Part shown: piece after piece, positions 1-64,000 of the stretch
How the letters are laid out: each line of letters begins with the position of its first letter
Position numbering within the stretch: the stretch's first letter is position 1
DNA from: an uncultured Candidatus Saccharibacteria bacterium
GTDB lineage: Bacteria; Patescibacteriota; Minisyncoccia; Sungbacterales; HO2-52-23
NCBI GenBank assembly: GCA_964361495.1
Contig: CAYIAH010000001.1
Coordinates: 1,057 to 65,056, forward strand
Length of the DNA stretch: 64,000 nt
Direction: 5' to 3'
Translations under genes and position numbers: made by a program
The notes under the pieces: generated by a model
What the model was told of the DNA's origin: nothing
The model's input: only the letters and a program-made list of their open reading frames with translations
Databases searched by the model: none

Positions 1-4
1 AAAA

Positions 5-322
5 ATGACGCCGCTCGATCTTGTGCGCCTTTCGACGAAAATCGCGGGACCCGAGCTCGTTGCAACCAAAATGCATCGCTCGCTTCTTGAAGTGGGGAAA
101 ACGCTTTATTCGTGGCCGCAGCTTGGAGACGCCGCAACTCTTTCGGGTGTTGCGGCGGCATATGCCGCGCGGCGTATCGCGCTTGGCGAGCCGCTTAAAA
201 CCGGAAAAATTGAAATAAATCTTGATGCCATTTTTGATCCCAATTATTATGATCCGCGCAATGCCGCCGCACGCGATGAGGAGCGCCGCGCGTTTCTCAA
301 AACCATCGGACTTGAGACATGA
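5..322 (+). CDS. Hypothetical protein. The frame is open back to the window edge, so this may be the 3' end of a longer gene.
   Basis: ORF track. No recognisable motif. The stop lies 1 nt before the next start (TGA/ATG arrangement). Confidence 0.3.
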   Translation: MTPLDLVRLSTKIAGPELVATKMHRSLLEVGKTLYSWPQLGDAATLSGVAAAYAARRIALGEPLKTGKIEINLDAIFDPNYYDPRNAAARDEERRAFLKTIGLET

Positions 323-1371
323 ATGAAATGTTCTCAAAAATCATTGAAGCGGGAATTCAGGCGCCCTCTGGCGATAACTCGCAGCCATGGGAATTTCGGG
401 TTCGGGAAAATATTATTTCAGTTTTCAATCGGCCAGATCGCGATCTCCCATTTTTTAATTTTGCCCAACGCGGCTCCCACGTTGCGCATGGGGCGCTTCT
501 TGAAAATATGAAAATTGCCGCGCGGCATTTTGGTTATGAAGCATCCCTTACTCTTTTTCCGGAGCCGGAGAATGAACATCACGTTGCCGATGTGATGCTT
601 GTCGCGGGAGAGAGTTCCGGAGAGTCGCTGTATCCATACATTTTTACGCGCGCGACGAATCGCAAAGCATACCTCACCACGCCTTTGAGTCCGTTAGAGA
701 AAGAGGCATTGCTGAAAGCGGGCGATGAAGTCGGCGGCGGGACAGTGCGGTTGGCGGAGGATGGCGAGGCGCGCCGCGCGATTGCCGAAGCATCGGTCGC
801 GAATGAACGCGTGGTGTTGGAGACCCCGGCGCTTCGTCAAATCTTTTTTGATCACGTCGTATGGTCAGAAGAGGAAGAAAAACAAAAACGGACCGGCCTC
901 TATCTGAAAACATTGGAACTCGCGCGGCCGCAGGAGGCGATTTTTTGGTTGTACCGTTTCCCGCGTGCGGCGCGCCTTTTGAACGCGGTGGGTTTCTCGC
1001 GCCTTATTGCCCGCGATAACGCGCGGCTTTATGCGTCATCCGGAGCAATTATCGCGGTCACCACCGAAAGAGATACGCGCCATGATTTTGTGACCGGCGG
1101 CAGGATTATGGAACGGGTGTGGCTTACGGCGGCGCGCCACGGATTACATGTGCACCCGGTCACCGGCGTACTGTTTCTTATGCATCGGATTGCGGCAGGT
1201 GATACCTCGGAGTTGTCAGATGTCTCGGTCGGGCTTCTCTCTCGTGCGCATGAACGCATCCGTTCCACATTCGGGATGCAGCATGGTACAATAGTGATGC
1301 TTTTTCGGGTGGGGAAGGCGGGTGAACCGTCAGCGCGTTCTTCACGCCTCCCGCCACGAATTCTTTCGTGA
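319..1371 (+). CDS. Nitroreductase-family protein with two tandem nitroreductase-like halves
   Basis: N-terminal AGIQAPSGDNSQPWEF is a typical nitroreductase FMN-binding start. The C-terminal half repeats the fold (GAIIAVTTERD...GGRIMERVWLTAARHGLHVHPV). Confidence 0.65.
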   Translation: MNEMFSKIIEAGIQAPSGDNSQPWEFRVRENIISVFNRPDRDLPFFNFAQRGSHVAHGALLENMKIAARHFGYEASLTLFPEPENEHHVADVMLVAGESSGESLYPYIFTRATNRKAYLTTPLSPLEKEALLKAGDEVGGGTVRLAEDGEARRAIAEASVANERVVLETPALRQIFFDHVVWSEEEEKQKRTGLYLKTLELARPQEAIFWLYRFPRAARLLNAVGFSRLIARDNARLYASSGAIIAVTTERDTRHDFVTGGRIMERVWLTAARHGLHVHPVTGVLFLMHRIAAGDTSELSDVSVGLLSRAHERIRSTFGMQHGTIVMLFRVGKAGEPSARSSRLPPRILS

Positions 1372-3005
1372 CTAGTATCTTTGTAAACATTGATCTTCTT
1401 TCGGTCGGGATCGCGGTTGCGTCAACCGCGATTTTCGGCTTCATGGTTTTCTTCAATAACCGGACGAGCGCGACCAATCGCGCGTTTTTACTGTTTGCGG
1501 CCGCGACTATTCTCTGGGGAGTTTTTAATTATTTGAGTTATCAGGCAACTACCTCTATTGCGTTTTGGTTTTTGCGTTTGACGCTTTTCTTCGGCACGAT
1601 GCAGGCCTTTTTCATCTTTCATCTTTTTTATATCTTCCCGCAGGAGGCGGTGAGTTTGAAGAGATGGTACACGTACGGATTGATTCCCGTGACCGCCATC
1701 ACCGCGCTTTTCACCTTGACGCCGTTAGTGCTTCAGGGGGTGAGTCGGGTATTTCCCGATGGCAGGATTGCAGAGGCGGAGAACGGCCCCGGGATTTTTC
1801 TTTTTGGCGCGCTCAATGTAGGACTCGTCGTGAGCGGACTCGTGATTCTCATCAGGAAAATGCGCCGCGCACAAGGTCCGGCAAAGAAACAATTCGGTCT
1901 CGTGCTTGCAGGCGCGCTTGCGATGTTTTCTCTGATTATCATTTTTAATTTCGTGTTTCCGGCATTCTATGGCAATCCGCGTTTCATCCCGCTCGGCGCG
2001 CTTTTTATGTTTCCTTTTATTGCCGCGACCGCATATGCGATTATACGGCACGGGCTTTTTAACGTGCGGGTGGCGGCAACGGAAATTCTTACGCTCATTG
2101 TGATCATAGTGACGTTTTTTGAAGTCATTACTTCAGAGGGATTCGTGGAAACAATGATGAGGGTGGGTATCTTCGGGTTTCTTATCGCGTTCGGGGTTCT
2201 CCTTATCCGGAGCGTCCGGCGGGAGGCGCTCCAGCGCGAACGTCTTGAGATGCTCACCAAGCAGCTCGCGGCCGCAAATGAAGAATTGAAACGGTTGGAC
2301 CGCGCGAAATCTGAATTCCTTTCCCTCGCCTCGCATCAATTGCGCGCGCCGCTGACGATCATCAAAGGGTACGTGTCGCTTGCGCTTGAAGGAACATTGG
2401 GAGATCTCACTGACAAGGCGAAAGAATCTCTTGACAAAGTATTTTTCTCAACGAACCAGCTCGTGAAGCTCGTAAGCGATCTTCTTGATCTTTCGCGAAT
2501 TGAAGCGGGACGCATCCAATATCAGCGTGTCCCCGGCGATTTCACCGCGCTTGCGGACCGCATCGTTGAAGAGATTCGTCCGCGGGCGGAAACGAAAAAC
2601 GTGTCCCTGCGGTTTGAAAATGCGACAGGCGGTCCTTTAGTATTTATGTTTGATCCCGATAAAATTCGCGAAGTCGTGATGAACCTTATTGACAATGCGA
2701 TCAAGTATTCGGATCATGGGACTATTATTGTCCGCGAAGAATATGTCCAAAGCCCGCGAGGCCGCGCATTACGCTTGAGCGTACATGACGAGGGACTCGG
2801 CGTGGCGCCCGAAGACATCCCGAATCTCTTTACCAAGTTTACCCGCACCAAGGAGGCGCGCCTGCGGGATCCCAGCGGTCTCGGAATCGGACTGTATTTT
2901 GTCAAACGCGTCGTGGAGGATCACGGCGGAAACGTGCGGGCCGAATCCAAGGGCATCGGAAAAGGAAGCACCTTCGTCATTGAACTGCCGCTCAGCAAAA
3001 GTTAA
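1368..3005 (+). CDS. Sensor histidine kinase with a 7-8 TM N-terminal domain; no adjacent response regulator
   Basis: About 270 aa of hydrophobic helices. H-box SHQLRAPLTIIKGY, N-box NLIDNAIKYS, G-boxes DEGLGV and GLGIGLYFVKRVVEDHGG. The GTG start overlaps the nitroreductase stop; an alternative ATG lies at 1443. Confidence 0.85.
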   Translation: MTSIFVNIDLLSVGIAVASTAIFGFMVFFNNRTSATNRAFLLFAAATILWGVFNYLSYQATTSIAFWFLRLTLFFGTMQAFFIFHLFYIFPQEAVSLKRWYTYGLIPVTAITALFTLTPLVLQGVSRVFPDGRIAEAENGPGIFLFGALNVGLVVSGLVILIRKMRRAQGPAKKQFGLVLAGALAMFSLIIIFNFVFPAFYGNPRFIPLGALFMFPFIAATAYAIIRHGLFNVRVAATEILTLIVIIVTFFEVITSEGFVETMMRVGIFGFLIAFGVLLIRSVRREALQRERLEMLTKQLAAANEELKRLDRAKSEFLSLASHQLRAPLTIIKGYVSLALEGTLGDLTDKAKESLDKVFFSTNQLVKLVSDLLDLSRIEAGRIQYQRVPGDFTALADRIVEEIRPRAETKNVSLRFENATGGPLVFMFDPDKIREVVMNLIDNAIKYSDHGTIIVREEYVQSPRGRALRLSVHDEGLGVAPEDIPNLFTKFTRTKEARLRDPSGLGIGLYFVKRVVEDHGGNVRAESKGIGKGSTFVIELPLSKS

Positions 3006-3016
3006 AACCTCACATT

Positions 3017-4432
3017 ATGCGTACACTCACAAAAGACCTGCCGCAGAAAATCGGCGAATCAGTGACCCTTATGGGGTGGATTAATGCGCGCCGCAATCAC
3101 GGCAAGCTCATTTTTATTGATGTGCGCGACCGGTGGGGAGTCGCGCAGGTAGTATGCGCTCCGGCGAATAAAGAATTATTTGGAAAGGTTGAGCGCGTGC
3201 GTCCGGAGTGGGTAGTGAGCGTGGAGGGCATGGTCAAGGAGCGGCCAGCGGGCATGCGGAATCCGGACTTTGCCACGGGGGGTATTGAAGTTGAGGCAGT
3301 AGATCTTGAAATTCTTTCGGAAGCAAAGACGCCTCCATTTGCTCTTGACAGCGACGGCTACGAGATCGGGGAAGAGCACCGTCTAAAATATCGGTATCTT
3401 GATCTTCGACGCGCCCGGCTTCAGAAGAATATAGAAATGCGGGATCGTGTCATTGCGTTTTTCCGCGAGTGGCTTCACGCCCGCGATTTTCTGGAAATTG
3501 AAACACCGATTCTTACAAAATCAACTCCCGAAGGCGCGCGCGATTACGTGGTTCCGTCGCGTCTGTACCCGGGCGCGTTTTATGCTTTGCCTCAATCGCC
3601 CCAGCAGTATAAACAATTGTTGATGGTCGCGGGATTTGAGCGGTATTTTCAGATTGCGCGCTGTTTCAGGGATGAAGATACGCGGGGCGACCGGCAGCCG
3701 GAATTTACTCAGCTTGATATTGAGATGAGTTTCGTGGAACAGGAAGACGTGCTGTCGCTTATTGAGGAACTTTACGCGGCGCTCGTTAAAACTCTGTTTC
3801 CGGAAAAACGGATAGCGGCATTTCCTTTTCCGCGGCTCACCTACCAGGAGGCAACGGCGCGGTGGGGCACTGATAAACCGGATTTGCGGACGAATAAAGA
3901 CGATCCGAATGAACTCGCCTTTGCGTTCATTGTTGATTTTCCCATGTTTGAATGGAAAGAACGGGAGCAGCGATGGGATGCGGTGCATCATCCGTTTACG
4001 AAAATCAAAAATCCTTCGCCGGGCAGGCCGCAATCTGAAATCCGAAAAGAAACCGCCGGAATGCTTATTGCCCAGCAGTATGATTTCGTATTGAATGGGT
4101 ATGAGATCGGCGGCGGTTCAATCCGCGAACATGATCCTGCGATCATTGAGGAGGTTTTTAAGGTGATGGGGCATACGGCCGAGGACGTGCGCGCCAAATT
4201 CGGGCATCTGCTTGAAGCGTTTATGCACGGTGTTCCGCCGCACGGCGGGATCGCGCCCGGCATTGACCGCGCGCTCATGATTTTACAGATGGAGCCGAAT
4301 ATCCGCGAAGTGATTGCTTTTCCTAAAACCGGCGATGCACGCGATCTTATGATGGATGCGCCTTCGGCGTTAGAAAAAGAACAGCTTGAAGAACTCCATT
4401 TGGAGATAAAAAAGAGCAAGAGCGGTGATTAG
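3017..4432 (+). CDS. aspS: Aspartyl-tRNA synthetase, bacterial-type catalytic core, short form without the GAD insertion
   Basis: OB anticodon-binding N-terminus. Motifs FYALPQSPQQYKQLLM, FRDEDTRGDRQPEFTQLDIEMSF and a GGGSIREHD motif 3 region. 471 aa versus about 590 for GAD-containing enzymes. Confidence 0.88.
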   Translation: MRTLTKDLPQKIGESVTLMGWINARRNHGKLIFIDVRDRWGVAQVVCAPANKELFGKVERVRPEWVVSVEGMVKERPAGMRNPDFATGGIEVEAVDLEILSEAKTPPFALDSDGYEIGEEHRLKYRYLDLRRARLQKNIEMRDRVIAFFREWLHARDFLEIETPILTKSTPEGARDYVVPSRLYPGAFYALPQSPQQYKQLLMVAGFERYFQIARCFRDEDTRGDRQPEFTQLDIEMSFVEQEDVLSLIEELYAALVKTLFPEKRIAAFPFPRLTYQEATARWGTDKPDLRTNKDDPNELAFAFIVDFPMFEWKEREQRWDAVHHPFTKIKNPSPGRPQSEIRKETAGMLIAQQYDFVLNGYEIGGGSIREHDPAIIEEVFKVMGHTAEDVRAKFGHLLEAFMHGVPPHGGIAPGIDRALMILQMEPNIREVIAFPKTGDARDLMMDAPSALEKEQLEELHLEIKKSKSGD

Positions 4433-4456
4433 GATATTATATGCAACAACGCGTCG

Positions 4457-4613
4457 TTCCCCTCGTCCCGCTTGCAGAGATTCCAGACTTAGTCTAGCAT
4501 ATTCCAGACTAAGTCTGGAATAATTAGACTTAGTCTGGAATGATTGAACTGCGATGCGGAGAAAAGATGGAGTTCGATCCCCACCCATTTACTGTAATAG
4601 GGGACGAGGGGAA
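4457..4613. mobile_element. MITE-like element, 157 bp, bounded by perfect 13-bp terminal inverted repeats (TTCCCCTCGTCCC / GGGACGAGGGGAA) and enclosing three overlapping copies of a 17-19 bp palindrome (TTCCAGACTAAGTCTGGAA)
   Basis: Terminal inverted repeats at 4457-4469 and 4601-4613. Internal palindromes at 4481-4540. A tRNA T-arm-like stretch GGAGTTCGATCCCC at 4568-4583. The same palindrome recurs at 62961-62999. Confidence 0.4.
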
Positions 4614-4645
4614 TCCGCATATACCTATTAATTTTTTTACACGTC

Positions 4646-5566
4646 ATGTCATATACGCGGCTTTCCATTTTGAATGCGATGCTGGTGCTTATGCTGTTCT
4701 TTTTTTCAACAACTATTGATAGTGACCGCGGAATCGCGAGTCCGTCACTTCGTCCTGCAGAAAAAAAAGAAAAAGTTGGTTTGAATGAAGTATCTCGGCG
4801 CCGCGCGCCGCCGGAACTCTCGGCGGAATCGTATGTCGTGAGAATAATCGGGGAAGAAACGCCGCTTTTGAGTCGCCGGTCTGATAAACCGCTCCCGCCC
4901 GCAAGTTTGACCAAGCTTATGACTGCGGCGATTGCGTTTGAAGGACTTGCGCCGGATCAGCCTATTCTTCTGTCAAGAGATGCGAAGAACGTTGAAGAAA
5001 AAACGAGCGGTGCCGCGGCGGGAGAAGTGTTTTCCCGCGACGGCGCGATTAAAATGGCACTTATTTCTTCGGCGAACGATGCCGCGCTTGCACTCGCCGA
5101 TGAAACGGGCAGAAAACGCGGAGCATATGATTTTTCGTCAGCACTCGCGCGGTTTGTGGAAACAATGAATCAGTATGCGCGCGCGCAGGGACTCCGGGCG
5201 ACCAATTTCGTCAATCCCACGGGTCTTGATATGGAAGGGCATCACGCGAGCGCCGATGACATCGCGCGTCTTATGGAATACTTATGGAATCGCCATCCGC
5301 GCCTTCTCGAATTTTCACGCACCATTGAAACATCAGTTTTATCGCGGCAGGGATATAATCACAAGGTGAGCAATACGAACGACTTGTTAAAAGAATTCCC
5401 GGCGATTCTCGGCAGTAAAACGGGATTCACCGATGCGGCGCAGGGAGCGCTCGCGCTTTGGTATCCGGCATCGGACCGCAGAGTCGCGCTTGTGGTGCTC
5501 CTTGGGTCTCCTGATCGATTTAAAGATGGGAAGAGAGTATTGCGATGGCTTGAAGATGTATTTTAG
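4646..5566 (+). CDS. D-alanyl-D-alanine carboxypeptidase, serine peptidase S11 (PBP5/DacA-like)
   Basis: N-terminal signal/TM segment. SxxK active site in PASLTKLMTAA. SxN-like ISSAND. KTG motif in GSKTGFT. Confidence 0.75.
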   Translation: MSYTRLSILNAMLVLMLFFFSTTIDSDRGIASPSLRPAEKKEKVGLNEVSRRRAPPELSAESYVVRIIGEETPLLSRRSDKPLPPASLTKLMTAAIAFEGLAPDQPILLSRDAKNVEEKTSGAAAGEVFSRDGAIKMALISSANDAALALADETGRKRGAYDFSSALARFVETMNQYARAQGLRATNFVNPTGLDMEGHHASADDIARLMEYLWNRHPRLLEFSRTIETSVLSRQGYNHKVSNTNDLLKEFPAILGSKTGFTDAAQGALALWYPASDRRVALVVLLGSPDRFKDGKRVLRWLEDVF

Positions 5567-5578
5567 GACAGCTTTTCA

Positions 5579-6652
5579 ATGGACATCCCTTTTCTCACCG
5601 TCACTAATGTCGTCAAAATCTTTACGCTCACGGCGTTCTCTTTTATTGCGGCGATTCTGTGGACTCCGCTTCTCACGCACTATCTTTATAAATACAAATT
5701 GTGGCGCAAAGAGGTGCGCGAAATCTCGCCTGACGGGACGAGAACGCCGCTGTTCGCGAAACTGCATAAAGATCGCGAGACGAGCGTCCCGCGGCTCGGC
5801 GGGGTGCTTATTTGGGGAACCGCATTTGGCGTCGCGATGATCCTCTGGGCCATGGCGCAGTTGACCGACAGCCCGTTTTGGGATAAAGCAAATTTTCTCT
5901 CGCGGAATCAGACGTGGCTCCCTCTTTTTACCCTGCTTGCGGCGTCTCTCCTTGGCCTTGCGGATGATCTCTTTCAAGTATTCGGCAAAGGGAAGTATAT
6001 TGCCGGGGGCATTCGTTTCCGGCATCGGCTTCTTGTCGTCGCGCTCATTGCCCTCGCAGGCGCATGGTGGTTTTATTCAAAACTCGGCTGGCAGACGATG
6101 TATATTCCCGGGTACGGCGACCTTTTTATCAACGGATGGTATGTGCCGCTCTTTTTTGCGGTGATGATTCTTCTTTTTTCTTCAAGCGTGGTTGACGGCA
6201 TTGACGGGCTCGCCGGCGGCGTATTTGCATCAATTTTTGCCGCGTACGGCGGCATCGCATTTTTCCGCGGGCAGATTGATCTTGCGGCATTCGCGGCGGC
6301 CGTGCTCGGTGCGCTCCTCGCGTTTTTATGGTTCAACATTCCGCCGGCGCGTTTCTATATGGGCGAGTCGGGGGTCTTGGGGCTTACGACCTCGCTCACC
6401 GTCATCGCGTTTTTGACGGATTCAGTGATGGTGCTTCCGGTCATTGGTTTCGTGCTGATGCTCGAAGTGGCGTCAAATGTAATTCAGTTTGCGTCAAAAC
6501 GATTCTTCGGAAAAAAAGTTTTTTTGATTGCGCCGATCCATCATCATTTTGAAGCGCTCGGCTGGCCGCCTTATAAAGTCACCATGCGATTTTGGGTCAT
6601 CAGTTTTGTTGCGGCGATCATCGGCATGGTGATTGCATTGATCGGGAGGTAA
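5579..6652 (+). CDS. mraY: Phospho-N-acetylmuramoyl-pentapeptide transferase
   Basis: Ten TM helices. Motifs VPRLGGVLIW, LGLADD, VDGIDGLAGG and the C-terminal APIHHHFEALGWPPYKVTMRFWVISF, which matches the MraY signature PIHHHFE..GW.E..V..RFWI. Confidence 0.9.
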   Translation: MDIPFLTVTNVVKIFTLTAFSFIAAILWTPLLTHYLYKYKLWRKEVREISPDGTRTPLFAKLHKDRETSVPRLGGVLIWGTAFGVAMILWAMAQLTDSPFWDKANFLSRNQTWLPLFTLLAASLLGLADDLFQVFGKGKYIAGGIRFRHRLLVVALIALAGAWWFYSKLGWQTMYIPGYGDLFINGWYVPLFFAVMILLFSSSVVDGIDGLAGGVFASIFAAYGGIAFFRGQIDLAAFAAAVLGALLAFLWFNIPPARFYMGESGVLGLTTSLTVIAFLTDSVMVLPVIGFVLMLEVASNVIQFASKRFFGKKVFLIAPIHHHFEALGWPPYKVTMRFWVISFVAAIIGMVIALIGR

Positions 6653-6660
6653 ATGAAGCT

Positions 6661-6780
6661 CCGACCAGCAAGCTGGTCGGTATCAAGCGGAATTCTTCCG
6701 AAGCCGAATACCCTCCTTCGCTAAAGCTTCGGAAGGGTTATTCTCCTTTCACGCCTTCATCCGACCAACAAGTTGGTCGG
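6661..6780. repeat. Compound structured element: two near-identical 20-bp palindromes (CCGACCAGCAAGCTGGTCGG at 6661-6680; CCGACCAACAAGTTGGTCGG at 6761-6780) flanking a third hairpin (CTTCCGAAGC...GCTTCGGAAG, 6695-6735)
   Basis: Read directly. Lies immediately 3' of the mraY stop. The direct repeat TGGTCGGTAT follows both palindromes. Confidence 0.45.
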
Positions 6781-6798
6781 TATTCGGCGAAGGAGAAT

Positions 6799-6827
6799 AA
6801 AAAAACCGCATACGTGTGTGTACGCGG
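6799..6827 (-). terminator. Rho-independent terminator on the minus strand (hairpin CCGCGTACACACACGTATGCGG followed by T8)
   Basis: On the minus strand the hairpin is followed by TTTTTTTT. Lies downstream of the small ORF 6872-7060. A second palindrome AATCCTATTttgAATAGGATT is at 6847-6867. Confidence 0.5.
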
Positions 6828-6871
6828 CACCGGAATGATCCGGATTTAATCCTATTTTGAATAGGATTGAC

Positions 6872-7060
6872 TTAATCCTTTTGTTTCAGGATGAGGAGAC
6901 AAACATCATGCGAAACCCCAAAAACTGTCAGTTGATCGAAAGGAGTTCCGGGAAACTCTCTATGGGCCGCCTCAATGACTTCGAAGATGGTGGCGTCAGA
7001 ATCCCAGATCACTTGTTTCTTATCAAGGTCATCATACTCTACCGTATACTGTTTTGTCAT
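6872..7060 (-). CDS. Small hypothetical protein (62 aa) in a low-GC islet
   Basis: Protein-like composition. GGAG 9 nt upstream of the ATG. Followed by two hairpins including a T-rich terminator. No family recognised. Confidence 0.35.
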   Translation of the reverse strand: MTKQYTVEYDDLDKKQVIWDSDATIFEVIEAAHREFPGTPFDQLTVFGVSHDVCLLILKQKD

Positions 7061-7151
7061 AATCTCATCTCCTTTCTGATTTTGCTCGGTAAACGATAAT
7101 ATACTCTATCTAGTCATATTTGTCAAATAAATGGAGTGGATGCCGGTGACC

Positions 7152-7180
7152 TTGATATGCAGTTCCTATTCGTGTATAAT
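7152..7180 (+). promoter_or_regulatory. Sigma70-like promoter: -35 TTGATA, 17-bp spacer, extended -10 TGTATAAT
   Basis: TTGATA at 7152-7157; TGTATAAT at 7173-7180. Lies 57 nt upstream of the ATG at 7237 with GGAGGAG at 7224-7230. Confidence 0.45.
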
Positions 7181-7236
7181 AGTATAAGGAGGTTCTTTAC
7201 AAACAGGCAGATAAAATTTTGCAGGAGGAGAAAGAC

Positions 7237-7770
7237 ATGTCCGGAATAAAAACAAAATCAGGGCGGCGGAGCATTGCGATCGCGGTGATTATCCTCGGCA
7301 TAGCCGCAGGCATTGCGTGGGCAGGGGAAAATACATTTCAGCCGCTCACCACCGAATTGGAACTTTGGCCCGCAAAACTCTCAATCCTCTCCCAAGTGGA
7401 ATTCATCGATCAGTTGATCAGTAAAGAGCGCATTACATCTCTCACCGAAAAAGATCAAGAACACCTGAGTATCTATCTGTATCTGTATGTATTTGAAAAT
7501 AAAAGCGATACAAAGATCAGGATAACTTTTGCTCACAATCGCATACTCGGCTCGCCTTTATTCCAGCTGGAACAAGATTTCTATCTGACATTGAAACCGC
7601 ATGAGAAAAAGGTCGTCAAGTTTTATGCGACTGGAAAACCGGAAATTATCGCCGCGTCCTTGGTAAATGCATGGTGGCACGAAGGGAAAAAGAAATGGTT
7701 TTACGGCGGAGCTGCGGGCATGGCGCTTTATATACCTCCCCGGAATGCCTTTTTTGAAGAACTGCCCTGA
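7237..7770 (+). CDS. Hypothetical membrane-anchored protein
   Basis: The ORF track starts at TTG 7219; the ATG at 7237 has the better RBS spacing. N-terminal TM segment SIAIAVIILGIAAGIAWA. AT-rich relative to neighbours. Confidence 0.5.
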   Translation: MSGIKTKSGRRSIAIAVIILGIAAGIAWAGENTFQPLTTELELWPAKLSILSQVEFIDQLISKERITSLTEKDQEHLSIYLYLYVFENKSDTKIRITFAHNRILGSPLFQLEQDFYLTLKPHEKKVVKFYATGKPEIIAASLVNAWWHEGKKKWFYGGAAGMALYIPPRNAFFEELP

Positions 7771-7845
7771 TTTCGTCATCCGCACCACGCACCTGCGTGG
7801 CGTTTTCTTGTATTCAAAGATACCGCCGCGTATAATAATAAGTAT

Positions 7846-9423
7846 ATGGTCTCGTATGATGTGCTCATAAAATCGGGAACAGTGATTGACGGCACTGGCG
7901 CGCCGCCGGGAACGATGGATGTGGGCGTCCGCGACCGGCATATCGCGGATATGGGGGTTCTTGAGGGAGCAACCGCCGAAGTCGTCATAGATGCGGCGGG
8001 AAAATATGTGACGCCGGGGTTTATTGATGTGACCAATCATTCCGATACGCACCTCTCTTTATTCAAATACCCGGGCCTTGACGGGCTTCTCATGCAAGGG
8101 GTGACCACGGCGATCGGCGGCAACTGCGGCGCGTCGCTCGCTCCGCTCGCATCCGGCGACTCCATTCTCGCGATACGCAAATGGGCGGATCCTTCTGACA
8201 TAAATGTTAATTGGAACAGCGTCGGGGAATTTTTGGCGGAAATCACGAAATTGCGTCTGGGAGTTAACTTTGGGATGTTCGCGGGCTACGGGACACTCCG
8301 GCGCGGCGTGATCGGCAATGCCGCGCGGCTTCTGGATCGCAACGAACGCCAAGAGATCCGGTTTCTTCTTGAAGAGAGTGTGCGCGAGGGAGCGCTCGGC
8401 CTTTCGCTCGGGCTTGCCTATGGTCACGAGCGGGTCTCTCCGACGGAAGAAATTGTGGAAATTGCGGGAGGACTCGCTGCGGCAGGCGGCATTATTAAAC
8501 TCCATCTTCGCGCGGAAGGGTCTGATTTGATTGCCGCGGTCAATGAAGCGGTGCAGATCAGCCGCGAAGCCGGCGCAACAGTGCATATTAGTCATTTCAA
8601 AGTGATTGGCAGAAAATCGCGGGGGCTTTTCAACAAAGCGCTTGAGATTTTGAATGGCGCGGCCGCATCAGGTGTCGCGGTGAGTTTCGACGTATCCCCC
8701 TATGCGACGACGGGATCTCCGCTTTATGCCCTGCTTCCTTCATGGGCGCGGCAGGGGGGATTTTCTGCGCTCTTTGAGCGGCTCGCGAACGATTACGAGC
8801 GGGGACTGATCATCGGGGACTTGAAAAAATACACCCTTCACTATGGACGGATTACGGTCATCTCGGCCAAGATCCCGCATCTCGTCGGCCGGACGCTCAA
8901 AAAAATTGCGGCCGGGATGGGGATGGAACCGGAAGAGGCGATTCTTGAAATGATTAAAGCAAATGAGGGAAGAATTTCGATTCGAGGACGAACGGTATCG
9001 CTCAAAAACGTGGATGCGGGCATTGCGCATCCCCGGGCGCTCGCGGCATCGGACGGCGAGGGTTATGCGCAGGAAGAGCGCGCTTCGGGGAATCTCCATC
9101 ACCCCCGTTCGTTCGGCGCCTTTCCTCATTTTTTACATCGCTATGTGCGGGACATAAAATCGCTCACCGCCGAGGAGGCGATACGAAAAATCACCGGAGG
9201 TCCCGCCGTGCTTCTTGGAATAAAAGAGCGGGGCGTTCTTGCGGCCGGGATGGCGGCGGATATCGCGGTATTTGATCCGTTTCTTTTCAAAGATCGCGCG
9301 ACCTATAATAATCCGTTTCGGTATCCGGCGGGCATTGAATGGGTGCTCGTCAATGGAAGTATCGCCGTTGAACGCGGGCGGCCAACTGGAGTGCGGTCGG
9401 GAAAGGTGGTACAGAGAAAGTGA
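7846..9423 (+). CDS. Amidohydrolase-superfamily protein, N-acyl-D-amino-acid deacylase (D-aminoacylase)-like
   Basis: N-terminal metal-binding-type start KSGTVIDGTG...VTPGFIDVTNHSD. Conserved VHISHFK and C-terminal GMAADIAVFDP typical of the D-aminoacylase/dihydroorotase-like subgroup. Stop overlaps the murD start (ATGA). Confidence 0.65.
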   Translation: MVSYDVLIKSGTVIDGTGAPPGTMDVGVRDRHIADMGVLEGATAEVVIDAAGKYVTPGFIDVTNHSDTHLSLFKYPGLDGLLMQGVTTAIGGNCGASLAPLASGDSILAIRKWADPSDINVNWNSVGEFLAEITKLRLGVNFGMFAGYGTLRRGVIGNAARLLDRNERQEIRFLLEESVREGALGLSLGLAYGHERVSPTEEIVEIAGGLAAAGGIIKLHLRAEGSDLIAAVNEAVQISREAGATVHISHFKVIGRKSRGLFNKALEILNGAAASGVAVSFDVSPYATTGSPLYALLPSWARQGGFSALFERLANDYERGLIIGDLKKYTLHYGRITVISAKIPHLVGRTLKKIAAGMGMEPEEAILEMIKANEGRISIRGRTVSLKNVDAGIAHPRALAASDGEGYAQEERASGNLHHPRSFGAFPHFLHRYVRDIKSLTAEEAIRKITGGPAVLLGIKERGVLAAGMAADIAVFDPFLFKDRATYNNPFRYPAGIEWVLVNGSIAVERGRPTGVRSGKVVQRK

Positions 9424-10751
9424 TGGATTTTCAGGGAAAAAGAGTTTTGGTCATGGGTTTGGGCGTGCATGACGGGGGAGTGGGTACGGTCAAATTCCTT
9501 GTCCGGCGGGGAGCGAAGGTGACCATTACCGACCTTCGGCCGCGGCAGGAACTTGCGTCTTCGCTCCGGCAGCTTAAAGATTTCAAACGAATCAGGTATG
9601 TACTCGGCCGTCACTCCCGGCGCGATTTTGTGAATGCGGAGTGCATCATTAAAAATCCGGGAGTGCGTCCTGATTCGCCCTATCTTCTGCATGCGCGCGA
9701 ACACGGGGTTCCGGTGACGAGCGATATGGGAATTTTTTTTGAGGAGTGTCCTTGCCGCATCATAGGAATTACCGGCACAAGAGGAAAATCAACCGCCGCG
9801 TCTCTTATCTGGAAACTTCTAAAGACAAAAATTCCCCGCGTGTGGCTCGGAGGAAATATACGAAAATCAGTGCTTGAATTTTTACCGCGGCTCGGCGCGC
9901 ATGATACGGTCGTGTTGGAACTCTCAAGTTTTCAATTGCACGATCTTCGGGAGACAAAAAAAAGTCCCGGGATCGGCGTGATGATCAATATCATGCCCGA
10001 TCATCTTAATTGGCACGGCACGATGCAGGGGTACATGAAGGCAAAAAGTATTATTTTCAAATACCAGCGTCCTCCGGACATTTTTTTTGCAAATCGGCGC
10101 GACCGCGACGTGCGCCGGCTCGCGCGCCGTGCGCCTGCACAGGTCATTTTTCCTCTGCTGCCGGCCGCATTAAAGAAAACAGTGGACACGAATCTCGGCC
10201 CGCACTATCGCGATGCGGCCGCACTCGCCATCGGCGTCGCGAGGCATCTAGGCGTGGGGGACAAAGATATTATCCGGGAACTCGGCATGTTTCGCGGTCT
10301 CGAGGGAAGGCAGGAAGAGATTGCCGTGATCAATGGAATTCATTTTATCAATGACACCGCCGCGACGATTCCCGAAGCAGTGATTGCGGCGCTCAATCGT
10401 TTCCGCAGACAGACATTAGGACAGAAGCTGATCCTCATTGCCGGAGGCGAGGATAAAAATTTGAAGTTCGGGGATGTGGCGCGCGCCATCCGCCGCGATG
10501 CCGCTCGGGTATTTTTATTGCCGGGGAGCGCCACGGAGAAAATCAAGAAAGAATTGAAAGGGTTTGACGGGATGCACGAAGTGTCTTCCATGAAAGAAGC
10601 GGTTGCGCTCGCATACAAAGAAGCGGGCAGAGGAGATTACATTCTTCTTTCGCCGGGGGCGGCAAGTTTCGGATTGTTTCTCAATGAATTTGACCGCGGG
10701 GAAAAATTTATAGAAGCAATAAAAAATTTACAAGAAAATGCGCACGATTGA
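9420..10751 (+). CDS. murD: UDP-N-acetylmuramoylalanine--D-glutamate ligase
   Basis: Rossmann N-terminus KRVLVMGLGVHDGG. P-loop GITGTRGKSTAA. Mur-ligase middle and C-terminal domains. Position next to ftsW. Confidence 0.88.
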   Translation: MMDFQGKRVLVMGLGVHDGGVGTVKFLVRRGAKVTITDLRPRQELASSLRQLKDFKRIRYVLGRHSRRDFVNAECIIKNPGVRPDSPYLLHAREHGVPVTSDMGIFFEECPCRIIGITGTRGKSTAASLIWKLLKTKIPRVWLGGNIRKSVLEFLPRLGAHDTVVLELSSFQLHDLRETKKSPGIGVMINIMPDHLNWHGTMQGYMKAKSIIFKYQRPPDIFFANRRDRDVRRLARRAPAQVIFPLLPAALKKTVDTNLGPHYRDAAALAIGVARHLGVGDKDIIRELGMFRGLEGRQEEIAVINGIHFINDTAATIPEAVIAALNRFRRQTLGQKLILIAGGEDKNLKFGDVARAIRRDAARVFLLPGSATEKIKKELKGFDGMHEVSSMKEAVALAYKEAGRGDYILLSPGAASFGLFLNEFDRGEKFIEAIKNLQENAHD

Positions 10752-11841
10752 CCGCCCGCTTTTGTATGCGACGGGCCTTCTTTTTATCGGCGGACTTTTG
10801 ATTCTTTTTTCCGCGTCAATGGCGTCCGCGGAAGAAAATTTCGGCTCCATTTCTTATTATGTGCTGCGCCAACTCGTCTACGGCGGCGGGGCCGGGCTTT
10901 TAGCGCTTCTGATCACGCAATGGATACCGTATCGGACGTGGAAAAGTTTGGCTCTTCCCCTCATGGCATGCGCGTTTATTATCCTCGCGCTTGTCTTCAT
11001 ACCCGAATTAAGTTATGCAACGCGCGGCGCGCGGCGGTGGCTTGAATTCGGCATTATTCGTTTTCAGCCGTCAGAATTTTTGAAACTTGCATTTATCATT
11101 TATCTTGCGAGCTGGCTTGACGCGCGAAGAAAAGAAGTTGCGACGGTTTCGTACGGAACAATCCCATTTGGTCTGATGCTGTCGGTGGTCGGAATATTTC
11201 TTATCATGCAGCCGGATTTGGGGACACTCGGCGTTATTATCGGGACATCTGGCATTCTTTATTTTCTTGGCGGAGGGGCGAAAGCGCAGATTGCAGCACT
11301 CTTCATTTTCGGCCTTGCGCTCTTCTATCTTGTGATACAAATCGCTCCGTATCAGTATCAGCTTGATCGGTTGAGGGTATTTTTAAGTCCGGGGCTCGAT
11401 CCGCAAGGAACTGGATATCAGATTACGCAGGCGCTCATCGCGATCGGCTCCGGCGGATTCTGGGGCCTCGGATTCGGCGAGAGCCTGCAAAAATACCGGT
11501 ATCTTCCGGAGCCGATGAGCGATTCGATTTTTGCAATCGTTGCCGAGGAATTGGGATTTATTGGAGCGGTTGTCTTGATCGGTTTTTTCGTATTTTTTTT
11601 CTGGAGGGGGCTCGTCATTGCGCGCCGCGCGCCCGATGTCTTTGGAAAACTTCTCGGCGCGGGGATCGCGGTGGGCATAGTGTCGCAGGCGTTTATCAAT
11701 ATGGCCGCGTTGACCGGTCTTCTTCCCTTAACCGGCATTCCGCTTCCCCTCGTAAGTTACGGGGGCACATCGCTGATGGTAACTCTCGCGAGTATCGGGA
11801 TTCTCCTCAATATTTCAAAGCATGCGCGGGTGGGAGCGTAG
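10738..11841 (+). CDS. ftsW: SEDS-family peptidoglycan glycosyltransferase (FtsW/RodA)
   Basis: Ten TM helices. Conserved SEDS stretches LDRLRVFLSPGLDPQGTGYQITQALIAIGSGGFWGLGFGES and PEPMSDSIFAI. Lies directly after murD. Confidence 0.85.
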   Translation: MRTIDRPLLYATGLLFIGGLLILFSASMASAEENFGSISYYVLRQLVYGGGAGLLALLITQWIPYRTWKSLALPLMACAFIILALVFIPELSYATRGARRWLEFGIIRFQPSEFLKLAFIIYLASWLDARRKEVATVSYGTIPFGLMLSVVGIFLIMQPDLGTLGVIIGTSGILYFLGGGAKAQIAALFIFGLALFYLVIQIAPYQYQLDRLRVFLSPGLDPQGTGYQITQALIAIGSGGFWGLGFGESLQKYRYLPEPMSDSIFAIVAEELGFIGAVVLIGFFVFFFWRGLVIARRAPDVFGKLLGAGIAVGIVSQAFINMAALTGLLPLTGIPLPLVSYGGTSLMVTLASIGILLNISKHARVGA

Positions 11842-11906
11842 AATTTGTTTCAATCCCACACTCCAAATTTCGTGACTCGCCGTAATCTTTTTTTGTTATA
11901 ACGACT

Positions 11907-12800
11907 ATGAATAGTCAGCACCCGTCCATAGGAATCATTGGCGTCGGGATGGTTGGCGCGGCGCTCAAGAAATATTTTGAGGAGATGCAAGGGCGTGTCC
12001 GCGACGCCGATTTGTTTTTATATGATACCGACCCCCGTAAAAACTTTGGGGATGATATCAATCACGCCGATATTATTTTTATCGCGGTGCCGACCCCGCG
12101 GCGCAGCGACGGATCTGCGGGACTTGATGCCGTGATATCCGCGCTTGAACAGATTCGCGCCGGGAAAAGAGTGGTTTTGAAATCGACGGTTCCTCCGGGG
12201 ACGACCCAGATGTTGCAGAAACGTTTTCAAGACCTTCAAATCCTCTTTAATCCGGAGTTTCTCACCGAAGCACACGCATGGGAGAATATGATCCATCCTG
12301 ATCGTCAGCTTGTGGGATGGACGTCTGAAAGCAGGGGATCGGCGCCCATGGTGCTCAAACTTTTGCCGAAGGCAGCCGTGATGTCGCCGTCAGCGAATCT
12401 GGACATGACGGCAACCGAAGCGGAGATTGTGAAATACGCCGCCAATTATTTTCTGACGCGCAAAGTCACGTTTGCGAATGCGATGTACGACCTCGCGCGG
12501 CATCACGACGCTGATTATGAATCCATCCGCCGCGGCATTGGCGCCGACCCCCGAATCGGGGCATCGCACCTTGATGTGCATCACGGCGGCTATCGCGGTT
12601 ACGGCGGGTATTGTTTTGTCAAAGACACGGACGGCCTCATTGCGCATTGCCGGACCGAGGGCCTTGAAGAACTCGCGCGCTTTTTTGAAAATGATCGCCT
12701 CTACAACGAAAGGCTTCTCGACGCGCAGGCGCTCACGTCCGAGGATGTGAGCGTGCATGATCACGAATGGATTAGAAACGCGAAGAAAAAAATTATATGA
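11907..12800 (+). CDS. UDP-glucose/GDP-mannose dehydrogenase-family protein, truncated: N-terminal NAD domain plus central catalytic domain only (297 aa)
   Basis: GIIGVGMVGAAL Rossmann. AVPTP, KSTVPPGTT, NPEFLTEAHAWENMIHPDRQLVG, and the catalytic-Cys motif GYGGYCFVKD (family consensus GFGGSCFPKD). Only about 50 aa follow the Cys, versus a roughly 100-aa UDP-binding domain in full-length enzymes. Confidence 0.65.
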   Translation: MNSQHPSIGIIGVGMVGAALKKYFEEMQGRVRDADLFLYDTDPRKNFGDDINHADIIFIAVPTPRRSDGSAGLDAVISALEQIRAGKRVVLKSTVPPGTTQMLQKRFQDLQILFNPEFLTEAHAWENMIHPDRQLVGWTSESRGSAPMVLKLLPKAAVMSPSANLDMTATEAEIVKYAANYFLTRKVTFANAMYDLARHHDADYESIRRGIGADPRIGASHLDVHHGGYRGYGGYCFVKDTDGLIAHCRTEGLEELARFFENDRLYNERLLDAQALTSEDVSVHDHEWIRNAKKKII

Positions 12801-13708
12801 AATATATCGTGACCGGCGGCGCCGGATTTATAGGATCTCATATCGTTGATATGCTCGTTCAGCGCGGTGATGACGTGCACGTCATTGATAATTTTCTCAC
12901 CGGCAAACGGGAGCGGCTCAATCCGCGCGCGGTGCTTCACGAGACGGATATACGTCATTTTGAAAAATTAGGGAGCATCTTTGCTGGCGCGCGAGGAGTT
13001 TTCCATACGGCGGCACAGCCGCGGATGCAGTATTCAATTGCCGAACCTCGGCTTACGAACGACATCAATATCACCGGCACGCTGAATGTTTTGCTTGCCG
13101 CGCGCGATGCAAATGTTCCTCGCGTGGTGTACTCCGCCTCTTCCTCTGCCTACGGGCCGCGCCATCCCATGCCGCTTTCGGAACAGATGCCGCCGGAACC
13201 GGTAATTCCTTATGCAATCCAAAAGCGGGTTGGAGAGCAATATTGTATCATGGCGTCGCGTTTCTATGGGGTAGAGACCGTGTCGCTCCGTTATTTCAAC
13301 GTGTACGGGCCGCGCCAGACCACGGAACGCGATGGTCCCTATGCGACCGTAATCGGGATATTTCTTGAACAGTGCGCGGGCGGAAAAGCAATGACGGTCG
13401 TGCCCGATGGCGCCCAGCGACGCGATTTCACCCATGTGCGGGACGTGGCGCGAGCAAATCTTCTCGCAATGGATTCTGCGAAAGTCGGACAGGGCGAGAT
13501 CATCAATGTCGGCACCGGTAAAAATTACAGCGTGCTCGAAATCGCAGGTCTCATCGGCGGCGCATGGACATTTACCGCGCCGCGGCAGGGCGAAGTCGCC
13601 GCGACGCTCGCAGACATTACGCAGGCAAAGGAACTGCTCGGCTGGGAGCCGAAAATTTCATTTGAAGAGGGAATTGCGGAATTGAAGACGTTTTCGGGAA
13701 TCGTCTAG
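12797..13708 (+). CDS. NAD-dependent nucleotide-sugar epimerase/dehydratase (SDR extended family, GalE/UXS-like)
   Basis: TGGAGFIGSH. Catalytic SSSAYG...YAIQK (S/YxxxK). 4-nt overlap with the upstream gene. Confidence 0.85.
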   Translation: MKYIVTGGAGFIGSHIVDMLVQRGDDVHVIDNFLTGKRERLNPRAVLHETDIRHFEKLGSIFAGARGVFHTAAQPRMQYSIAEPRLTNDINITGTLNVLLAARDANVPRVVYSASSSAYGPRHPMPLSEQMPPEPVIPYAIQKRVGEQYCIMASRFYGVETVSLRYFNVYGPRQTTERDGPYATVIGIFLEQCAGGKAMTVVPDGAQRRDFTHVRDVARANLLAMDSAKVGQGEIINVGTGKNYSVLEIAGLIGGAWTFTAPRQGEVAATLADITQAKELLGWEPKISFEEGIAELKTFSGIV

Positions 13709-13737
13709 AGTATGTTACATTTTATGCGCGGTTTTTA

Positions 13738-15132
13738 TTATCTTCCTTGCCTTTGCAGAATAGTCGCAACTGTTTTCAAAGCGATGAGAAGATCCAAAAC
13801 AAATGAACGATTTTTGATGTAGTAGATATCGTATTGCATTTTTTGGCGCGCGTCTTCAACAGACGCGTCATTTTTCATGTTGACCTGCGCCCAACCGGTG
13901 ATGCCGGGTGTGGCGAGAAGCCGCATCTCATAGAACGGTATTCTTTGTTTGAGTTCCTCTACATACTCCGGCCGTTCCGGCCGCGGCCCGATAAAAGACA
14001 TCTCGCCGCGGAAAATATTGATAATCTGCGGAAGTTCATCAAGATAGCTTTTGCGCAAAAACGTCCCGACCCGAGTACAACGCGGGTCGCCGCCGTCACC
14101 ATTGCTGTTATCTTTGAGCCCGCCAAAAGATTGCGCATTTTCCACCATGGAACGGAATTTGATAAGTTCAAAAACGCGGCCGTGCCGTCCAATCCTTTTC
14201 TGCCGAAAGAGTATTGCCCCCGGAGAATCGAATTTGATCGCGAACGCAATCATCGGAAACAGTAAAGCTCCGCCGACAAGAGTAATCGCGGCAAGCGTTA
14301 CGTCAAGAAGCCGCTTGAAGAATTCATACGGCGGCTTGCGGATGCCGATCAGGTTTTCAAGAAACCACATCTCCTCAATGAGCGACAGCGGAATCTTGCC
14401 GGTGAGCATTTCATGGAATGCCGGAAATTCCACGACCGCAATTCCCGCGGGAATCAATTGATAGAGCATATTCACAAGAGCGCGATCTTCTTTCGCGCCC
14501 CGCGATATAACGATGATGTCCGCGCCCATTTTTTTGATCTGCGGAGTCAAATTTTCCGCACCGAGTTCATAATGAGGAATTTCCGGGATAAGCGCGGGCG
14601 GGCGCGTCCCCGCGGATATGAGCGCCGCGGGGTGATGTGCGAGATGAGGATTTTGATAGAGATATCGCGCGAGCGCGATATGTTCTTTGTGTTCGCCGAC
14701 AAGGACGACACGGGATGAGAGCGCCGAGACGGTGATATACGCAAAGACATAACGCCAAAGAAAAATAAGACCCATCGCGAGACCCGCGGTGATGGCAAGA
14801 TTACGGCGCGGCTCGATCGTGAGAGGAAAAAGATAGAAGACAGCAACCGCAATCACGACGTTAATCGCCATGGTGCGGGCCAGCCGATAGAAAAATACTT
14901 TAAGACGCTTGAATGAACGCAGTTCATAAAACCCCGAAGCGCCAAAGGCGAGAAGCCAGAAAAGAAAAACGGGAGTAAACGCGGTAAGGTGCAGACGCGC
15001 GATTCTCGGGGTGGGCGCGACGCCGTGGTAACGGATAAAAAGCGTCCAAAAAAGCGCGGCATAGAAAAGTATCACGTCGCCGAATGCAAGAAGAAGCGTT
15101 TTTTTACTGAATTTTGTTTGCCAGCTGATCAT
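13738..15132 (-). CDS. Polyprenyl-phosphate sugar phosphotransferase (WbaP/bacterial sugar transferase family) with an N-terminal multi-TM domain
   Basis: C-terminal signature DELPQIINIFRGEMSFIGPRPERPEY and KPGITGWAQV. N-terminal 4-5 TM helices. Start placed at the internal ATG to limit overlap with the upstream GT gene; the ORF track gives 15198. Confidence 0.8.
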   Translation of the reverse strand: MISWQTKFSKKTLLLAFGDVILFYAALFWTLFIRYHGVAPTPRIARLHLTAFTPVFLFWLLAFGASGFYELRSFKRLKVFFYRLARTMAINVVIAVAVFYLFPLTIEPRRNLAITAGLAMGLIFLWRYVFAYITVSALSSRVVLVGEHKEHIALARYLYQNPHLAHHPAALISAGTRPPALIPEIPHYELGAENLTPQIKKMGADIIVISRGAKEDRALVNMLYQLIPAGIAVVEFPAFHEMLTGKIPLSLIEEMWFLENLIGIRKPPYEFFKRLLDVTLAAITLVGGALLFPMIAFAIKFDSPGAILFRQKRIGRHGRVFELIKFRSMVENAQSFGGLKDNSNGDGGDPRCTRVGTFLRKSYLDELPQIINIFRGEMSFIGPRPERPEYVEELKQRIPFYEMRLLATPGITGWAQVNMKNDASVEDARQKMQYDIYYIKNRSFVLDLLIALKTVATILQRQGR

Positions 15133-16285
15133 AGAGATGTATCGTTGAAGCAAGCATCTTATCAAGCGTGAAGTGCGCGCGGTACCGCGCCTGCGCATTT
15201 TTGCCGAACTGCAGCTCTGTTTCTCTATCTTTGATTAATCCTAGGATCGCGTCTGCAAGCCGATGCGGGTCTCTCGGCGGCACAAGAAATCCGGTTTTTC
15301 CGTGATTGATGAGATCAGGAATCCCCCCGACGGCGGTTGCGATAATAGGGATACCGGCGGCCATTGCTTCAAGAATCGCGTAGGGCAGTCCTTCTTTGAC
15401 CGAAGGGAATACAAAACAATCCATTGCGTTCAAGAACCGTGCCCCATCAGGAAGCGCGCCGGCAAGGAAGATATGCTCACTAAGTCCGTATCGGGCGATG
15501 AGGCGCCGAAGAAGCATTTGGTCCTCGCCCTCGCCGATGATGAGCGCTTTGAACTTCAGATTTTTTGTTTTCTCACGAAGTTCGCGAATCGCCTCGATGA
15601 GATACATGAGGCCTTTGTTTTTCGTGAGCTCGGCAATCGTGCCAAAAAGGACTGTATCATTGCTGATTTCTTGTCTCACATATGAAGCGAGGAATGCGCG
15701 CGCTTCCGTGCGCGAGAAGAACGCCGGCGGGGCCATCCCGTTGAAGATAAGCGCGCATTTTTTGGAGCGGATAAACCGTTCCGCTTGCCGCGCGTCAGCG
15801 CGGTTTATCAGAATAATCTTGTCATGAAAAAATGACGCGCACCAGCTTGCAAGAAAAATAAGCGCGCGGATGAACCACGGACGGTTTTCATTAAAACCCC
15901 AACCGTGAACCGTGAAGATAATATAAGGCGCGCGGGTGAACTGGAGCAGGCGATAGAGACCCGCCGCCGCCACGCCCAGAATCCCGATTTTCGTGCTGTT
16001 CAAATGGATGATATCCGGTTTCTCGGCGCGGATGATATTGAAAAGCGAATACCCTGCCTTTATTTCTTTAAACATTCTGACATCGCGGTCAAGCCCCGGT
16101 ATAAAAAAGGTTCGTATGCCCGCTTCTTTGAGTTTTTGAAAAAGCGGCCCGTTGCCGCCTGCCGCTACCGCGATTTGAAAACGTTCTTTCGGAAGATGGG
16201 TGGCGAGATCGTATACATATTTTTGCGCGCCGCCCCAGGCCGATTTTGTGATGATATAAAGGATTTTTCTGGGTGACAATCCCAT
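15104..16285 (-). CDS. Glycosyltransferase family 4 (GT-B, RfaG-like)
   Basis: EGLPYAILEAMAAGIPIIATAVGGIPDLI matches the GT4 E-x7-E region. N-terminal GGAQKYVYDLA. Confidence 0.8.
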   Translation of the reverse strand: MGLSPRKILYIITKSAWGGAQKYVYDLATHLPKERFQIAVAAGGNGPLFQKLKEAGIRTFFIPGLDRDVRMFKEIKAGYSLFNIIRAEKPDIIHLNSTKIGILGVAAAGLYRLLQFTRAPYIIFTVHGWGFNENRPWFIRALIFLASWCASFFHDKIILINRADARQAERFIRSKKCALIFNGMAPPAFFSRTEARAFLASYVRQEISNDTVLFGTIAELTKNKGLMYLIEAIRELREKTKNLKFKALIIGEGEDQMLLRRLIARYGLSEHIFLAGALPDGARFLNAMDCFVFPSVKEGLPYAILEAMAAGIPIIATAVGGIPDLINHGKTGFLVPPRDPHRLADAILGLIKDRETELQFGKNAQARYRAHFTLDKMLASTIHLYDQLANKIQ

Positions 16286-16425
16286 ACAGCATACAACGCC
16301 GCGGATCGCGGTTGAGTCGCCCCTTGTGGATAAGATGCGCTTGACTTTTTATTGAAGATTTGTTACCAGTGTTTATGTGAGTGTTTTCTGACATTACGTC
16401 AGAACTTCAAATTTGTCCGGCATAG

Positions 16426-16454
16426 AACCCCTTCAACGGGGTTTTATGCTTTTT
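16426..16454 (+). terminator. Plus-strand rho-independent terminator-like hairpin (AACCCCttcaacGGGGTT plus a T-rich tail) in an intergenic region with no plus-strand protein gene upstream
   Basis: Read directly. A second hairpin TCTGACattacGTCAGA is at 16388-16404. The spacer 16286-16467 lies between two minus-strand genes. Confidence 0.35.
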
Positions 16455-16467
16455 GGATGGGCTTTTC

Positions 16468-17772
16468 TCAACCTTCGCGATACGAAATCTCTCGTAGTTT
16501 ATGGTGATATTTTTTTGCAAAGCGGTGCGATTCATCACGGACGCGCTGAAGGAAATGCATAACGGGACGGGGAAGGGCGCGAAGACGAATAGGAGCCGCT
16601 TTCTCGGAGAGATAGAGCTCTTCTTCCTTTTTTGCAAGCGCGGCGAGCGCGATTCCCGGACTCGCCTTCGTACTGCGAAGCGCCCGGAACGCCGCATTGA
16701 GCTGCGGTTTTCCCCCGTCAATGAGTATTAGTTCCGGATACCGCCACTCATGATGAGCGATCCTTCGACGAAGCACTTCTTGAAGCATTTCTACATCATT
16801 GGACCCGCTCACGGTTTTAATTTTAAATTTCCTATATGCTGATTTTACGGGCGCACCGTTGATAAATACCGACATTGATCCGGTTGCCGCCGTGCCGGAG
16901 ATATTTGAAATATCGTATCCTTCCACGCGCGAGATGCGTTCTCTTGCAAGGAGAGCGCGAAGGATTCGTTCAATTTTATGCCAGCGCATTTCATTTTTCA
17001 AGACGGGTGCGGACGCGAGCGTGCGGCGATGCGCGAATATATTTTTGACTCCCGCGAGCTCGTCGCGAAGAATTGCCGCGCGCTCAAAATTCTTATCTGC
17101 CGAAGCGCGGCGCATCATACGCGCGAGTACGGCCATGAGCGCTGTACTCTTTCCGTTGAGGATTGCAACGATGTTTTTGATATTTTGCTGATATTCATAC
17201 GATTTCAACTTTGGTACTTGTCCATATGTACGCATACAGCATATCCCCGGACAGCGTTGTATTTGCGTGTTAAGGCACGGTCGCGTATGGACGGTTTTAC
17301 ACGTGCAGTAGGGAAATATCCGCCGAAGAAGTCTGAGCGCGACTTTCAGTTCTCGGCCGGAGGTGAAAGGGCCGATATTTTTTGAATCCGCGGAGCTCGT
17401 TGCGGACTCGTGCGTCACATAAATTCTCGGAAATTCTTCGCGGGTGACCGCAACAAAGAAATAATTGATGTCGCTTCGCATGACGACATTGAACGGCGGC
17501 TGGTATTTTTTAATGAGCCGGGCCTCTTGCACAAGCGCCTCTATTTCAGACGCGGTTTCAATCCATTCAAGACGGGTGGCGCGCTGCAGAAGTTCGCGGG
17601 TTTTCCGGCTTGTCGAGGCGCGAAAATATGATGCCACGCGGGTATGTAAATTCGCCGCCTTGCCCACATAGAGCGGCTGATGGTTCATTTTGAAAATATA
17701 GACGCCGGGACCCCGAGGGATCGCATCCCGCCGCAGGCCCGCGCGTATAAGAACAGTTGTTTTTCGGCCCAT
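16468..17772 (-). CDS. uvrC: Excinuclease ABC subunit C, short form lacking the C-terminal (HhH)2 domain
   Basis: GIY-YIG at GVYIFKMNHQPLYVGKAANLHTRVASYF. Cys-rich segment. The endonuclease-domain motif RVRDESHRFAKKYHHK sits at the extreme C-terminus (equivalent to E. coli IRDEAHRFAI around residue 530). 434 aa. Confidence 0.8.
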   Translation of the reverse strand: MGRKTTVLIRAGLRRDAIPRGPGVYIFKMNHQPLYVGKAANLHTRVASYFRASTSRKTRELLQRATRLEWIETASEIEALVQEARLIKKYQPPFNVVMRSDINYFFVAVTREEFPRIYVTHESATSSADSKNIGPFTSGRELKVALRLLRRIFPYCTCKTVHTRPCLNTQIQRCPGICCMRTYGQVPKLKSYEYQQNIKNIVAILNGKSTALMAVLARMMRRASADKNFERAAILRDELAGVKNIFAHRRTLASAPVLKNEMRWHKIERILRALLARERISRVEGYDISNISGTAATGSMSVFINGAPVKSAYRKFKIKTVSGSNDVEMLQEVLRRRIAHHEWRYPELILIDGGKPQLNAAFRALRSTKASPGIALAALAKKEEELYLSEKAAPIRLRALPRPVMHFLQRVRDESHRFAKKYHHKLREISYREG

Positions 17773-17793
17773 TTTCCTTTATACTATAACGCC

Positions 17794-20682
17794 ATGACGC
17801 GCGCTCATGATACTCATATCCGCATCCGCGGAGCAAGAGTCCATAATCTCAAAAATATCAATGTTGATATCCCGAAGAATAAACTCGTGGTGATCACGGG
17901 TCTTTCCGGTTCCGGAAAATCATCTCTTGCCTTTGATACGATTTACGCCGAAGCGGAACGCCGTTACGTGGAGTCATTGTCCAGTTACGCGCGCCAATTC
18001 CTTGGCCTCAAGGATAAACCCGACGTGGAATCCATCGAGGGGCTCTCGCCCGCAATTTCCATTGACCAAAAATCAGTCTCAAAAAATCCGCGCTCGACCG
18101 TCGCGACGATTACGGAAATATATGATTACCTGCGAATTCTTTTTGCGCGTATCGGCGCGCCCCATTGTCCCCAGTGCGCGGCACCCGTCGGAAAACAGAC
18201 GGTTGATGAAATCGTCGAGACGCTTGTCCGCCTTCCCTCTCGCCAAAAAGTATTGCTTCTCGCGCCGTTCATTTCCGGAAAGAAAGGAGAACATAAGGGC
18301 GTTCTTGAAGAAATCTCACGGGCGGGGTTCTTGAGCGTGCGCATTGATGGAACATATATACTCCTTGACGAGGCGCGCGAGCGGTCATTTGATAAAAACA
18401 AAAAACACTCTATTGATGTCGTGGTTGACCGCTATACGACCGGCCGCGATATTGAGCGCTCACGCATCCGTGATTCGGTGGAGACGGCGCTTAAAATCAG
18501 CAAGGGGGTATTGATCGTCAGCCACGGGACAGAGAAGAGCCCCGATCGCGATCGCGCCACAGCGGATAGGATGTTTTCCGAAAAGTTCGTCTGCAGGACG
18601 TGCGGTATTAATTTTCCCGAAATCGAGCCGCGCACGTTTTCATTCAACAGTCCGTATGGCGCCTGCCCCAATTGCACGGGCCTTGGCGCAACCCTCGAAA
18701 TTGATCCGGCGTTCGTCATTCCGAATCGGCGCCTTTCTCTTGCAGAGGGTGCAATACGGCCATGGGCCTCGGCATCGCACCGGCTCGGGCGTCAAAGCTG
18801 GTACTGGTGGATGCTTTCCGATCTTGCCGACCGATACGGATTTTCTCTTAATGCGCCTGTTGAAAAACTATCCGATGAGATGATCCAAATTATTCTTTTC
18901 GGAGAAGCCCGCGCGCCCGCGGGAAAAGACGCCGCCGGAGCAAAGGGTTCTTTTGAAGGCGTGATCCAGAATCTCATGCGGCGGTGGAAAGAAACCGATT
19001 CTGATTTTACCCGCGCCGAAATTGAGAAATACATGGAGATTAAAGTATGCCCGTCCTGCCGCGGCGCAAGGCTTCGTCCGGAAGCGCTCGCGGTAAAAAT
19101 CGGCAGCGAGAATATCGCATCGGTTGTCAATCGCACCGTCGAGAGCGCGCATGCTTTTTTTGAAGAGCTTAGTGCGGGGCGCGCGGTGAAACTCGGCACG
19201 GGCCAACTGAAGATAGCGCTTCCCTTGATCAAAGAAATCGTGAAGCGCCTCACGTTTCTTTCTGATGTCGGGCTTGAGTACCTCGCGCTTTCGCGCGAAT
19301 CAACGACGCTCTCGGGCGGCGAGGCGCAGCGGATTCAACTTGCCACGCAATTGGGATCCCGCCTCACCGGAATTTTATATATTTTGGATGAGCCGTCCGT
19401 TGGTCTGCATGCGCATGATCATGCGCGCCTCATCGCGACGCTCAAAAGCCTGCGCGATATCGGCAATACCGTGATTGTCGTGGAACATGATGCCCAGACC
19501 ATGCGTGAAGCGGATTGGATCATTGATCTCGGGCCCGGCGCGGGGAAACATGGCGGAAAGGTGCTGTTTAGCGGGACGCCCCGCGCATTACTGAACGCGG
19601 GAACGCCGACGGGAGAGTATCTTTCAGGGAGAAAAATCATAGGGAGCACGGGAACGGATTCAGAAGCGAACATCGCCAAGAGAAAAAATGAAGACCGCAT
19701 CATCGTACGCGGCGCATCGCAACATAATCTAAAAAATATCGATGTCGCGATCCCGCTCGGGCAATTCGTATGCGTCTCCGGCGTCTCGGGATCGGGTAAG
19801 TCAACGCTCGTGAATGACATCCTTGCAAAAGCTCTCCTCGCGCGTCTCCATGGCGCGCATACGATTCCGGGGGCCCATCGCGCAATTGAGGGTGTGGAGC
19901 ATCTCAATAAAACGGTCGTGGTGGATCAGTCGCCCATCGGCCGCACGCCGCGATCAAACCCCGCAACCTACACGGGCGCATTCGGATTCATCCGCGGGCT
20001 CTTTGCGGCGACTATTGAGGCGCGTGCGCGCGGGTATGGCGCGGGACGATTCAGTTTTAATGTAAAAGGGGGGCGGTGCGAGGCGTGCGAAGGACAAGGA
20101 GTGAAAAAAATTGAGATGTATTTTCTCCCTGATGTGTATATTGAATGCGCGGAGTGCCGCGGCAAACGCTACAATCGCGAGGCGCTTGAAATTGAATATC
20201 AAGGAAAAAATATCGCCGACGTATTGGCGATGTCCATTGACGAAGCATTGGAATTTTTTGGTCCGTTGCCAGCGATCCGCAGCCGTTTCGAAACCCTGCA
20301 TAATGTGGGGCTCGGCTATATGCAGGTCGGTCAGCCCGCGCCAACGCTCTCGGGCGGCGAGGCGCAGCGCGTGAAGCTCGCAACGGAACTCGCGCGGCGC
20401 GATACAGGAAAAACGCTCTATATTCTTGATGAGCCGACGACCGGACTTCATTTTGAAGACATCCGGCGGCTTCTCGGAGTGCTCAAAGAGCTCGTGGCGC
20501 GGGGAAACACGGTCGTGGTCATTGAACATCAGCTGGATATTCTCGGCAATGCCGACTGGATTATTGATCTTGGACCGGGCGGGGGATCGCGCGGCGGAGA
20601 AATTATTGGAGAAGGGCCTCCTCGCGCACTCGCAAGAATAAAACGATCATACACGGGACAGTGGTTATCAAAGATAATATAA
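17794..20682 (+). CDS. uvrA: Excinuclease ABC subunit A
   Basis: Two ABC modules ([14 protein letters not shown] and [13 protein letters not shown]). Zn-finger Cys pairs. Signature LSGGEAQR twice. Start moved to ATG 17794 ([21 protein letters not shown]); the track start 17680 would overlap uvrC by 93 nt. Confidence 0.92.
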
Positions 20683-20719
20683 ATAAATCACGACGACGCG
20701 CCGCCCCATAGTTATTTCA

Positions 20720-21835
20720 CTATAGTTCGAGCGTATACACGCCGCGTTCGTCCTCCAGAAAAATCATTCGCGGAGTTTCGGGAAACGTGAATACTTTTTG
20801 AAACTTTTGAGCGGCAATCTGCACGGTATACGGCTCCGCGCGCCGATCAATATCGGTGAAAAAAACGCCGTCGCCCGTGACAAACACGACGTGCCGGTCC
20901 GTATCATAAAACCATGCGGCGTCAATTATTTTTTTAGGCGATTCAATAATAGTCCCGCCGATGCCCTCTCTTTCAGAAAGTCCCTCGGGACTTTTTTTGA
21001 GCACCGCGACTTCAAGTTCTTGCTCGCGAATAAGAAGAAGTTTTTCTTCCTGCTCGTCAAAGAGCGCATTTTTGACGCCTCCGGTGAGCGGTTCTAGACG
21101 CGGCTGTTCAGCTTCCTCAAGGAGATATAAGCCGCCGAGCGAATCAATAATCGCGGCGGTACGCTCTTCGGAAGATGCAATGAAACGGACGGGCTCTTTC
21201 TCCAGATAAAATCCGGGCCTGCCGAGAATTTCGAGTGCGCGGGAAGCGAGTGCGAGACGCGCAAGAAATCCATTGCGGTCAACAAAAAGGATTAGGCCTT
21301 CATTCATTACCGCAAAAGAATGAACATTGCGGGCAATGATTTCCGTCGTCGTGCCGACCGCGTAGAGAAGCTCATTTTTCGCATTCAAGTGAAGGGGCGC
21401 ATTCTTTTGTGATTCTTTGCGCCGCGCAATGCGCGCTTGATCTTCGGGTGCGGCCGTCGTGATGTGGACCCCGCGGGGAACCAGCATGACGTTACGGAAT
21501 TCAGTCACCACTCCGGGTATCACCAAAATCTTTTTCCCCCATGAATGATAACCCTCTTTTGCGATCCTCACGCGGTGCATACCGGGTTCCACATCGGTGA
21601 TGAGCGCATTGCCGGAAAAGAGTGACGTTTCTTTCACGGTAAGATCGTCAAGCGCAATCGTGAGTCCTCCAGTTTTTGATTTGACAAAAATGCCGCCGCG
21701 TTGCTCGAAGACGCGCGTATGAATGTTGAATGAATAGCCGAGCGCATAGACGACGACGAAAGGCGACGAGAAAAGAAAGACCGCGATAAAGAAATAAAAA
21801 AGTATCCGCCTGACCGTCAGGGTCAAATGAATCAT
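20720..21835 (-). CDS. Membrane-anchored PEGA-domain protein
   Basis: N-terminal TM. PEGA-like beta-sandwich motif VEPGMHRVRIAKEGYHSW. Otherwise unassigned. Confidence 0.5.
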   Translation of the reverse strand: MIHLTLTVRRILFYFFIAVFLFSSPFVVVYALGYSFNIHTRVFEQRGGIFVKSKTGGLTIALDDLTVKETSLFSGNALITDVEPGMHRVRIAKEGYHSWGKKILVIPGVVTEFRNVMLVPRGVHITTAAPEDQARIARRKESQKNAPLHLNAKNELLYAVGTTTEIIARNVHSFAVMNEGLILFVDRNGFLARLALASRALEILGRPGFYLEKEPVRFIASSEERTAAIIDSLGGLYLLEEAEQPRLEPLTGGVKNALFDEQEEKLLLIREQELEVAVLKKSPEGLSEREGIGGTIIESPKKIIDAAWFYDTDRHVVFVTGDGVFFTDIDRRAEPYTVQIAAQKFQKVFTFPETPRMIFLEDERGVYTLEL

Positions 21836-21907
21836 ACGATCACCTTAACAAAAATGTGTCAACTTGAAAAGGATTGAACCTTAGCCCACTCTAGGGAGTA
21901 TAGGATT

Positions 21908-23221
21908 ATGACGTCAGAATATTTTGTTATCCGCGGCGGTCGGGCTCTCGACGGTTCCGTGCGCATACGAGGGTCAAAAAACGCGGCATCAAAAATGATG
22001 CTTGCTTCTTTGCTCACGAATAAGCCATGCGTGATCCAAAACATTCCGTTCTCTCTTGAAATTGACATTGCGGCCGAATTGTGCGGACGCGCAGGAAGCG
22101 CAGTGACTTTTGATCGGGAGGCGCATGCATGCACACTTCACGCGTCGTCCATCACGACCTCGCAGATTCCGGAGCTCTCCCGAAGGAATCGAATTCCGAT
22201 TCTTGCGATCGGGCCTCTTCTGCATCGAACCGGACAGGTGGAAATTCCTTTTCTCGGAGGGGATCCGATCGGTCACCGTCCCATTGATTTTCATCTTGAG
22301 GCGTTGAACCGCATGGGTGTGCGCATTGAGCGGAGGGAACATTCATATTATGCCGAGGCCGATGAAATTCGTGGCGCGGACATAACCCTTCCTTTTCCGT
22401 CAGTGGGCGCGACGGAAAACATCCTTCTTACCGCCGTATGCGCGAGCGGCCGCACCGTGATTGGAAATGCCGCCGTTGAGCCAGAGGTGATAAATTTGAT
22501 TAATATGCTTACTGCAATGGGCGCAGACATTCACTATGACGCGGCCCAACGCCGTATTGAAATTCAGGGCGTGAGAAATCTTGAAGGGGCGGTGGCGCGC
22601 GCCGTCCCCGACCGAAATGAAGCAGTGTCATTTGTTTCGGCAGCACTCGCGACGAAAGGGAGTCTTAATCTGTATGAAACCGAACCGGCGCATTTCACCG
22701 CATTTCTCGCGGCTCTTGAGGCATGGGGCGCATCATATACCATTCACAGTTGGGGGCTTCGTTTCAAATGCGGCCTCGCGCAACGGCCTGTTTCAATTGA
22801 AACCGCTCCCCATCCGAGCTTCATGACGGACTGGCAGCAGCCGTTTTCGGTTCTCCTCACGCAGGCGAACGGGACTTCGCGCGTTCATGAAACCGTCTAC
22901 GAAGACCGGTTTGGGTACGCAAAGGATCTCAACCGTATGGGAGCGGTCATTTCCGTGTCTGATGAGTGTCTTGGCAACACCGCATGTCGTTTCAACGGTC
23001 AAACATTCAACCATAGCGCACGGATTACGGGACCGACGAAGCTCATGGGCGCTGACATCCACATCACTGACATCCGTGCGGGAATGGCGCATGTGATAGC
23101 GGCGCTCGCGGCAGAAGGAGAATCACTTATCTCGGGAGTGGAGCATCTTGATAGGGGATATGAAAAAATTGATGAGCGGCTAAAAGAATTGGGCGCGGAT
23201 ATCAAACGAATTTCTAATTGA
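21908..23221 (+). CDS. murA: UDP-N-acetylglucosamine 1-carboxyvinyltransferase, with the active-site Cys replaced by Asp
   Basis: Colinear with E. coli MurA from VIRGGRALDGSVRIRGSKNAASKMMLA to HLDRGYEKIDERLKELGADI. The active-site loop FLGGDPIGHRPIDFH aligns with E. coli LPGGCTIGARPVDLH (Cys115 to Asp). Confidence 0.9.
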   Translation: MTSEYFVIRGGRALDGSVRIRGSKNAASKMMLASLLTNKPCVIQNIPFSLEIDIAAELCGRAGSAVTFDREAHACTLHASSITTSQIPELSRRNRIPILAIGPLLHRTGQVEIPFLGGDPIGHRPIDFHLEALNRMGVRIERREHSYYAEADEIRGADITLPFPSVGATENILLTAVCASGRTVIGNAAVEPEVINLINMLTAMGADIHYDAAQRRIEIQGVRNLEGAVARAVPDRNEAVSFVSAALATKGSLNLYETEPAHFTAFLAALEAWGASYTIHSWGLRFKCGLAQRPVSIETAPHPSFMTDWQQPFSVLLTQANGTSRVHETVYEDRFGYAKDLNRMGAVISVSDECLGNTACRFNGQTFNHSARITGPTKLMGADIHITDIRAGMAHVIAALAAEGESLISGVEHLDRGYEKIDERLKELGADIKRISN

Positions 23222-23302
23222 CCTACTTTCCAATAGCGGGTCTTCGTGAATTGAGATTTGATTAGACCAATTAGAAATTAGGTTAATTAGAAATTGATCC
23301 TT

Positions 23303-24313
23303 ATGTTTATCCGTAAAATTGGCATTGATCTTGGCACCGCAAATACGCTCGTGTTTGTGCCTAAAAAGGGAGTGGTGGTCAACGAACCGTCGGTTGTTGC
23401 GGTTGCGCGCGATGACAATCGCGTGCTTGCGGTAGGGAATGAAGCGCGGGAAATGGTCGGGAGAACGCCGGATAGTATCATTGCCTACCGTCCGCTCAAG
23501 GACGGCGTCATTGCGGACTATCGCGTCACCGAAGCGATGCTGCGCTATTTTATCAACAAGGTGAGCGGCCGCTTCAAACTTTTCCGTCCCGAAGTGATGA
23601 CTTCGGTTCCGGCGGGCGTGACCTCAACGGAACGAAGAGCTGTCATTGAGGCAACGGTCCAAGCAGGAGCAAAGGCCGCGTATGTAGTGAAAGAACCGGT
23701 GCTTGCGGCAATCGGGGCAGGAATCCCAATCAATGAACCCGCCGGACACATGATCGTAGACATCGGCGGCGGGACCTCCGACATCGCGGTGATTTCTCTG
23801 GGCGGAATTGTTGCGGCAACATCGGTCAAAGTCGCGGGCAACAGATTTGATCAGGCAATTGCCGAGTATATCAAGAAAAATTACAACCTTGCGGTGGGAG
23901 ATCGCACCGCCGAGGAAGTTAAAATCAAAATCGGGTCCGCAGTCGCGCTTGACGATGAGACGCTTTTTATGGAGATCAAAGGGCGTGATCTTATGAGCGG
24001 ATTGCCGAAAATCGTCGAAATTCATTCCGCGGAAGTTACCGAAGCGATTGCCGACGAACTTGATGAAGTGGTGCGGGCAATAAAGTCGGTGCTTCACGAA
24101 ACGCCGCCAGAGCTTGCCGCGGACATCATGGATAAGGGGATTGTGCTGACCGGCGGCGGCGCGCTTCTGCGCGCCATTGATAAACTTGTCCTTCAAGAAA
24201 CGGGTGTTCCCGCGCATATCGCCGAGGAGCCGCTCTTATGCGTTGCCAAAGGAACGGGAATCGTCTTGGAACATCTTGACATATATAAAAGAAGTATCAT
24301 GTCAAAAAGATAA
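23303..24313 (+). CDS. mreB: Rod-shape-determining actin homologue
   Basis: IGIDLGTANTLVFV phosphate-1, DIGGGTSD phosphate-2, GIVLTGGGALL adenosine motif. The track start at TTG 23294 was moved to ATG 23303. Confidence 0.9.
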   Translation: MFIRKIGIDLGTANTLVFVPKKGVVVNEPSVVAVARDDNRVLAVGNEAREMVGRTPDSIIAYRPLKDGVIADYRVTEAMLRYFINKVSGRFKLFRPEVMTSVPAGVTSTERRAVIEATVQAGAKAAYVVKEPVLAAIGAGIPINEPAGHMIVDIGGGTSDIAVISLGGIVAATSVKVAGNRFDQAIAEYIKKNYNLAVGDRTAEEVKIKIGSAVALDDETLFMEIKGRDLMSGLPKIVEIHSAEVTEAIADELDEVVRAIKSVLHETPPELAADIMDKGIVLTGGGALLRAIDKLVLQETGVPAHIAEEPLLCVAKGTGIVLEHLDIYKRSIMSKR

Positions 24314-24319
24314 ATTTAT

Positions 24320-25162
24320 ATGATTATCGGTCATGAAAGACAATGTACGTATCTTGAAGACGCGCATCGGCGGGGACGAATGCCGCACGCCTATCTTTTT
24401 TATGGACCGGAGCACATAGGGAAATTCACTGTCGCGAAAGAGTATGCGGCGCGTTTTCAGGAGATTGAAGTTATTGCGCCCGAACCCGGGAAAGAACTTT
24501 CGATTGCGGCGATTCGGGAGCTGAAACGCGTGTGCGCGTTCGCGCCCCGCGCGAATCAGGAGCGGCTTTTCATTATTGACGAGGCGCAACGTCTCACAAG
24601 GGAGGCGGGGAATGCGTTTCTTAAACTTCTTGAAGAACCCGGAAAACACACGGTTTTTATTCTCGTCACACCCGCTCTTGATATGATTTTGCCGACCATT
24701 ATTTCGCGCGCATGCCCGCTTCGCTTCTCACTTGTGCAGGAGCGCGCTCTTGATGACTTTCTCGTTCGTGAAAAAATTGACGCGCCGCGTCGTGATGAAC
24801 TCCGCGCGTTTGCCCGAGGCAGACCCGGAATTCTTATACGTCTTATCTCTGACAAAGAATATTTCGAACGGGAAACACAACTAAAAAAAGAGGTCACCGG
24901 AATCCTCACGCGGCGCGCCTATCCGGAGGCGTTTCTTCTTGCCCAGCGCACGGCAAGCGACGATGATCTTCGCCGCCGTGCGATTGAGTATACGATCTCT
25001 CTCGTTCGCGACGCATGCCGCACGGGAGACGGTCTTCAGAAAAAAAATAAAGTCCGCGCGCTCAAAGAAATCCATCGCATCATGGCGTCAATCGAAACGA
25101 CCAACGTGAACCCTCGTCTTGCGATGGACGCCCTCTTTATCGAAGCGCTCAAGACGACCTAA
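24320..25162 (+). CDS. holB: DNA polymerase III delta-prime subunit
   Basis: AAA+ clamp-loader N-terminus HAYLFYGPEHIGK (degenerate P-loop typical of delta-prime). Walker B LFIIDEAQ. Sensor SRAC(P). About 280 aa. Confidence 0.75.
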   Translation: MIIGHERQCTYLEDAHRRGRMPHAYLFYGPEHIGKFTVAKEYAARFQEIEVIAPEPGKELSIAAIRELKRVCAFAPRANQERLFIIDEAQRLTREAGNAFLKLLEEPGKHTVFILVTPALDMILPTIISRACPLRFSLVQERALDDFLVREKIDAPRRDELRAFARGRPGILIRLISDKEYFERETQLKKEVTGILTRRAYPEAFLLAQRTASDDDLRRRAIEYTISLVRDACRTGDGLQKKNKVRALKEIHRIMASIETTNVNPRLAMDALFIEALKTT

Positions 25163-25169
25163 AATACTC

Positions 25170-26318
25170 ATGTTTTTGAAACTTCTGCTCGCGGCAGCGG
25201 TCCTTTTTATATTTTTTGTGGTGATTTTCCCATTGACGCTTTCGCTTGCCGGCGCGCCGATCGTTTCTTTGCAAGACGCGTTCGTTCCCGCAACAGAGAC
25301 ACAAGCGAACCTCTGGCGCTCGGGAGACAATGGAGCCACATGGATGCCAATAGGTATTCCGGGTGAAAAGAAAAAAGAATCGGGGCGCCCGATTCTCGAT
25401 CTTGCCTTCCACCCTCGTGATTCTGCTATACTATATGCAGGAACACGCAGAGGCTTGTGGAAAAGCGGCGATGAAGGAAAATCATGGCAACGCATCAATG
25501 ACGAAAAACATTTTTTGGGCAAAAAGAGCGACGTCTCGCGAGTGATTATTACTCCCGCGAAACCCGCGACGATTCATCTCGCGATCTATGAAAAACGGCG
25601 GGGACATGTTTTAAAAAGCATTGATGACGGACGGACATTTGAAGAACTCTATTTTACGACAACCGAAGGCGTGCGAATATCGGCGTTGGAGGTAAAGCGA
25701 GGCGACTCGCCCGGGATTTTCTTTGCGACAAGCGACGGAGGGCTTTTTGAATCAAATGATCGCGGCGCATCGTGGCGGGCTATCCGGCGGTTTGACAATC
25801 CGGTCGTTCATATCTATGCAGAGAGTGACATATACGAACTCATGGTGATGACGCAGCACGGGGAGATTTTCGGACTGCCGCATCATCGGATGCGCTGGGA
25901 AGCGATCACGCCTGCTCGCGGGGCTATGGAAGACACAGAACTTCTTGCCGCGGGAATGGGATGGACGATTTTTTCACGCGGGGCATTTTTAACGGGAATG
26001 CCGCTCTTTGAACGCAATTCGCGTGACCGCAATACATTCTATTACGGTTCAAGAAGTGCGGTATATCAATCCTCTGACAGCGGGCGGTCGTGGCATACCA
26101 TGGACCTTCTTCTCTCGCCCTACGAATTTCCGGTATACGCGCTTGCAGCCGATCCGCGAACAGACGGACATCTCATTCTTGCGGCACATGGAAATCTGCA
26201 TAAAACGATCGACGGAGGGAAAAATTGGGGGGCGGCGACATTTCCTTCGGGCGAGCGCATTACCAAACTATTCATGCATCCCCTTCGGGAAAAAGTCATA
26301 TTTGCGGCAGTGCACTGA
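25170..26318 (+). CDS. BNR/Asp-box repeat beta-propeller protein with an N-terminal membrane anchor
   Basis: At least six Asp-box repeats (S/GxDxGxTW): SGDNGATW, SGDEGKSW, IDDGRTF, SNDRGASW, SDSGRSW, IDGGKNW. Start moved to ATG 25170, after the holB stop. Confidence 0.6.
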   Translation: MFLKLLLAAAVLFIFFVVIFPLTLSLAGAPIVSLQDAFVPATETQANLWRSGDNGATWMPIGIPGEKKKESGRPILDLAFHPRDSAILYAGTRRGLWKSGDEGKSWQRINDEKHFLGKKSDVSRVIITPAKPATIHLAIYEKRRGHVLKSIDDGRTFEELYFTTTEGVRISALEVKRGDSPGIFFATSDGGLFESNDRGASWRAIRRFDNPVVHIYAESDIYELMVMTQHGEIFGLPHHRMRWEAITPARGAMEDTELLAAGMGWTIFSRGAFLTGMPLFERNSRDRNTFYYGSRSAVYQSSDSGRSWHTMDLLLSPYEFPVYALAADPRTDGHLILAAHGNLHKTIDGGKNWGAATFPSGERITKLFMHPLREKVIFAAVH

Positions 26319-26350
26319 AAAATAAATCGGATATCATTACTATATATACT

Positions 26351-26890
26351 ATGGAGTTTGCCCAAAAATTGGAACGAATTCTTAATGAATTTTCCCGCGA
26401 ACTTACGTTGCTTCGCACGGCGCGCGCAACGCCCGCGCTTGTCGAAGATCTCGAAGTTGAACAGTATGGTTCGAAAGTGCCGCTTAAAACAATCGCGTCA
26501 ATCTCGAATCCAGAGCCTCGGGCTCTCGTCATAAAACCGTGGGATAAAAGTACGATACCCGCGATTGAACAAGCGATTCTGCGTTCTCCCGTCGGTTTAA
26601 ATCCCATCACTGATCGAGAAGCGATTCGCCTTTCAATTCCGCCGCTCACCGAAGAACGACGCAGAGAGCTCGCGAAACTTCTCGGACGGCGGGCTGAGGA
26701 CGCGCGAATCAAGATCAGACAAATTCGCGAAGATGAATTAAGGGAGCTTGATCGTCTTTACAAAGCGAAGGAAATTTCTGAAGATGAAAAGTTCAGACGC
26801 AAGAACGAACTTCAAAAAAAAGTTGACGAAGCGAATCGAAAGATTCTTGAAACGGCGGCGCATAAAGAGAAAGAAATCGCGGCGGTATAG
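26351..26890 (+). CDS. frr: Ribosome recycling factor
   Basis: RLSIPPLTEERRRELAKL and the C-terminal coiled-coil arm. The track start 26225 was moved to ATG 26351 (MEFAQKLER). Confidence 0.88.
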   Translation: MEFAQKLERILNEFSRELTLLRTARATPALVEDLEVEQYGSKVPLKTIASISNPEPRALVIKPWDKSTIPAIEQAILRSPVGLNPITDREAIRLSIPPLTEERRRELAKLLGRRAEDARIKIRQIREDELRELDRLYKAKEISEDEKFRRKNELQKKVDEANRKILETAAHKEKEIAAV

Positions 26891-26978
26891 CATAGTGACA
26901 CACGATATACTTATCAGCGGCATAAGTCGGCTCGGATTACGCCCTGGAAACTCGGTTTTCGGATACTGATTCCGAGTA

Positions 26979-27036
26979 GAACCCATCTCAAAATTCCATT
27001 TCGCCTCCGCGACGCGATTTTTGAGATTGAGTTCTC
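26979..27036. repeat. Copy 1 of a roughly 58-nt intergenic hairpin repeat (AGAACCCATCTCAAAATTCCATTTCG...ATTTTTGAGATGGGTTCT family); the 3' arm is slightly degenerate here
   Basis: Identical 26-nt 5' arm at 48985-49010 and 58155-58180. A short GC hairpin (ACTCGG...CCGAGT, 26951-26978) lies immediately 5'. Confidence 0.55.
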
Positions 27037-27088
27037 AACAAACATCATTACTCTCCTTATTGTCATTATTTTAATCAGCGTTCTCATT

Positions 27089-28111
27089 TTGATCCATGAA
27101 TGGGGACATTTCTATGCGGCGCGGCGGCTTGGCGTGCGGGTTGAAGAATTTGGTTTTGGTTTTCCGCCGCGGATATTTTCGCGCATCAAAAAGGGCGTGC
27201 GCTACTCGCTGAATCTCTTGCCGTTCGGGGGGTTCGTAAAAATTTTCGGAGAACACGGCGAAGGTGAAGGCGAGCGCGCAAGCTTCACTTCGCGTCCCGC
27301 ATGGCAGCGATTTGTCATTCTTGCTGCGGGCGTCGGGATGAATTTTGTGCTTGCATGGCTCCTCTTTTCTTTTGGCGCGGCTATCGGGGTTCCAGCGGCG
27401 GAAGATGAAAAAAACAGCGCGGCGCCCGTTTCCATCATTGATATTGCCTCCAATTCTCCCGCAGCTGCGGCAGGACTTCGTTTTGGAGACGAAATCATTG
27501 AGCTGCGCGCGCCGGAAGTGACACTTCGTATTATCTCGGAAAAAGATGTGCGCGATTTTGTTGATGCCTATCGCGGAGAAGAAATTATACTCGTTGTCCG
27601 CCGCAGCAAAGAAACACGGGAGGTCGCGCTTACCCCGCGCGCATCGTTTCCGCCGGGAGAAGGGCCGATCGGCATTGCAATGGCGCGGCTCGTGATCCGC
27701 CGCGTGCCGTGGTATCGGGCGCCATGGGACGGCGCGCTCGCCGTGGCCGAGAGCACCCGCGCAATTGTATTTGGTTTCGGTTCAGTCATCCGCGATCTCG
27801 CGACCCACGGAAAAACCGCGATGGCAATATCGGGCCCTGTCGGGATTTTCTTTTTTGCCCACGATACCTTTGGTTTGGGCGCCGCGTATATCATGCAGTT
27901 TGCGGCGATGCTCTCCATTAACCTCGCAATTCTTAACTTTCTGCCGATTCCCGCGCTCGATGGAGGAAGAGTTCTTTTTCTTTTGATTGAAAAAGCGAAG
28001 GGACGAAAGATCAATCCCCGCGTCGAAAATATTATCCACGGCATCGGTTTTGCGCTGCTTCTCTTCCTCATGGTTTTGGTCACGTATCGCGATATCGTGA
28101 AGATTTTTTAA
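27089..28111 (+). CDS. Site-2 protease, M50 family zinc metalloprotease (RseP-like) with a PDZ domain
   Basis: HExxH at IHEWGHF. Second Zn ligand in LAILNFLPIPALDGG. A PDZ-like middle segment. Confidence 0.8.
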   Translation: MIHEWGHFYAARRLGVRVEEFGFGFPPRIFSRIKKGVRYSLNLLPFGGFVKIFGEHGEGEGERASFTSRPAWQRFVILAAGVGMNFVLAWLLFSFGAAIGVPAAEDEKNSAAPVSIIDIASNSPAAAAGLRFGDEIIELRAPEVTLRIISEKDVRDFVDAYRGEEIILVVRRSKETREVALTPRASFPPGEGPIGIAMARLVIRRVPWYRAPWDGALAVAESTRAIVFGFGSVIRDLATHGKTAMAISGPVGIFFFAHDTFGLGAAYIMQFAAMLSINLAILNFLPIPALDGGRVLFLLIEKAKGRKINPRVENIIHGIGFALLLFLMVLVTYRDIVKIF

Positions 28112-28131
28112 TTTAGTGGTATACTGCCTCT

Positions 28132-28371
28132 ATGCATCAGGTCACCATATTTACCACGCCAACCTGCGTGTACTGCACGAGGGCAAAAGAATTTTTTAAA
28201 AAGAATAATATCGCCTATCAAGAGCGGGATGTTGCCGCGGACCAGAAGGCGCGCCAAGACATGATTACGCGCTCCGGCCAGATGGGCGTGCCGGTGATTG
28301 ACGTGGACGGCAAGCTCATCATCGGTTTTGATCAAACGCGACTGAAAGAAGCGCTCAACATTAAAGTTTAA
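28132..28371 (+). CDS. Glutaredoxin-like small redox protein (CxxC)
   Basis: 79 aa. TCVYC active site near the N-terminus. GVPVIDVDG thioredoxin-fold motif. Confidence 0.75.
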   Translation: MHQVTIFTTPTCVYCTRAKEFFKKNNIAYQERDVAADQKARQDMITRSGQMGVPVIDVDGKLIIGFDQTRLKEALNIKV

Positions 28372-28383
28372 ACATTTAATTTC

Positions 28384-29391
28384 ATGGCCACACGCATCGC
28401 CATTAACGGATTTGGACGGGTCGGCCGTTCTTTTCTTCGGGAAACATTTGATCTTCCCGAGTTCACTATTGTTGCGGTCAATGATATTGCGCCTCCTGAA
28501 ACACTTGCATACGTCCTGAAATACGACTCGGTCTACGGCAGATACCGGCATTCTGTATCGTGGGGCGAAAACAAACTTATCATAGGGGATAAGGAAGTGG
28601 CGGTATTTGAGGAAAAGGATCCCGCAAAGCTTCCGTGGAAACAACTTGGAGTGGATATCGTTATTGAATCCACCGGTAAATTCGCATCCGGAGAAAAAGC
28701 AAAGCCGCATCTTGATGCGGGCGCGAAGCGTGTCGTCATCACGGCGCCCGCATCCGATGGCGTCACCACCGCATTGATCGGTGTCAATGACGATCGGTTC
28801 GCCACTGCAGGCGCAATAACCTGCAATGCTTCATGCACCACAAACTCCGCGGCACCCGTGCTTGCGGTTATGCATGAAGCGCTGGGAATCAAAAAGGCGA
28901 GCATGATCACTGTGCACGCGTATACCGCAAGCCAGCGGGCAGTGGATGAGATTGACGCGCGAGACCGGCGCCGCGGGAGGGCCGCAGCAGTCAATATCGT
29001 CCCCTCCACGACCGGTGCGGCTGAAGCGGTTATCCAGGCGCTGCCCGAATTAAAGGGGAAATTCGATGCGGCGGCAGTCCGCGTGCCAACCGTGATCGGA
29101 TCCTTGAGTATTATCTCGGTAGCGGTGAATCGCGTGATTTCGCGTGATGAACTGCATGAGATATTTGAAGCCGCCGCGGCAACGCCGCGATGGCAAAAAA
29201 TCCTCAAGGTCACAAAAGATGAACTGGTCTCAACTGATATTATCGGCGAACCGTACGGCGCAATAGTTGACCTCACGCTCACGAAAATTGTTGACGGCGA
29301 CTTTGTGACGTTATTCTCATGGTATGACAACGAAGCGGGATACACGGCAACACTCATTGAACATGTACGGAGAGTCGTGATGCATCTATAA
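28384..29391 (+). CDS. gap: Glyceraldehyde-3-phosphate dehydrogenase
   Basis: INGFGRVGR NAD motif. Catalytic ASCTTN. The WYDNE C-terminal signature. Confidence 0.92.
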   Translation: MATRIAINGFGRVGRSFLRETFDLPEFTIVAVNDIAPPETLAYVLKYDSVYGRYRHSVSWGENKLIIGDKEVAVFEEKDPAKLPWKQLGVDIVIESTGKFASGEKAKPHLDAGAKRVVITAPASDGVTTALIGVNDDRFATAGAITCNASCTTNSAAPVLAVMHEALGIKKASMITVHAYTASQRAVDEIDARDRRRGRAAAVNIVPSTTGAAEAVIQALPELKGKFDAAAVRVPTVIGSLSIISVAVNRVISRDELHEIFEAAAATPRWQKILKVTKDELVSTDIIGEPYGAIVDLTLTKIVDGDFVTLFSWYDNEAGYTATLIEHVRRVVMHL

Positions 29392-29403
29392 ATTTTTTCC
29401 GTT

Positions 29404-30267
29404 GTGTCTCATTATATTCACGATGAAAAAATAAAAGAGCTTGAGGAGGTGGCGAATAAGATTCGCGAAAGCGTGATTGAGTCACTCGTCGCCGCGGGTT
29501 CGGGACACACGGCAGGGCCTCTGGGCATGGCGGATATTTTTGCGGCGCTGTATTTTCATATTCTTAACCATGATCCAAAAAATCCGGAGTGGCCGGAGCG
29601 CGACCGCCTCATTTTATCAAACGGGCATATTTGTCCGGTGCGCTACGCCGCCATGGCGCATGCGGGATATTTTCCTATCGAGGAACTCCAGACGCTCCGG
29701 AAACTGGGCTCCAGATTGCAAGGGCATCCTGAACGCGAGCGGCTTCCGGGCATAGAGACGACATCAGGGCCGCTTGGATCCGGTTTGGGGCAAGCCGCCG
29801 GCTACGCATACGGGACGCGCATGGACGGGAAAAAATTCCGCGTGTACTGCATCATGTCCGACGGGGAACAGCAGGCGGGTAATACATGGGAAGCGGCAAT
29901 GTTCGCGGGCAACAATAAATTAAATAATCTTACCGCGCTCATTGACCGCAACAACATCCAGATTAACGGCATGACCGAGAATGTGATGCCGCTCGAACCC
30001 CTCCGCGCCAAGTACGAGGCATTTAATTGGCATGTACTCGAAATTGACGGGCACAATATCGAACATATTGTTGACGCGGTCGAAGAGGCGAAAGCCGTGT
30101 ATGAAAAACCGACAGTCATCATTGCGCATACGATTCCGGGCAAAGGAGTGAAGGAAATAGAATTTGACTATGCGTGGCACGGCATTCCGCCAAATAAAGA
30201 ACAGGCGAACAAATTCTTAGCGGAACTGCGCACCTTGGGAGGAAAAATAAAAAGCGAACATGAATAA
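29404..30267 (+). CDS. Transketolase, N-terminal (thiamine-diphosphate-binding) subunit of a split enzyme
   Basis: GSGHTAGPLGMADIF. ThDP GDG-type motif in SDGEQQAGNTWEA...NLTALIDRNNIQI. 8-nt overlap with the C-terminal subunit gene. Confidence 0.88.
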   Translation: MSHYIHDEKIKELEEVANKIRESVIESLVAAGSGHTAGPLGMADIFAALYFHILNHDPKNPEWPERDRLILSNGHICPVRYAAMAHAGYFPIEELQTLRKLGSRLQGHPERERLPGIETTSGPLGSGLGQAAGYAYGTRMDGKKFRVYCIMSDGEQQAGNTWEAAMFAGNNKLNNLTALIDRNNIQINGMTENVMPLEPLRAKYEAFNWHVLEIDGHNIEHIVDAVEEAKAVYEKPTVIIAHTIPGKGVKEIEFDYAWHGIPPNKEQANKFLAELRTLGGKIKSEHE

Positions 30268-31225
30268 TCCGTTTTTAATAAAACCGGCGGAGCAAAAACC
30301 AACCCGCGACGGGTATGGCAAGGGGCTTGTTGCGGCTGGCGAGAAAGATAAGCGAGTCGTGGTTTTGTGCGCGGATCTCGCCGAATCAACGCGATCGCAT
30401 TGGTTCAAAGAAAAGTTTCCGGATCGTTACATAGAATTGGGGGTTGCGGAACAAAATATGGCGACGGTCGCGGCAGGTCTTGCAAACTACGGAAAAATTC
30501 CTTTTATTTCTTCATATGCCGCTTTCAGTCCGGGCAGAAATAATGAGCAGATTCGGACGACCATTGCAATCAATAACCTTGGCGTAAAAATAGGTGGGGC
30601 GCATGCGGGAATTTCAGTCGGACCCGACGGCGCCACGCATCAGGCGCTTGAGGACGCGGGCATCATGCGCATGATGCCGCGGCTCACAGTCCTTGTGCCC
30701 TGTGACGCGATTGAAGCAGAAAAGGCGACGATTGCCGCCGCGTTTCATCCCGGACCCGTCTATATCCGTTTCGGCCGGGAGAAGTCGCCAGTATTCACCA
30801 CGGCTGAAACACCGTTCGCCATCGGCAAAGCAGTCGTTTTCCGGGAAGGAAAAGATGTCTCAATTATCGGCTGCGGCATGCTTCTCTATAATGCGCTCAC
30901 CGCCGCGGAACAGCTCGCCGGAGAGGGGATTGACGCAGAAGTGCTTAACAGTCCGACGCTCAAGCCGTTTGATACGGATACGATTGTCGCGAGCGTGAAA
31001 AAAACCGGCGCCGCAGTGACCGTTGAAGAACATCAAATCTATGGGGGACTGGGGTCTGCGGTTGCCGAGGTTCTTGCTCTGCATTTTCCCGCTCCCATGG
31101 AATTTGTCGGTGTGCGCGACCGATTCGGCGAATCGGGAAATCCGAGTGAACTGATTGAAGCGTTTGGTCTTGGCGTAAAGGATATTGCCGCCGCGGTGAA
31201 AAAGGTCATCGCAAGAAAAAAATAA
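30260..31225 (+). CDS. Transketolase, C-terminal (pyrimidine-binding plus C-terminal domain) subunit
   Basis: Pyr domain GVAEQNMATVAAGLA. C-terminal domain FVGVRDRFGESG. Confidence 0.88.
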   Translation: MNNPFLIKPAEQKPTRDGYGKGLVAAGEKDKRVVVLCADLAESTRSHWFKEKFPDRYIELGVAEQNMATVAAGLANYGKIPFISSYAAFSPGRNNEQIRTTIAINNLGVKIGGAHAGISVGPDGATHQALEDAGIMRMMPRLTVLVPCDAIEAEKATIAAAFHPGPVYIRFGREKSPVFTTAETPFAIGKAVVFREGKDVSIIGCGMLLYNALTAAEQLAGEGIDAEVLNSPTLKPFDTDTIVASVKKTGAAVTVEEHQIYGGLGSAVAEVLALHFPAPMEFVGVRDRFGESGNPSELIEAFGLGVKDIAAAVKKVIARKK

Positions 31226-31235
31226 TGAGACAGGA

Positions 31236-32384
31236 ATGGTTTCAATACTGCAAAAAGATTCATACGGACCAGAATATCTCGTGGAGATACATGATCCCTC
31301 GCTTGGTATGGAGGGGTTTCTTGTCATTGATAACACAGCGCTCGGGCCGGGCAAGGGCGGGATTCGCATGACCGAGGACGTAAGCGCGGAGGAGGTCGCG
31401 CGTCTTGCGCGCGCAATGACCTGGAAAAATGCGCTTGCGGGCATTCCTTTTGGTGGCGCGAAAGCGGGGATTCAATGGAATGCTTCAGAACAAAATGATG
31501 CCCACTCGGCATCTGCCCGCAAAAAAGAGTATGTACAAAGTTTTGCGCGGCGCATCGCGCCATTCATTCCAAAACTCTATATTGCGGGTCCTGATGTCAA
31601 TAGCGGCGCTGAAGAAATGCGGTGGTTCGCGGAAGCGATAGGCAAATGGAACGCGGCAACCGGAAAACCGTCTGATTTCTGTTTCGTTGCCTCTTCGGGG
31701 AAAAAGAAGTGCGGCCTCCCGCATGAATTGGGGAGCACCGGTTTTGGAGTTGCGCATGCTGCTCGCGTTGCGCTGGAACTAAAAGGACTACCTATCAAAA
31801 AAGCGACGGCCGCCATTGAGGGCTACGGCAATGTGGGAAGCTTTGCTCATCAGTTCCTGCAGGAAATGGGGATTCGGGTGGTCGCCGCAGTCGACCGAAA
31901 AGGCGGCATCTACCATGATCCGGGACTGGACGCAAAATCGTTGCGATTTCTGAAAGCACAGGGAAAATCAGTCGCTGAATATCCCCATGGAAAAAAATTA
32001 TCCCGCGACGATCTTTTTAATCTTGCGGTTGATGTCCTTATTCCCGCATCGGTCACGGATGTGATCACCGATGCGCATAAAAATAAAATCCAGGCAAAGA
32101 TTATTGTCGAAGGAGCGAATATCCCCATGAAAGAGCACATTGAAGAACATCTTTGGAAACGAAAGGTACTCGTGGTACCCGACATTATCGCAAATGCAGG
32201 CGGCGTCATTTCTTCATATGCCGAATACCGGGGATACTCTCCAAAAAAAATGTTCGCATTGGTTGAAGAACGCATTGAAAAAGTGGTACGGGAAGTGCTT
32301 ACAAAAAGTTTGCAGGAAGGCGTGAGCGCGCGGACTGCTGCTCTGGGTATCGCGCGTCTCCGGATTGAACGCGCGCGCGCCTAG
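31236..32384 (+). CDS. Glu/Leu/Phe/Val dehydrogenase-family protein (most likely glutamate dehydrogenase)
   Basis: Catalytic region GPGKGGIRM...GIPFGGAKAGI. NAD Rossmann GYGNVGS. Confidence 0.8.
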   Translation: MVSILQKDSYGPEYLVEIHDPSLGMEGFLVIDNTALGPGKGGIRMTEDVSAEEVARLARAMTWKNALAGIPFGGAKAGIQWNASEQNDAHSASARKKEYVQSFARRIAPFIPKLYIAGPDVNSGAEEMRWFAEAIGKWNAATGKPSDFCFVASSGKKKCGLPHELGSTGFGVAHAARVALELKGLPIKKATAAIEGYGNVGSFAHQFLQEMGIRVVAAVDRKGGIYHDPGLDAKSLRFLKAQGKSVAEYPHGKKLSRDDLFNLAVDVLIPASVTDVITDAHKNKIQAKIIVEGANIPMKEHIEEHLWKRKVLVVPDIIANAGGVISSYAEYRGYSPKKMFALVEERIEKVVREVLTKSLQEGVSARTAALGIARLRIERARA

Positions 32385-32391
32385 AATTCAT

Positions 32392-32443
32392 CTCGGAGAG
32401 AGAATCTCACGGCGCGCGAAGCGCGCACAGTTCTCCCTCCGAG
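32392..32443. repeat. GC-rich hairpin (arms CTCGGAGAGAGAA / TTCTCCCTCCGAG) carrying the core GGCGCGCGAAGCGCG, which is shared with the hairpin at 35024-35047
   Basis: Read directly. Lies between the gdh stop (32384) and the PGI/PMI start (32455). Confidence 0.4.
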
Positions 32444-32454
32444 TTCAATTTCGC

Positions 32455-33441
32455 ATGTACGAAGCGATCAAAAATTTCTCCGCCCAATTTTTATTTGAGC
32501 CGAAAATTGAAAATGAAACCGAGCTTCCCGCCGCGACCCATTTTGTCGTCGCCGGCATGGGAGGATCGCATCTTGCCGCGGATCTTATCAACATACGTAT
32601 TCCCGAATTGAAACTTGCCGTGCATCACGATTATGGACTGCCGCTGTTTGATAAGGATGCGTATAAAGAAAATCTTTTCATTGCCAGTTCATATTCCGGA
32701 AACACCGAAGAGACCCTTGACTCCTATGAGAAAGCGCGCGCGCAAGAATATGCGGTCGCGGCAATAAGCACTGGAGGAAAACTTCTTGACTATGCGAGAA
32801 GAGACCGTGTGCCGTTTATCCAACTGCCCGACACCGGCATCCAGCCGCGCGCAGCCCTCGGTTTCAGCACAAGGGCGTTGCTCAAATTATTCCGCGAGGA
32901 TTCGGCGCTCCATGAGACGCGCTCACTTGGCGAACATCTGAAACCCGAAGAATTCGAAGAACAGGGAAAAGCGCTCGCCGAACGCCTCCGCGGGAAAATT
33001 CCGCTCATCTATACTTCGCGCCGCAACGCGCCGCTCGGATATGCATGGAAAATAAAATTCAATGAGACCGCCAAAATTCCCGCATTTTGCAACAATTTTC
33101 CCGAATTGAGTCATAACGAAATGACGGGGTTTGATCGGGCCGCCTCGACCCGCGACTTGTCAGAACGGATGTGTGTTATTATGCTGAAAGATGCCCGTGA
33201 CGGGGAGAGAGTGCAAAAACGAATGGATATTACCGCGACAATGCTTCGCGAACGCGGCGTGTCGGTGGAAGCGCTTACCCTCAAAGAGGGGATCGGATTC
33301 TATACGATATTTTCCACGCTTTTAATTGCGGATTGGACATCGTATTACACCGCGCTCTACTATGGGGTCGAACCCGAAGAGGTGCCCATGGTCGAAGAAC
33401 TTAAAAAACGAATCACCTTACATGGAACAGACACCAACTGA
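32455..33441 (+). CDS. Bifunctional phosphoglucose/phosphomannose isomerase, SIS-domain (archaeal-type) family
   Basis: SIS motifs VVAGMGGSHLAAD and FIASSYSGNTEET. C-terminal catalytic region. Start moved to ATG 32455. Confidence 0.7.
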   Translation: MYEAIKNFSAQFLFEPKIENETELPAATHFVVAGMGGSHLAADLINIRIPELKLAVHHDYGLPLFDKDAYKENLFIASSYSGNTEETLDSYEKARAQEYAVAAISTGGKLLDYARRDRVPFIQLPDTGIQPRAALGFSTRALLKLFREDSALHETRSLGEHLKPEEFEEQGKALAERLRGKIPLIYTSRRNAPLGYAWKIKFNETAKIPAFCNNFPELSHNEMTGFDRAASTRDLSERMCVIMLKDARDGERVQKRMDITATMLRERGVSVEALTLKEGIGFYTIFSTLLIADWTSYYTALYYGVEPEEVPMVEELKKRITLHGTDTN

Positions 33442-34027
33442 AATACAAAATCCAAATTCATCATCCGGCACGAAAGCGGAATTCAAAAAAACTCGCCACG
33501 ATGAAGCGCGGCGCCGTAAAAACATGAAGGGAGCCGCTGTCGCGCTCATTATAGTATGCCTCGTCGGCGGCGCGATATACGGCGCTATTGCATACCGCCG
33601 CTCGCGGACAAAAAATCTTCCGGGAGTCGCCTTTGAAGAGCAGGGACGCGAACACGTGGGTCCCGGCCACCCGCATGCCTATAATTCCAACCCGCCGACT
33701 TCCGGACCGCATTTTACGAGTCCAATTGACTGGGGCGTGTATAAAGACGAGCTTCTCGACGAAGCGTTGATCCATAATCTTGAACACGGCGGCGTCTGGA
33801 TTTCGTATCGCCCCGACATTGCCGAGGAACTCAAAAAGAAACTGGAGGGGTTCTATGCAGAGTTCGGAAGAAAGATTATCGTGACACCGCGCGCAAAGAA
33901 TGACGCTGACGTGGCGCTCGCCGCATGGACGCGGCTTGACACATTCAGCGCTCGCGAATTTTCAGAAGAGCGCGTTCGGCGGTTCATCAAAGCGTTTCGA
34001 AATAAAGGCCCTGAATTTGTTCCATAA
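33422..34027 (+). CDS. DUF3105-family membrane-anchored protein
   Basis: TM anchor. Conserved NPPTSGPH and HNLEHGGVWI. Start at ATG 33422, overlapping the upstream stop by 20 nt. Confidence 0.55.
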   Translation: MEQTPTEIQNPNSSSGTKAEFKKTRHDEARRRKNMKGAAVALIIVCLVGGAIYGAIAYRRSRTKNLPGVAFEEQGREHVGPGHPHAYNSNPPTSGPHFTSPIDWGVYKDELLDEALIHNLEHGGVWISYRPDIAEELKKKLEGFYAEFGRKIIVTPRAKNDADVALAAWTRLDTFSAREFSEERVRRFIKAFRNKGPEFVP

Positions 34028-34036
34028 ATAATTCCA

Positions 34037-35005
34037 ATGTACGACGTCATCATCATCGGCGGGGGACCCGCCGGCAGCGCCGCAACGGTCTACGCGGCGC
34101 GCAAGAAACTGAAAACCGCCCTCATTACCGAATCATTCGGCGGCCAATCAATTGTATCCGACGATATTCAAAACTGGATTGGCGAACCGCACATCTCAGG
34201 TCTTGATCTTGCCCGAAAATTTGAGGCGCATATACGCGCGTATCCGGAGAATGTAGAGGTCAAGATGCCCGAAAAAGTAATTGAGGTGCGCTCAATCAAA
34301 TGCAGTGCGGTTGATCGTATATGCGATTTTGAAGTCAAGACCGATCAGGGGAATACCTACCAAACAAAAACCGTTATTGTCGTCGCGGGCGCGCGGCGCA
34401 GAAAACTTAACGTGCCCGGAGAGGATCGTTTTAACGGCAAGGGCGTCGCGTACTGTTCAACATGCGATGCGCCGCTCTTTTCCGGAAAAAAAGTCGCCGT
34501 CGTCGGCGGCGGCAATGCGGGGCTTGAAGCGGTGCAGGATCTTTTTCCGTATGCCGCCGAGGTATACCTTCTGGAATATGGAGAAGCGCTCAAGGGAGAT
34601 CCGGTCACCCAAGAAGAGATCAAAAAAAATCCAAAATTCAAAGGCATTATTTTCAACGCCCAAACCATTGAAGTGACCGGAAACCAGTTTATGAACGGCA
34701 TAAAGTATCAAGATAAAAAAAGCGGGGAGGAAAAATTTCTTCCCGCGGACGGGGTCTTTGTAGAAATCGGTTCAGTGCCGAATTCCGAGATCGTGAAAAA
34801 TCTTGTTGATCTGGATAAGTGGGGGCAGATTATTATTAACTCAAAGCACGCTTCCACCTCTCACCCCGGCATTTTTGCCGCAGGCGACATTACCGACGAC
34901 CCCTATAAACAAAATAACATTTCGGCGGGGGACGCCGTAAAAGCGGCGCTCGCCGCCTATGCGTATCTGCTGAAACGAGAAAAACAAAGTCCCGTGGGGG
35001 GGTGA
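34037..35005 (+). CDS. Thioredoxin-disulfide reductase-family flavoprotein
   Basis: FAD motif DVIIIGGGPAGSAA. Redox-active CSTCDAPLF. NAD(P) motif VAVVGGGNAGLE. C-terminal GDITD. Confidence 0.8.
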   Translation: MYDVIIIGGGPAGSAATVYAARKKLKTALITESFGGQSIVSDDIQNWIGEPHISGLDLARKFEAHIRAYPENVEVKMPEKVIEVRSIKCSAVDRICDFEVKTDQGNTYQTKTVIVVAGARRRKLNVPGEDRFNGKGVAYCSTCDAPLFSGKKVAVVGGGNAGLEAVQDLFPYAAEVYLLEYGEALKGDPVTQEEIKKNPKFKGIIFNAQTIEVTGNQFMNGIKYQDKKSGEEKFLPADGVFVEIGSVPNSEIVKNLVDLDKWGQIIINSKHASTSHPGIFAAGDITDDPYKQNNISAGDAVKAALAAYAYLLKREKQSPVGG

Positions 35006-35023
35006 GAGCATTATCTCCTTGCG

Positions 35024-35047
35024 CCTCGCGGCGCGCGAAGCGCGAGG
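35024..35047. repeat. GC-rich hairpin (CCTCGCG gcgcgcgaag CGCGAGG) sharing the 15-mer GGCGCGCGAAGCGCG with 32411-32425
   Basis: Read directly. Lies between the stop at 35005 and the atpB start at 35070. Confidence 0.35.
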
Positions 35048-35069
35048 GTTTCCTCCTCCAAGATGAATC

Positions 35070-35810
35070 ATGCCGCATATCGAAATTGCCGCAGAGCGAC
35101 TCATTGAATTATTTGGAATGCCGATCACGAACACGCTCATTACGAGCTGGATCGTTGTCGGCTTCTTGGTGCTGTCGGCCGTTCTTTTTCAAAAGCGCGT
35201 CACGCGCGTCCCGAAGGGCGCGCAAAATATCGCAGAATTTTTTGTCGAGAAACTGCTCGGCCTCATGGAGGGGGTCATCGGATCGCGTGAAAAAGCAGAG
35301 CGCTATTTCCCGATTGTGGCAACTCTTTTTATTTTTATCCTCATATCCAACTGGTTTGGCATCTTTCCGGGGGTCGGCTCTTTGGGGCTCATCGAGGAAC
35401 ACGAGGGGCGCCCCGTGTTTGTGCCCCTTCTTCGTTCTGCGGCAAGCGATGTGAATACGACTTTGGCTCTCGCCGCGATCGCGGTCATCCTTATCAATCT
35501 CATGGGGATTGCAAGCGCGGGCGTGTGGCGATACGTGTCAAGATTTATCTCTTTCAAAGGCCCGATCGAGTTTTTTGTGGGCATACTTGAATTTATTTCG
35601 GAATTTGCTAAGATTATTTCATTCGCGTTCCGCCTGTTTGGCAACATATTTGCGGGAGAGGTATTGCTCGTGATTACCGCATTTCTTATTCCATACTTTG
35701 TGCCGATTCCATTTCTGATGCTTGAACTGTTTGTCGGGTTTATTCAGGCGCTTGTCTTCGCAATGCTCACCACCGTATTTATCAGCATTGCCACGGCGGA
35801 ACATCATTAA
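35070..35810 (+). CDS. atpB: F0F1 ATP synthase subunit a
   Basis: Five TM helices with the conserved FRLFGNIFAGE (essential Arg) and LFVGFIQALVFAMLT. Confidence 0.9.
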   Translation: MPHIEIAAERLIELFGMPITNTLITSWIVVGFLVLSAVLFQKRVTRVPKGAQNIAEFFVEKLLGLMEGVIGSREKAERYFPIVATLFIFILISNWFGIFPGVGSLGLIEEHEGRPVFVPLLRSAASDVNTTLALAAIAVILINLMGIASAGVWRYVSRFISFKGPIEFFVGILEFISEFAKIISFAFRLFGNIFAGEVLLVITAFLIPYFVPIPFLMLELFVGFIQALVFAMLTTVFISIATAEHH

Positions 35811-35853
35811 AATTCGTCGAATCCGCGTTATCCGTTTACTACACTATACTATT

Positions 35854-36081
35854 ATGGAGCAAGAAACCATAAAATTGCTTGCGACGGCCGGAGCGATCGT
35901 CGGCGGCACCACGGTGCCCGCGCTTGCCATTGCGCTTATCGGCAGCAAGGGATTGGAGGCGATCGGCCGGAATCCGGAAGCCGCGACGAAAGTGCAGACC
36001 GCAATGATTCTTGCGATCGCATTTGCCGAGGCAATCGCAATCTACGCCCTCGTGGTCGCGCTCATCATTAAATTCGTATAA
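35854..36081 (+). CDS. atpE: F0F1 ATP synthase subunit c
   Basis: 75-aa hairpin proteolipid. GLEAIGRNPEA loop. Conserved carboxylate in IAFAEAIAIYALV. Start moved to ATG 35854. Confidence 0.9.
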   Translation: MEQETIKLLATAGAIVGGTTVPALAIALIGSKGLEAIGRNPEAATKVQTAMILAIAFAEAIAIYALVVALIIKFV

Positions 36082-36109
36082 GCCCGTAGGCGTCTGACCG
36101 AACGGGACT

Positions 36110-36619
36110 TTGATGGCTGAATTCATCCGTCATTTTGGTATTGATTGGAAACTCTTCCTCGCGCAGGCAGTGAATTTTTTTATACTCCTTTTTGTCCTGA
36201 AAAAATTTGCCTACGGCCCCATTCTTGAACTCTTCAGAAAAAGACGCACCGAAATTCAAGAGGGGATTGCCATGCGGCGCGAAGCTGAAAAACATCTTCG
36301 GGAGGTTGATTCTGAAAAACAAAAAATTCTTTCAAACGCGGAACGCGAGGCCATATCTCTTATAGATCATGCCCGCGAGACCGCAAAAAAGCAGCACCAA
36401 GAAATCGTTGCAGAGGCGGGAGCGAAAGCCGAGAGTATCCGCGCCCAGACAAAACACGCAATTCTCCAAGAACGCGCAGCAATGACCGCCGCCCTTTATG
36501 ATGACGCAAAAGAGCTCGTGCGTCTCGGCGTTCAGCGCGTGCTTCAAAAAATTCCCGCGAAGAATCGTGATCAGATGCTCATTAAAGAGGCGCTCCGCGA
36601 ATTGGAGAAAACCGTATGA
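36110..36619 (+). CDS. atpF: F0F1 ATP synthase subunit b
   Basis: Single N-terminal TM, then a long charged helix. Position in the operon. Confidence 0.8.
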   Translation: MMAEFIRHFGIDWKLFLAQAVNFFILLFVLKKFAYGPILELFRKRRTEIQEGIAMRREAEKHLREVDSEKQKILSNAEREAISLIDHARETAKKQHQEIVAEAGAKAESIRAQTKHAILQERAAMTAALYDDAKELVRLGVQRVLQKIPAKNRDQMLIKEALRELEKTV

Positions 36620-36996
36620 AATATACCATCCGTCAGTATGCGGAGGCCCTGCGGTATTCTTTCCAAGATAAAACCGGCATGAAACGGCGCGCCGTTATAA
36701 AACGTTTTTTAGAGACGCTGCGGCATCATCAGAAAACCCATTGGCTCAAAGCAATTCTTCATGAAGCAGAAATGCAGGAGCGCGCGGCGCGCGGAATCAA
36801 AAAAATCATGATTATGTCCGCTTCGCCGCTGCCGAAGACCGTGCACAAAAAAATAGCTTCTCTTTTTTCAGGAAAGGCGCACATTGAAGAAAAAATCGCT
36901 CCCGAACTTTTTGCGGGCATTTCAATTTTTATTGATGAAGAGCTCCTTATTGACGCGAGCGCGCAAAACGCACTCCGACTGATGTTTAGGAAATAA
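36616..36996 (+). CDS. atpH: F0F1 ATP synthase subunit delta (OSCP), short form
   Basis: Operon position after atpF with a 4-nt overlap. 126 aa with the helical OSCP N-terminus. Sequence alone is weak evidence. Confidence 0.6.
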   Translation: MKYTIRQYAEALRYSFQDKTGMKRRAVIKRFLETLRHHQKTHWLKAILHEAEMQERAARGIKKIMIMSASPLPKTVHKKIASLFSGKAHIEEKIAPELFAGISIFIDEELLIDASAQNALRLMFRK

Positions 36997-37013
36997 TAAT
37001 GTGGATAATAAAA

Positions 37014-37050
37014 ATCCGTCCCGATGGCTACCGAGACGGTTTTTTGTTTC
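37014..37050. terminator. Bidirectional terminator hairpin between convergent atpH (+) and the AAA ATPase gene (-)
   Basis: ATCCGTC...GACGGTT stem followed by TTTTTTGTTT on the plus strand, and preceded by AAAAAT (T-rich on the minus strand). Confidence 0.5.
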
Positions 37051-37062
37051 CATAACGAAACC

Positions 37063-38814
37063 TTAAACGGACTCACCGCTCAATTGTTTGAGTCGCATGA
37101 TTTGACGCATCAGCTCCTCGCGATCCCAAAAAAGTTGCTTACATATATCCGTGTCCGGTATGAGTCGCTCATCAGTGCATTCCATAAGTGCTACGAGAAT
37201 CTGGAGTTTTCGTTGCACAACGGGGTCTGCGGGATGAAAGACGCGCACCTCCTCAAGCAATATCTCTGGATTAAGTTTTTCCATGCCAGCTGAAGTTTTT
37301 GCTTCCTCAAGCTGTTCAATGAGAAGGTCAAAATCTGCCGGATAGTAGGATTCAGTGAGTTCAAGCACTTCCTTTTTTTGTTCACCTTCGATCGCAAGAG
37401 AAAAATGCTCTAACAGAACATGATCGACAAATGCCTCACGTTCTTCGGGGGTTTCTGGCGCAAATACTGGATAATGGCGTCCCGCCCTTCCGGAACGCTT
37501 TATATCCGACTCAAGCTTGTCCGGTCGCGCCGTAATCAAAATCCAGCAGACACGCCCTTTATTTCTTTTATCTTCCATCATGCGCAAAATCTTTCCAAAC
37601 AGCCGTTTATCAACTTCGTGTACCTCACGTCCACGCCCGCCCAGTTCCGTATCACCCTCGTCCACCATAATGATGACGCGGCCGATTGCTTCGATGATTT
37701 CTTCAATAATCTCCCAGATTCGTTCCGTCTCTCCGTACCACATGCTTCGAAGATTTTTGAGTCGCACCACATGCCAACCAGTCTCTTTTGCAAATGCTTT
37801 CATAATAAAGCTTTTGCCGCTGCCGTTTGGGCCCGGGACAAGAATACCGTGAGGAATTGCGGCTGTATTTCCTGATCGAAACAAAGCGGCGAGGCGCTTC
37901 AGATGCGCAACCAATCGTTTCTGGCCCACGATTCGTTGAAACCCGTAATCGGATTCAACAAATTCCACATAGCCGCCGATGGATTGTTCAAGGATCTCCC
38001 GTGCGCGTTCATGCGCGGCATCTCGAGTCAACGCCGGAGGATCACCCTTTTCGGTATCCGTGCGGAATGCCGCAGTGCGAAGAAATTGACGAATGTCGTA
38101 TAGCGTAAGACCAGCTGTTGCTTCAGTAAGCTCGTCTGTGCTCGCTGCGACGCCGCTCTTCAACATATCTTCTGTGTAATGAACAAGAAATACTTTTCTC
38201 AACGCCGCATCCGGCCGCGGAATCTTAATGGGCGTAATATGCGGCAGATTTTTTATTGCCGCATTCACGGCCTCAACGCTTTCACTGATCATGATCAGTG
38301 CATGACGCGAGTTGAGAAAATCTTCTGATGTGCACCACTTCTGAAGAAATTGAATGCACCGGCGATCATTTTCGGACAGGTGTGCTTCACTCTGTGCGGG
38401 CGCCACGGTGTTAATCTCACTCATGATGAAAACCAGTTTTCGGTCGTAAGAGGACTGCTGTATACGTGCAGTGATATCTTTTGCAAGTGTCAACATTGCA
38501 AAAACTGAAGTTGCGCTTTCCTTATAGAGCTTCTCAAAAACATCCTTCTGTCTCTTGAAAAGTTCACTCAAAAAGTTGAATGCAGTATGGGAATCAGGAT
38601 GCAGTATCGTAAGCCCGCTCGACAAATCAAGATGAAGAAGCATCCTATCCGGTGCCGCGCATTCTTGAACCAAAAGAGACACCAAAGGAACCCATCGTTC
38701 ATCAAGTGCGAAAAAAAGATCATGGACATTTCCGTGAAGCAAGAATATATTTCCTGCCCGTGCGCCGTAACTCAAATTCATCTTCTTAAGAAAGCTGGGT
38801 GCAGGTACTATCAT
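37063..38814 (-). CDS. Classical-clade AAA+ ATPase: a roughly 300-aa N-terminal degenerate AAA-like domain plus an active AAA domain
   Basis: Walker A GPNGSGKS, Walker B VIIMVDEGD, and the classical-AAA second region of homology ITARPDKLESDIKRSGRAGRH (compare TNRPDxLDxALLRPGRFDR). The N-terminal half has P-loop-like NIFLLHGNVHDLF and LVFIMSE but no intact Walker motifs. Confidence 0.8.
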   Translation of the reverse strand: MIVPAPSFLKKMNLSYGARAGNIFLLHGNVHDLFFALDERWVPLVSLLVQECAAPDRMLLHLDLSSGLTILHPDSHTAFNFLSELFKRQKDVFEKLYKESATSVFAMLTLAKDITARIQQSSYDRKLVFIMSEINTVAPAQSEAHLSENDRRCIQFLQKWCTSEDFLNSRHALIMISESVEAVNAAIKNLPHITPIKIPRPDAALRKVFLVHYTEDMLKSGVAASTDELTEATAGLTLYDIRQFLRTAAFRTDTEKGDPPALTRDAAHERAREILEQSIGGYVEFVESDYGFQRIVGQKRLVAHLKRLAALFRSGNTAAIPHGILVPGPNGSGKSFIMKAFAKETGWHVVRLKNLRSMWYGETERIWEIIEEIIEAIGRVIIMVDEGDTELGGRGREVHEVDKRLFGKILRMMEDKRNKGRVCWILITARPDKLESDIKRSGRAGRHYPVFAPETPEEREAFVDHVLLEHFSLAIEGEQKKEVLELTESYYPADFDLLIEQLEEAKTSAGMEKLNPEILLEEVRVFHPADPVVQRKLQILVALMECTDERLIPDTDICKQLFWDREELMRQIMRLKQLSGESV

Positions 38815-38857
38815 CCTATCCGCTCCTTTTCTGATTGTCCTCTCTTGTTTTGAAAAA

Positions 38858-38880
38858 GACCAGTCGTTTCCCGACTGGTC
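38858..38880 (-). terminator. Minus-strand rho-independent terminator (GACCAGTCG tttcc CGACTGGTC plus T-rich tail) after the 149-aa gene
   Basis: Perfect 9-bp stem, followed on the minus strand by TTTTTCAAAAC. Confidence 0.5.
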
Positions 38881-38889
38881 ATGCCCTGT

Positions 38890-39339
38890 TTAATCTTCGG
38901 TTTCAAACCAATAAACGAGACGCGGGACGCCTATCCCTGATTCACTGATCTTCGCCACTTCAGAAACTACTGTTTTGAATATGAGCGCGCATGCGCCAAC
39001 TGCTGTTGTCGCCGAACCCTCGACAAAGATAGCCGCGGACCATGCCATGAGTATATAGAGCTCCTCAAGTGTGAGCCATGAACTTGAGTAGCCGTCAGAA
39101 CTCCATGTCGCGCGTATCTCTCTTCCCCGCAAACTCAAATTCCTAGGGAGTCCACGCGGTGCAGATGGAAGGAATTTCGTCAGTGTGGAGCGACTTTTTT
39201 CTTCTTCATAGAAGCCGTGGAGACCAACAGTCACTGCGAGGAAATTAATCATTCCTGCCAGATCCACGCCCTTGTGATAGTGCGCAACGTTCCGCGTATC
39301 CTCGTACTCAATAAACCCTCGTACATGTGTGATCATCAT
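38890..39339 (-). CDS. Hypothetical protein (149 aa), translationally coupled to the upstream coiled-coil gene
   Basis: ORF track. Start overlaps the upstream stop at 39339. No recognisable motif. Confidence 0.4.
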   Translation of the reverse strand: MMITHVRGFIEYEDTRNVAHYHKGVDLAGMINFLAVTVGLHGFYEEEKSRSTLTKFLPSAPRGLPRNLSLRGREIRATWSSDGYSSSWLTLEELYILMAWSAAIFVEGSATTAVGACALIFKTVVSEVAKISESGIGVPRLVYWFETED

Positions 39340-40175
39340 TAGCTCCTTTTGGTGAGTGTTTCGGGCATCGTTGCCGAAGGCGGAACTGCCTCTTTCGCGG
39401 CACGACGTGCCGCAAGTTCTACCTTGAGTCGTTCTGCTGCGCTTCGTTCCCGTGCTTTACGATCGTATTTATCTACTGCGGGGCTTGTGGCGCCTGCGTA
39501 TTCTTCCACGACTTTTCCGCGTTCAACTTTCTCCTCAAGATATTTGTCAGCTTCCTGCTCCAGCGCATCCACGCTTGTTTCAGCGCTCAAGGAAAGATGG
39601 CTCATGCGGCTCGCGCGTTCCTCGCGAAGATGCGCCACGTCATGCCGAAGCGCGCCGAGTTGTTTCTCCATGTTGGTCTTCTGGATTCTGTCGGCGATTT
39701 CCGCGATATAGGGCGCGACTTGTTCAATCTCCTGCTGGAGCGCCGTGAGCTCTTCCTCGAGAAACGCTTGCTGGCTTTTGACCTGTGCGAGCTCCCGTTC
39801 GGTCCTGTCATACGCGCTCACTGCTTGGGAATACTCTTGAGTTCCTTCAGAGAGTTTTTCAAAATCCATCATGATCGTTTCTTTCCTCTGAATCAGGAGA
39901 TCCTCCTTGCCTTCGAGCGCGGCATGCTGACTTTGCAGCCGTTTCAATTCGGTGCGTTGAGCCGCGAGGGTATCGATGGCCGCTTTCTGCTGACCTTTCA
40001 ACTGTTCAATTTTTGCCTCCTTGATGTCAATGTATCCCTGTTTACTCTGAACCATCCGGCGCTCCCAGATCCGGAGAAATCCGGTCCAGCGAACCCATGC
40101 AGTGCCAAAAATTTGCGGCCGCGCAAGGGTCACGAGAAAGGCGACTCCAAAAACGATTCCCCCGACAATAAGCAT
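39339..40175 (-). CDS. Membrane-anchored coiled-coil protein; possible PspA/IM30/ESCRT-III-like
   Basis: One N-terminal TM (LIVGGIVFGVAFLVTLA), then about 240 aa of heptad-patterned, E/K/R/Q-rich helix. Size and composition fit PspA/Vipp1, but there is no direct motif proof. GGAGGG RBS 8 nt upstream. Confidence 0.4.
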   Translation of the reverse strand: MLIVGGIVFGVAFLVTLARPQIFGTAWVRWTGFLRIWERRMVQSKQGYIDIKEAKIEQLKGQQKAAIDTLAAQRTELKRLQSQHAALEGKEDLLIQRKETIMMDFEKLSEGTQEYSQAVSAYDRTERELAQVKSQQAFLEEELTALQQEIEQVAPYIAEIADRIQKTNMEKQLGALRHDVAHLREERASRMSHLSLSAETSVDALEQEADKYLEEKVERGKVVEEYAGATSPAVDKYDRKARERSAAERLKVELAARRAAKEAVPPSATMPETLTKRS

Positions 40176-40262
40176 GGCTTCTACCCTCCTTTTCAGCGAT
40201 TCGAATTGTTAACTGATATGCGGGTTGTCAACGTACCATTCCACGGGTAGCAGAAACCATTT

Positions 40263-40295
40263 ATCCTGTCAAGACCGTTCTATCCTTGACAGGAT
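40263..40295. promoter_or_regulatory. Perfect 11-bp inverted repeat ATCCTGTCAAG-N11-CTTGACAGGAT in a divergent promoter region; overlaps a -35-like TTGACA (40286-40291) with AATACT 17 bp downstream
   Basis: Read directly. Sits between the divergent starts at 40175 (-) and 40405 (+). Confidence 0.5.
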
Positions 40296-40404
40296 TTCCG
40301 TTATATGCAATACTTTTTTAAGAAAAAAATGATAGTCAGGGCTGCTCGGCGAGCTCTTTGATAACATACAAGTACTAATACGCAAACAGAAGAAAGGAGA
40401 TAAG

Positions 40405-41166
40405 ATGCCGCGGCTTTTGAGCTATAGTATGCTTCGGTATCGTCTTTTCGCAGGCCTCTGCGGCTATGTGTTCAATAAAGGAGTCGGAGGGCCGTTACTT
40501 GCCGTAGGAGTCATTGGCGCGGGAGTTGCGGGCGGAATTTTCGGTCTCGTCAGCATCAGCCTCCTTATCATCGCGATGTGTACAGGAGCGTTCTTGCTTA
40601 CAGTCATGGAGGCCTTAGGCAATCGGGAACTCTCTAAACAGCTCATCCGTGAATTTCTCGAAAGACGAATCTATCAATCAATGAAGATAGATACGAAACG
40701 AAGCAGTGCATATGCGGTGGAAATCATAATGAAAATTATGGACACCGCACGTGTACACGGAAAAGACATAGAACTCCTGCGAATGCTCACCGAGACGGAC
40801 CGCATGCTTTTATTGCAGACTCAATCAATCCGCCAAATTGAAGACCTGGAACGGATCATTGATCTTGTGGGAACCGCAAAGAAGAGGACACGCGATGACA
40901 GAACTGCGGCATTACGCAACGAAAACTTTGAACGAATCAAGAAGAGCATGGAAGAAATCACTATATCAGTGATGGAAATCGAAGGTGCTCTTGAAACGCT
41001 TCTTCTCCAAGTCGCGCAGATGGAGCAGAAGGCGAGCGATCTCGTCGAAAAAGAACAGCTCGCCCATGAAGCCCTGGAGACACTCAAAAGCCTTCAGGCG
41101 GTCGTGAATGCGCGGCACGAAACCGCGCAAGAATTGGTACGAACGTTCGTGCCTAACCGTGCCTGA
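40405..41166 (+). CDS. Membrane protein (two N-terminal TM helices) with a cytoplasmic coiled-coil domain
   Basis: Gly/Ala/Val-rich TM hairpin, then about 170 aa of charged helical sequence. AAAGGAG RBS. Confidence 0.45.
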   Translation: MPRLLSYSMLRYRLFAGLCGYVFNKGVGGPLLAVGVIGAGVAGGIFGLVSISLLIIAMCTGAFLLTVMEALGNRELSKQLIREFLERRIYQSMKIDTKRSSAYAVEIIMKIMDTARVHGKDIELLRMLTETDRMLLLQTQSIRQIEDLERIIDLVGTAKKRTRDDRTAALRNENFERIKKSMEEITISVMEIEGALETLLLQVAQMEQKASDLVEKEQLAHEALETLKSLQAVVNARHETAQELVRTFVPNRA

Positions 41167-41197
41167 CAAGAAGAAACAAGAAAGGAGAAAACTTCAA

Positions 41198-43027
41198 ATG
41201 GAAGGAAGACATTGGCTTTGGATCAGCGTGGTCTTCGTCGTCGTGATTATCGCGGTCATGACTGCTCGATCATTGGTCTCCACGAATCAACAGCAGCAGG
41301 CGCCGACAAGTAGCAATGGGGCCAGTGTTACAGAGACGAAACCCCAGAGTTCTATCGCAACGCCATCACCGCGTCCGGGGTCGGTAAAACCCATCACGAT
41401 CTCCATCGCAAGTTCCAATACCAAACAGGATTGGCTCCGCGAAGCAGTGGAGAAATTTAATACTGCATCGATGAGCGAGACGCGTCTTCAAGTAAACGGA
41501 GTCCCGATCAATGTTGAAGTTCTTAAGGAAATAATCGACGGGAAACCAGTGGACTATCGTTCTGGTACCATGGTGTCCGACACCATCAAAGGCAAGATTA
41601 AACCTACCATCCTGTCTCCGGGCGAAGAATCGTGGTTGGAGAAATTTAAAAAGGATTGGCAGATCACCCACGGTTCGTCAGCGCTTCGCGGAGACGCGCC
41701 GGTGCTGGTGCGCACGCCCCTCGCTGTTGCAATGTGGCAATCACGGGCAAAAGCGCTTGGATGCTGGCCTGAAGCGAATCCGGAATGCACATGGGGAAAG
41801 ATTAGGGCGCTCGCAGAACACCCTGATGGCTGGAAATCCCTCGGGAGGCCCGAGTGGGGAAAATTCAAATTCGGCTATGGATACTTCGGAGAGTCCAACT
41901 CCGGAACGCTCGGCATCATCTCGATGTGTATGGCGGGCGTCAAGAAAACAAAAGGCCTTGCGTTGAACGATGTCGATCCCAAGAACGGCTGCGGCGCATT
42001 TATCGCGGGGATCGAGAGAGGCAAGGTCCATTCTGGAAAATCGGATGTGTGGCTTCTCGAACGCATGCGACACGGGGGGCCTGAATACCTCGACGCGGTG
42101 ATTACGTATGAGTCAAACGTAATCCTGATGAATAGAAAATACGGACAGGAATTACGAGAGTCGCTTGTAGCCGCATATCCGCAGGATGGAACGGTCGTCG
42201 TTGGACATCCGTTCGGTGTACTCGGTAATGCGCCGTGGGTCACGCCGGATCAGAGCACAGCCGCAGGGATTTTCAGAGAATTCCTTCTCGCCCATGAGCA
42301 GCAAGAATTGGTGCTCAACGTAGGCCTGCGCCCCGCAGACCCAAAAGTAAAGCTCGGCGCGCCAATTGAACACAGCATGGGTGCGAATCCAAATGCACGA
42401 CTCAATATACTTGAAGTTCCGGATACGCTCGTTATTGAGCGAATCTCGGAGGTATGGCATACCAATAAAAAGAAATCAGTGATCGCGCTTCCATTCGACA
42501 AATCAGGCAGCATGGCAGGGAAAAAAATTGCCGCCGCGATCAAGGGCGCCCAAGAATTTGTGCGCTCAATGGATTCCGAGGACACGCTCATATGGATTCC
42601 CTTTGACAACAACATCTATACGGGAAAAGCGCGGGGAACGAAAGCCGCGATCGGGGAGTCGCTCGTGGAAGAAATTGGTGCGACCGGTGCAGGCGGAGGC
42701 ACGTCGCTCTACGATGCAGTATTTGCCTCAATGGAAGAACTCGAGGCGCTCCGGAAAAAATATCAGGATACGGTTCGGTATGGGATTGTCGTTCTCTCTG
42801 ACGGGGAGGACACCACAAGTTCCCGAAAGCTCACGCAGCTTGAAGAAAAACTCAAACCTGCGGAACACGATCCGCGGGGCGTGCAGATTCACACGATCTG
42901 CATTGGAACTGACTGTAACGAGTTCGTGCTTAAAAAAATCGCTGCCGTGGCCCATGGAAAATTCCTAAAGGGCAATAGCGCAGAAGACATGATACGGGTA
43001 TACAAAGACATCGCGGCTCATTACTAA
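41198..43027 (+). CDS. Membrane-anchored protein with a periplasmic-binding-protein-like region and a C-terminal von Willebrand factor A domain
   Basis: Signal anchor WLWISVVFVVVIIAVM. vWA MIDAS motif DKSGSMAG ... TSLYDA ... LSDGEDT. Start moved to ATG 41198 with an AAAGGAG RBS. Confidence 0.7.
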   Translation: MEGRHWLWISVVFVVVIIAVMTARSLVSTNQQQQAPTSSNGASVTETKPQSSIATPSPRPGSVKPITISIASSNTKQDWLREAVEKFNTASMSETRLQVNGVPINVEVLKEIIDGKPVDYRSGTMVSDTIKGKIKPTILSPGEESWLEKFKKDWQITHGSSALRGDAPVLVRTPLAVAMWQSRAKALGCWPEANPECTWGKIRALAEHPDGWKSLGRPEWGKFKFGYGYFGESNSGTLGIISMCMAGVKKTKGLALNDVDPKNGCGAFIAGIERGKVHSGKSDVWLLERMRHGGPEYLDAVITYESNVILMNRKYGQELRESLVAAYPQDGTVVVGHPFGVLGNAPWVTPDQSTAAGIFREFLLAHEQQELVLNVGLRPADPKVKLGAPIEHSMGANPNARLNILEVPDTLVIERISEVWHTNKKKSVIALPFDKSGSMAGKKIAAAIKGAQEFVRSMDSEDTLIWIPFDNNIYTGKARGTKAAIGESLVEEIGATGAGGGTSLYDAVFASMEELEALRKKYQDTVRYGIVVLSDGEDTTSSRKLTQLEEKLKPAEHDPRGVQIHTICIGTDCNEFVLKKIAAVAHGKFLKGNSAEDMIRVYKDIAAHY

Positions 43028-43047
43028 CAAGATCGAACAGGCATAGG

Positions 43048-43080
43048 AAGTCCGAGGAGACAATCTTCGGACTTTTTTAA
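43048..43080 (+). terminator. Rho-independent terminator (AAGTCCGAGG...CTTCGGACTT plus TTTTTT) after the vWA gene
   Basis: 8-9 bp GC-containing stem followed by a T6 run. Confidence 0.6.
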
Positions 43081-43156
43081 TTGTCGTTTTTAAGATGGAT
43101 TCCAGTTATTGCGCGCCGGACCACTTATAGGTATAGTGCAGAATAGTAAATAGTAT

Positions 43157-44707
43157 ATGAAAAAGGATTTTATTATCGAACAACTGCGTAAAGAAATTGA
43201 GGGGGCGCGGGTTGAGATTAAAGCAGAAAAAATAGGTCGGGTGCTTGAGGTGGGCGACGGGATTGCGCGGATTTCCGGATTGTCCGGAGTCGGCTCGCAA
43301 GAAATGCTTGAATTTGAAACCGGCGAGGAGACGAGCGCGGGTATCGCGTTTAATCTCGAAGAGGATAGCGTGGGCGCAATAATCCTTACGGCACAGGAGC
43401 GCATCCGCGAGAACACGCTCGTCCGCCCCACCGGACGCGTGCTTTCCATACGGGCTGGAGAAGAGCTTCTCGGACGTATCATTGATGTTCTCGGAGGGCC
43501 GCTCGACGACGCCGGGCCCATATTCACCGACGAGACAAGCGGATCCTGGTATCCCGTCGAGCGGCGCGCGCCGCCGGTTACGGCACGCGAACCCGTCAAC
43601 GTTCCGCTTCATACCGGCATCATGGCAATTGACAGCATGATTCCCATAGGCCGGGGCCAGCGCGAACTTATCATCGGCGACCGCCAAACCGGAAAAACAT
43701 CTCTCGTTATTGACACCATCATCAATCAGGGACGCGACACGGGGCGCCCGACGCCCGTGTGCATTTACGTCGCCATCGGCCAAAAGCAATCAAAAGTCGC
43801 GAAACTTATTGCGACCCTCAAAGAGGCAGATGCAATGCGATACACCATTGTAATCTCTGCGTCCGCATCAACTTCGGCATCGCGCTGGTATCTTGCTCCG
43901 TATAGCGGCGCGGCAATCGGCGAATATTTTATGGATCAGGGAAGAGACGCGCTCGTCATTTATGACGATCTTTCCAAACATGCATGGGCATATCGCGAGT
44001 TGTCGCTGCTCCTTCGCCGGCCGCCGGGCCGGGAAGCATATCCGGGCGATATTTTCTATCTTCACTCGCGACTGCTTGAGCGCGCCTCAAAGCTCAATAA
44101 AGAAGCGGGGGGCGGGTCGCTCACCGCACTCCCGATTGTGGAGACGCAACTCGGCGATGTCTCCGCATACATTCCAACCAACATTATTTCAATCACCGAC
44201 GGACAGATTTATCTCGAACCCGAACTTTTTTATCAGGGCGTGCGGCCTGCGGTCAACGTCGGTCTTTCGGTATCACGCGTCGGGTCTGCCGCGCAGACGA
44301 AAGCAATGAAAAAAGTGGCGGGACGACTGCGGCTTGAACTCGCGCAATTCCGTGAACTTGCCGCATTCGTGCAGTTTGCGTCTGAACTTGACGAGGGTAC
44401 GCGCCGCCGGATTGAACGCGGCCGCATACTCACCGAACTTTTGAAACAAAGCGAGCGAGCGCCCATTCCGTTTGAAGAGCAGGCAGTCCTTATTTTTGCC
44501 GCGACACAAGGATATTTTGACGACATTCCCGCAGGCAGCATGGGTATACTCGCCGCGTCCCTCCGACAATATCTCAATAAATTGCATCGCGAGACCGTGC
44601 TTAATCCGATCAGAAAATCCGGCGATCTTTCTGATGCGGCAGAGCGACAGCTGCGCGCCGCGCTTGAAACCTTCAAAAAACTTTCTATGGAGATTCCTCC
44701 AAGTTAA
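43157..44707 (+). CDS. atpA: F0F1 ATP synthase subunit alpha
   Basis: P-loop [15 protein letters not shown]-equivalent region. Highly conserved throughout. Confidence 0.95.
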
Positions 44708-44711
44708 AAAT

Positions 44712-45653
44712 ATGGCGTCACGAAAATCAATTATGCGGCGCATCAAGTCGATCAAAAGCACATCGCAGATTACCAAAGCGATGGAAGTGGTTTCCGCAAC
44801 TAAAATGCGCCGCTCCCAAGAGTTTGCTCTTCACGCGCGCCCATATGCGAAAGCGGCGCTTGAACTGCTCCGGAATCTCTTGCAGCGCACGCCCGATCAC
44901 CTTCTTCCTCCGGTCTTAAAGCCGCGTGAGATCAAGCGGTTTTCGCTTCTCGTCATCACTTCTGACAAAGGACTTGCGGGAGCATTCAACGCCAATGTCC
45001 TGCGTAAAGCAACGCAGTGGCTCTCCGGACAATCTATAGACATCGCAAAACCATATATTATCACCGTGGGGAAAAAGGCGAAAGAATATTTCCAGCGCCG
45101 CGGGGAATCGGTTGCCGAAAGCTTCTGGGGATACGGCGACTATACGACCTTAGCCGAGACCGCCGGAATCGCCGACACAGTTATCAAAGGATTTCTGGAC
45201 CGCTCTTGGGATGAGGCGTATGCGGTCTATACCAATTTCCGCACCACGCTTCTTCAGGAAGCCGTTATAAAAAAAATTCTGCCGGCGACGCCCACAGGAC
45301 TGCAAGAAGCGGTCCAAAGCATTCTGCCCGAACGAGGACGCTTTGCAGAATCTCAAGCTCCGAATTCCGGTCTCCGGGCTCCCGCCTATCAGTATGAATA
45401 CAAATTTGAACCCTCAAGCGCAGAAATTCTTGATGCGCTTGTCCCCGAATTAATCAGGATGCATATTCATCATATCATTCTTGAGTCCAATGCGTCGGAG
45501 CACTCCGCACGAATGGTTGCCATGAAAAATGCGTCGGATAATGCACGGGAATTGATTTCAAAGCTCGCGATTGAATACAATAAACTCCGTCAGGCGGGGA
45601 TCACCAGAGAACTCGCGGAAATCACCGCGGGAAAAGAAGCGCTTGAGGAATAA
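44712..45653 (+). CDS. atpG: F0F1 ATP synthase subunit gamma
   Basis: N-terminal IKSIKSTSQITKAMEVVSATKMRRSQE and the C-terminal helix. Start moved from the track's 44472 to ATG 44712. Confidence 0.85.
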   Translation: MASRKSIMRRIKSIKSTSQITKAMEVVSATKMRRSQEFALHARPYAKAALELLRNLLQRTPDHLLPPVLKPREIKRFSLLVITSDKGLAGAFNANVLRKATQWLSGQSIDIAKPYIITVGKKAKEYFQRRGESVAESFWGYGDYTTLAETAGIADTVIKGFLDRSWDEAYAVYTNFRTTLLQEAVIKKILPATPTGLQEAVQSILPERGRFAESQAPNSGLRAPAYQYEYKFEPSSAEILDALVPELIRMHIHHIILESNASEHSARMVAMKNASDNARELISKLAIEYNKLRQAGITRELAEITAGKEALEE

Positions 45654-47030
<1,377 letters not shown>

Positions 47031-47054
47031 GGGATCATTTAATTAATAATCTTT

Positions 47055-48707
47055 ATGACCACACGATACATTTTTGTATGCGGCGGCGTCATTTCGGGTG
47101 TTGGAAAGGGGACTGCAACTGCCTCAATGGCCGCACTCCTCAAATCACGCGGGTTTCGAGCCACCGCAATCAAAATTGACCAGTATCTCAACGTTGACGC
47201 CGGAACCATCAGGCCGACCGAACACGGGGAGGTGTTTGTGACCGATGATGGAATGGAATGCGATCAGGACCTTGGCATTTACGAACGATTCCTTCATCAA
47301 GACATCGGCGGCACGAACTACATGACGACCGGCTCGGTCTATCTTACGGTCATTCAAAAAGAAAGAAATCTTGAGTATGACGGAGAAGACGTCGAGGTGA
47401 TCCCTCACATTCCGCAGGAAGTGATCCGGCGGATTAAAAACGTTGCGGAACAGAGCCGCGCCGATTTTGTATTCATTGAAATCGGCGGCACGGTCGGCGA
47501 ATATCAAAATCTCGTATTCCTTGAGGCGGCACGTATGATGCATCTTGAGGCGCCCGCCAACGTTTTTTTTGTACTCGTCTCATACGTGCCGGTGCCGCCC
47601 ATGATCGGGGAAATGAAAACGAAACCGACCCAGCAGGCGGCGAGGTTTCTCAACGAAGCGGGAATACAGGCGGATATTATTCTTGCGCGATCCGAGGTTC
47701 CGCTTGATGCCAAACGCAAAGAGAAAATCTCGCTTTTCTCCAATATTCCCAAAAACCAGGTCATTTCCGCTCCCGACGTCAAATCGGTCTATGAGGTGAT
47801 CCTCAATTTTGAAAAAGAAGGACTCACGGATACCCTTCTTGCGCTCGCGCACGAAACGCCGCAAAAACGGGATTTGGGCAAATGGAAGAAACTTGTCGCC
47901 GTCATCCGGACCGTTTCTTCGCCGGTCAAAATTGGGATAGTCGGCAAATATTTCCAAACCGGCGATTTCACTCTTTCCGATTCATATATCTCCGTAATCG
48001 AGGCAATAAAACATGCCGCATGGGCGCATCATAGAAAGCCGGAAATTCACTGGCTCAATGCCGAGACGTATGAACAAAATTCTAAACAACTGAAGGAGCT
48101 TGACGGTTATGACGGCATTATCGTGCCGGGCGGCTTCGGTCCGCGCGGCGTCGAAGGAAAAATCCTTGCGATTCAATATGCGCGGGAACACGCGATTCCT
48201 TATTTCGGACTCTGTTATGGAATGCAGCTCGCCGTGATTGAATTTGCGCGCACAGTCTGCGGTCTTAAAAATGCCCATACCACGGAGGTCAACCCCGATA
48301 CGCCCCATCCGGTCATCACGCCCATGGAGGAACAGCAGCAGTTGCTCGAAGAAAAACACTACGGCGGGTCAATGCGGCTTGGGGCGTACGAGTGCGCCCT
48401 GATCCCCGCGACCGCGAGCTTTCGCGCTTATGCGAACACACGCGCGAGAAAAATCGCAAAAAAAATGACGGTGAGTGAACGCCACCGTCATCGCTACGAA
48501 TTAAATAATGCGTATCGCGCCCGCCTCGAGGAAAAAGGGCTCGTCATTGCCGGCATCAATCCGCAAAGAAATCTTGTCGAGATCATTGAACTCCCTCGTC
48601 ATCCGTTCTTTGTCGGGACGCAGTTCCACCCCGAATTCAAATCAAGGCCGCTTTTCCCCCACCCGCTCTATATGGAATTCATACGCGCCGCAGGACGGAA
48701 AAATTAA
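47055..48707 (+). CDS. pyrG: CTP synthase
   Basis: N-terminal synthetase domain (IFVCGGVISGVGKG). C-terminal GATase with catalytic GLCYGMQ. Confidence 0.92.
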   Translation: MTTRYIFVCGGVISGVGKGTATASMAALLKSRGFRATAIKIDQYLNVDAGTIRPTEHGEVFVTDDGMECDQDLGIYERFLHQDIGGTNYMTTGSVYLTVIQKERNLEYDGEDVEVIPHIPQEVIRRIKNVAEQSRADFVFIEIGGTVGEYQNLVFLEAARMMHLEAPANVFFVLVSYVPVPPMIGEMKTKPTQQAARFLNEAGIQADIILARSEVPLDAKRKEKISLFSNIPKNQVISAPDVKSVYEVILNFEKEGLTDTLLALAHETPQKRDLGKWKKLVAVIRTVSSPVKIGIVGKYFQTGDFTLSDSYISVIEAIKHAAWAHHRKPEIHWLNAETYEQNSKQLKELDGYDGIIVPGGFGPRGVEGKILAIQYAREHAIPYFGLCYGMQLAVIEFARTVCGLKNAHTTEVNPDTPHPVITPMEEQQQLLEEKHYGGSMRLGAYECALIPATASFRAYANTRARKIAKKMTVSERHRHRYELNNAYRARLEEKGLVIAGINPQRNLVEIIELPRHPFFVGTQFHPEFKSRPLFPHPLYMEFIRAAGRKN

Positions 48708-48976
48708 ACAACGCTCACCATTTTTTTTATGCGGCGCGAGCCGTCAAATCCCATCGCGCGGCGCGTAAGAAATTTGACCGCTCCTATTTTGATTGCAAAA
48801 ATAGTATCATCTCTGCCGCGCCGTACGCCGTCTCCTGCAACAAAGTGAGTTCCCCGCTGACGTATGATAATATCCCCAGGTTTAACCCGCTGTCCGTCAG
48901 ATTTTTTAACACCCAGATATTTCGGATGGGAATCACGGCCGTATTTACCCGCGCCCGCGGATTTGGTATGTGCCAT
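48704..48976 (-). CDS. rpmA: 50S ribosomal protein L27
   Basis: MAHTKSAGAGKYGRDSHPKYLGVKK...GDIIIRQRGTHF matches the L27 signature. Confidence 0.9.
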   Translation of the reverse strand: MAHTKSAGAGKYGRDSHPKYLGVKKSDGQRVKPGDIIIRQRGTHFVAGDGVRRGRDDTIFAIKIGAVKFLTRRAMGFDGSRRIKKMVSVV

Positions 48977-48984
48977 ATTTTATT

Positions 48985-49047
48985 AGAACCCATCTCAAAA
49001 TTCCATTTCGTATCCCGGCCTTGAAAGCAAATTTTGAGATGGGCCCT
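48985..49047. repeat. Copy 2 of the roughly 58-nt intergenic hairpin repeat family
   Basis: 5' arm identical to copies 1 and 3; complementary 3' arm ATTTTGAGATGGGCCCT. Located in the divergent spacer between rpmA and the gene at 49063. Confidence 0.55.
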
Positions 49048-49062
49048 AGAAGAATATCAACT

Positions 49063-49476
49063 ATGAGCCTCATGGTAAATCACTATCTGGAAAAAGTCAA
49101 AGAATTCTTCGTCAATTACAAATCCGACCTCTATATCGCCTCCATTATATTTTTCGTCGGCATGGCGAGTTTTGGCTTGGGACGATTATCAATAGTCTGG
49201 CCAAAGAAAGAACCGATCGCTATTGAATCGTATCTGGAGACCGACCTCCCAGAAGCTCCCATCAAAAAGGAAGGCGAGGAAAAAAGCACTATGCCGCAAT
49301 CTCGGACAACACAGGCAGCGGGACGATACGTTGCCTCAAAGTCGGGCTCCTATTACCACCTCCCATGGTGTCCTGGAGCGCGAAGAATCAAAGACTCAAA
49401 CAAAATATGGTTTCAAGATAAAAAAGAGGCTGAGGCGCGCGGCCTCAAGCCCGCGGGAAATTGTGAGGGGCTATAG
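49063..49476 (+). CDS. Hypothetical membrane-anchored protein with a C-terminal Ada-like metal-binding-type motif
   Basis: TM SIIFFVGMASFGLG. C-terminal YYHLPWCPGARRIKDSNKIWFQDKKEAEARGLKPAGNC resembles the Ada N-terminal Zn-binding pattern but has only two Cys. Start moved to ATG 49063. Confidence 0.35.
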   Translation: MSLMVNHYLEKVKEFFVNYKSDLYIASIIFFVGMASFGLGRLSIVWPKKEPIAIESYLETDLPEAPIKKEGEEKSTMPQSRTTQAAGRYVASKSGSYYHLPWCPGARRIKDSNKIWFQDKKEAEARGLKPAGNCEGL

Positions 49477-50697
49477 AAAAGGGGCACCACCACGCTCCTC
49501 TTTTTTTATTCCCGCAGACGCGGTCAGGACAGTATACTCTTTGAGAACGCTTCTGTGCCCTTCCACTGCCTGCCGGACTTCGATCGGCATTTCTTTGAGC
49601 AGGCGCTTTAGTTTCGTCTCGTCAGCTTTCAAAATCTCTTCCCATTTCCCGAGAGGCGAAAGGAGCTCCTTTATTTTTGCAAGATCATACTGATACCGCT
49701 GAATCGTTTTTTGGGAAATCACGCCCTCGTCCCCAAAAACTCTCGTGACGCCCTCCTCGGCCATATATTCTTTGATCGCGTTTTGTAATTCCTTCAAGCG
49801 TCTTTCCTGCTCTTGAACGGCGTGTTTGATGTCAAAATACTCCTTCACAGTTCCTTTTATTTCATTTTGATTGCGGCCGTCTGCATTCTCATTTTTTTTA
49901 TAGAGATGCCGCCATGCCGGACACATTGGTTTATATCCGCACCAGTTGCAGAGCGGCCCCGGCGCCGGCTCGAAATTTTTGGCTGAGCGAATGCGCCCGG
50001 CAATTTCCCGAATGGTTTTAAGCAGCCGTGCCGCGACCTCATCCGTCGCCGCCTGTGTGGCAGGCGCGCTTAATTTCTCCCCGTGTTTCAGGAAATGCAG
50101 ACTCAAGGTGAGATTTTCCGGCGTGATATGCGGCCAGCGCTTCTGGACGCCGAGCGAATAAAGCGCGAGCTGAAGATTTTTATGCACGTCCGCTTGTGAC
50201 GGCATGCGGCGCGCGGTTTTGTAATCAATGATCTCGTACGTGCCGTCTGGACGCTTGTCAATGCGGTCAATTTTTCCCGCGAGAATATGGACTTCGCCGC
50301 TTGCGGGATCGGCCACCGCAACTTCAAAGTGGGATTCCAAATCAAGAATTGTATAATTCCACGGGGCATTCCGTTCGTAAAACCGCGTGAGCATCCGCAC
50401 GCCGTCTTCAAAATAAATTCGCTCGTCCTGTTCGGTCCACGGCCGCGCAAGAGAATTTTGTTTTGATTCTGCCTCAAATACTTCCCGTGACGGCCAGCGG
50501 CTTCTGAAATAACTCACCACTTCGTCAAGCGTCGGAAACAGGGGATCGCGCGTGAACATGAACTTGAGCGTATCGTGAATAAGCGTGCCGACAAGCGCTT
50601 CGCGGGATTTCGGCACGCGGATTCGGTCTATTTCCTGAAATTTATATTTCTGTGGACACGAAAGATACGTCTCTATTGCAGAATAGGAGATTCTCAT
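49471..50697 (-). CDS. PD-(D/E)xK nuclease, RecB/Cas4-like, with a probable 4Fe-4S cluster and a roughly 120-aa C-terminal extension
   Basis: N-terminal Cys in YLSCPQKY. Nuclease motifs GKIDRID, EIIDYKT and QLALY (QxxxY). C-terminal Cys triad CNWCGYKPMC. Confidence 0.65.
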   Translation of the reverse strand: MRISYSAIETYLSCPQKYKFQEIDRIRVPKSREALVGTLIHDTLKFMFTRDPLFPTLDEVVSYFRSRWPSREVFEAESKQNSLARPWTEQDERIYFEDGVRMLTRFYERNAPWNYTILDLESHFEVAVADPASGEVHILAGKIDRIDKRPDGTYEIIDYKTARRMPSQADVHKNLQLALYSLGVQKRWPHITPENLTLSLHFLKHGEKLSAPATQAATDEVAARLLKTIREIAGRIRSAKNFEPAPGPLCNWCGYKPMCPAWRHLYKKNENADGRNQNEIKGTVKEYFDIKHAVQEQERRLKELQNAIKEYMAEEGVTRVFGDEGVISQKTIQRYQYDLAKIKELLSPLGKWEEILKADETKLKRLLKEMPIEVRQAVEGHRSVLKEYTVLTASAGIKKEERGGAPFL

Positions 50698-50764
50698 GGT
50701 ATCGTCATGGTAGCTCGTTTACATCGTAGAGGGCAAATATCAGCAAAATGGAGGAGGACAGAAG

Positions 50765-51178
50765 ATGGCTCAATGGAACCGTTGTACTCTCGTCGTGGCA
50801 ACAGGACTCGTACTATTTTTTGCAGCATATGCGAGCGTATCCGCCCAGCCGCTCCCCTTGGATAAAGATTTAGAGATCGGATCACCCTCGTTTCTTATTA
50901 AATTTAAAGAGGGGGTTATCTTAAAACTCTCTATGGGCTGTAGTGTTGCACTCACCGGCAATATCACTCTTGACCGACTGAACATGGAATTCCAGGTAGT
51001 GAGAATCAAAGAACTGATGCCTCTCCTAAGCGGTCAACTCAATCGGTCGTATCTTTTTACTGTCGCACAAGGAATTGACGTGCAAGAAGCGATCAAGGCA
51101 TATCTCGAGCATCCCTTAGTCGAGTATGCCGAAGTAAACGCGGTCGTGCCGTTAAAGCCGTCCGAAAGAAAGGAGTAA
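50765..51178 (+). CDS. Secreted small protein, peptidase-inhibitor I9 (subtilisin-propeptide)-like
   Basis: Signal peptide. FLIKFKEGV...LFTVAQGIDVQEAIKAYLEHPLVEYAEVNAVV matches the I9 pattern. Confidence 0.35.
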   Translation: MAQWNRCTLVVATGLVLFFAAYASVSAQPLPLDKDLEIGSPSFLIKFKEGVILKLSMGCSVALTGNITLDRLNMEFQVVRIKELMPLLSGQLNRSYLFTVAQGIDVQEAIKAYLEHPLVEYAEVNAVVPLKPSERKE

Positions 51179-51182
51179 CATC

Positions 51183-51989
51183 ATGACCTTTTTTGCATTT
51201 CGCGAAGAACGCCTCGAACGCGAACGTCAGCAAGAAGTATTGGAAAAAATCAAACTAGGAAAGGGGATTTGGAATTTAGAAGAACTCCCCGAGGAGCTCC
51301 ACGCGCTCTTGACGCGAACAATTCTTGATCAGGCAAACGACGAATGGTGGGGAGGCGCGCAATATTTCGAATGCGTGCGTCTCGCGCCCACTTCGGAAGA
51401 AAGGCAGTATATGCGCGAGCTCGGCAGGCAAGAACAGGGGCACGCCCATATCCTCGCGAGAGGGTCGCTCGCGGCCCTCGGCGTTGATTTCTTCGCGCAA
51501 CTCGCCGCTTCCGCCAAGGAACAGAAACCGATTTTGGAGATCTTCACGCATCCGGAAGAGTTTATCTCATGGGCGGATGTGGTCGCGTTCAACGTCGTAC
51601 AAGACGGGGGAGCCGATATACAACTCCAGAGATTCAAGCAAGGACCTTTTGGAAAATGGAGTGTGGATATCGAACGGCTTGAGGCCGAAGAAACCGGCCA
51701 CCGGGAACACGGCGAGCGCTGGGTGAAAAAACTATCAAGTACGAACCGTGGAAAATATCTCCTGCAGCTCGCATTTCAAAAGTGGCTCCCGCGGGCATTA
51801 CGGGCATTCGGCGCGCCTGACGCAACGAGCAAAAGTTTGCCGCTCTACAAAAAATATAACCTCAAAGACAGCAACGACGTTCAACGGCACGAACTCATTG
51901 TCTCAATCAGACCACTCCTTGATATGTGCGGCTATGTCTCGCCGATCCTTTTAAACCCAGAACTTGCATGGTCATCAGAATTTCTATAG
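51183..51989 (+). CDS. Ferritin-like diiron protein of the PaaA/PaaC (phenylacetyl-CoA oxygenase) family
   Basis: Two carboxylate/His motifs, RQEQGHAH and EAEETGHREHGERW, spaced as E. coli PaaA DEAGH ... EETFHQRQG. Confidence 0.5.
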   Translation: MTFFAFREERLERERQQEVLEKIKLGKGIWNLEELPEELHALLTRTILDQANDEWWGGAQYFECVRLAPTSEERQYMRELGRQEQGHAHILARGSLAALGVDFFAQLAASAKEQKPILEIFTHPEEFISWADVVAFNVVQDGGADIQLQRFKQGPFGKWSVDIERLEAEETGHREHGERWVKKLSSTNRGKYLLQLAFQKWLPRALRAFGAPDATSKSLPLYKKYNLKDSNDVQRHELIVSIRPLLDMCGYVSPILLNPELAWSSEFL

Positions 51990-52017
51990 TTTTCGTCGAA
52001 AAAGGGAGGATCTTTAC

Positions 52018-52812
52018 ATGGTCTCTCCAAAAAGAGCATCCGCAAAAGTCGTTGACATACGAGGCGGGGGCAGCGACGATTTTCCTGACGATCTGAAAAT
52101 ATTTTTTCTCGAGCCGTCAGTGCCGTTTCCCTTTGCGCCCGGCCAGTACTGTACAATCGGCCTTGAGGGCATAGAACGCCCCTACTCCATTGTCTCCGCG
52201 CCTCACGAGCCGTATCTTGAGCTTTTCATTGAGCTCATCCCCAAAGAGTTCCGCATCGGGAAAGTGCTCACCCCTCTTCTCTGGCAGCTTCAAACAGGGG
52301 ATTGCGTGACGCTGCGCCCAAAAGCAAAAGGAACCTTTACGCTTGCTCCTGAATACGATACACAGGTTTTCGGCAGCACGGTTGCGGGAATTGCGCCGAC
52401 CGTAAGCATGATCCGCGCTCGACGCGCGGGATATTATCAGCGCGATTGGCCGCGACGATGGTTTATTTTTCACGGAGCGAGCTACTGCGATGAATTCGGG
52501 GGGTATGCTCCTGAATTACTCCGGTATCAATCCGAAGGCCTCATCATCTATCGCCCAACCGTAAGCAGGCCCGCCGAAGAAAGAAATAAAGAATGGCGGG
52601 GGCTCACCGGCAGAGTCAACAATATAATGATAGATGAACTGAGACACTGGGGGATCATGCCTGACGGAAAAACAGTGTGTTATCTATGCGGCAACGAGGG
52701 CATGATCAGGAATCTCGGCAATAAAAAGATCACACCGGCATACCCGTCGCTCGGAAAATTGCTTCTTTTCGGTTTTGATGTAAAAGACATTAAAGAAGAG
52801 ATGTTTTTCTAA
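52018..52812 (+). CDS. Ferredoxin-NADP+ reductase-like flavoprotein (FAD/NAD-binding, no ferredoxin domain)
   Basis: RPYSIVS (RxYS FAD motif). GSTVAGIAP (GxGxxP NAD motif). C-terminal CYLCGNEGM. AAAGGGAGG RBS. Start moved to ATG 52018. Confidence 0.65.
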   Translation: MVSPKRASAKVVDIRGGGSDDFPDDLKIFFLEPSVPFPFAPGQYCTIGLEGIERPYSIVSAPHEPYLELFIELIPKEFRIGKVLTPLLWQLQTGDCVTLRPKAKGTFTLAPEYDTQVFGSTVAGIAPTVSMIRARRAGYYQRDWPRRWFIFHGASYCDEFGGYAPELLRYQSEGLIIYRPTVSRPAEERNKEWRGLTGRVNNIMIDELRHWGIMPDGKTVCYLCGNEGMIRNLGNKKITPAYPSLGKLLLFGFDVKDIKEEMFF

Positions 52813-52825
52813 CATCTCATTCATT

Positions 52826-52856
52826 GAAGGGGACTGTGGATAACCCCTTCTTTTTA
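52826..52856 (+). terminator. Rho-independent terminator (GAAGGGG actgtggataa CCCCTTC plus TTTTT)
   Basis: Perfect 7-bp GC-rich stem followed by T5; lies immediately after the reductase stop. Confidence 0.6.
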
Positions 52857-52873
52857 TTAGCGACGACACTTCG

Positions 52874-52879
52874 TATAAT
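52874..52879 (+). promoter_or_regulatory. Candidate -10 hexamer TATAAT, 23 nt upstream of the xerC/D start
   Basis: Read directly; no strong -35. Confidence 0.3.
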
Positions 52880-52901
52880 GTACGTAAAGCGAAGTCATCC
52901 T

Positions 52902-53855
52902 ATGACAAAATCAATCCCCTCTTTTTATACTGATTTTTTGACCTACTGCGAGGTCGAGAAAGGACTCGCACATAACACGGTAAAAAATTATGCGCGGTTT
53001 CTCAAAAAATTTTCTCTGTGGCTTGAACGTCGCGGCGAATCCGCTCTTCTCCCGCAGGAACTGACCGAACAACATATCTGGGATTATCGGATTTGGCTCG
53101 CGCGCGCGCGCCGTCTCGTCGGCACGCTTCCTTCTTCTCTGGGACTCTCCACAACGACCCAGGCGCGTTACCTCATCGCGCTCCGGTCACTTCTTGCCTA
53201 TTTCCATGAGAAAAACATCCCTTCCCTGCCGACGGAGAAAATCAAACTTCCGAAAGAACGCAGGGAGCGCTCCGTGAAATTCCTTGACATTGACGGAATA
53301 AAAAAGTTACTCGCCGCTCCCGACCCTCGCACAATCACTGGCACGCGCAATCAGGCAATTCTTGAAATTCTCTTCAGCACGGGATTGCGGGTTGCGGAAC
53401 TCGTCGCTCTCGACCGCACTCAGTTCGAAGGCACCCTGCATAAAAAAGATTATGAACTAAGCATTACCGGCAAAGGCAATTATCCGCGCGTCGTATATTT
53501 TTCAGAACGCGCACTCGGCGCGATCAAACATTATCTTCACGGACGCACGGATGACGACAAGGCGCTGTTTATCCGAACGGCAGGCCCCGCAGGAGCTCCT
53601 CTGCGTCTTACGACGCGCGCGATTGAACATATCGTTCGGCACTACGCTCAAAAAGCCGGTCTGCCGTTTCTTGCGACTCCGCATACGCTTCGCCACAGCT
53701 TCGCCACGGATCTCTTAACGCAAGGTGTTGACCTGCGCGCCGTGCAGGAATTTCTTGGCCATCGCAGTATTGCGACGACGCAAGTGTATACCCATATCAC
53801 CTCCAAGAGACTGCGCGATATACATCGCGCATTCCACAGCGGAAAAAACTTATAA
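52902..53855 (+). CDS. Tyrosine site-specific recombinase, XerC/XerD family
   Basis: N-terminal SAM-like core-binding domain (LAHNTVKNYARFLKKF). Catalytic R...HxxR...Y in HTLRHSFATDLL and the nucleophile Tyr in VYTHI. Start moved to ATG 52902. Confidence 0.8.
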   Translation: MTKSIPSFYTDFLTYCEVEKGLAHNTVKNYARFLKKFSLWLERRGESALLPQELTEQHIWDYRIWLARARRLVGTLPSSLGLSTTTQARYLIALRSLLAYFHEKNIPSLPTEKIKLPKERRERSVKFLDIDGIKKLLAAPDPRTITGTRNQAILEILFSTGLRVAELVALDRTQFEGTLHKKDYELSITGKGNYPRVVYFSERALGAIKHYLHGRTDDDKALFIRTAGPAGAPLRLTTRAIEHIVRHYAQKAGLPFLATPHTLRHSFATDLLTQGVDLRAVQEFLGHRSIATTQVYTHITSKRLRDIHRAFHSGKNL

Positions 53856-54263
53856 TACGGTAAGCACGAGATATCCTACTCCAATAAAAAAACTGCCCAC
53901 GGCAAATTTTGTCGTAATCGCTTCCCCCAAAAAAAGCACCGCGAGAAGCGTCGCGAAAAACGGATATGCGAGGACGAGAAGCGCTGCATGCGAAAGGGGA
54001 ATTTTCGAGAGACCATACGTGTTGAGCGCCCCGCCGATGACGAGTGAAAGGACGCTCACGAGAATCGCCCACAGAAGTTCATGCGAAGAAATCTTTATTT
54101 CCTTTGAGAAATACAAAAAAAGCGGAATCATCGCGATGGTGCCGAGAAGCGCCACGACGGCGTTCGCAAGAAAAGGATTTGTCGCCTGCGCGAGTTTTTT
54201 CAAGAAAAGCGCGCCTGCCGCAAAAAAGAACTGTGCAATGAGAATCGCAATATCTCCATTCAT
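53850..54263 (-). CDS. Small DMT-superfamily (EamA-like) membrane protein
   Basis: Four TM helices. EamA-like GALNTYGLSKIPLSHAALLVLAYPFF. Confidence 0.5.
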   Translation of the reverse strand: MNGDIAILIAQFFFAAGALFLKKLAQATNPFLANAVVALLGTIAMIPLFLYFSKEIKISSHELLWAILVSVLSLVIGGALNTYGLSKIPLSHAALLVLAYPFFATLLAVLFLGEAITTKFAVGSFFIGVGYLVLTVL

Positions 54264-54290
54264 ACGAACAATATGCTTAATGGTAATTAT

Positions 54291-55565
54291 TTAGAGATAC
54301 ACGAGCGGATTGAGCGAACCGCCAAATGGAAGGAGGCCGCATGTGCCGATCTTCCCGAGCCGGATCTCAACAGTCCGCGCATCGTACAGCGTAAAATGAA
54401 GATGCGGCCCTGTGGACAAACCCGAGCTCCCGACATAGCCGATCAATGCTCCCCTCTCCAGTTTCTCGCCGGGACTCACACGGATAAGCGACAAATGCGC
54501 ATACATCGTCGTGAGGTTATTCCCGTGATCAACAACGATATATTTTCCATACGCTCCGCGAGGGCAGAACTGATCAGTATTTCCCGTCGCGCGCACGACT
54601 CCTTCGTCCGCCGCACGCACAGACGCACCCATGGATGCCGAGAGATCAATCCCGTTGTGAAATTTGTAGAAATGCCGCCCCCTGCGCGATTTGGTGAACG
54701 GCGTCTCTCCGTATCCCTGACTTAACTTTCCATCAGCGGGCCAGAGTAAAATTCCTTTGCGCGGCGTCGGGAGCGAGGACGGATCAACGAGTTTTCTGAG
54801 CTCTTCTTCCAACTCCTCCATCTCGCGTAAAATTGCTTCCTGCTTTTGTTCTGTAACCCGCAGAAGCTCCTGATAGAGCGCCTCCTGATTTTTCGTCATG
54901 CGAAGAAGCTCTGCCTGCTCGCGCTTCATTGCGTCCTGAATCTTTGCGCGGTCGCGCAGCGACACTCCAAGCTCTCTCAGCTCTTCATTTTTATCTTCGG
55001 CATGGGCTTTTTTTATCTCCAGCTCGTCGCGAAGCGCGCGGAGACGCTCAAGCGATCCGAGCGCGCGTTCCTTCAAAAGCGTCAGATACTCCACGTGGCG
55101 GAGGAATTCAGAAAAACCTTGACGCCGCATCAATAATTCGAGGGCGGAACGCCGATCATATTCAAAAAACACCCGCAGGGCCGAAGAAAGTCCCTGCTCC
55201 AGCGTCGCCATTGAGCTCTTCTTCTCTTGAATGCCAAGTGTTAACTCATCCAGCTCGAGTTCGGTTTTCTCTATGCGTTTTTCAGTGAGCTTTACATCGC
55301 GCTTGAGCTCTGTGATCGTGCGTCCGATTCTCGCGACTTCGCTTTTCAGCGTTTTTCCCTTCTCCTGTTTTGCCGCAATCTCATCGCGATACTCGCGCAC
55401 CTCTTCCTCAAGTTTTTTAATCTCGCTATTCTTTTCTTCAATATCGCGCCTCAAGTCGTCAACCGCCGCGCCGAGGACATATGAAAAAGGGTTCAAAAAA
55501 AACAGAGCGCCGCAGGCGAGTGCGAATATAAGAAAAAGGCCATGGCGAGTAACATAACGCCTCAC
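54291..55565 (-). CDS. M23 peptidoglycan metallo-endopeptidase with an N-terminal coiled coil (EnvC-like)
   Basis: Signal/TM segment. Long coiled coil. M23 motifs HNGIDLSA and HLHFTLY. Confidence 0.8.
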   Translation of the reverse strand: MRRYVTRHGLFLIFALACGALFFLNPFSYVLGAAVDDLRRDIEEKNSEIKKLEEEVREYRDEIAAKQEKGKTLKSEVARIGRTITELKRDVKLTEKRIEKTELELDELTLGIQEKKSSMATLEQGLSSALRVFFEYDRRSALELLMRRQGFSEFLRHVEYLTLLKERALGSLERLRALRDELEIKKAHAEDKNEELRELGVSLRDRAKIQDAMKREQAELLRMTKNQEALYQELLRVTEQKQEAILREMEELEEELRKLVDPSSLPTPRKGILLWPADGKLSQGYGETPFTKSRRGRHFYKFHNGIDLSASMGASVRAADEGVVRATGNTDQFCPRGAYGKYIVVDHGNNLTTMYAHLSLIRVSPGEKLERGALIGYVGSSGLSTGPHLHFTLYDARTVEIRLGKIGTCGLLPFGGSLNPLVYL

Positions 55566-55584
55566 GTCTCCATCATACCAATAT

Positions 55585-57006
55585 TTAAGATTCGATGCCT
55601 AATTTTCTCTTCGCAGCGCTGATGCGTTCAAGCGACGATTCTTTGCCTAAAATTTCCATGATCTCAAAAGGCCCCGGTGATGCTTTCTTGCCGGTAAGCG
55701 CAACGCGGAGCGGCCATAAGAACCAACCTCTATCTTCTCCTTCCATCGTTTCGAAAAATATTTTTTGCAGCTCCCCTTTTTTGAAAGCTGAAAATTGAAA
55801 ACTGAAAATTATTTTTTCTGCCCTCTCAAGCGCTTCTTGAATCTGGGCATCACTCATGTCTTTCCATCTCAGCAATTCCTTTTCGTAGCGGGGCGGGCGA
55901 AAAAAATAGTCCGTTCGCTCCCCTATTTCAGAAAGTTTTTTTAGCCGCGGCTGTTCGAGCGCGACCACTTTTTCAACATATTCGTCGGATACTTTAGCAA
56001 AATCGAGATGTGATCTCGCCAAAAACGCAAGTTCCGAAGGCGATTTTTTTCTGATATACTCCCCGTTCATCCAATCAAGCTTTTTAATGTCAAACACGGC
56101 GCCTGATTTCTGGACGCGCTCAAGTGAAAATTCTTTCGCGAGCTCCTCTTTTGAAAAAATCTCCTCCGTACCTCCCGGATTCCAGCCAAGAAGCGCCATG
56201 AAGTTAAAAAGCGCCTCCGGCAAATAGCCCTGCGCACGATATTCCGCGACTGAAGTTGCTCCATGACGCTTTGAGAGTTTGGAGCGATCCGAACCAAGAA
56301 TCAACGGCAGATGCGCATACTGCGGCACCGGAAATCCGAGCGCCTCAATGAGCAACAACTGTTTCGGAGTATTGGAAATGTGGTCCTCCCCTCGGATGAC
56401 GTGAGAAATTTCCATGGTACAATCATCAACCACGACGGCAAAATTATAGAGCGGGACATCAACTCTCTTGGCAATAGAAAAATCGCCCACAAGATCAGAT
56501 TCAAATGACAAATCGCCACGAATTGCGTCATGCCATGTAATCTTTTTTCCTGCCGGCGTTTTAAATCTCACAATAGAGTCACTTTTTCCATCTTTCGGCG
56601 CAGTCCTGCCGCCGGCGCCCATTGTCCGATATTCGCATAAATGAAGGACCGGCTTTTTCCCCTCCATGAGCTTCTGCTTTTCCTCTTCTAATTCCCGCAC
56701 TGAATGAAAACAATAAAATGCCTTGTCTTCGGCAAGAAGTTTCTCGATATATTTTCTATAGATTTCAATTCTTTCCGATTGCCGGTAGGGCCCCTCATCC
56801 CATGCAATGCCAAGCCACGAAAGCCCCTCGAGAATATCTTCTTCATACTTCGCGTCGGAGCGCTCAAGATCAGTATCCTCAATGCGCATAATAAACTGCC
56901 CGCCGTATCGGCGCGAAAAAAGATAGTTAAAAAGCGCGGTACGCGCAGTACCGATGTGAAGCGGACCCGTCGGACTTGGCGCAATGCGCACACGGATACC
57001 TGTCAT
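55585..57006 (-). CDS. gltX: Glutamyl-tRNA synthetase
   Basis: HIGH in PSPTGPLHIGTAR. KMSKS as KLSKRHG. Class I catalytic core. Confidence 0.92.
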   Translation of the reverse strand: MTGIRVRIAPSPTGPLHIGTARTALFNYLFSRRYGGQFIMRIEDTDLERSDAKYEEDILEGLSWLGIAWDEGPYRQSERIEIYRKYIEKLLAEDKAFYCFHSVRELEEEKQKLMEGKKPVLHLCEYRTMGAGGRTAPKDGKSDSIVRFKTPAGKKITWHDAIRGDLSFESDLVGDFSIAKRVDVPLYNFAVVVDDCTMEISHVIRGEDHISNTPKQLLLIEALGFPVPQYAHLPLILGSDRSKLSKRHGATSVAEYRAQGYLPEALFNFMALLGWNPGGTEEIFSKEELAKEFSLERVQKSGAVFDIKKLDWMNGEYIRKKSPSELAFLARSHLDFAKVSDEYVEKVVALEQPRLKKLSEIGERTDYFFRPPRYEKELLRWKDMSDAQIQEALERAEKIIFSFQFSAFKKGELQKIFFETMEGEDRGWFLWPLRVALTGKKASPGPFEIMEILGKESSLERISAAKRKLGIES

Positions 57007-57008
57007 GA

Positions 57009-58127
57009 TTAATGGAGACCTATTTTCAAAATTTCCCTCGCGATTAATTCTGCTGCGTCAATGCGCGCAAATTGTTTTGCCGCCGTCCCCATTTTTTCAA
57101 GGCTAGCTTCATCATTGAGTACTTTTTTAATTTCGGCATACAAAAGATGCGGCGTAAGATTTTCTTCCTCAAGAACATGTGCGGCGCCTACGGCGGCATA
57201 TTCATACGCGTTTTGCCGCTGGTGATCTTGCGCCGCGTGTGCAAGCGGCACGAGAATCGAAGGCTTCCCCCACGCGGCAATCTCATAAATAGCGGAGCCC
57301 CCCGCACGAGAAATAATGACGCGGGATGTCCTATAAAAATCGCGCAGGCTGTCGGGATCCAAAAAACCAAAAGGATGATAACGCTCTTTATGCGCAAACT
57401 CAACGATCACGCTCGCTTCCTGTCTCACATCCGCAAATTGAACCGGACCGGTTTGATGCAGCACTTCAAATTCATCTGTCAGCTCTTTAAGGACGCCGAG
57501 AATCGCCGCATTCAATTTCTGCGCGCCCTGCGAGCCGCCGATGAACCCAACTACCGGAAGATCGGAAAATACGTCAAGCCGTTCGCGCGCCTCCCGTTCC
57601 TCTCCTCCGAATATCCACTTTCTTATGGGCACCCCGACGAGTGCGGTTTTCTCTTTCGGGAAAAAGGGAGCGGCGTTCTTAAACGCAATGCCGATCCGCC
57701 GCGCGAACCGCGCCGCGAATAGATTAACTTTTCCGGGCACCGCATCGGACTCATGAATCACGAGCGGAATCCGAAGAATGATTGCCGCAATCACCGCAGG
57801 AAGCGCGCCGTACCCGCCTTTGGAAAAAACAACATCCGGCATGATCAAATACATATTCCACAATGCCGAGATGCTGCCCGCGGCAAGACGCGCGAGATCA
57901 ACCACATTGAGCAGCGACCAATACCGGCGCCATTTACCGCTCATCACCCGTATCGGCACCACGCCCTCGTCGCGAAGGACACTCTCATCGGAAATGGAGG
58001 GACTCATTAAAAACAACTGCATATCAACAATCCGCTCTTCTTCCGCAATATGCTTTACCTCCCGAATGAGCGCAAGGATCGGATAGAAATGACCGCCGGT
58101 TCCGCCGCCGGCAAAAACAATACGCAT
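57009..58127 (-). CDS. murG: UDP-N-acetylglucosamine--N-acetylmuramyl-(pentapeptide) pyrophosphoryl-undecaprenol GlcNAc transferase
   Basis: MRIVFAGGGTGGHFYP N-terminus. GT28 C-terminal domain. The track start 58325 was rejected; the extension reads through the repeat element. Confidence 0.88.
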   Translation of the reverse strand: MRIVFAGGGTGGHFYPILALIREVKHIAEEERIVDMQLFLMSPSISDESVLRDEGVVPIRVMSGKWRRYWSLLNVVDLARLAAGSISALWNMYLIMPDVVFSKGGYGALPAVIAAIILRIPLVIHESDAVPGKVNLFAARFARRIGIAFKNAAPFFPKEKTALVGVPIRKWIFGGEEREARERLDVFSDLPVVGFIGGSQGAQKLNAAILGVLKELTDEFEVLHQTGPVQFADVRQEASVIVEFAHKERYHPFGFLDPDSLRDFYRTSRVIISRAGGSAIYEIAAWGKPSILVPLAHAAQDHQRQNAYEYAAVGAAHVLEEENLTPHLLYAEIKKVLNDEASLEKMGTAAKQFARIDAAELIAREILKIGLH

Positions 58128-58154
58128 ACATTTATTATAAACTCGCGAGACGCG

Positions 58155-58211
58155 AGAACCCATCTCAAAATTCCATTTCGCCTCCGATACGCGATTTTTG
58201 AGATGGGTTCT
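58155..58211. repeat. Copy 3 of the roughly 58-nt intergenic hairpin repeat family (best-preserved 17-bp stem)
   Basis: AGAACCCATCTCAAAAT ... ATTTTTGAGATGGGTTCT. A short GC hairpin CTCGCGagaCGCGAG lies immediately 5' (58142-58156). Confidence 0.55.
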
Positions 58212-60462
58212 ACTCTCTTTCGAGCATTTTAATAAATTGATCTCCTTCTTGTTTGAAGGCGGGGTCAAGACGCCCGGCTTCAGCGGCCTCTGCCCGCGCC
58301 TCTTTCGTCCTTCCGAAATGCGCAAGATGCGCCGCGTAAATCGCGCGATATTGCGGGTTTTTCGGACTCATCTTGACGAGCAGCTCAAAATATTTAATTG
58401 AGGACGCATAGTCCTTGGCGCGCTGGTATGCAGTCGCAATCTTTGCAAGATCCGCCTCGTCAAGATCGGTGACGGGGATATACTTTTGTATCTCTTCAAT
58501 AATCTCCGGTTTTTTCGCGAACGCCGCAACAGTCCAAAGCCCTGCGGCAGCGAGCTTATAACGCGGTTCAACCCGCCATGCTTTCTCAAGCGCCTGAACC
58601 GCGCGATCAGTATTGCCGAGCATCAAATAATGCTGCGCCAACTCAAAATAAATAAGCTGTTTCCGGGGGCTGAGACGCGCCGCCTCAAGAAGCATTTTCT
58701 CCGCATCCGGCGCATATTTCGTATCAAGCGTCAACGCCTGATTATACAAAGAACCGAGAAGAAGGAGATGTTTGACGTCTCGCGCCGGTCGTTCAATTTC
58801 TTTTAGAATTTCGGGGGTCGCAAATTCCACGAACCGTGCGCGCTCTTCGGGCGTGTACTTTGTATCACTCGCTATTTGGCGCGTCACGTTCCCAAGCTGT
58901 TCATGCGCTTCAGTATCGCCAAAACTTCGATACGATAAGGTCTCTTCAAATGCGGCCCTCAAGTCCGGAAGCGATCTTTGAAATTGATAAAAATTAAGTG
59001 TTTTGATAAGTGACCGCGCTTCACGGATCGGTTTGAGATGAAGCCAATATCCTCCGACTGCGACTGCCGCCACGAGCGCAACGCTCACCGCATACGCTTG
59101 CATGGAAACATCAAAAGAACGCCCTCCGGACTTCACTTCATCATGACGCGCTGCCTCGCGAGAATCCTCCATAAGAAAACTTCCGTAGGCGAGCACTGCA
59201 AAAAAGAGAAGATAGGTATTCAGATTGTCAAATACAAAAAGATTCTGAAGGAAATATGTTGCGGTAAGTCCAAGAAACATGAATCCCTCAAAAAGGAGCG
59301 CGCCTCGGCGCCGTATGTGCCGGATAATCTGCCAGCAAAAAATTCCGAATATCGCAAGATAACTGAGAATCCCCGGAATTCCCGCATGAATAAACCAGTC
59401 GAGGAACACATTGTGCGAGCGGTCAAACCATGGCTCCGCGCCATAGAGTTTCGGATGAAAGTATTTTTGAAAAACAAGATAATAATTTTCCTGCCCCCAG
59501 CCGAAGACCGGCCGCTCCAAGCCCCCCCGAAGCGACATGCCCCAAATTTTGAAACGATCCTGAATCGTGCCCTCGCTCAGTGAATAGTTCGTGAGCCGGC
59601 GGAGCGCCTGGCTTGACTGCACAAAATCGCTTTTACGCGCAATCCAAAAGATCAACGGTATCACCACGACCGCCGCAAGCATCCCTGCGGCATATTTTCT
59701 TCCCATGCCCCAAGGGGCCTTGCGATCCTTTCCGTGCGCCCGATCCCAAAAGAAGAGCAACGCGCCGACGCATAACGGAACTACCGCAACAAGCGCCACC
59801 ACAACTCCGCGCGTTGCCGTAAAGTAAATAATCAGGGATTCAAAAACAAGAAGCGCCGCATACAGCGATACACGCCACCATTTCTTCCAAAACTGATACA
59901 TCATTATCACCAACAACCACACATGAAAAAGAAGATACGCCGCCAAGTATGTCGGATTGCCGATTGTTGAATCCACCCTGAATCCTCCCTGCAATGAAAC
60001 CCGATAGCCCAATTTCTGAAGAAGCGCGAAATACGAGACAACCGCGCTCGCCGCAAACGACACATGAAGAAACGTGAGCCAGTCGCGCCTCGTCTTGAAC
60101 ACGCTCGTGAGCATCAGAAAATAAAGATAGAGATGCGAGAGCATCATGAATCCTTCCATCCGCTCATAATTTGAGAAGAAGGAGCGATACGGATTCGAAC
60201 TCACGAGGTCCGCGAAAAAAACAATCCCCACAAAAATTGAGACCGCTTTGAGAAGCGGCGTGAACTTCGGCCGATACTCGCGCCTCGCGATCGCAAGTCC
60301 GACCCACAACGCAAAAATAACCTCAACAAGAATCCGGAATGTAAAATTCTTCCCGGTAATAAAGGGGAAGAGCATGGTATTCGCAACGTACAGCGGCAAA
60401 ATCGGAATCACCCAAAGCCCGATTTTGATGATCCAGAGAAATATTTTCTCTAAAAACGACAT
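58210..60462 (-). CDS. O-antigen ligase (Wzy_C)-family polytopic membrane protein with a C-terminal TPR-repeat domain
   Basis: About 12 TM helices in the N-terminal 420 aa. C-terminal TPR-like helical repeats (LGNTDRAVQALEKAWRVEP ... YRAIYAAHLAHFGRTKEA). Confidence 0.65.
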   Translation of the reverse strand: MSFLEKIFLWIIKIGLWVIPILPLYVANTMLFPFITGKNFTFRILVEVIFALWVGLAIARREYRPKFTPLLKAVSIFVGIVFFADLVSSNPYRSFFSNYERMEGFMMLSHLYLYFLMLTSVFKTRRDWLTFLHVSFAASAVVSYFALLQKLGYRVSLQGGFRVDSTIGNPTYLAAYLLFHVWLLVIMMYQFWKKWWRVSLYAALLVFESLIIYFTATRGVVVALVAVVPLCVGALLFFWDRAHGKDRKAPWGMGRKYAAGMLAAVVVIPLIFWIARKSDFVQSSQALRRLTNYSLSEGTIQDRFKIWGMSLRGGLERPVFGWGQENYYLVFQKYFHPKLYGAEPWFDRSHNVFLDWFIHAGIPGILSYLAIFGIFCWQIIRHIRRRGALLFEGFMFLGLTATYFLQNLFVFDNLNTYLLFFAVLAYGSFLMEDSREAARHDEVKSGGRSFDVSMQAYAVSVALVAAVAVGGYWLHLKPIREARSLIKTLNFYQFQRSLPDLRAAFEETLSYRSFGDTEAHEQLGNVTRQIASDTKYTPEERARFVEFATPEILKEIERPARDVKHLLLLGSLYNQALTLDTKYAPDAEKMLLEAARLSPRKQLIYFELAQHYLMLGNTDRAVQALEKAWRVEPRYKLAAAGLWTVAAFAKKPEIIEEIQKYIPVTDLDEADLAKIATAYQRAKDYASSIKYFELLVKMSPKNPQYRAIYAAHLAHFGRTKEARAEAAEAGRLDPAFKQEGDQFIKMLERE

Positions 60463-60494
60463 ATCGCTATGCTACTATAAAAATACATATGCGG

Positions 60495-61364
60495 TCAATG
60501 CGAGGCGATCGCGAGACGTCGGCCAATTCTTTTGACGAGTCCCTCTTTTTGGAGTTCGGCCACAAGAGAAATAATACGCCCCTCAACCATTTTTAAAGAT
60601 TCACCTCTATCGTGTCTGCCATGGGACCAATCTTGCATAAGCTTGCGGGCGAGCTCACTTTCAGACCGCGATGAGGTGATGAGCTTCCGGATAATCATTC
60701 CCCGCAGTTCGCGGCGAGATCCGCGAAAACGGCTCTGTGTGCGATACCCCGCGCTTCTGTGCGATAGGTTTGGATATTTTTTCTTGAGCATTGCGCCGTA
60801 GTCCATAAGCGCCCAATACCACCTGCGGGGATTGTACCGATCGAGGGTTTGCGCAATGAAGGGAAGAATCTCGTCGTCGCGGACGTGCTTTTTTCTTTTG
60901 AAAAAGAACCGGATGAACACCGCCCTGATGTTGGTTTCGATAAATACCGCAGGCGCGTTAAATGCAAATGCCGCAACTGCAGAAGCCGTTGCCGGACCGA
61001 TGCCGGGAAGCGTGCCGAGCGTCTCGATTGAAGAAGGAAGGTCGCCGTTCCATTCTTTGATTACCTTTTCTGCCGCGCGCTTGAGCGCGAGGGCGCGGCG
61101 GTTGTAACCGAGCCCCTGCCAAGCGAAAAGAATTTTTCGCAAAGACGCGGCCGCGAGCGCGCGCCAGTCGGGAAACATCCGCAGAAAAAGACCATATTTT
61201 TTGAGCACGCGATCCGTCTGCGTCTGCTGAAGCATGACTTCTGATATAAAAATTTTGTACGAATCGCGGGTTCTCCGCCACGGAAAATCGCGGCCGGAGC
61301 GTTCAAAATAACGCACAATTTCGCGCCGAAACGACTGTACGGTCCGCGGAGCGAGCGCTTTCAT
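60495..61364 (-). CDS. HhH-GPD DNA glycosylase, MutY/Nth-like, apparently lacking the Fe-S cluster Cys
   Basis: HhH-GPD in LPGIGPATASAVAAFAF. Catalytic-Asp region MDYGAM. No C-terminal Cys cluster. Confidence 0.7.
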   Translation of the reverse strand: MKALAPRTVQSFRREIVRYFERSGRDFPWRRTRDSYKIFISEVMLQQTQTDRVLKKYGLFLRMFPDWRALAAASLRKILFAWQGLGYNRRALALKRAAEKVIKEWNGDLPSSIETLGTLPGIGPATASAVAAFAFNAPAVFIETNIRAVFIRFFFKRKKHVRDDEILPFIAQTLDRYNPRRWYWALMDYGAMLKKKYPNLSHRSAGYRTQSRFRGSRRELRGMIIRKLITSSRSESELARKLMQDWSHGRHDRGESLKMVEGRIISLVAELQKEGLVKRIGRRLAIASH

Positions 61365-62257
61365 CGCGCGATACCATCACAATATTCCTTGAGCGCGGCG
61401 AACGTTCGATCATTCATAAATTCTTCGGGCGGATAATAGTGATATTTCTCTTTTTCTCGCATCACATCTTTGATTCGCGCGAGAGCGTCCGCAAAAATGG
61501 CGGCAATTCCGGACCGCTGTACGCGCACTGATTCCGCAAAACGCTTGAACGCATCAAGCTGCATCCTGATTTCTTCAAGTATCATAAACTGAACCCGATG
61601 CGCCCCGAGCTCCTTATGTTTTTTCTCAATCCACAATTCCGCCAATTCCTCAACGGTTTTTCCGTTCATGCCCACGATCACGTGGGGGATTTTTTCAAGT
61701 CCCATCGGCTTCTGTTCAACGCCGGAGATAAAATATTTTACCCGCCCGAGCTCCCCTCTTTCAATTGCTTTTAGGATACTCTCTAATTTAGCGCCGATCG
61801 CGAACGTAGCCATCGTGACGTCAATCGCAAACGCAAGATGCGACGCGGACTTTTCCGGAGAACGAAACTCAACGACCGTATCAATATGGTTTTTAAAGTC
61901 GTCATAGTCCGACGTCTTCGTCGTAAATGCCTCCGGTCCGAGCCATTCGGCGAGCTCGCTCTCTTCATGAATAATCGCTTCAAGAATTTTCCCCGTTTTT
62001 TGCGCCTGATCCTTTTCCGGTTCTCGCGCGGACTGACGGGCAAATTCCGCTTTTAATTTTTCGGCTTCCCGAAGATCCTTTTCTATTTCTTCCCGCCGAT
62101 ATTCTTTTTGTGTGCCCCCGTATAAGGCGACGAACGTATCGAGATGCTCGCGCGGATCTATAGCTTCCGCGCCAAGTTTTTTCTCCGCCTTCTTGTAGGC
62201 ATTTTCAAAAGCGAACCGTTCAAAATGCGGCCCGCGTATTTTTTCAGTCATATACAT
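61361..62257 (-). CDS. Hypothetical protein (298 aa)
   Basis: ORF track; protein-like composition. 4-nt overlap with the downstream glycosylase gene. No family recognised. Confidence 0.4.
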   Translation of the reverse strand: MYMTEKIRGPHFERFAFENAYKKAEKKLGAEAIDPREHLDTFVALYGGTQKEYRREEIEKDLREAEKLKAEFARQSAREPEKDQAQKTGKILEAIIHEESELAEWLGPEAFTTKTSDYDDFKNHIDTVVEFRSPEKSASHLAFAIDVTMATFAIGAKLESILKAIERGELGRVKYFISGVEQKPMGLEKIPHVIVGMNGKTVEELAELWIEKKHKELGAHRVQFMILEEIRMQLDAFKRFAESVRVQRSGIAAIFADALARIKDVMREKEKYHYYPPEEFMNDRTFAALKEYCDGIAR

Positions 62258-62292
62258 TCACCTATAGCACATCCCCCCGCATAAAGGATGAC

Positions 62293-62838
62293 CTATTGCG
62301 TCTGTATTGAGGGCGCCGTATTGAATTTCACCACGATAATCTGTCCCGCGGCATTCTTCATCGGCACATCTTTCGCATGATCAAATTTTCCGTCGCCGTC
62401 ATCCCGGTGAAGCATTGCATAATACACTTTTCCGGGTGCGGTTGCGCGCAGGAGTTCGACATTGGCGGAGCTCTTCCCCGCGGCGAAAAGCCGCGCTCCC
62501 AAAATGTTGCCCGGCGCGCCCGCCCGATCCTCATGGACGGCAACCCAGCTCTTCACTTCAAGAACGACTTCCGCAATCGCGACCGAATTGCCCGCATTCT
62601 GGTCATTTACGGCAAGCATATTCTCGTTCGCCGCCATTGATTTTTCTCCTTCGGATTCAAATGGAAACAAAAGCTCTCCTCCTTCTTCCGTAGTAAAAAG
62701 CTCTTCCCCCATCTCGGACTCCGATGCAACAGGAACTGACTTGCGACCGGTGATATACCAGCCGAGCAAAAATCCGATGCCGAGAGACAAAATCATGGTC
62801 ACCACCATAGGCGCCATACTTCGACGATTTTCTTCCAT
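62293..62838 (-). CDS. Hypothetical membrane-anchored protein (181 aa)
   Basis: N-terminal TM (MAPMVVTMILSLGIGFLLGWYITG) followed by an acidic soluble domain. Confidence 0.4.
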   Translation of the reverse strand: MEENRRSMAPMVVTMILSLGIGFLLGWYITGRKSVPVASESEMGEELFTTEEGGELLFPFESEGEKSMAANENMLAVNDQNAGNSVAIAEVVLEVKSWVAVHEDRAGAPGNILGARLFAAGKSSANVELLRATAPGKVYYAMLHRDDGDGKFDHAKDVPMKNAAGQIIVVKFNTAPSIQTQ

Positions 62839-62960
62839 GGAAATTTTTAACTTAGACCTGCTGCTTAATAACCTTTCTGGTGCGCGTTCAGAATTTTTGC
62901 TGCATCCCGCGTATCCTGTTCGCCGCTCGTCACCGTACTTTCAGCCATATACGTCATCAA

Positions 62961-62999
62961 TTCTAGACTAAGTCTGGAATTTCCAGACTTAGTCTAGAA
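62961..62999. repeat. Perfect 39-bp palindrome TTCTAGACTAAGTCTGGAA t TTCCAGACTTAGTCTAGAA, the same motif family as 4481-4540
   Basis: Read directly. Lies about 125 bp upstream of the 62838 start and 155 bp downstream of the rpsI stop. Confidence 0.5.
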
Positions 63000-63140
63000 A
63001 TTCCTTTTTCTCACGTCTCACGGGTCCCCTCAAAATTTTGAACGCTCGCTACAAACATTATTACCAATAGGTCTATTCCTAAAGAAACAGATCCTCGACC
63101 GTTTTCCCATATCGTAGCGACGGAGATGAAATCCGTCAAT

Positions 63141-63171
63141 AATGGCAAAAACGACTATCGTTTTTGCCATT
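63141..63171. other. Perfect 13-bp-stem hairpin AATGGCAAAAACG actat CGTTTTTGCCATT overlapping the rpsI stop codon
   Basis: Read directly; not followed by a U-tract on either strand. Confidence 0.35.
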
Positions 63172-63763
63172 GCGGGGCGCGACGCGCTTTTTTCAATCCG
63201 AATTTTTTGCGCTCCTTCATGCGCGGGTCGCGCGTGAGGAAACCGGCGCGCCGCAGGCGCTTTCGGAAATCAGGATTGAATTTTGTGAGACAGCGCGTGA
63301 GTCCGTGCCGCACGGCTTCCGCATGCGCGTGAAGTCCGCCGCCCTTCACCTTTACCGAAACTCGAAAACGTCCGGAAAGCTTCATTTTTTTGAGCGCATC
63401 CTCGCTGATTTTTTGAAGTTCTGATGTCGGAAAATAAACCGTATAGGGTTTCTCGTTCACCGTAAAATCACCCGCCCGCGTGAAAAGACGGACCCGCGCG
63501 ACCGCGGTCTTCCGTCGCCCTACCGCTTCGAAATAGCGATCCGGTTTTTTTATCCTATCTTCACCTTCGAGAATCTCCGCCTCCGTCTCGACCTCTTCCC
63601 GTTCCTCTGCCGCGACTGTTGCCGGCGCCTCGACTAAATCCTTCTCCTTTTCCGGACCAGCTTTTTTAACACCCCGCCGCGCCGCGGGCTTCTTTGCGCG
63701 TTCCCGCGGAGCCGCGCGTTCACGCATTTCAGATGTTTCAGATGGCTTTGTTTTTCTAACCAT
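63155..63763 (-). CDS. rpsI: 30S ribosomal protein S9 with a roughly 75-aa Lys/Glu/Ala-rich N-terminal extension
   Basis: C-terminal core GRRKTAVARVRL...GGGLHAHAEAVRHGLTRCL...KRAPQWQKR is the S9 signature. Start placed at ATG 63763; the track start 63871 would overlap rplM. Confidence 0.85.
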   Translation of the reverse strand: MVRKTKPSETSEMRERAAPRERAKKPAARRGVKKAGPEKEKDLVEAPATVAAEEREEVETEAEILEGEDRIKKPDRYFEAVGRRKTAVARVRLFTRAGDFTVNEKPYTVYFPTSELQKISEDALKKMKLSGRFRVSVKVKGGGLHAHAEAVRHGLTRCLTKFNPDFRKRLRRAGFLTRDPRMKERKKFGLKKARRAPQWQKR

Positions 63764-64000
63764 GAAAATTTTCCACAGATGTGCCACGCCGAAGAATGAG
63801 ATGGCGCATAAAGCGATCCCGTAATTTATTCTTGGGCAGCATCCCCCGCACGGCGCGCCGTACCGCGACACGCGAATCGCGCTTCATGACGTGCTCGAGC
63901 GTCTCTTCTTTCATGCCCCCCGGATATCCCGAATGTCTACGGTAAAGCTTCTGCCCTCTTTTCTTTCCCGTTGTTCTTACGTAATCCGTATTATAGACAG
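63756..64000 (-). CDS. rplM: 50S ribosomal protein L13, 3' part (the gene begins beyond the window end)
   Basis: The minus-strand frame translates to ...TGKKRGQKLYRRHSGYPGGMKEETLEHVMKRDSRVAVRRAVRGMLPKNKLRD..., with RHSGYPGG being the L13 signature. The stop is at 63756-63758, overlapping the rpsI start. Confidence 0.7.
   Translation of the reverse strand, partial: VYNTDYVRTTGKKRGQKLYRRHSGYPGGMKEETLEHVMKRDSRVAVRRAVRGMLPKNKLRDRFMRHLILRRGTSVENFHG

What the first reader, a model, noticed from the sequence alone, without database searches (positions are those of the whole stretch)
4457..4613. MITE-like element with 13-bp terminal inverted repeats enclosing a CAGACTAAGTCTGG palindrome array; the same palindrome recurs at 62961-62999
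Seen:
- The aspS-dacA spacer contains perfect terminal inverted repeats TTCCCCTCGTCCC (4457-4469) and GGGACGAGGGGAA (4601-4613).
- Between them are three overlapping palindromes of the TTCCAGACT(T/A)AGTCTGGAA type (4481-4540) and a tRNA T-arm-like stretch GGAGTTCGATCCCC.
- 58 kb away, a perfect 39-bp palindrome of the same motif (62961-62999) sits upstream of a hypothetical gene, but without the flanking terminal inverted repeats.

Inference:
- The first locus may be a non-autonomous transposable element (MITE) or a large structured RNA.
- The recurring palindrome may be a recognition site for a dimeric DNA-binding protein (regulon operator or transposase/recombinase site).
- The T-arm-like fragment could be a remnant of a tRNA-targeted integration site.
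Basis: partly seen in the sequence, partly recalled or inferred. Interest (0 to 1): 0.6.

Follow-up and report, generated by a model that had tools for sequence, protein, structure and literature searches.

The report
REPIN-like palindrome doublets in CPR bacteria
The recurring palindrome belongs to a family of tiny hairpin-forming repeat pairs scattered through many ultra-small (CPR) bacterial genomes, where copies also sit in-frame inside essential genes; the 157-bp "MITE" drawn around it is a single-copy local structure.

Summary
The 13-bp inverted repeat and five copies of AGACTWAGTCT lie at the stated coordinates (0.13 expected by chance).

The window comes from a Sungbacteria-like CPR bacterium in Hainich groundwater. 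The repeated unit is the palindrome pair, not the 157-bp block. A scan of species-representative genomes found more than 112 stretches carrying AGACTAAGTCT…AGACTTAGTCT doublets, mostly in CPR MAGs and often many per genome.

- Adjacent units almost always alternate their centre base (93 of 95).
- Outer arms differ between lineages but stay complementary, and the spacer varies from 8 to 30 nt.
- About 40% of copies lie in-frame inside housekeeping genes (LigA, UvrC, TopA, MurJ, aaRS), adding 10-13 residues that homologues lack.
- At orthologous sites the arms and core stay 100% identical while the flanks are only 57-84% identical.

This matches REPIN-like mobile hairpin doublets. It does not fit an operator or a terminator.

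The TIR-bounded 157-bp unit has no second copy, no target-site duplication and no tRNA signal, and the closest relative has a 20-bp spacer there. No transposase was found, so the mechanism is inferred.

The parts
4480..4500 (.). Palindrome unit 1 (ATTCCAGACTTAGTCTAGCAT), centre T. The outer arm is intact and the inner arm is degenerate.
   Evidence: D1, I1, I2
4501..4521 (.). Palindrome unit 2 (ATTCCAGACTAAGTCTGGAAT), centre A. It is a perfect 21-bp palindrome and forms the canonical A->T doublet with unit 3.
   Evidence: I3, I7; the A->T rule comes
4521..4541 (.). Palindrome unit 3 (TAATTAGACTTAGTCTGGAAT), centre T. Its T at -1 covaries with the A at +1 of unit 1.
   Evidence: (I2)
62961..62979 (.). 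Palindrome unit 4 (TTCTAGACTAAGTCTGGAA), centre A.
   Evidence: I6
62981..62999 (.). Palindrome unit 5 (TTCCAGACTTAGTCTAGAA), centre T. With unit 4 it forms a perfect 39-bp A->T doublet. The outer arms TTCT/AGAA carry a compensatory change relative to the family consensus TTCC/GGAA.
   Evidence: I6
4457..4469 (.). Left arm of the locus-specific 13-bp perfect inverted repeat. It is not part of the dispersed family.
   Evidence: (I4)
4601..4613 (.). Right arm of the locus-specific 13-bp perfect inverted repeat.
   Evidence: (I4)
4542..4579 (.). Second local hairpin (GATTGAACT ... AGTTCGATC) that absorbs the 'T-arm-like' string. It is single copy.

Best explanation
The palindromes at 4480-4541 and 62961-62999 are two intergenic copies of a dispersed family of very short inverted-repeat doublets. 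The family layout is [lineage-specific outer arm]-AGACTAAGTCT-[variable spacer]-AGACTTAGTCT-[complementary outer arm]. The window carries the Sungbacteria/Saccharibacteria dialect, ATTCC...GGAAT.

The family behaves like REPINs (REP doublets forming hairpins). The unit that is kept is the doublet, which can fold into one hairpin with a 15-19 bp stem. It spreads or is maintained within genomes of CPR/Patescibacteria. It lands in spacers and, when the frame stays open, inside genes.

Shown: the family exists, its doublet/hairpin architecture, its insertion status relative to homologues, and its unusual conservation.

Inferred: copies are handled as single-stranded DNA hairpins by a trans-acting enzyme encoded once per genome (RAYT/HUH-like or other) that I did not find.

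The 13-bp outer inverted repeat and the second hairpin are private to this spacer. They may be the remains of an older hairpin or element into which the array inserted, and they are not the ends of a MITE. I see no evidence that either copy regulates dacA or the DUF7282 gene.
For: - **Enrichment.** More than 112 stretches matched the doublet pattern in species-representative genomes. I expected only about 7 chance hits for that pattern. Hits are concentrated in Falkow-, Moran-, Sacchari-, Sung- and Kerfeldbacteria and Parcubacteria MAGs, with up to 22 distinct doublets per MAG among the fetched loci.
- **Doublet rule.** 93 of 95 adjacent pairs in CPR-type genomes alternate the centre base (84 A->T, 9 T->A). 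Unit spacing ranges from 19 to 41 bp, even within one genome.
- **Covarying arms.** Outer arms differ by lineage (TTCC/GGAA, TCCCA/TGGGA, TGTCCT/AGGACA, AACCG/CGGTT, G..C+AAAG/CTTT) but stay complementary across the doublet. In the window, TTCT/AGAA at locus 2 and A/T between units 1 and 3 are compensatory changes.
- **Insertions in genes.** About 40% of copies (51 of 123 by crude gene calls) lie in long ORFs. The 20 copies inspected read through in-frame inside LigA, UvrC, TopA, LeuRS-like, AspRS/AsnRS, GatB, RtcB, GDH and MurJ. Alignments show 10-13 extra residues that homologues lack. MurJ DNA shows filled sites (L037, L128) against an empty site (L129).
- **Conservation.** Orthologous copies keep arms and core 100% identical while the aligned regions (element plus 150-bp flanks) are 84%, 70% and 57% identical overall, and the spacers differ.
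- **No TSD.** 0 of 25 Falkowbacteria-type copies have a target-site duplication. Their 30-mers are almost invariant, and the two loop variants are self-complementary.
- **Empty site here.** The nearest relative (L119; HK 78% and S11 65% aa identity, same synteny) has only 20 bp between the aaRS and S11 genes.
- **Other families.** The same window holds a second short palindromic family in three copies. Neighbouring Sungbacteria carry further such families.
Against: - No transposase, RAYT or HUH gene was found in the window or by a crude HUH...Y motif scan of about 0.8 Mb of family loci. No gene recurs next to the elements.
- No clean presence/absence polymorphism between near-identical genomes was obtained, so mobility rests on comparisons at 57-85% nucleotide identity.
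- Perfect conservation at orthologous sites fits host selection or a molecular drive as well as it fits a selfish replicator.
- Classic REP/REPINs are extragenic and carry GTAG/CGTC heads (PMC3116915, PMC3733652). These copies are often intragenic and lack those heads.
- The scan was seeded with the exact 11-mer core, so 'core conservation' is partly ascertainment.
- Only two loci are seen in this organism's 64 kb.
- Gene calls in the fetched loci are my own crude longest-ORF calls.
Confidence: 0.6

Rival explanations
1. Operator or regulon site. A dimeric or tetrameric transcription factor binds duplex AGACTWAGTCT units upstream of dacA-GT4 and the DUF7282 gene (a cell-envelope regulon).
For: - Unit spacing in the window is 20-21 bp, about two helical turns.
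- Both arrays lie 104-123 nt upstream of envelope-related genes.
- The core is a dyad.
- Bacteroidales loci carry 21-bp direct-repeat arrays of the same 11-mer at syntenic positions.
Against: - Family copies occur in-frame inside housekeeping genes and inside operons.
- Distances to the next start codon range from 7 to more than 500 nt.
- Unit spacing ranges from 19 to 41 bp, which changes the helical phase.
- Alternation of the centre base (93 of 95) is not needed for independent dyad sites.
- The closest relative lacks the site upstream of its orthologous dacA.
- No sigma-70-like promoter is adjacent at locus 1.
Confidence: 0.1
2. RNA-level element. The doublet hairpin, or the whole 157-nt three-way junction, acts in the transcript as a terminator, a 3'-end stabiliser, a processing site or a structured ncRNA.
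For: - The predicted folds are very stable: z=-10 for 4450-4620 on both strands, and z=-5.9 for the backbone without the array.
- Intergenic copies lie closer to the upstream stop than to the downstream start in 29 of 44 co-directional cases. They are rarely between divergent genes: 2 divergent against 12 convergent overall, and 1 against 5 in CPR-type genomes.
- Locus 2 scores as a terminator-like site on the + strand.
- REPs are known to stabilise upstream mRNA (PMC3733652 abstract).
Against: - No Rfam family matches.
- The 157-nt structure is absent from every relative examined.
- There is no U-tract on the strand that is actually transcribed at locus 2.
- Copies inside ORFs and inside ribosomal-protein and pilus operons argue against termination.
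- The element is strand-symmetric, so nothing points to one transcribed strand.
Confidence: 0.15
3. The whole 4457-4613 block is a MITE, a non-autonomous transposon with 13-bp TIRs that carries the palindromes as cargo.
For: - The 13-bp TIRs are perfect.
- The size, 157 bp, is typical of MITEs.
- The closest relative lacks the block.
- Two other family copies sit inside 11-bp outer inverted repeats of similar span (L040 163 nt, L071 187 nt).
- L127 has a 155-nt element of unrelated sequence with similar architecture in the next spacer.
Against: - The TIR pair is single copy. The metagenome scan, whose only hit came from a Hainich assembly of the source site, found only this locus.
- There is no second TIR in the window at 0-1 mismatch.
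- The interior outside the palindromes matches nothing.
- There is no target-site duplication.
- Outer inverted repeats of 11 nt or more around family copies are barely above chance once this locus is excluded (2 seen against about 0.4 expected by my estimate).
- The neighbourhood has been rearranged (loss of scpAB, different aaRS catalytic domain), so absence in relatives is not a clean empty site.
Confidence: 0.1
4. Uptake-signal-like sequence. The core is a DNA uptake sequence of competent CPR bacteria, maintained by biased uptake and recombination, with lineage 'dialects'.
For: - The same 11-mer core occurs with lineage-specific flanks.
- Copies are perfectly conserved at orthologous sites despite diverged flanks.
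- Copies occur in genes and as inverted pairs after genes.
Against: - Singlets are rare. Extra occurrences in the fetched loci are 8 doublets against 2 singlets.
- Gene copies are insertions of 10-13 codons, not point-mutational matches.
- Density in this organism is low, about 1 per 30 kb.
Confidence: 0.05

Closest known systems
REP / REPIN elements (REP doublets forming hairpins) of Pseudomonas and Enterobacteria, mobilised by RAYT transposases (PMC3116915; bioRxiv 10.1101/2021.07.10.451892)
   Same: Both have a short imperfect palindromic unit, and doublets in inverted orientation are the dominant form. Both have two highly conserved arms separated by a spacer whose length and sequence vary, with compensatory changes. 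Both have many near-identical copies per genome, long persistence at orthologous sites, and no TSD.
   Different: These doublets are much shorter (30-45 bp against about 70-110 bp). About 40% of copies are intragenic and in-frame. They have no GTAG/CGTC head. No RAYT was found nearby. The hosts are CPR/Patescibacteria, for which my searches of the held paper library turned up no such report.
Rickettsia palindromic elements (RPE) and PARCEL-type coding palindromic repeats (PMC1166351, PMC1458961, PMC2996958)
   Same: [quoted passage not shown]
   Different: RPEs and PARCELs are 100-150 bp and taxon-restricted. The element here adds only 10-13 codons and is a strict doublet with an 11-bp conserved core. 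The two copies in this window are intergenic.
MITEs such as Correia/NEMIS, and palindrome-associated elements derived from IS200/IS605 (PMC2229807, PMC6006769)
   Same: These are also small, non-autonomous, hairpin-forming and dispersed. Derivatives of the IS200/IS605 type also lack a TSD and are recognised as ssDNA hairpins.
   Different: Classical MITEs have TIRs plus a TSD and are 100-400 bp. The 157-bp block here has TIRs but no TSD and only one copy. No parental IS was found.
Tandem dyad operators (e.g. MetJ met-boxes, AGACGTCT repeats; recalled from memory)
   Same: Both show a short dyad containing AGAC..GTCT, repeated in tandem upstream of genes.
   Different: The family's spacing is variable, its orientation alternates, and its copies sit inside ORFs and operons. 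No regulator is known.

Membership tests
REP/REPIN | Short (about 20-60 bp) imperfectly palindromic unit | tested here: met
   The units are 19-21 bp, e.g. ATTCCAGACTWAGTCTGGAAT.
REP/REPIN | Doublets in inverted orientation are over-represented relative to singlets and can form one hairpin | tested here: met
   93 of 95 adjacent pairs alternate orientation. Additional occurrences in the loci are 8 doublets against 2 singlets. The hairpins are predicted.
REP/REPIN | Conserved arms, variable spacer, compensatory changes | tested here: met
   Compensatory TTCT/AGAA occurs in the window.
REP/REPIN | Extragenic placement | tested here: not met
   51 of 123 copies lie inside long ORFs. The 20 inspected read in-frame through housekeeping genes. 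The two window copies are extragenic.
REP/REPIN | Cognate RAYT (Y1/HUH transposase) gene, typically flanked by REPs | tested here: inconclusive
   None was found in the window. A crude HUH...Y regex over about 0.8 Mb of loci found none. Whole genomes could not be searched.
REP/REPIN | GTAG or CGTC tetranucleotide head (PMC3733652) | tested here: not met
   The unit ends are ATTCC/GGAAT or lineage variants, and the core is AGACT/AGTCT.
REP/REPIN | High copy number within the same genome | tested here: inconclusive
   This organism shows 2 loci in 64 kb. Up to 22 distinct doublets per MAG were found in other CPR MAGs among the fetched loci. The complete genome is not available.
MITE (for the 157-bp block) | Terminal inverted repeats | tested here: met
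   A perfect 13-bp inverted repeat.
MITE (for the 157-bp block) | Target-site duplication flanking the TIRs | tested here: not met
   The flanks are ...gcgtcg| and |tccgca..., with no direct repeat.
MITE (for the 157-bp block) | Multiple dispersed copies | tested here: not met
   The metagenome scan returned only the same locus. The window has no second copy. The interior is unique.
Rickettsia-type coding palindromic element (RPE) | In-frame insertion into ORFs, read through as peptide | tested here: met
   Met for family members elsewhere, not for the two window copies.
Rickettsia-type coding palindromic element (RPE) | Element length of about 100-150 bp and sequence homology to RPE families | tested here: not met
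   The elements are 30-45 bp. Sequence homology to RPE families was not compared.
Transcription-factor operator | Fixed position relative to promoters or start codons, and fixed half-site spacing | tested here: not met
tRNA / tRNA remnant | Cloverleaf or T-arm detectable by ARAGORN or the Rfam tRNA model | tested here: not met
   The string pairs elsewhere.
Known structured RNA (Rfam 15) | Match to a curated covariance model | tested here: not met
   There were no hits at gathering score. Only sub-threshold miRNA-like hairpin hits appeared at E<=10.

The most novel reading that the evidence does not exclude
AGACTWAGTCT doublets may be a CPR-wide, long-lived hairpin replicator, or a host-maintained hairpin signal, kept sequence-perfect even inside essential genes. 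It would be served by a partner enzyme unrelated to known RAYT/IS200 transposases. That would make it a new 'coding-tolerant' class of nano-mobile element. It would also be a source of the lineage-specific peptide insertions that characterise CPR proteins.
Probability: 0.3. Interest if true: 0.75.

Novelty: new variant of a known kind. Interest (0 to 1): 0.58.

Why it matters
CPR/Patescibacteria have tiny, gene-dense genomes that are usually described as streamlined. My searches of the held paper library found no report of a family of 30-45 bp hairpin doublets that recurs across several CPR phyla. This family inserts 10-13 codons into essential genes such as LigA, UvrC, TopA, MurJ and aaRS, and it stays sequence-perfect while its surroundings diverge.

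It would offer three things:
- a mechanism for some of the unexplained insertions in CPR proteins;
- a handle for finding the enzyme that maintains the doublets;
- markers for strain-level population genomics.

For annotation of this window, the practical message is that the palindromes should not be read as an operator, a tRNA remnant or a 157-bp MITE.

Tried and rejected
- **Rfam and ARAGORN.** Rfam at gathering score on the whole window, Rfam at E<=10 on 4350-4750, and ARAGORN found no tRNA, tmRNA or known RNA.
- **Promoter and terminator scans.** Nothing at locus 1. At locus 2 the only terminator-like call is the palindrome itself, on the non-coding strand.
- **TIR-pair scan of metagenome contigs.** Only the same Hainich locus was returned, so the 157-bp MITE reading was rejected.
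- **Viral contigs.** There were 3 hits. The one I inspected is a 23-bp direct tandem repeat, so the element does not appear to be phage-borne.
- **blastn-short of the array flanks against all loci.** Only chance 12-15-mers.
- **All-vs-all clustering of 821 ORFs from family loci.** I looked for a recurrent neighbour such as a transposase and found only housekeeping genes.
- **HUH...Y regex for IS200/RAYT-like ORFs.** None credible.
- **PaaX/Cas2-like gene.** In L125 this gene is flanked by another palindrome family. It has homologues in only 2 other loci and none in the window, so the association is not supported.
- **Remnants of scpA/scpB in the spacer.** None.
- **Clean empty sites among the fetched loci.** Orthologous pairs mostly both carry the element. 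MurJ gave filled against empty sites, but only at about 66-71% aa identity.
- **Outer inverted repeats as a general feature of family copies.** Not significant once this locus is excluded.
- **Literature.** Searches for the motif and for palindromic or MITE repeats in CPR found nothing specific.

Full report
**1. Observation**

The sequence is as described. TTCCCCTCGTCCC (4457-4469) and GGGACGAGGGGAA (4601-4613) form a perfect 13-bp inverted repeat 131 nt apart. The 11-mer AGACTWAGTCT occurs five times in 64 kb, with no 1-mismatch relatives. Its positions are 4485, 4506 and 4526 (spacing 21 and 20) and 62965 and 62985 (spacing 20). Chance expectation is 0.13, and 0 of 100 shuffles reached 5.

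The three units at 4480-4541 are contiguous 20-21 bp units with centre bases T, A, T. Positions 62961-62999 form a perfect 39-bp palindrome made of an A-centred and a T-centred unit.

The flanking genes are a class II AspRS and a Peptidase_S11 followed by a GT4 transferase. The second site lies between rpsI and a DUF7282 membrane protein, both on the minus strand.

**2. Source organism**

Identical proteins occur on contigs from the Hainich aquifer (wells H51 and H32). The best named homologues of both flanking genes are from Candidatus Sungbacteria and Giovannonibacteria. The window is therefore from a Sungbacteria-like member of the CPR/Patescibacteria.

**3. What is actually repeated**

I scanned one genome per species for two cores 8-32 nt apart. 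By my estimate this pattern should give about 7 chance hits.

Most hits come from CPR MAGs: Falkow-, Moran-, Sacchari-, Sung- and Kerfeldbacteria and Parcubacteria. A few come from MAGs labelled Gammaproteobacteria, Methylomirabilis or Bdellovibrionales. Their loci share greA-asnS-serS synteny with the CPR loci, so they are probably CPR-like (this is an inference). Several MAGs contribute many loci, up to 22 distinct doublets among the fetched pieces.

The common architecture is [outer arm]-AGACTAAGTCT-[8-30 nt]-AGACTTAGTCT-[complementary outer arm]. The outer arms are lineage-specific 'dialects':
- ATTCC/GGAAT in Sung- and Saccharibacteria, and in this window;
- TCCCA/TGGGA in Moranbacteria;
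- TGTCCT/AGGACA in CAYHPG01;
- AACCG/CGGTT in DYHP01;
- an almost invariant 32-bp perfect palindrome, gAGACTAAGTCTCCAATTGGAGACTTAGTCTc, in Falkowbacteria (25 distinct copies).

In CPR-type genomes, 93 of 95 adjacent units alternate their centre base (84 A->T, 9 T->A). Unit spacing varies between 19 and 41 bp, even within one genome.

Alternation means the two units are inverted copies that can pair along their full length, including the centre A·T. Variable spacing is easy to tolerate for a hairpin loop and hard to tolerate for a rigid duplex-binding oligomer.

In the window, the outer arms of locus 2 (TTCT...AGAA) carry a compensatory double change relative to the consensus TTCC...GGAA. The +1 A of unit 1 covaries with the -1 T of unit 3. 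This again points to pairing at the doublet level.

**4. Copies inside genes**

By a crude longest-ORF gene call, 51 of 123 copies lie inside long ORFs. I inspected 20 of these, and in all of them the element is read through in-frame. It encodes ETKSPIGDLVS, QTKSG...PDLVW, RLSLE... and similar peptides. The host genes are recognisable housekeeping proteins: LigA, UvrC, TopA, a LeuRS-like protein, AspRS/AsnRS, GatB, RtcB, GDH and MurJ.

Protein alignments show that these are extra residues:
- An AsnRS-like protein and two different positions of LigA carry the segment where homologues have a gap.
- In MurJ, the Sungbacteria protein P0241 and P0243 carry PDLVW...FQTKSG in a loop where P0244, P0246 and P0247 have nothing.
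- At the DNA level, L037 and L128 show two ATTCCAGACTWAGTCTGGAAT units, separated by 0 and 20 nt respectively. L129 is empty.

Intergenic copies also occur inside operons, between rpsE and rplO and between pilT and pilC. Of the intergenic copies, 44 lie between co-directional genes, 12 between convergent genes and 2 between divergent genes.

No target-site duplication is seen in 0 of 25 Falkowbacteria-type copies. Among the 23 copies from the two Falkowbacteria MAGs, AAG| or |CTT adjoins the element on at least one side in all 23. That pattern could reflect decaying arms, or a target preference of the IS200/IS605 kind. This is a lead only.

**5. Unusual conservation**

Where two diverged genomes carry the element at the same site, the arms and cores are 100% identical. 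Yet the aligned regions (element plus 150-bp flanks) are only 84% identical overall in UvrC, 70% in LigA and 57% in PepA. The spacer between units differs in sequence or length. Something keeps these sequences perfect. It could be ongoing turnover by a sequence-specific enzyme, selection, or a molecular drive.

**6. The 157-bp block**

A scan of the metagenome contig collection for the two 13-mers 110-140 nt apart found only this same locus. The single hit came from a Hainich assembly of the source site. The window has no further copy at 0-1 mismatch. The parts of the block outside the palindromes, and the flanks of locus 2, match nothing else. There is no target-site duplication. ARAGORN and Rfam see no tRNA-like or known RNA. 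The 'T-arm-like' string pairs with GATTGAACT in a local hairpin.

The block is nevertheless a real structure. Without the array, the backbone still folds with z=-5.9 into a 14-bp plus 6-bp outer stem and a second hairpin.

It is not conserved in relatives:
- The closest relative (L119; HK 78% and S11 65% aa identity, same gene order) has a 20-bp spacer.
- Other relatives have scpA-scpB between aspS and dacA.
- L125 carries a different palindrome family downstream of aspS.

The comparison with L119 is not a clean empty site. Its aaRS shares only the N-terminal ~110 residues closely with the window's AspRS (39% identity overall). A related genome (L127) has a 155-nt element in the next spacer with a long terminal inverted repeat and two inner hairpins of unrelated sequence. 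Two other family copies sit inside 11-bp outer inverted repeats, which is barely above chance.

My reading is that the 13-bp repeat is a private, older hairpin or element in this spacer that now encloses an inserted array. I hold this weakly.

**7. Mechanism**

The best-supported model is a REPIN-like element. A doublet of short palindromic units forms one hairpin and is the unit of maintenance. Its arms are conserved and its spacer is free. Many near-identical copies occur per genome, and it has no TSD. These are the criteria of Bertels and Rainey (PMC3116915).

The model departs from classical REP/REPINs in four ways. It tolerates, or even prefers, in-frame genic sites, as Rickettsia palindromic elements do (PMC1166351, PMC1458961). 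It is very small. It lacks GTAG/CGTC heads (PMC3733652). And I found no RAYT in the window, by a crude HUH...Y motif scan of about 0.8 Mb of loci, or as a recurrent neighbour.

The enzymology (ssDNA hairpin, trans-acting enzyme) is therefore inference.

The rival explanations are an operator, an RNA element, a 157-bp MITE and an uptake signal. They are scored separately. Each fails on at least one tested prediction.

**8. Novelty**

Searches of the held paper library for the motif, and for palindromic or MITE repeats in CPR, found nothing specific. I file this as a new variant of a known kind (REP/REPIN/RPE-like small palindromic repeats).

The two copies in this window are ordinary intergenic members of the family. 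The interest lies in the family: its breadth across CPR, its in-frame copies in essential genes, and its sequence perfection at old orthologous sites.

**Caveats**
- The collection scan required the exact 11-mer, so core conservation is partly ascertainment.
- Gene calls in the fetched loci are crude.
- No near-identical filled/empty allele pair was obtained.

Noticed in passing
window 26977-27036, 48975-49057, 58142-58224: A second dispersed palindromic family occurs here in three copies. It is a roughly 60-bp hairpin element: AGAACCCATCTCAAAATTCCATTTCG...(loop)...ATTTTGAGATGGGTTCT. The 16-mer matches 5 times within 2 mismatches (three exact copies plus two inverted partners), against 0.09 expected. 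All copies are intergenic.
   Followed up: partly
window 23201-23295: Another long imperfect inverted repeat (AATTTCTAATTGACCTA.../...TAGACCAATTAGAAATT, 25-26 nt arms, 80-88%) lies in the spacer before the mreB-like gene at 23294.
   Followed up: no
window 3017-4432 vs L119 4581-5909: The AspRS here and the aaRS at the syntenic position of the closest relative share about 80% identity over the first ~110 residues (anticodon-binding domain). Their catalytic domains are of different types (39% identity overall). This suggests a domain or segment replacement in one lineage. The window's version is the common Parcubacteria type, 70-79% identical to many others.
   Followed up: partly
window 4433-4645 vs L124 and L127: More distant relatives have scpA-scpB between aspS and the S11 peptidase. 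The window and L119 lack these genes at that position, and no scpA/scpB was found anywhere in the 64 kb.
   Followed up: partly
L125 3417-4137: In another Hainich Sungbacteria-like contig, a 184-aa wHTH plus PaaX_M/Cas2-like protein lies downstream of aspS. It is bracketed by roughly 19-bp inverted repeats (AAACTTAATCATCACTTAT...) and by doublets of a third palindrome family (CACTTACCAGCGATCGCTGGTAAGTG). It looks like a small gene-carrying element.
   Followed up: partly
L127 7767-7922: The S11-GT4 spacer of a related genome holds a 155-nt element with a 34-nt (85%) terminal inverted repeat, two inner hairpins and many ATTCGTA/TACGAAT heptamers (fold z=-5.5). Its architecture resembles the window's 157-bp block, but its sequence is unrelated.
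   Followed up: partly
L006, L019, L026, L038, L100, L087, L115 (Bacteroidales/Bacteroidetes MAGs): The same 11-mer, AGACTTAGTCT, occurs as three or four direct repeats with a 21-bp period. The centre is mostly T in every unit, so the units do not alternate. In L019, L026 and L038 the arrays sit at syntenic positions after a conserved 753-aa gene. This looks like a protein-binding array and differs from the CPR doublets.
   Followed up: no
window 63155-63871 (minus strand) and 63141-63171: The longest-ORF call for rpsI gives 238 aa, with the S9 domain only in residues 118-238. That is a long, basic N-terminal extension, though the true start codon was not checked. A perfect 14-bp hairpin (AATGGCAAAAACGA/TCGTTTTTGCCATT) overlaps the stop codon.
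   Followed up: no
L121 6480-6780 (IMG/VR contig, 173 kb): This viral-contig hit to the search pattern is a long direct tandem array with a 23-bp period (GGAGACTTAGTCTCTGAGAGGGT). It is unrelated in architecture to the CPR doublets.
   Followed up: partly

Follow-up and report, generated by a model that had tools for sequence, protein, structure and literature searches.

Three short intergenic hairpin repeats in a Patescibacteria contig: probable MITEs derived from an IS5-family insertion sequence

Results

Three short repeats lie in intergenic spacers of the window (the whole 64 kb stretch of DNA analyzed), all read on the + strand: copy 1 (26979-27034, 56 nt) between frr (RRF, ending at 26890) and rseP, copy 2 (48986-49046, 61 nt) in the spacer from which rpmA and a hypothetical gene diverge, and copy 3 (58156-58210, 55 nt) between a Wzy_C/TPR gene and murG. 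Pfam agreed with the gene contexts given in the initial annotation: RRF followed by M50/RseP, L27 divergent from a hypothetical gene, and Wzy_C+TPR followed by MurG. Relative to the genes, the copy at site 1 is sense and that at site 3 antisense; site 2 is in the divergent spacer. The copies, too small for an ORF, have no coding capacity.

All three share a 26-mer, AGAACCCATCTCAAAATTCCATTTCG, found exactly three times in the window and always on the + strand (26978-27003, 48985-49010 and 58155-58180), with a chance expectation of 0 and no match of any kind in 100 dinucleotide-preserving shuffles. The identical 26-nt segment originally reported at three intergenic sites is thereby confirmed, with correct starts for copies 2 and 3 and an offset of one at copy 1 (26978 instead of 26979). 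A complementary arm had been described at each site: this is so for copy 3 (58195-58211, mismatches at 1/17 positions) and copy 2 (49031-49047, 2/17), but in copy 1 the arm is degenerate, with GAGATTGAGTTC in place of GAGATGGGTTC. Each site does fold into a hairpin, but the stems differ among themselves rather than all being of about 17 bp: copy 3, the best preserved, has an outer stem of 16 bp, copy 2 pairs perfectly at 14 positions and has TAG/CTA flanking these, and copy 1 forms 9 + 5 pairs around a bulge. All three sites, each folded within 111 nt of + strand sequence, did better than shuffled sequence (z = -3.75, -3.78, and -7.37). The internal segment CCTCCG(CG/AT)ACGCGATTTTTGAGAT is common to copies 1 and 3, as had been noted. 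Neither additional copies nor solo arms were found in a scan of the window, and nhmmer with the family profile gave strong matches at the three sites only.

The flanks of the copies are not alike. A target-site duplication, TA/TA, bounds copy 2 (48984-48985, 49047-49048), copy 3 has a left GA and a right TA, and copy 1 has TA (26977-26978) before an intact left inverted repeat and TC after its right one; that only copy 2 has the textbook duplication is a point against reading the repeats as MITEs. With its degenerate right repeat and TC flank, copy 1 is a decayed copy, probably immobile. At site 3 both genes are on the - strand, with the stop codon of the Wzy-like gene at 58210-58212 and the murG start at 58127. 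Read on that strand, C58210 and the TA at 58211-58212 spell TAG: the duplicated TA and the terminal G of the element make up the stop codon of the upstream gene. The mechanically called murG ORF (57009-58325) runs through copy 3, an artificial extension already recognized in the initial annotation; the gene in fact starts with the ATG at 58127.

At site 2, the start codon of rpmA (L27) is at 48976 on the - strand and that of the hypothetical gene at 49063 or 49072. A scan placed a promoter-like TTGACT-N17-TACCAT at 49072-49100 (- strand), within the 5' end of the hypothetical gene, and the same arrangement is present in two relatives (L074 and L075) as TTGACT-N17-TAACAT, the hexamers being read directly. 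If this is the rpmA promoter, copy 2 would be transcribed within the rpmA 5' leader.

A search of related genomes for empty sites had been suggested at the outset, the same sequence in orthologous spacers of relatives being taken to point away from a dispersed element. In the closest relative found, GCA_964343395.1 (identity 74% for MurG, 78% for Wzy, and 77% for a nuclease), sites 2 and 3 are empty, and the sequence is missing from its orthologous spacers. At site 3 (L071), the wzy TAA is followed by a 6 nt spacer, AAAGGT, and then by the murG ATG. At site 2 (L074), the spacer between the hypothetical gene and rpmA is 25 nt, contains ...ACTAAATAAAT..., and resembles the window spacer minus the MITE and one TA. 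Beyond the MITE, the site 3 spacer of the window has a further ~28 nt that an insertion of the element leaves unaccounted for. The comparison covers sites 2 and 3 because a different gene order in relatives, frr-ftsJ-rseP, blurs site 1; in more distant relatives, no inverted-repeat arms were found at the rseP locus or at the other two loci. The relative with the empty sites is only ~75% identical in protein; this and the unexplained sequence at site 3 weigh against the MITE reading. Copy 1 is identical in the independent Hainich assemblies L036, L069, and L070, and copy 2 in L053 and L060-L064; the population showed no presence/absence polymorphism, all Hainich assemblies carrying sites 1 and 2 in the same form, which also counts against the MITE reading.

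An 856-867 bp insertion sequence (IS) of IS5-family, IS427-group type has the ends of the repeats, GAACCCATCTCAAAAT and ATTTTGAGATGGGTTC, as its terminal inverted repeats. The 19-mer GAACCCATCTCAAAATTCC forms the left end of these elements in L008 (2810-3677), L011, L018, and L038/L055, the right end is TTTTGAGATGGGTTC, and TA flanks either end; the inverted repeats are ~16-17 bp and start with GA. Two overlapping ORFs encode the transposase, with orfB in the -1 frame and an AAAAAG run in the overlap (3215-3220). NCBIfam NF033580 is matched at profile positions 4-111 and 132-254, the half-ORFs scoring 107.5 and 101.3 bits, just under the whole-protein cut-off of 110, and Pfam matches DUF4096 and DDE_Tnp_1. 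The contigs with full-length copies are all either labelled Saccharibacteria or unlabelled and from metagenomes. Among the sequences tied to the same organism (the 64 kb window and a few small contigs), no full-length IS with these ends turned up, a point against the MITE reading. A tblastn query with the transposase found no transposase gene in the window.

Many Patescibacteria (CPR) genomes also have non-coding elements of 134-416 nt with these same ends, giving a size series: the 867/859/856 bp IS, an 890 bp element (L033) whose transposase is ~51-54% identical, a 416 nt element with transposase remnants (L048), elements of 352, 272, 202, 160-194, and 134 nt, and the 55-61 nt copies. The exact 19-mer marks 22 loci in genomes and 37 in metagenomes; it recurs several times within a contig in L021, L001, and L040, and its gene contexts are unrelated among many genomes. 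TA flanks 55/85 distinct family ends; in our tally from the family table, 13 of ~25 complete elements have TA on either side and two more have TT/TT or AA/AA, so that 15 of ~25 have identical 2 bp flanks.

Compared with this family, copy 3 equals positions 1-45 plus the last 10 of L021 with one mismatch, copy 1 joins the first 45 nt of the 160 nt family to a decayed form of its last ~11 nt, and copy 2 joins its left ~25 nt to its right ~36 nt. The junctions are at short microhomologies, GATTTT(T)G in copies 1 and 3 and CG in copy 2. The "variable loops" of the window copies reflect two distinct internal deletions in a ~160 nt palindromic MITE, not a freely evolving loop. In the 160 nt family, 17/56 pairs show compensatory covariation, a value reached by none of 500 shuffles and collapsing in slid controls. 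Covariation of this strength is not necessarily expected of neutral selfish DNA, and to that extent it sits uneasily with the MITE reading.

Discussion

The three repeats are very probably non-coding, non-autonomous MITEs derived from an IS5-family, IS427-group-type IS. The identity of the ends, the TA duplication, the size series, the deletion architecture, the empty sites, and the lack of a transposase in the window all support this. The initial annotation had proposed a REP/MITE-like element, a structured RNA, a terminator/attenuator or a binding site; its MITE branch holds, and its REP, sRNA, and terminator/attenuator branches found no support.

The parent IS would belong to the IS427 group, as its architecture and its NCBIfam and Pfam profiles fit. 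Members of this group (for example IS1248, ISPpa2, ISPaes1; PMC3281130) are 832-865 bp long with 13-21 bp inverted repeats, 2 bp direct repeats, and two overlapping ORFs (PMC3281130), and are like the parent IS in size, repeats, 2 bp duplication, -1-fused overlapping ORFs, and DDE transposase; in contrast, the window copies are without any transposase, and the hosts here are CPR bacteria, not Proteobacteria. In the proposed mechanism, the full-length IS (~860 bp) would produce a DDE transposase from the two ORFs via a -1 frameshift; this would recognize the ~16-17 bp terminal inverted repeats and insert at a TA dinucleotide, duplicating it, and any DNA with both ends would be movable in trans. 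The window repeats were presumably mobilized in this way. Patescibacteria/CPR genomes share a widespread MITE family, palindromic and ~160 nt long, that has these ends; the 55-61 nt copies are its secondary internal-deletion products, inserted into very short spacers by essential genes of a Sungbacteria-like groundwater organism and then fixed in the population. Because the element starts with G, TA plus G recreates a TAG stop, so that an insertion into a stop codon, as at site 3, would leave the protein essentially intact. Copy 1, with its decayed right end, and copy 3, with its GA left flank, are probably now fossils. The hairpins would be carried in frr-rseP, wzy-murG, and rpmA transcripts, with at most an incidental effect on RNA stability or translation. 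The repeats would then be selfish DNA of an ordinary kind, apparently undescribed so far in this bacterial group.

Another possibility, in addition to a MITE origin and not in place of it, is that the copies have been kept as useful transcribed stem-loops, which might act as RNase III/E targets in mRNA protection or processing, decouple translation, or tune the expression of rpmA, rseP or murG. By fold computation the hairpins are stable as RNA on either strand, copies 1 and 3 are within probable operons, copy 2, with a conserved promoter-like site on one side and the rpmA start on the other, would be part of a 5' leader, and every copy is fixed in several samples; their orientation relative to transcription, however, varies by site, the closest relative is without the element at the same sites, and no Rfam family matches (Rfam 15 gave no match to the whole window at gathering thresholds, and nothing with E <= 1 at elements in L014, L021, L036, and L053). 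The parent family does hold its structure by compensatory changes, but the covarying central hairpin is gone from the window copies, together with most of the subterminal helix, and in a palindrome such covariation could also arise via foldback formation or arm-to-arm correction in DNA. On the modelled strand G-U pairs exceed A-C mismatches (19 vs. 9 cells, tallied from the pair table), an excess that stems mainly from two columns and hence from few independent events. Such exaptation seems unlikely on balance. For discrete sRNAs there is no support, with no Rfam match and with copies in both orientations relative to transcription.

It is far less probable that the repeats are conserved local regulatory DNA, either a transcription-factor operator or intrinsic terminators or attenuators. 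A long palindrome within a divergent promoter region (site 2) and hairpins at gene ends (sites 1 and 3) are what might be expected of such sequences, but the orthologous spacers of relatives are entirely without the element, so that the empty sites largely refute the idea; elsewhere, moreover, the same ends bound a transposase gene, and the same 19-mer occurs in unrelated contexts in many genomes. Terminators and attenuators in particular lack support: no U-tract follows the MITE stems, and the terminator scan does not call them. Promoter and terminator scans of the window gave nothing consistent, with only a hairpin at 58156-58142 (- strand) being terminator-like.

REPs carry a GTAG-type tag, pair with a Y1 transposase, and do not duplicate their target. 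REP/BIME-type repeats moved by a RAYT (Y1, IS200/IS605-like) transposase are the most improbable reading of all: these too are short imperfect intergenic palindromes, many per genome, and GTAG does precede copy 1 (gaGTAGAACCC) and appear in the reverse complement of the copy 3 right flank (GAGTAGAACCC), but this GTAG is flank plus TA and is not conserved among copies (TTAG at copy 2, CGAG on the left of copy 3), and the autonomous partner is a DDE IS5-family element with terminal, not subterminal, inverted repeats and a 2 bp TA duplication; no RAYT-like gene was noticed in passing.

As MITEs, the repeats have counterparts in other bacteria. The ERIC/IRU elements of enterobacteria are imperfect palindromes of ~127-160 nt in transcribed intergenic regions, with co-varying arms and internal-deletion forms; the 160 nt parent family is alike in size, palindromy, co-varying arms, and shorter deletion forms, but sequence, hosts, and the DDE-transposase partner differ, and the window copies are much smaller. 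Correia elements are ~100-155 bp long and present in hundreds of copies, with IHF sites and promoters. We know of no matching autonomous IS for them, whereas one was found for the window repeats, and the two have no sequence similarity. The Correia elements (CREE/NEMIS) of Neisseria, as cited in PMC5896051, are short non-coding sequences near genes, bounded by terminal inverted repeats, flanked by a TA duplication, and co-transcribed as stable stem-loops; the window repeats resemble them in shortness without coding capacity, in terminal repeats and TA duplication, and in their gene-adjoining scatter. QMITE1 and QMITE2 of Coxiella burnetii are MITEs in a reduced genome, inserted near or into gene ends, where 3' insertions leave or supply a stop codon (PMC5896051), and the window MITEs are like them in their reduced-genome host and in gene-end insertion with a stop codon. 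QMITEs are 150-400 bp with variable direct repeats and documented sRNAs (PMC5896051); the window copies, by contrast, are 55-61 nt. Bacterial MITEs are usually 100-400 bp (PMC5896051), and the smaller size of the window copies is a further observation against the MITE reading.

The short GC hairpins said to precede copies 1 and 3 are both present. The first (26950-26977, + strand; ACTCGG...CCGAGT by folding) lies just downstream of frr and abuts copy 1, outside the element; other family copies have no counterpart, their flanks being unrelated. The second (58142-58156, - strand; CTCGCGTCTCGCGAG then TTTATAATAA), which a simple scan finds terminator-like, lies between copy 3 and murG; it is missing from the 6 nt wzy-murG spacer of the relative, and its first base is the terminal base of copy 3.

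Three probable MITE copies and their gene settings

On the evidence of sequence, the three hairpin repeats at 26979-27034, 48986-49046 and 58156-58210 (copies 1, 2 and 3) are very probably MITEs: they are short and non-coding, have terminal inverted repeats, show target duplication, have ends in common with an insertion sequence (IS), are dispersed, and are missing from orthologous sites in relatives. They work like Correia, ERIC or QMITE-type elements, yet have no sequence in common with these, and they are smaller than the usual MITE size of 100-400 bp (PMC5896051). A REP/RAYT identity was rejected.

The three exact copies of a 26-mer, AGAACCCATCTCAAAATTCCATTTCG, reported in the initial annotation are borne out, all on the + strand (starts 26978, 48985 and 58155, the start previously given for copy 1 having been off by one base); the 26-mer has no match in 100 dinucleotide-preserving shuffles. 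The hairpin of about 17 bp that had been proposed for each copy is full-length at copy 3, and not fully so at copies 1 and 2: the 17 nt arm returns inverted at the right side with one mismatch in copy 3 and two in copy 2, and the decayed right arm of copy 1 reads GAGATTGAGTTC. Compared with shuffled sequence, folding is clearly more stable at all three sites (z from -3.7 to -7.7 across sites and strands). The gene settings named earlier were confirmed by Pfam: copy 1 lies between the ribosome recycling factor gene (frr; RRF, 26225-26890, +) and an M50/RseP protease gene, copy 2 between rpmA (L27, 48704-48976, -) and a divergent hypothetical gene, and copy 3 between a Wzy_C+TPR protein gene (58210-60462, -) and the murG that follows it (57009-58127, -), whose mechanical ORF is indeed artificially long, reaching through the repeat.

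Neither a search with 16-17-mers at up to 4 mismatches nor an nhmmer profile found any convincing further degenerate copy or solo end in the window beyond the three sites. With the profile of the longer, ~160 nt family described below, these sites are the only strong nhmmer matches in the window; weak ones, such as 45084-45157 (E = 0.0017) inside an ORF, are regarded as chance. Small GC hairpins beside copies 1 and 3 were considered as element parts and rejected, their sequences being mutually unrelated and absent at other copies.

An IS427-type element with the same ends

The 19-mer GAACCCATCTCAAAATTCC has exact matches at 22 loci in one-genome-per-species contigs and at 37 in metagenome contigs (L numbers below denote such loci). 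Since about 4 matches would be expected by chance in 596 Gb (by our own arithmetic), a few single matches may be chance; a possible example is a simple hairpin on a Roseivirgaceae contig (L009). Most matches are in Patescibacteria/CPR MAGs labelled Saccharibacteria, Sungbacteria, Kerfeldbacteria or Liptonbacteria. Viral contigs gave 0 matches, and thus no evidence of a phage vector.

The 19-mer forms the left end of an 856-867 bp element at L008, L011, L018 and L038/L055; the right end of this element is TTTTGAGATGGGTTC, and TA flanks both ends. Two overlapping ORFs correspond to the two halves of NCBIfam NF033580 (IS5 family transposase; positions 4-111 and 132-254) and also match Pfam DUF4096 and DDE_Tnp_1. 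The second is in the -1 frame, and the overlap contains an AAAAAG run (L008, 3215-3220). This predicted architecture corresponds to that tabulated for the IS427 group of the IS5 family: 832-865 bp, IR of 13-21 bp, DR of 2 bp, and two overlapping ORFs with a frameshift motif (PMC3281130). A tblastn search with the IS transposase found no transposase gene in the window, and no cognate IS was seen in the window's organism, of which these 64 kb and a few small contigs were covered.

A size series, and short copies with internal deletions

Elements with the same ends form a series of decreasing size. L033 carries an 890 bp IS whose transposase is ~51-54% identical, and L048 (reverse-strand start 1517) a 416 nt element, an internally deleted IS with transposase fragments still recognisable, plausibly a step on the way from the full IS to the non-coding MITEs. 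Non-coding elements with the shared ends measure 352, 272, 202, 160-194 and 134 nt, and the shortest, at 55-61 nt, are the window copies and L004. TA flanks 55 of 85 distinct ends, most often preceded by C; by our tally it is found on both sides of 13 of ~25 complete elements, with TT/TT or AA/AA at two more.

Alignment with members of the ~160 nt family (L014, L019, L021, L032, L049 and others) indicates that each short window copy is both ends of that family joined. Apart from one mismatch, copy 3 is L021 reduced to its first 45 nt and last 10 nt; copy 1 is built in the same way, with further decay, and in both the deletion junction falls within GATTTT(T)G, which is present near both ends of the family. 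Copy 2 joins the first ~25 nt and the last ~36 nt at CG, and L004 (37 + 22 nt) is the product of a separate, third deletion. The window copies have the CCTCCGATACGCG and GCAAATTTT variants in common with the L021/L032 subfamily, one member of which, L032, is from the Hainich sample that also yielded the window.

Some loci depart from this pattern. Four element ends in a 1.7 kb contig (L040; reverse-strand 346, 679, 845 and 1163) have an identical preceding flank, AAAACCTA, which points to a tandem array or repeated composite unit, not independent insertions. At L038 5216 and L029 5061 (identical sequence; ERZ777010 and ERZ777003) a left end and the first ~18 nt of IS interior give way to unrelated sequence, and the next 3 kb contain no right end; a full-length IS is present elsewhere on the same contigs (L038, L055). 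An IS that has been interrupted, or a composite of larger size, may account for this. A lone left end (19-mer) at L047 2971-3072, at the end of a Hainich contig, lies ~20 nt 5' of a tRNA-like sequence (candidate tRNA gene ...gaagtagctcagcggtagagcag...ggttcaaatccc...); it may stand alone, or its element may continue past the edge of the contig.

Occupied and empty sites

L036 and L053 (ENA ERZ1292623, Hainich well H51, 0.1 um fraction) are identical to window sites 1 and 2, which are also unchanged in independent assemblies from H51 and H41, so that these copies are fixed in that population. The best named protein relatives are Sungbacteria. In the closest relative found, GCA_964343395.1, gene order is kept (MurG 74%, Wzy-like protein 78% and PD-(D/E)XK nuclease 77% identical), and site 3 reads wzy...TAA-AAAGGT-ATG...murG, a spacer of 6 nt vs 82 nt in the window. 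At site 2 the relative has an AT-rich 25 nt spacer, ...ATACTAAATAAAT..., while the window sequence minus the 61 nt element and one TA would read ...TTCTAATAAAAT....

The initial annotation had pointed out that orthologous spacers with the same sequence would indicate conserved local regulation rather than a dispersed element. The relatives' spacers are without arms, none of their loci having a convincing one, and the empty sites 2 and 3 support insertion. Site 1 is less informative: in relatives (RseP 62-66% identical) the order is frr-ftsJ-rseP with overlapping genes, and the spacer is consequently not orthologous, so that the element is only absent there, and this is not a clean empty site.

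Structure of the parent family

Nine members of ~160-194 nt fold into one long rod. In this parent family 96.4% of cells are paired, and covariation is seen at 17 of the 56 pairs, with compensatory changes at 5 of 12 pairs of a subterminal helix and 9 of 12 pairs of a central hairpin; none of 500 shuffles reaches the observed values, and the signal collapses when partner columns are slid. ERIC elements behave similarly. The 22 bp terminal helix has zero compensatory changes, an invariance consistent with sequence-specific recognition by a transposase.

The covariation may stem from selection acting on a hairpin of RNA or single-strand DNA, or just as well from events at the DNA level, such as foldback formation, correction of one arm by the other, or inversion between them. 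At L032 1189-1348 the 160 nt element has its interior inverted with respect to L021 6378-6537 (88% identity as reverse complement, 82% direct), which suggests recombination between the subterminal inverted repeats CGATACGCGATTTTTG and CAAAAATCGCGTATC. Near-identical parent copies are found in different CPR lineages and in aquifers on two continents (L014, Hainich, vs L019, Rifle, 98%). A further possibility is that the rod itself is selected, as a mobile structured RNA/DNA module tolerated or used by CPR, with the window mini-hairpins as retained pieces shaping the rpmA leader and the frr-rseP and wzy-murG intergenic RNA. We consider this unlikely. Any constraint on the parent does not apply to the window copies, because the covarying parts have been lost there.

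No Rfam family matched the elements (the window at gathering thresholds, four loci at E <= 1), and promoter and terminator scans found no signal common to the three sites. The ends were also rejected as outward promoters, the -35-like TTGAGA of the arm having no consistently spaced -10.

Insertion within a few bases of genes

As MITEs, the repeats have settled very close to coding sequence. At site 3 the target TA (58211-58212) and the terminal base of the element (58210) together supply the TAG stop of the Wzy-like gene, and six element ends in all lie exactly on the stop codon of a long ORF (window 58210-58212; L008 2808-2810, in efp; L034, L038, L043 and L050). With G as its first base, an element that lands in the TA of a stop codon restores the stop as TAG; such an insertion would then be silent for the protein, and this restoration plausibly explains its survival. 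A crude attempt to tally from ORFs, across loci, which way the elements face relative to adjacent genes gave spurious antisense ORFs and was dropped.

A promoter-like site (TTGACT-N17-TA(A/C)CAT) is found within the 5' end of rpmA's divergent neighbour, in the window (49100-49072) and in both relatives; if it drives rpmA, copy 2 would be in the rpmA leader, ending 9 nt before the start codon. We infer that copies 1 and 3 are co-transcribed with frr-rseP (element sense) and wzy-murG (element antisense), respectively.

The right end of copy 1 is 8-10 nt upstream of the putative rseP start site. As a separate observation, rseP is seemingly without a canonical start codon (27044-27091): homologues (355 aa) begin MITLILV..., their Met aligning with the ATC at 27044 (next codon ATT, 27047), and the ATC is identical in three independent assemblies. 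The first in-frame ATG/GTG/TTG, a TTG at 27089 used by the database protein (340 aa), is two codons before the HEWGH active-site motif, and starting there would remove the first transmembrane helix. At site 3, ~28 nt between copy 3 and the murG start (58128-58155; - strand TCGCGTCTCGCGAGTTTATAATAAATGT) have no counterpart in the relative's 6 nt spacer; within them are a short hairpin resembling a terminator and, 8 nt ahead of the murG ATG, a perfect TATAAT, and a Shine-Dalgarno sequence is absent.

Significance, and a second repeat family

The element class, transposase family and TA targeting are already well known, and the finding changes no concept. Full-text literature searches found no description of MITEs in CPR/Patescibacteria, whose genomes are tiny and streamlined, with very short spacers. 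The present case shows an IS5/IS427-type element in circulation among several of these lineages together with miniature forms derived from it, and insertions can come to lie almost next to essential genes: one occupies a stop codon, one a divergent spacer of 25 nt, and one ends 8-10 nt before a start site. The repeats also explain ORF-calling artefacts. Besides the murG extension, mechanical ORFs cross 160 nt elements at L014 44-1132 (-) and L019 1413-2645 (+), the arms translating as ...THLKI... and ...WNFEMGS..., and these are likewise false N-terminal extensions of neighbouring genes. The repeats are likely break points in short-read assemblies and could be usable as strain markers.

The window also holds an unrelated set of tandem ~20 nt palindromes, ATTCCAGACTWAGTCTGGAAT, three consecutive at 4480-4541 and two at 62960-62999, all intergenic (4 matches vs 0.01 expected). 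They have the appearance either of operators bound by a single DNA-binding regulator or of one more small family of repeats.

Follow-up and report, generated by a model that had tools for sequence, protein, structure and literature searches.

What are the five open reading frames (ORFs) that separate two sets of ATP synthase genes in this uncultured bacterium, and does their position there bear on what they do? In the window, the 64,000-nucleotide stretch of DNA that was analysed, atpBEFH stops at 36996 and atpAGD restarts at 43157, with the five ORFs in between, as an earlier note on this sequence had described (Table 1). The flanking AtpH is only 126 aa long and covers the Pfam OSCP profile only at positions 63-167. 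On the other side, pyrG begins 24 bp after atpD, and atpC is absent there.

Table 1. Positions of genes and signals within and beside the gene cluster, in window coordinates
Feature	Position	Strand	Evidence or remarks
atpB, atpE, atpF, atpH	35070-36996	+	Left flank, outside module; Pfam ATP-synt_A, ATP-synt_C, ATP-synt_B, OSCP
atpE	35854-36081	+	Within left flank
Bidirectional terminator hairpin, atpH (+) / AAA+ gene (-)	37016-37039	both	Terminator scan, folding
Tandem classical-clade AAA+ ATPase, 583 aa	37063-38814	-	Pfam AAA E 1e-22; NCBIfam; PDB
Internal terminator or attenuator hairpin with T-run, 5' of AAA+ gene	38858-38880	-	Folding z -4.95
149-aa orphan ORF	38890-39339	-	Start overlaps PspA-like gene stop by one base
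Putative membrane-anchored divergent PspA-family (ESCRT-III superfamily) protein, 278 aa	39339-40175	-	hhalign, HMM, AF2
Perfect 11-bp inverted repeat, ATCCTGTCAAG / CTTGACAGGAT	40263-40273, 40285-40295		11-nt spacer; divergent intergenic region
Sigma-70-like promoter, 2-TM/vWA pair	40286-40314	+	TTGACA, 17 nt, AATACT; TG before -10
2-TM protein, 253 aa	40405-41166	+	N-terminal two-helix membrane hairpin and cytoplasmic helical domain
Signal-anchored SBP-like/vWA protein, predicted extracytoplasmic, 609 aa	41198-43027	+	
Terminator hairpin with T-run closing 2-TM/vWA pair	43045-43080	+	Fold -19.6 kcal/mol, z -4.5
atpA, atpG, atpD	43157-47030	+	Right flank, outside module; Pfam
atpG	about 44712-45653	+	Within right flank

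A two-domain ATPase of the classical clade

The 583 aa protein is a two-domain AAA+ ATPase of the classical clade, and its family is widespread in bacteria, with members in at least 596 species genomes (confirmed by tblastn). ATPases of Poribacteria, Coatesbacteria and Thermodesulfobacteriota are homologous to it over their full length, at 35-38% identity, and have the same two-domain build. The best NCBIfam models are CDC48, in first place, and CdvC, in second, and the closest solved structures in the PDB are those of VAT, Cdc48, p97, AFG2 and NSF, in agreement with the previous assignment of the protein to the classical clade; it does not belong to MoxR.

The AAA domain is duplicated within the protein, as hhalign shows (probability 94.4, E 9e-8). 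The first copy is degenerate, with FLLHGNVHD (residues 24-32) where a P-loop is expected; the second copy has a Walker A motif (GPNGSGKS, 328-335), a pore loop (MWYGE, 358-362), a Walker B motif (D385-E386) and R440 and R443 of the second region of homology. The motifs are invariant in an alignment of 31 homologues. Judged by these residues, the N-terminal AAA copy is predicted to be inactive and the C-terminal copy to be active, with an intact substrate-threading pore loop. No MIT domain was found in the ATPase, which has two AAA domains instead, so that substrate recognition would have to differ from that of Vps4.

A divergent PspA-like protein with a membrane anchor

Profile comparisons indicate that the 278 aa protein is a divergent member of the PspA family with an added N-terminal membrane anchor. 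A hydrophobic helix (residues about 2-18) is followed by an alpha0-like amphipathic segment and a long helical hairpin (residues 45-107 and 113-226), and L-[TS]-K is invariant at the extreme C-terminus of the family. The public gene call is shorter (238 aa); the start giving 278 aa is preferred because the N-terminal hydrophobic segment is conserved in seven relatives.

When compared by hhalign with PspA profiles made from homologous loci, the protein gave probabilities of 96.7 (E 4.5e-10) and 95.4 (E 1.9e-8) over approximately 235 columns, against no more than 9.2% for reversed and shuffled controls, which implies that the similarity depends on the order of the sequence. Furthermore, an HMM of the family had a single match among 6217 ORFs (E 4.4e-6), the PspA of locus L006, which clears the Pfam PspA_IM30 threshold and lies directly 5' of the closest ATPase homologue found in a scan of species genomes. 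An AF2 model, built on two sequences, is a helical hairpin whose residues 50-170 have pLDDT above 90. No member of the family matches Pfam PspA_IM30, even at E 10, nor did a PspA HMM match the protein directly; its profile retrieved only generic coiled coils from the PDB sequences, and in fold searches it was not separable from other helical hairpins. The likeness to PspA previously proposed for this coiled-coil protein is therefore borne out by profile-profile comparison, but Pfam and fold searches show no PspA.

The remaining genes and the signals between them

The membrane hairpin of the 2-TM protein lies at about residues 30-68, and its helical domain, of approximately 180 aa, is predicted to be cytoplasmic. 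It has no significant match in Pfam or the PDB, and its AF2 model has a pLDDT of 54.8. In architecture it resembles the partner called 'TM + divergent Snf7' in homologous systems; hhalign comparison with the F2 and F19 families was not significant and gave no link to the 'TM+Snf7' family. Orthologues in loci L001 and L101 are divergent from the PspA-like gene and adjoin it.

The second plus-strand gene most likely starts at 41198, not at 41108 as had been supposed (which would give 639 aa), because this start is called on an identical public contig and the exact 609 aa product is found in the protein collection. The rest of the earlier description, of a signal-anchored, SBP-like protein with a C-terminal vWA domain, holds. 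The vWA domain has an intact MIDAS motif (DKSGSM) and reaches 24.5 bits with the Pfam VWA model (cut-off 23.8); the SBP_bac_8 match is weak, and the PDB match is 8s05 (E 2e-6). Orthologues are present in L001, L101 and L091, and no homology to the PBP-OmpA protein is detectable.

The 149 aa ORF has no match in Pfam, NCBIfam or PADLOC, no homologues besides the copies on identical contigs, and the lowest codon-usage correlation among the genes tested.

All three terminator hairpins and the inverted repeat were found where they had previously been placed. The hairpin after atpH is preceded by an A-run, followed by a T-run and usable on both strands (z -2.75 on the plus strand, -4.1 on the minus strand), while that closing the plus-strand pair lies 77 nt 5' of atpA. 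From the internal hairpin to the start codon of the AAA+ gene is 43 nt, including an AAGGAG ribosome-binding site, and in relatives too a terminator lies directly 3' of the PspA-like gene. The inverted repeat resembles a pair of TTGACA -35 boxes placed back to back, and an operator is also possible; two relatives have TGTCAA-N-TTGACA in the corresponding intergenic region (L001, 5959-6012; L101, about 2113-2136). The promoter assigned to the plus-strand pair is a consensus match only, with 10 of 12 positions matching in the promoter scan.

Conservation of the gene neighbourhood

The genes for the PspA-like, AAA+, 2-TM and SBP-vWA proteins co-occur in L001, L101, L103, L088 and L091, except that the PspA-like gene is missing from L091. 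There a transposase is found at the expected site, suggesting that the locus is disrupted, and the vWA gene is still linked to the ATPase gene. In this small clade the PspA-like and AAA+ genes share one strand and the 2-TM and SBP-vWA genes are divergent from them. The gene between the PspA-like and AAA+ genes varies, being DUF350 (YjfL family) in L001, a TPM-domain gene in L088 and the orphan ORF in the window; in L101 and L103, which lack the 149 aa ORF, the PspA-like gene is followed directly by the AAA+ gene. DUF350 and TPM are both catalogued as PspA partners (Popp et al. 2024, mSystems, PMC11237479). Hence the conserved unit is of four genes, not five: those four do travel together, as had been surmised of all five, in a few close relatives, while the 149 aa ORF is lineage-specific and may lie outside the conserved system. 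The close clade amounts to six cluster representatives among 1.84 billion, mostly on short contigs.

Across the wider ATPase family, 64 loci were informative, with 2.5 kb or more of sequence upstream. Among conserved neighbours PspA is the most frequent, lying upstream on the same strand as the ATPase in 42 of the 64; a TM-helical gene lies directly 5' of the ATPase in 41, and PBP-OmpA is present in 25. In most of the non-spirochaete genomes sampled, the ATPase gene adjoins genes for PspA and for a helical protein with a TM anchor. About 19 loci, mostly from spirochaetes, have no PspA neighbour, which implies that PspA need not be the sole substrate of the ATPase.

Interpretation

Taken together, the region probably encodes a rare form of a bacterial system for membrane maintenance or membrane remodelling, 'PspA + tandem classical AAA+'. 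The PspA-like protein would polymerise in the manner of ESCRT-III on the cytoplasmic side of the membrane, and the AAA+ hexamer would thread the subunits of the polymer, leading to disassembly or recycling, perhaps by taking hold of the conserved L-[TS]-K at their C-terminus. In this the ATPase would functionally resemble Vps4 acting on ESCRT-III. The terminator that precedes the AAA+ gene, after the PspA-like and 149 aa genes, might keep the ATPase sub-stoichiometric. The 2-TM and extracytoplasmic SBP-vWA proteins could couple the system to an envelope signal or attachment site, standing in for the PBP-OmpA protein and ABC transporter of longer operons.

It is less probable, if the most credible of the alternatives, that the ATPase serves membrane proteins in general as a chaperone or extractase, resembling Cdc48 or FtsH but lacking a protease, with the 2-TM or SBP-vWA proteins as clients and the 278 aa protein only a scaffold or adaptor. 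The relatives nearest to its AAA domain, Cdc48, VAT and AFG2, are general unfoldases, the spirochaete members lack PspA neighbours, and the failure of fold searches to set the 278 aa protein apart from other helical hairpins would also fit. Yet the order-dependent similarity to PspA and the prevalence of PspA beside the ATPase are not accounted for in this way, and a cytoplasmic ATPase would be separated by the membrane from the vWA and SBP domains, whose predicted location is extracytoplasmic. The persistence of the vWA-ATPase linkage in L091 without the PspA-like gene, which would favour chaperone activity, comes from a locus that looks disrupted.

A role in the assembly or quality control of ATP synthase, or in protecting the coupling membrane, seems very unlikely. 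PspA is linked to the upkeep of the proton-motive force, so the module might serve the enzyme, which would explain the position between atpH and atpA; this arrangement recurs on identical contigs from two groundwater samples, and the flanking enzyme is itself unusual in its truncated AtpH and the lack of atpC after atpD. However, the placement is found in the window lineage only. The L001 relative, 52% identical and the sole one with sufficient flanking sequence, carries the module in full and no atp gene is found within 10 kb of it, so that a functional link with ATP synthase has no support; the linkage of the four genes in relatives was confirmed, but not their location among atp genes. Furthermore, none of 80 loci examined for distant homologous systems adjoins atp genes, and terminators isolate the module from them on both sides. 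The site is a lineage-specific placement for which no functional meaning has been demonstrated.

Least probable of all is that the atp genes were invaded by a mobile or defence island, acting for example in abortive infection through the ATPase, coiled-coil and vWA proteins. The genomic context does differ among relatives, a transposase adjoins the L091 locus, terminators flank the module, and its codon-usage correlation is at the low end of the flanking-gene range. PADLOC also gave weak matches (TRIP13, E 9e-7 over the AAA core; JetC/LmuB-type coiled coils, E ~1e-3 or weaker), but these are confined to generic AAA or coiled-coil regions. GC and GC3 fall within the range of the flanking genes, the window contains no mobility genes, 2.9 million viral contigs yielded a single match, to a complete operon of chromosomal type, plasmids contain no close homologue, and homologous systems adjoin PspA and transporter genes, not defence genes.

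Comparison with known systems

The favoured 'PspA + tandem AAA+' assignment can be set against several described arrangements. As in MoxR AAA+/vWA pairs, to which the locus had been likened, AAA+ and vWA genes share a neighbourhood; that analogy does not apply here, since the ATPase falls outside the MoxR clade, and the vWA protein has a signal anchor and a predicted extracytoplasmic location, making a MoxR-type direct chaperone-client relation unlikely. The canonical Psp system of Gammaproteobacteria (PspF-PspABC) also combines a PspA-family effector with an AAA+ protein. PspF, however, is an NtrC-type enhancer-binding transcription factor inhibited by PspA, whereas the window encodes a classical-clade tandem unfoldase without a DNA-binding domain, and neither PspB nor PspC. 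The DUF350 and TPM genes of L001 and L088 recall the yjfIJKLMC-type (Escherichia coli) and TPM-type PspA neighbourhoods, but the CesT/Tir-like YjfI and the polyamine genes are absent, and the window itself has neither DUF350 nor TPM.

The ESCRT-III/Vps4 (CdvB/CdvC) pair proposed in the earlier note is a partial match. An ESCRT-III-superfamily gene adjoins a classical AAA+ gene, and the aromatic pore loop and arginine fingers are intact as in Vps4 and CdvC; the architecture of the ATPase is nevertheless not that of Vps4, having no MIT domain, two AAA domains instead of one with the N-terminal copy predicted to be dead, and a core nearer to Cdc48/VAT. Within the superfamily, the partner falls with PspA rather than with Snf7, and there is no ESCRT-II-type winged-helix partner. 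By their description, the haloarchaeal 'Halo_adaptin' loci similarly place a Vps4-like ATPase with a VAT/Cdc48-type N-domain and no MIT directly 3' of a protein with a weak likeness to PspA (Makarova et al. 2024, PMC10936438), but these are archaeal, have a double-psi barrel N-domain in place of a dead AAA domain, and include winged-helix partners.

The closest likeness disposes of the suggestion that the system was undescribed. Operons of PspA with 'inactive classical AAA + classical AAA', which also hold a TM-anchored divergent Snf7, PBPB-OmpA and an ABC transporter, were described computationally by Popp et al., with examples in Candidatus Handelsmanbacteria (OGG56892.1), whose gene order is that of the Poribacteria locus L003, and Clostridium (AEY64320/21); no experiments on any member of this PspA + tandem AAA+ system were found in the literature. 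The window shares with these operons the ATPase family and a PspA-family gene upstream of it; a helical protein with a TM hairpin and an extracytoplasmic protein of solute-binding type are likewise encoded nearby. It differs in that its PspA-like protein is highly divergent, without a Pfam match, and has its own N-terminal membrane anchor; in that its TM-helical gene is divergently placed, with no detected homology to the 'TM+Snf7' family; and in having an SBP-like/vWA fusion instead of an ABC transporter and OmpA domain. The gene set is therefore one already catalogued, and what is new is the TM-anchored form of the putative PspA together with an SBP-vWA protein in place of PBP-OmpA and the ABC transporter.

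Organisation of the locus

The gene order described in the earlier note agrees with the ORF map, and the genes flanking the module are confirmed as atp genes by Pfam. A public contig from Hainich groundwater (0.1-µm filter fraction) carries the identical stretch, atpBEFH included; the source may conceivably be a member of the CPR/Patescibacteria. The three terminator-like hairpins proposed in the same note are real, as each is followed by a T-run and folds far better than shuffled sequences (z -2.75 to -4.95). Its perfect 11-bp inverted repeat was also found, and holds TTGACA on both strands.

Features of the module, its atp flanks and other genes mentioned in the text (window coordinates)
Feature	Position	Strand	Remarks
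7TM-type histidine kinase	1368-3005		Elsewhere in the window
atpB, atpE, atpF, atpH	35070-36996		Pfam
atpH alone	36616-36996		126 aa
Hairpin with T-run	37016-37039		z -4.1 (minus strand), -2.75 (plus strand)
583-aa AAA+ ATPase	37063-38814	minus
Hairpin with T-run (internal)	38858-38880		z -4.95
149-aa ORF	38890-39339	minus
C-terminal L-[TS]-K of the 278-aa protein	39339-39350
278-aa helical protein	39339-40175	minus
Arms of the 11-bp inverted repeat	40263-40273, 40285-40295
TGTCAA-N-TTGACA	40266-40291
253-aa 2-TM protein	40405-41166	plus
SBP-like/vWA protein	41108 or 41198 to 43027	plus
Hairpin with T-run	43045-43080		z -4.5
atpA, atpG, atpD	43157-47030		Pfam
Interval from atpD to pyrG	47030-47055		24 bp
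O-antigen-ligase (Wzy_C) protein fused to TPR repeats	58210-60462		750 aa, elsewhere in the window

The inverted repeat can be read as the back-to-back -35 boxes of divergent promoters. A promoter scan places a good plus-strand promoter after it (TTGACA, 17 nt, AATACT, with TG upstream), and the TGTCAA-N-TTGACA arrangement recurs in the divergent intergenic region of two loci of the close clade, L001 (5959-6012) and L101 (approximately 2113-2136), the spacers of the three related loci ranging from 10 to 38 nt. As an operator the repeat itself was demoted, because these relatives keep only the paired TTGACA boxes and not the full repeat; an operator overlapping the paired -35 boxes is possible. 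On the minus strand, the ATPase start codon is only 43 nt from the internal hairpin, a gap which makes read-through attenuation likely at this point. Such attenuation would leave the PspA-like protein abundant and the ATPase scarce. In relatives a terminator lies directly 3' of the PspA-like gene, and in L101 the ATPase gene has its own promoter with a perfect consensus.

Terminators bound the module at both ends, and a separate promoter for atpAGD is plausible. The promoter scan passed none for these genes, the one candidate being a weak TTGCGC-17-TATAGT spotted by eye. Two further features of the atp genes were observed: AtpH covers just 63-167 of the 172 positions in the OSCP profile, such that its N-terminal part appears to be missing, and atpC is absent after atpD, where pyrG begins.

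A probable divergent, membrane-anchored PspA-family protein

The suggestion that the 278-aa protein is a PspA-like coiled coil fared differently in direct and in profile-based comparisons. None of the eight family members matches PspA in Pfam at E-values of up to 10, and the PspA HMM does not match the 278-aa protein either. Scanned against Pfam, NCBIfam and PADLOC, the 278-, 253- and 149-aa proteins produced nothing but coiled-coil noise, while single-sequence and profile searches of the PDB with the 278-aa and 253-aa families retrieved designed or generic coiled coils and unrelated helical proteins. Word-indexed searches found just two homologues for each of these two proteins, and a HMMER search of 1.84 billion representatives with the 278-aa family profile recovered six members and no bridge to canonical PspA.

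By contrast, hhalign aligned the eight-sequence family with the PspA-like proteins from the ATPase loci of Poribacteria and Thermodesulfobacteriota over 237 columns (probability 96.7, E 4.5e-10), and with a merged PspA profile over 231 columns starting at helix alpha0 (probability 95.4, E 1.9e-8). Because a reversed alignment and 20 block-shuffled controls reached at most 9.2% probability, and other helical families from the same loci less than 3%, this match is evidently not compositional; two bona fide PspA families score only 61% against each other. Furthermore, in the six-frame translation of the 80 distant loci from the species-genome scan (6217 ORFs), the family HMM has a single match, near full length and with an E-value of 4.4e-6. 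The matched 248-aa protein passes Pfam PspA_IM30 (36.2 against 33.9 bits), and its gene immediately precedes that of the ATPase closest to the window's. An AF2 model with an input of only two sequences shows residues 45-107 and 113-226 as a long hairpin (core pLDDT >90) that follows a hydrophobic helix and an alpha0-like segment. These comparisons point to the 278-aa protein being a divergent PspA-family member with an added N-terminal membrane anchor.

At its extreme C-terminus, after a variable Pro/Ala linker, the motif L-[TS]-K is invariant in all eight members of the family. ATPase-linked PspA proteins elsewhere (at the distant loci L003 and L006, and in acidobacteria) have E-K-[ST]-[LI]-G near their C-termini. 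The tail is put forward as a candidate handle that the ATPase might recognise, which is a concrete hypothesis open to test.

A tandem ATPase of the CDC48 type

The assignment of the 583-aa protein to the classical clade of AAA+ ATPases was borne out. The C-terminal half holds an AAA domain of this clade (PF00004, E 1e-22), the top NCBIfam models are CDC48 and CdvC, and the best PDB matches are VAT, Cdc48, p97, AFG2 and NSF; Pfam detects neither AAA_3 nor AAA_5, the domains sought as a test for the MoxR clade. The active copy carries a Walker A motif (GPNGSGKS, residues 328-335), a Walker B motif (D385-E386) and a second region of homology (SRH), TARPDKLESDIKRSGR, with R440 and R443. Pore loop 1 (M358-W359-Y360-G361-E362) has the aromatic-hydrophobic-Gly pattern, and this MWYGE resembles the MWFGESE of p97 D2. 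Around it, G361 is invariant across the family, and T363 and E364 nearly so. Walker A, Walker B, pore loop 1 and both SRH arginines are invariant or nearly invariant in 31 homologues, which suggests an active unfoldase that threads its substrate.

The N-terminal 285 residues form a degenerate copy of the AAA domain (hhalign of the N- against the C-terminal half: probability 94.4, E 9e-8), in which FLLHGNVHD (residues 24-32) replaces the P-loop and FIMSE replaces Walker B. The proposed likeness to Vps4 does not extend to architecture, as the ATPase has two AAA domains, the first of them degenerate, and no MIT domain. The CdvC model covers the AAA core only and scores 51 bits, where the cut-off is 650.

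A conserved core of four genes

Close relatives of the module are few, most of them found on short contigs. In L103 the PspA-like gene is followed directly by the ATPase gene, and in L101 the same pair is divergent from a 2-TM gene followed by a vWA gene. In L088 an 802-aa TPM-domain protein is encoded between the PspA-like protein and the ATPase; in L001 the same interval holds DUF350 and genes for 288-aa and 229-aa proteins, the whole again divergent from 2-TM and vWA genes. L091 has a transposase followed by the ATPase gene, with the vWA gene convergent. The association of PspA-like and ATPase genes is thus kept in L001, L088, L101 and L103, and the conserved core is one of four genes with a variable slot between these two. 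The five-gene module of the earlier note is consequently reduced by one member, since four of its genes are conserved in relatives while the 149-aa ORF has no homologue beyond identical copies. Its codon-usage correlation with the window's housekeeping genes is also the lowest, at 0.51 (0.71-0.91 for the others); it might be a young gene, or else spacer that is not coding. Its equation with the 229-aa gene of L001, which occupies the same position, was rejected, as the two are unrelated.

Some features of the relatives were noted separately. The L001 module is 52% identical to that of the window, and beside it (12005-14660) lie a second, single-domain classical AAA+ gene (508 aa) on the opposite strand and two small membrane proteins of 143-158 aa. 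In L091 the transposase, a 424-aa integrase/transposase-like gene (65-1339), is immediately upstream of the ATPase gene, which is the position of the PspA-like gene in the other relatives.

Both plus-strand genes may act at the envelope side of the module. The 253-aa protein is predicted to have a cytoplasmic N-terminus, a TM hairpin and approximately 180 helical residues. Its AF2 model was poor, and the Foldseek matches obtained with it were discarded as meaningless, including one to CdvB at 29 Å rmsd. The product of the last gene is signal-anchored and matches solute-binding proteins weakly. In its vWA domain (PF00092, 24.5 bits against a cut-off of 23.8) the MIDAS motif DKSGSM is intact and conserved in L001; a structural match is PDB 8s05 (E 2e-6).

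Distribution and neighbourhoods of the ATPase family

A protein search found approximately 50 full-length homologues of the ATPase, and a scan of one genome per species gave at least 596 confirmed matches, with identities to the window of at most 37%. The carriers include Acidobacteriota, Spirochaetota, Poribacteria, Coatesbacteria, Thermodesulfobacteriota and Gemmatimonadota, among others. The ORFs of 80 loci were clustered and re-scored with HMMs, and counts were made over those 64 that extend 2.5 kb or more upstream. A PspA gene is found upstream on the same strand in 42 of the 64, a TM-anchored helical protein of approximately 290 aa immediately upstream of the ATPase in 41, and both together in 38; a PBP-OmpA protein with ABC transporter genes is additionally present in 25. 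The recurrent order is PspA, PBP-OmpA, permease, ABC ATPase, TM-helical protein, ATPase. Neither the PspA nor the TM-helical gene is present at 19 of the 64 loci, almost all from Spirochaetota (L020, L025, L026, L037, L040, L042, L046, L055, L060, L069, L072, L077-L080, L082 and L085).

Another conserved protein is encoded ahead of PspA in long operons, in an acidobacterial version (family F6, approximately 232 aa; L065, L047 and other acidobacterial loci) and a poribacterial one (F18; L003 2725-3591, 288 aa). The two versions are weakly related to each other (hhalign probability 82.7) and without counterpart in the window.

Proposed function and alternatives

The best-supported model, which on balance we favour, would have a dedicated tandem AAA+ unfoldase turn over a polymer of the PspA type that is anchored in the membrane; the 2-TM and SBP-vWA proteins would be envelope-side partners. 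The protein identities within it can be held with good confidence; for the mechanism the chances appear to be about even.

A more ambitious reading, doubtful when all its elements are taken jointly, would make the locus a bacterial counterpart of ESCRT-III/Vps4. The Cdc48-derived tandem unfoldase would recognise the conserved C-terminal tail, actively disassemble the anchored PspA-type polymer, and, through the 2-TM helical protein, be connected to an SBP-vWA sensor or adhesin outside the cytoplasm. Such a machine might use ATP to cut or repair membranes, for instance when these groundwater bacteria, which are probably ultra-small, divide, release vesicles or attach to a host. Reviews describe bacteria as being without a Vps4-like ATPase partner for PspA, and the literature search found no experiments on a bacterial PspA partnered by a classical AAA+ protein.

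Being present in at least 596 species genomes, usually with a PspA neighbour, the ATPase family is an obvious candidate for an ATP-driven PspA remodeller. That the ATPase is rather a general membrane-protein chaperone or extractase seems unlikely.

A functional link between the module and ATP synthase is very improbable. The module does lie within the atp genes, and nothing suggests that their split bears on its function. As L001, the sole relative with long flanks, has no atp genes within 10 kb, and the 80 distant loci all lie outside any atp context, this placement looks lineage-specific. The split is best regarded as a curiosity, of consequence for the transcription of atpAGD in this organism.

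Least probable of all is a mobile or defence island: the PADLOC matches are partial only (one to TRIP13 that covers the AAA core, E 9e-7, and coiled-coil matches to JetC/LmuB at E ~1e-3 or weaker), the plasmid homologues are distant, and the single viral match is really a whole chromosomal operon. GC and GC3 of the module are inside the range of the flanking genes; in how well its codon usage correlates with the housekeeping set, the module is towards the bottom of their range. Neither gives a clear sign of recent transfer. The viral match, L104 7896-9730 on a 186-kb IMG/VR contig, comprises the entire PspA, PBP-OmpA, TM-helical and AAA operon. Its ATPase is encoded by two overlapping ORFs, split exactly at the boundary of the inactive and active domains, which may reflect a frameshift or a sequencing error, or else a gene that is naturally in two parts.

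Comparison with described systems

The system is not, as the earlier note had suggested it might be, undescribed. The computational catalogue of Popp et al. (2024; PMC11237479) contains the operon PspA > PBPB-OmpA > permease > ABC > TM-Snf7 > AAA, so the association of this ATPase family with PspA has been described before, computationally only. Poribacteria encode full-length homologues of the window ATPase (35% identity, 99% coverage) in exactly this order, and from this operon match we infer that the two ATPases belong to the same family. What is new is a rare variant with a self-anchored, very divergent PspA, in which SBP-vWA replaces PBP-OmpA and the transporter, with a divergent two-operon layout and a location inside the atp genes. 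The window thus offers a minimal four-gene form with an extracytoplasmic vWA partner in place of a transporter module.

The published and present systems agree in several respects. The ATPase of both has two AAA domains, of which the N-terminal one is inactive, and the PspA gene that adjoins the ATPase in the former corresponds to the upstream, same-strand 278-aa gene of the window. DUF350/YjfL and TPM, named as PspA partners by Popp et al., are two occupants of the variable slot in the relatives. The 'TM+Snf7' partner has the same build as the 253-aa protein, a TM hairpin and a helical domain, but when the 253-aa family was compared by hhalign with F2 and F19, the TM-helical families, the probability was at most 5%, and global alignment was negative too, and Pfam Snf7 matches neither the 253-aa protein nor the scanned F2/F19 members. 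The ABC ATPase, permease and PBPB-OmpA of the long form are all absent from the window, where the SBP-vWA protein may, by analogy, have an extracytoplasmic role like that of PBP-OmpA; hhalign detects no homology between the two. Among other systems, Vps4 and CdvC combine an N-terminal MIT domain with a single AAA domain, an arrangement of which the window ATPase has neither part, and MoxR-vWA pairs use an ATPase of the MoxR clade, whereas the one paired here with a vWA protein is of the CDC48 type.
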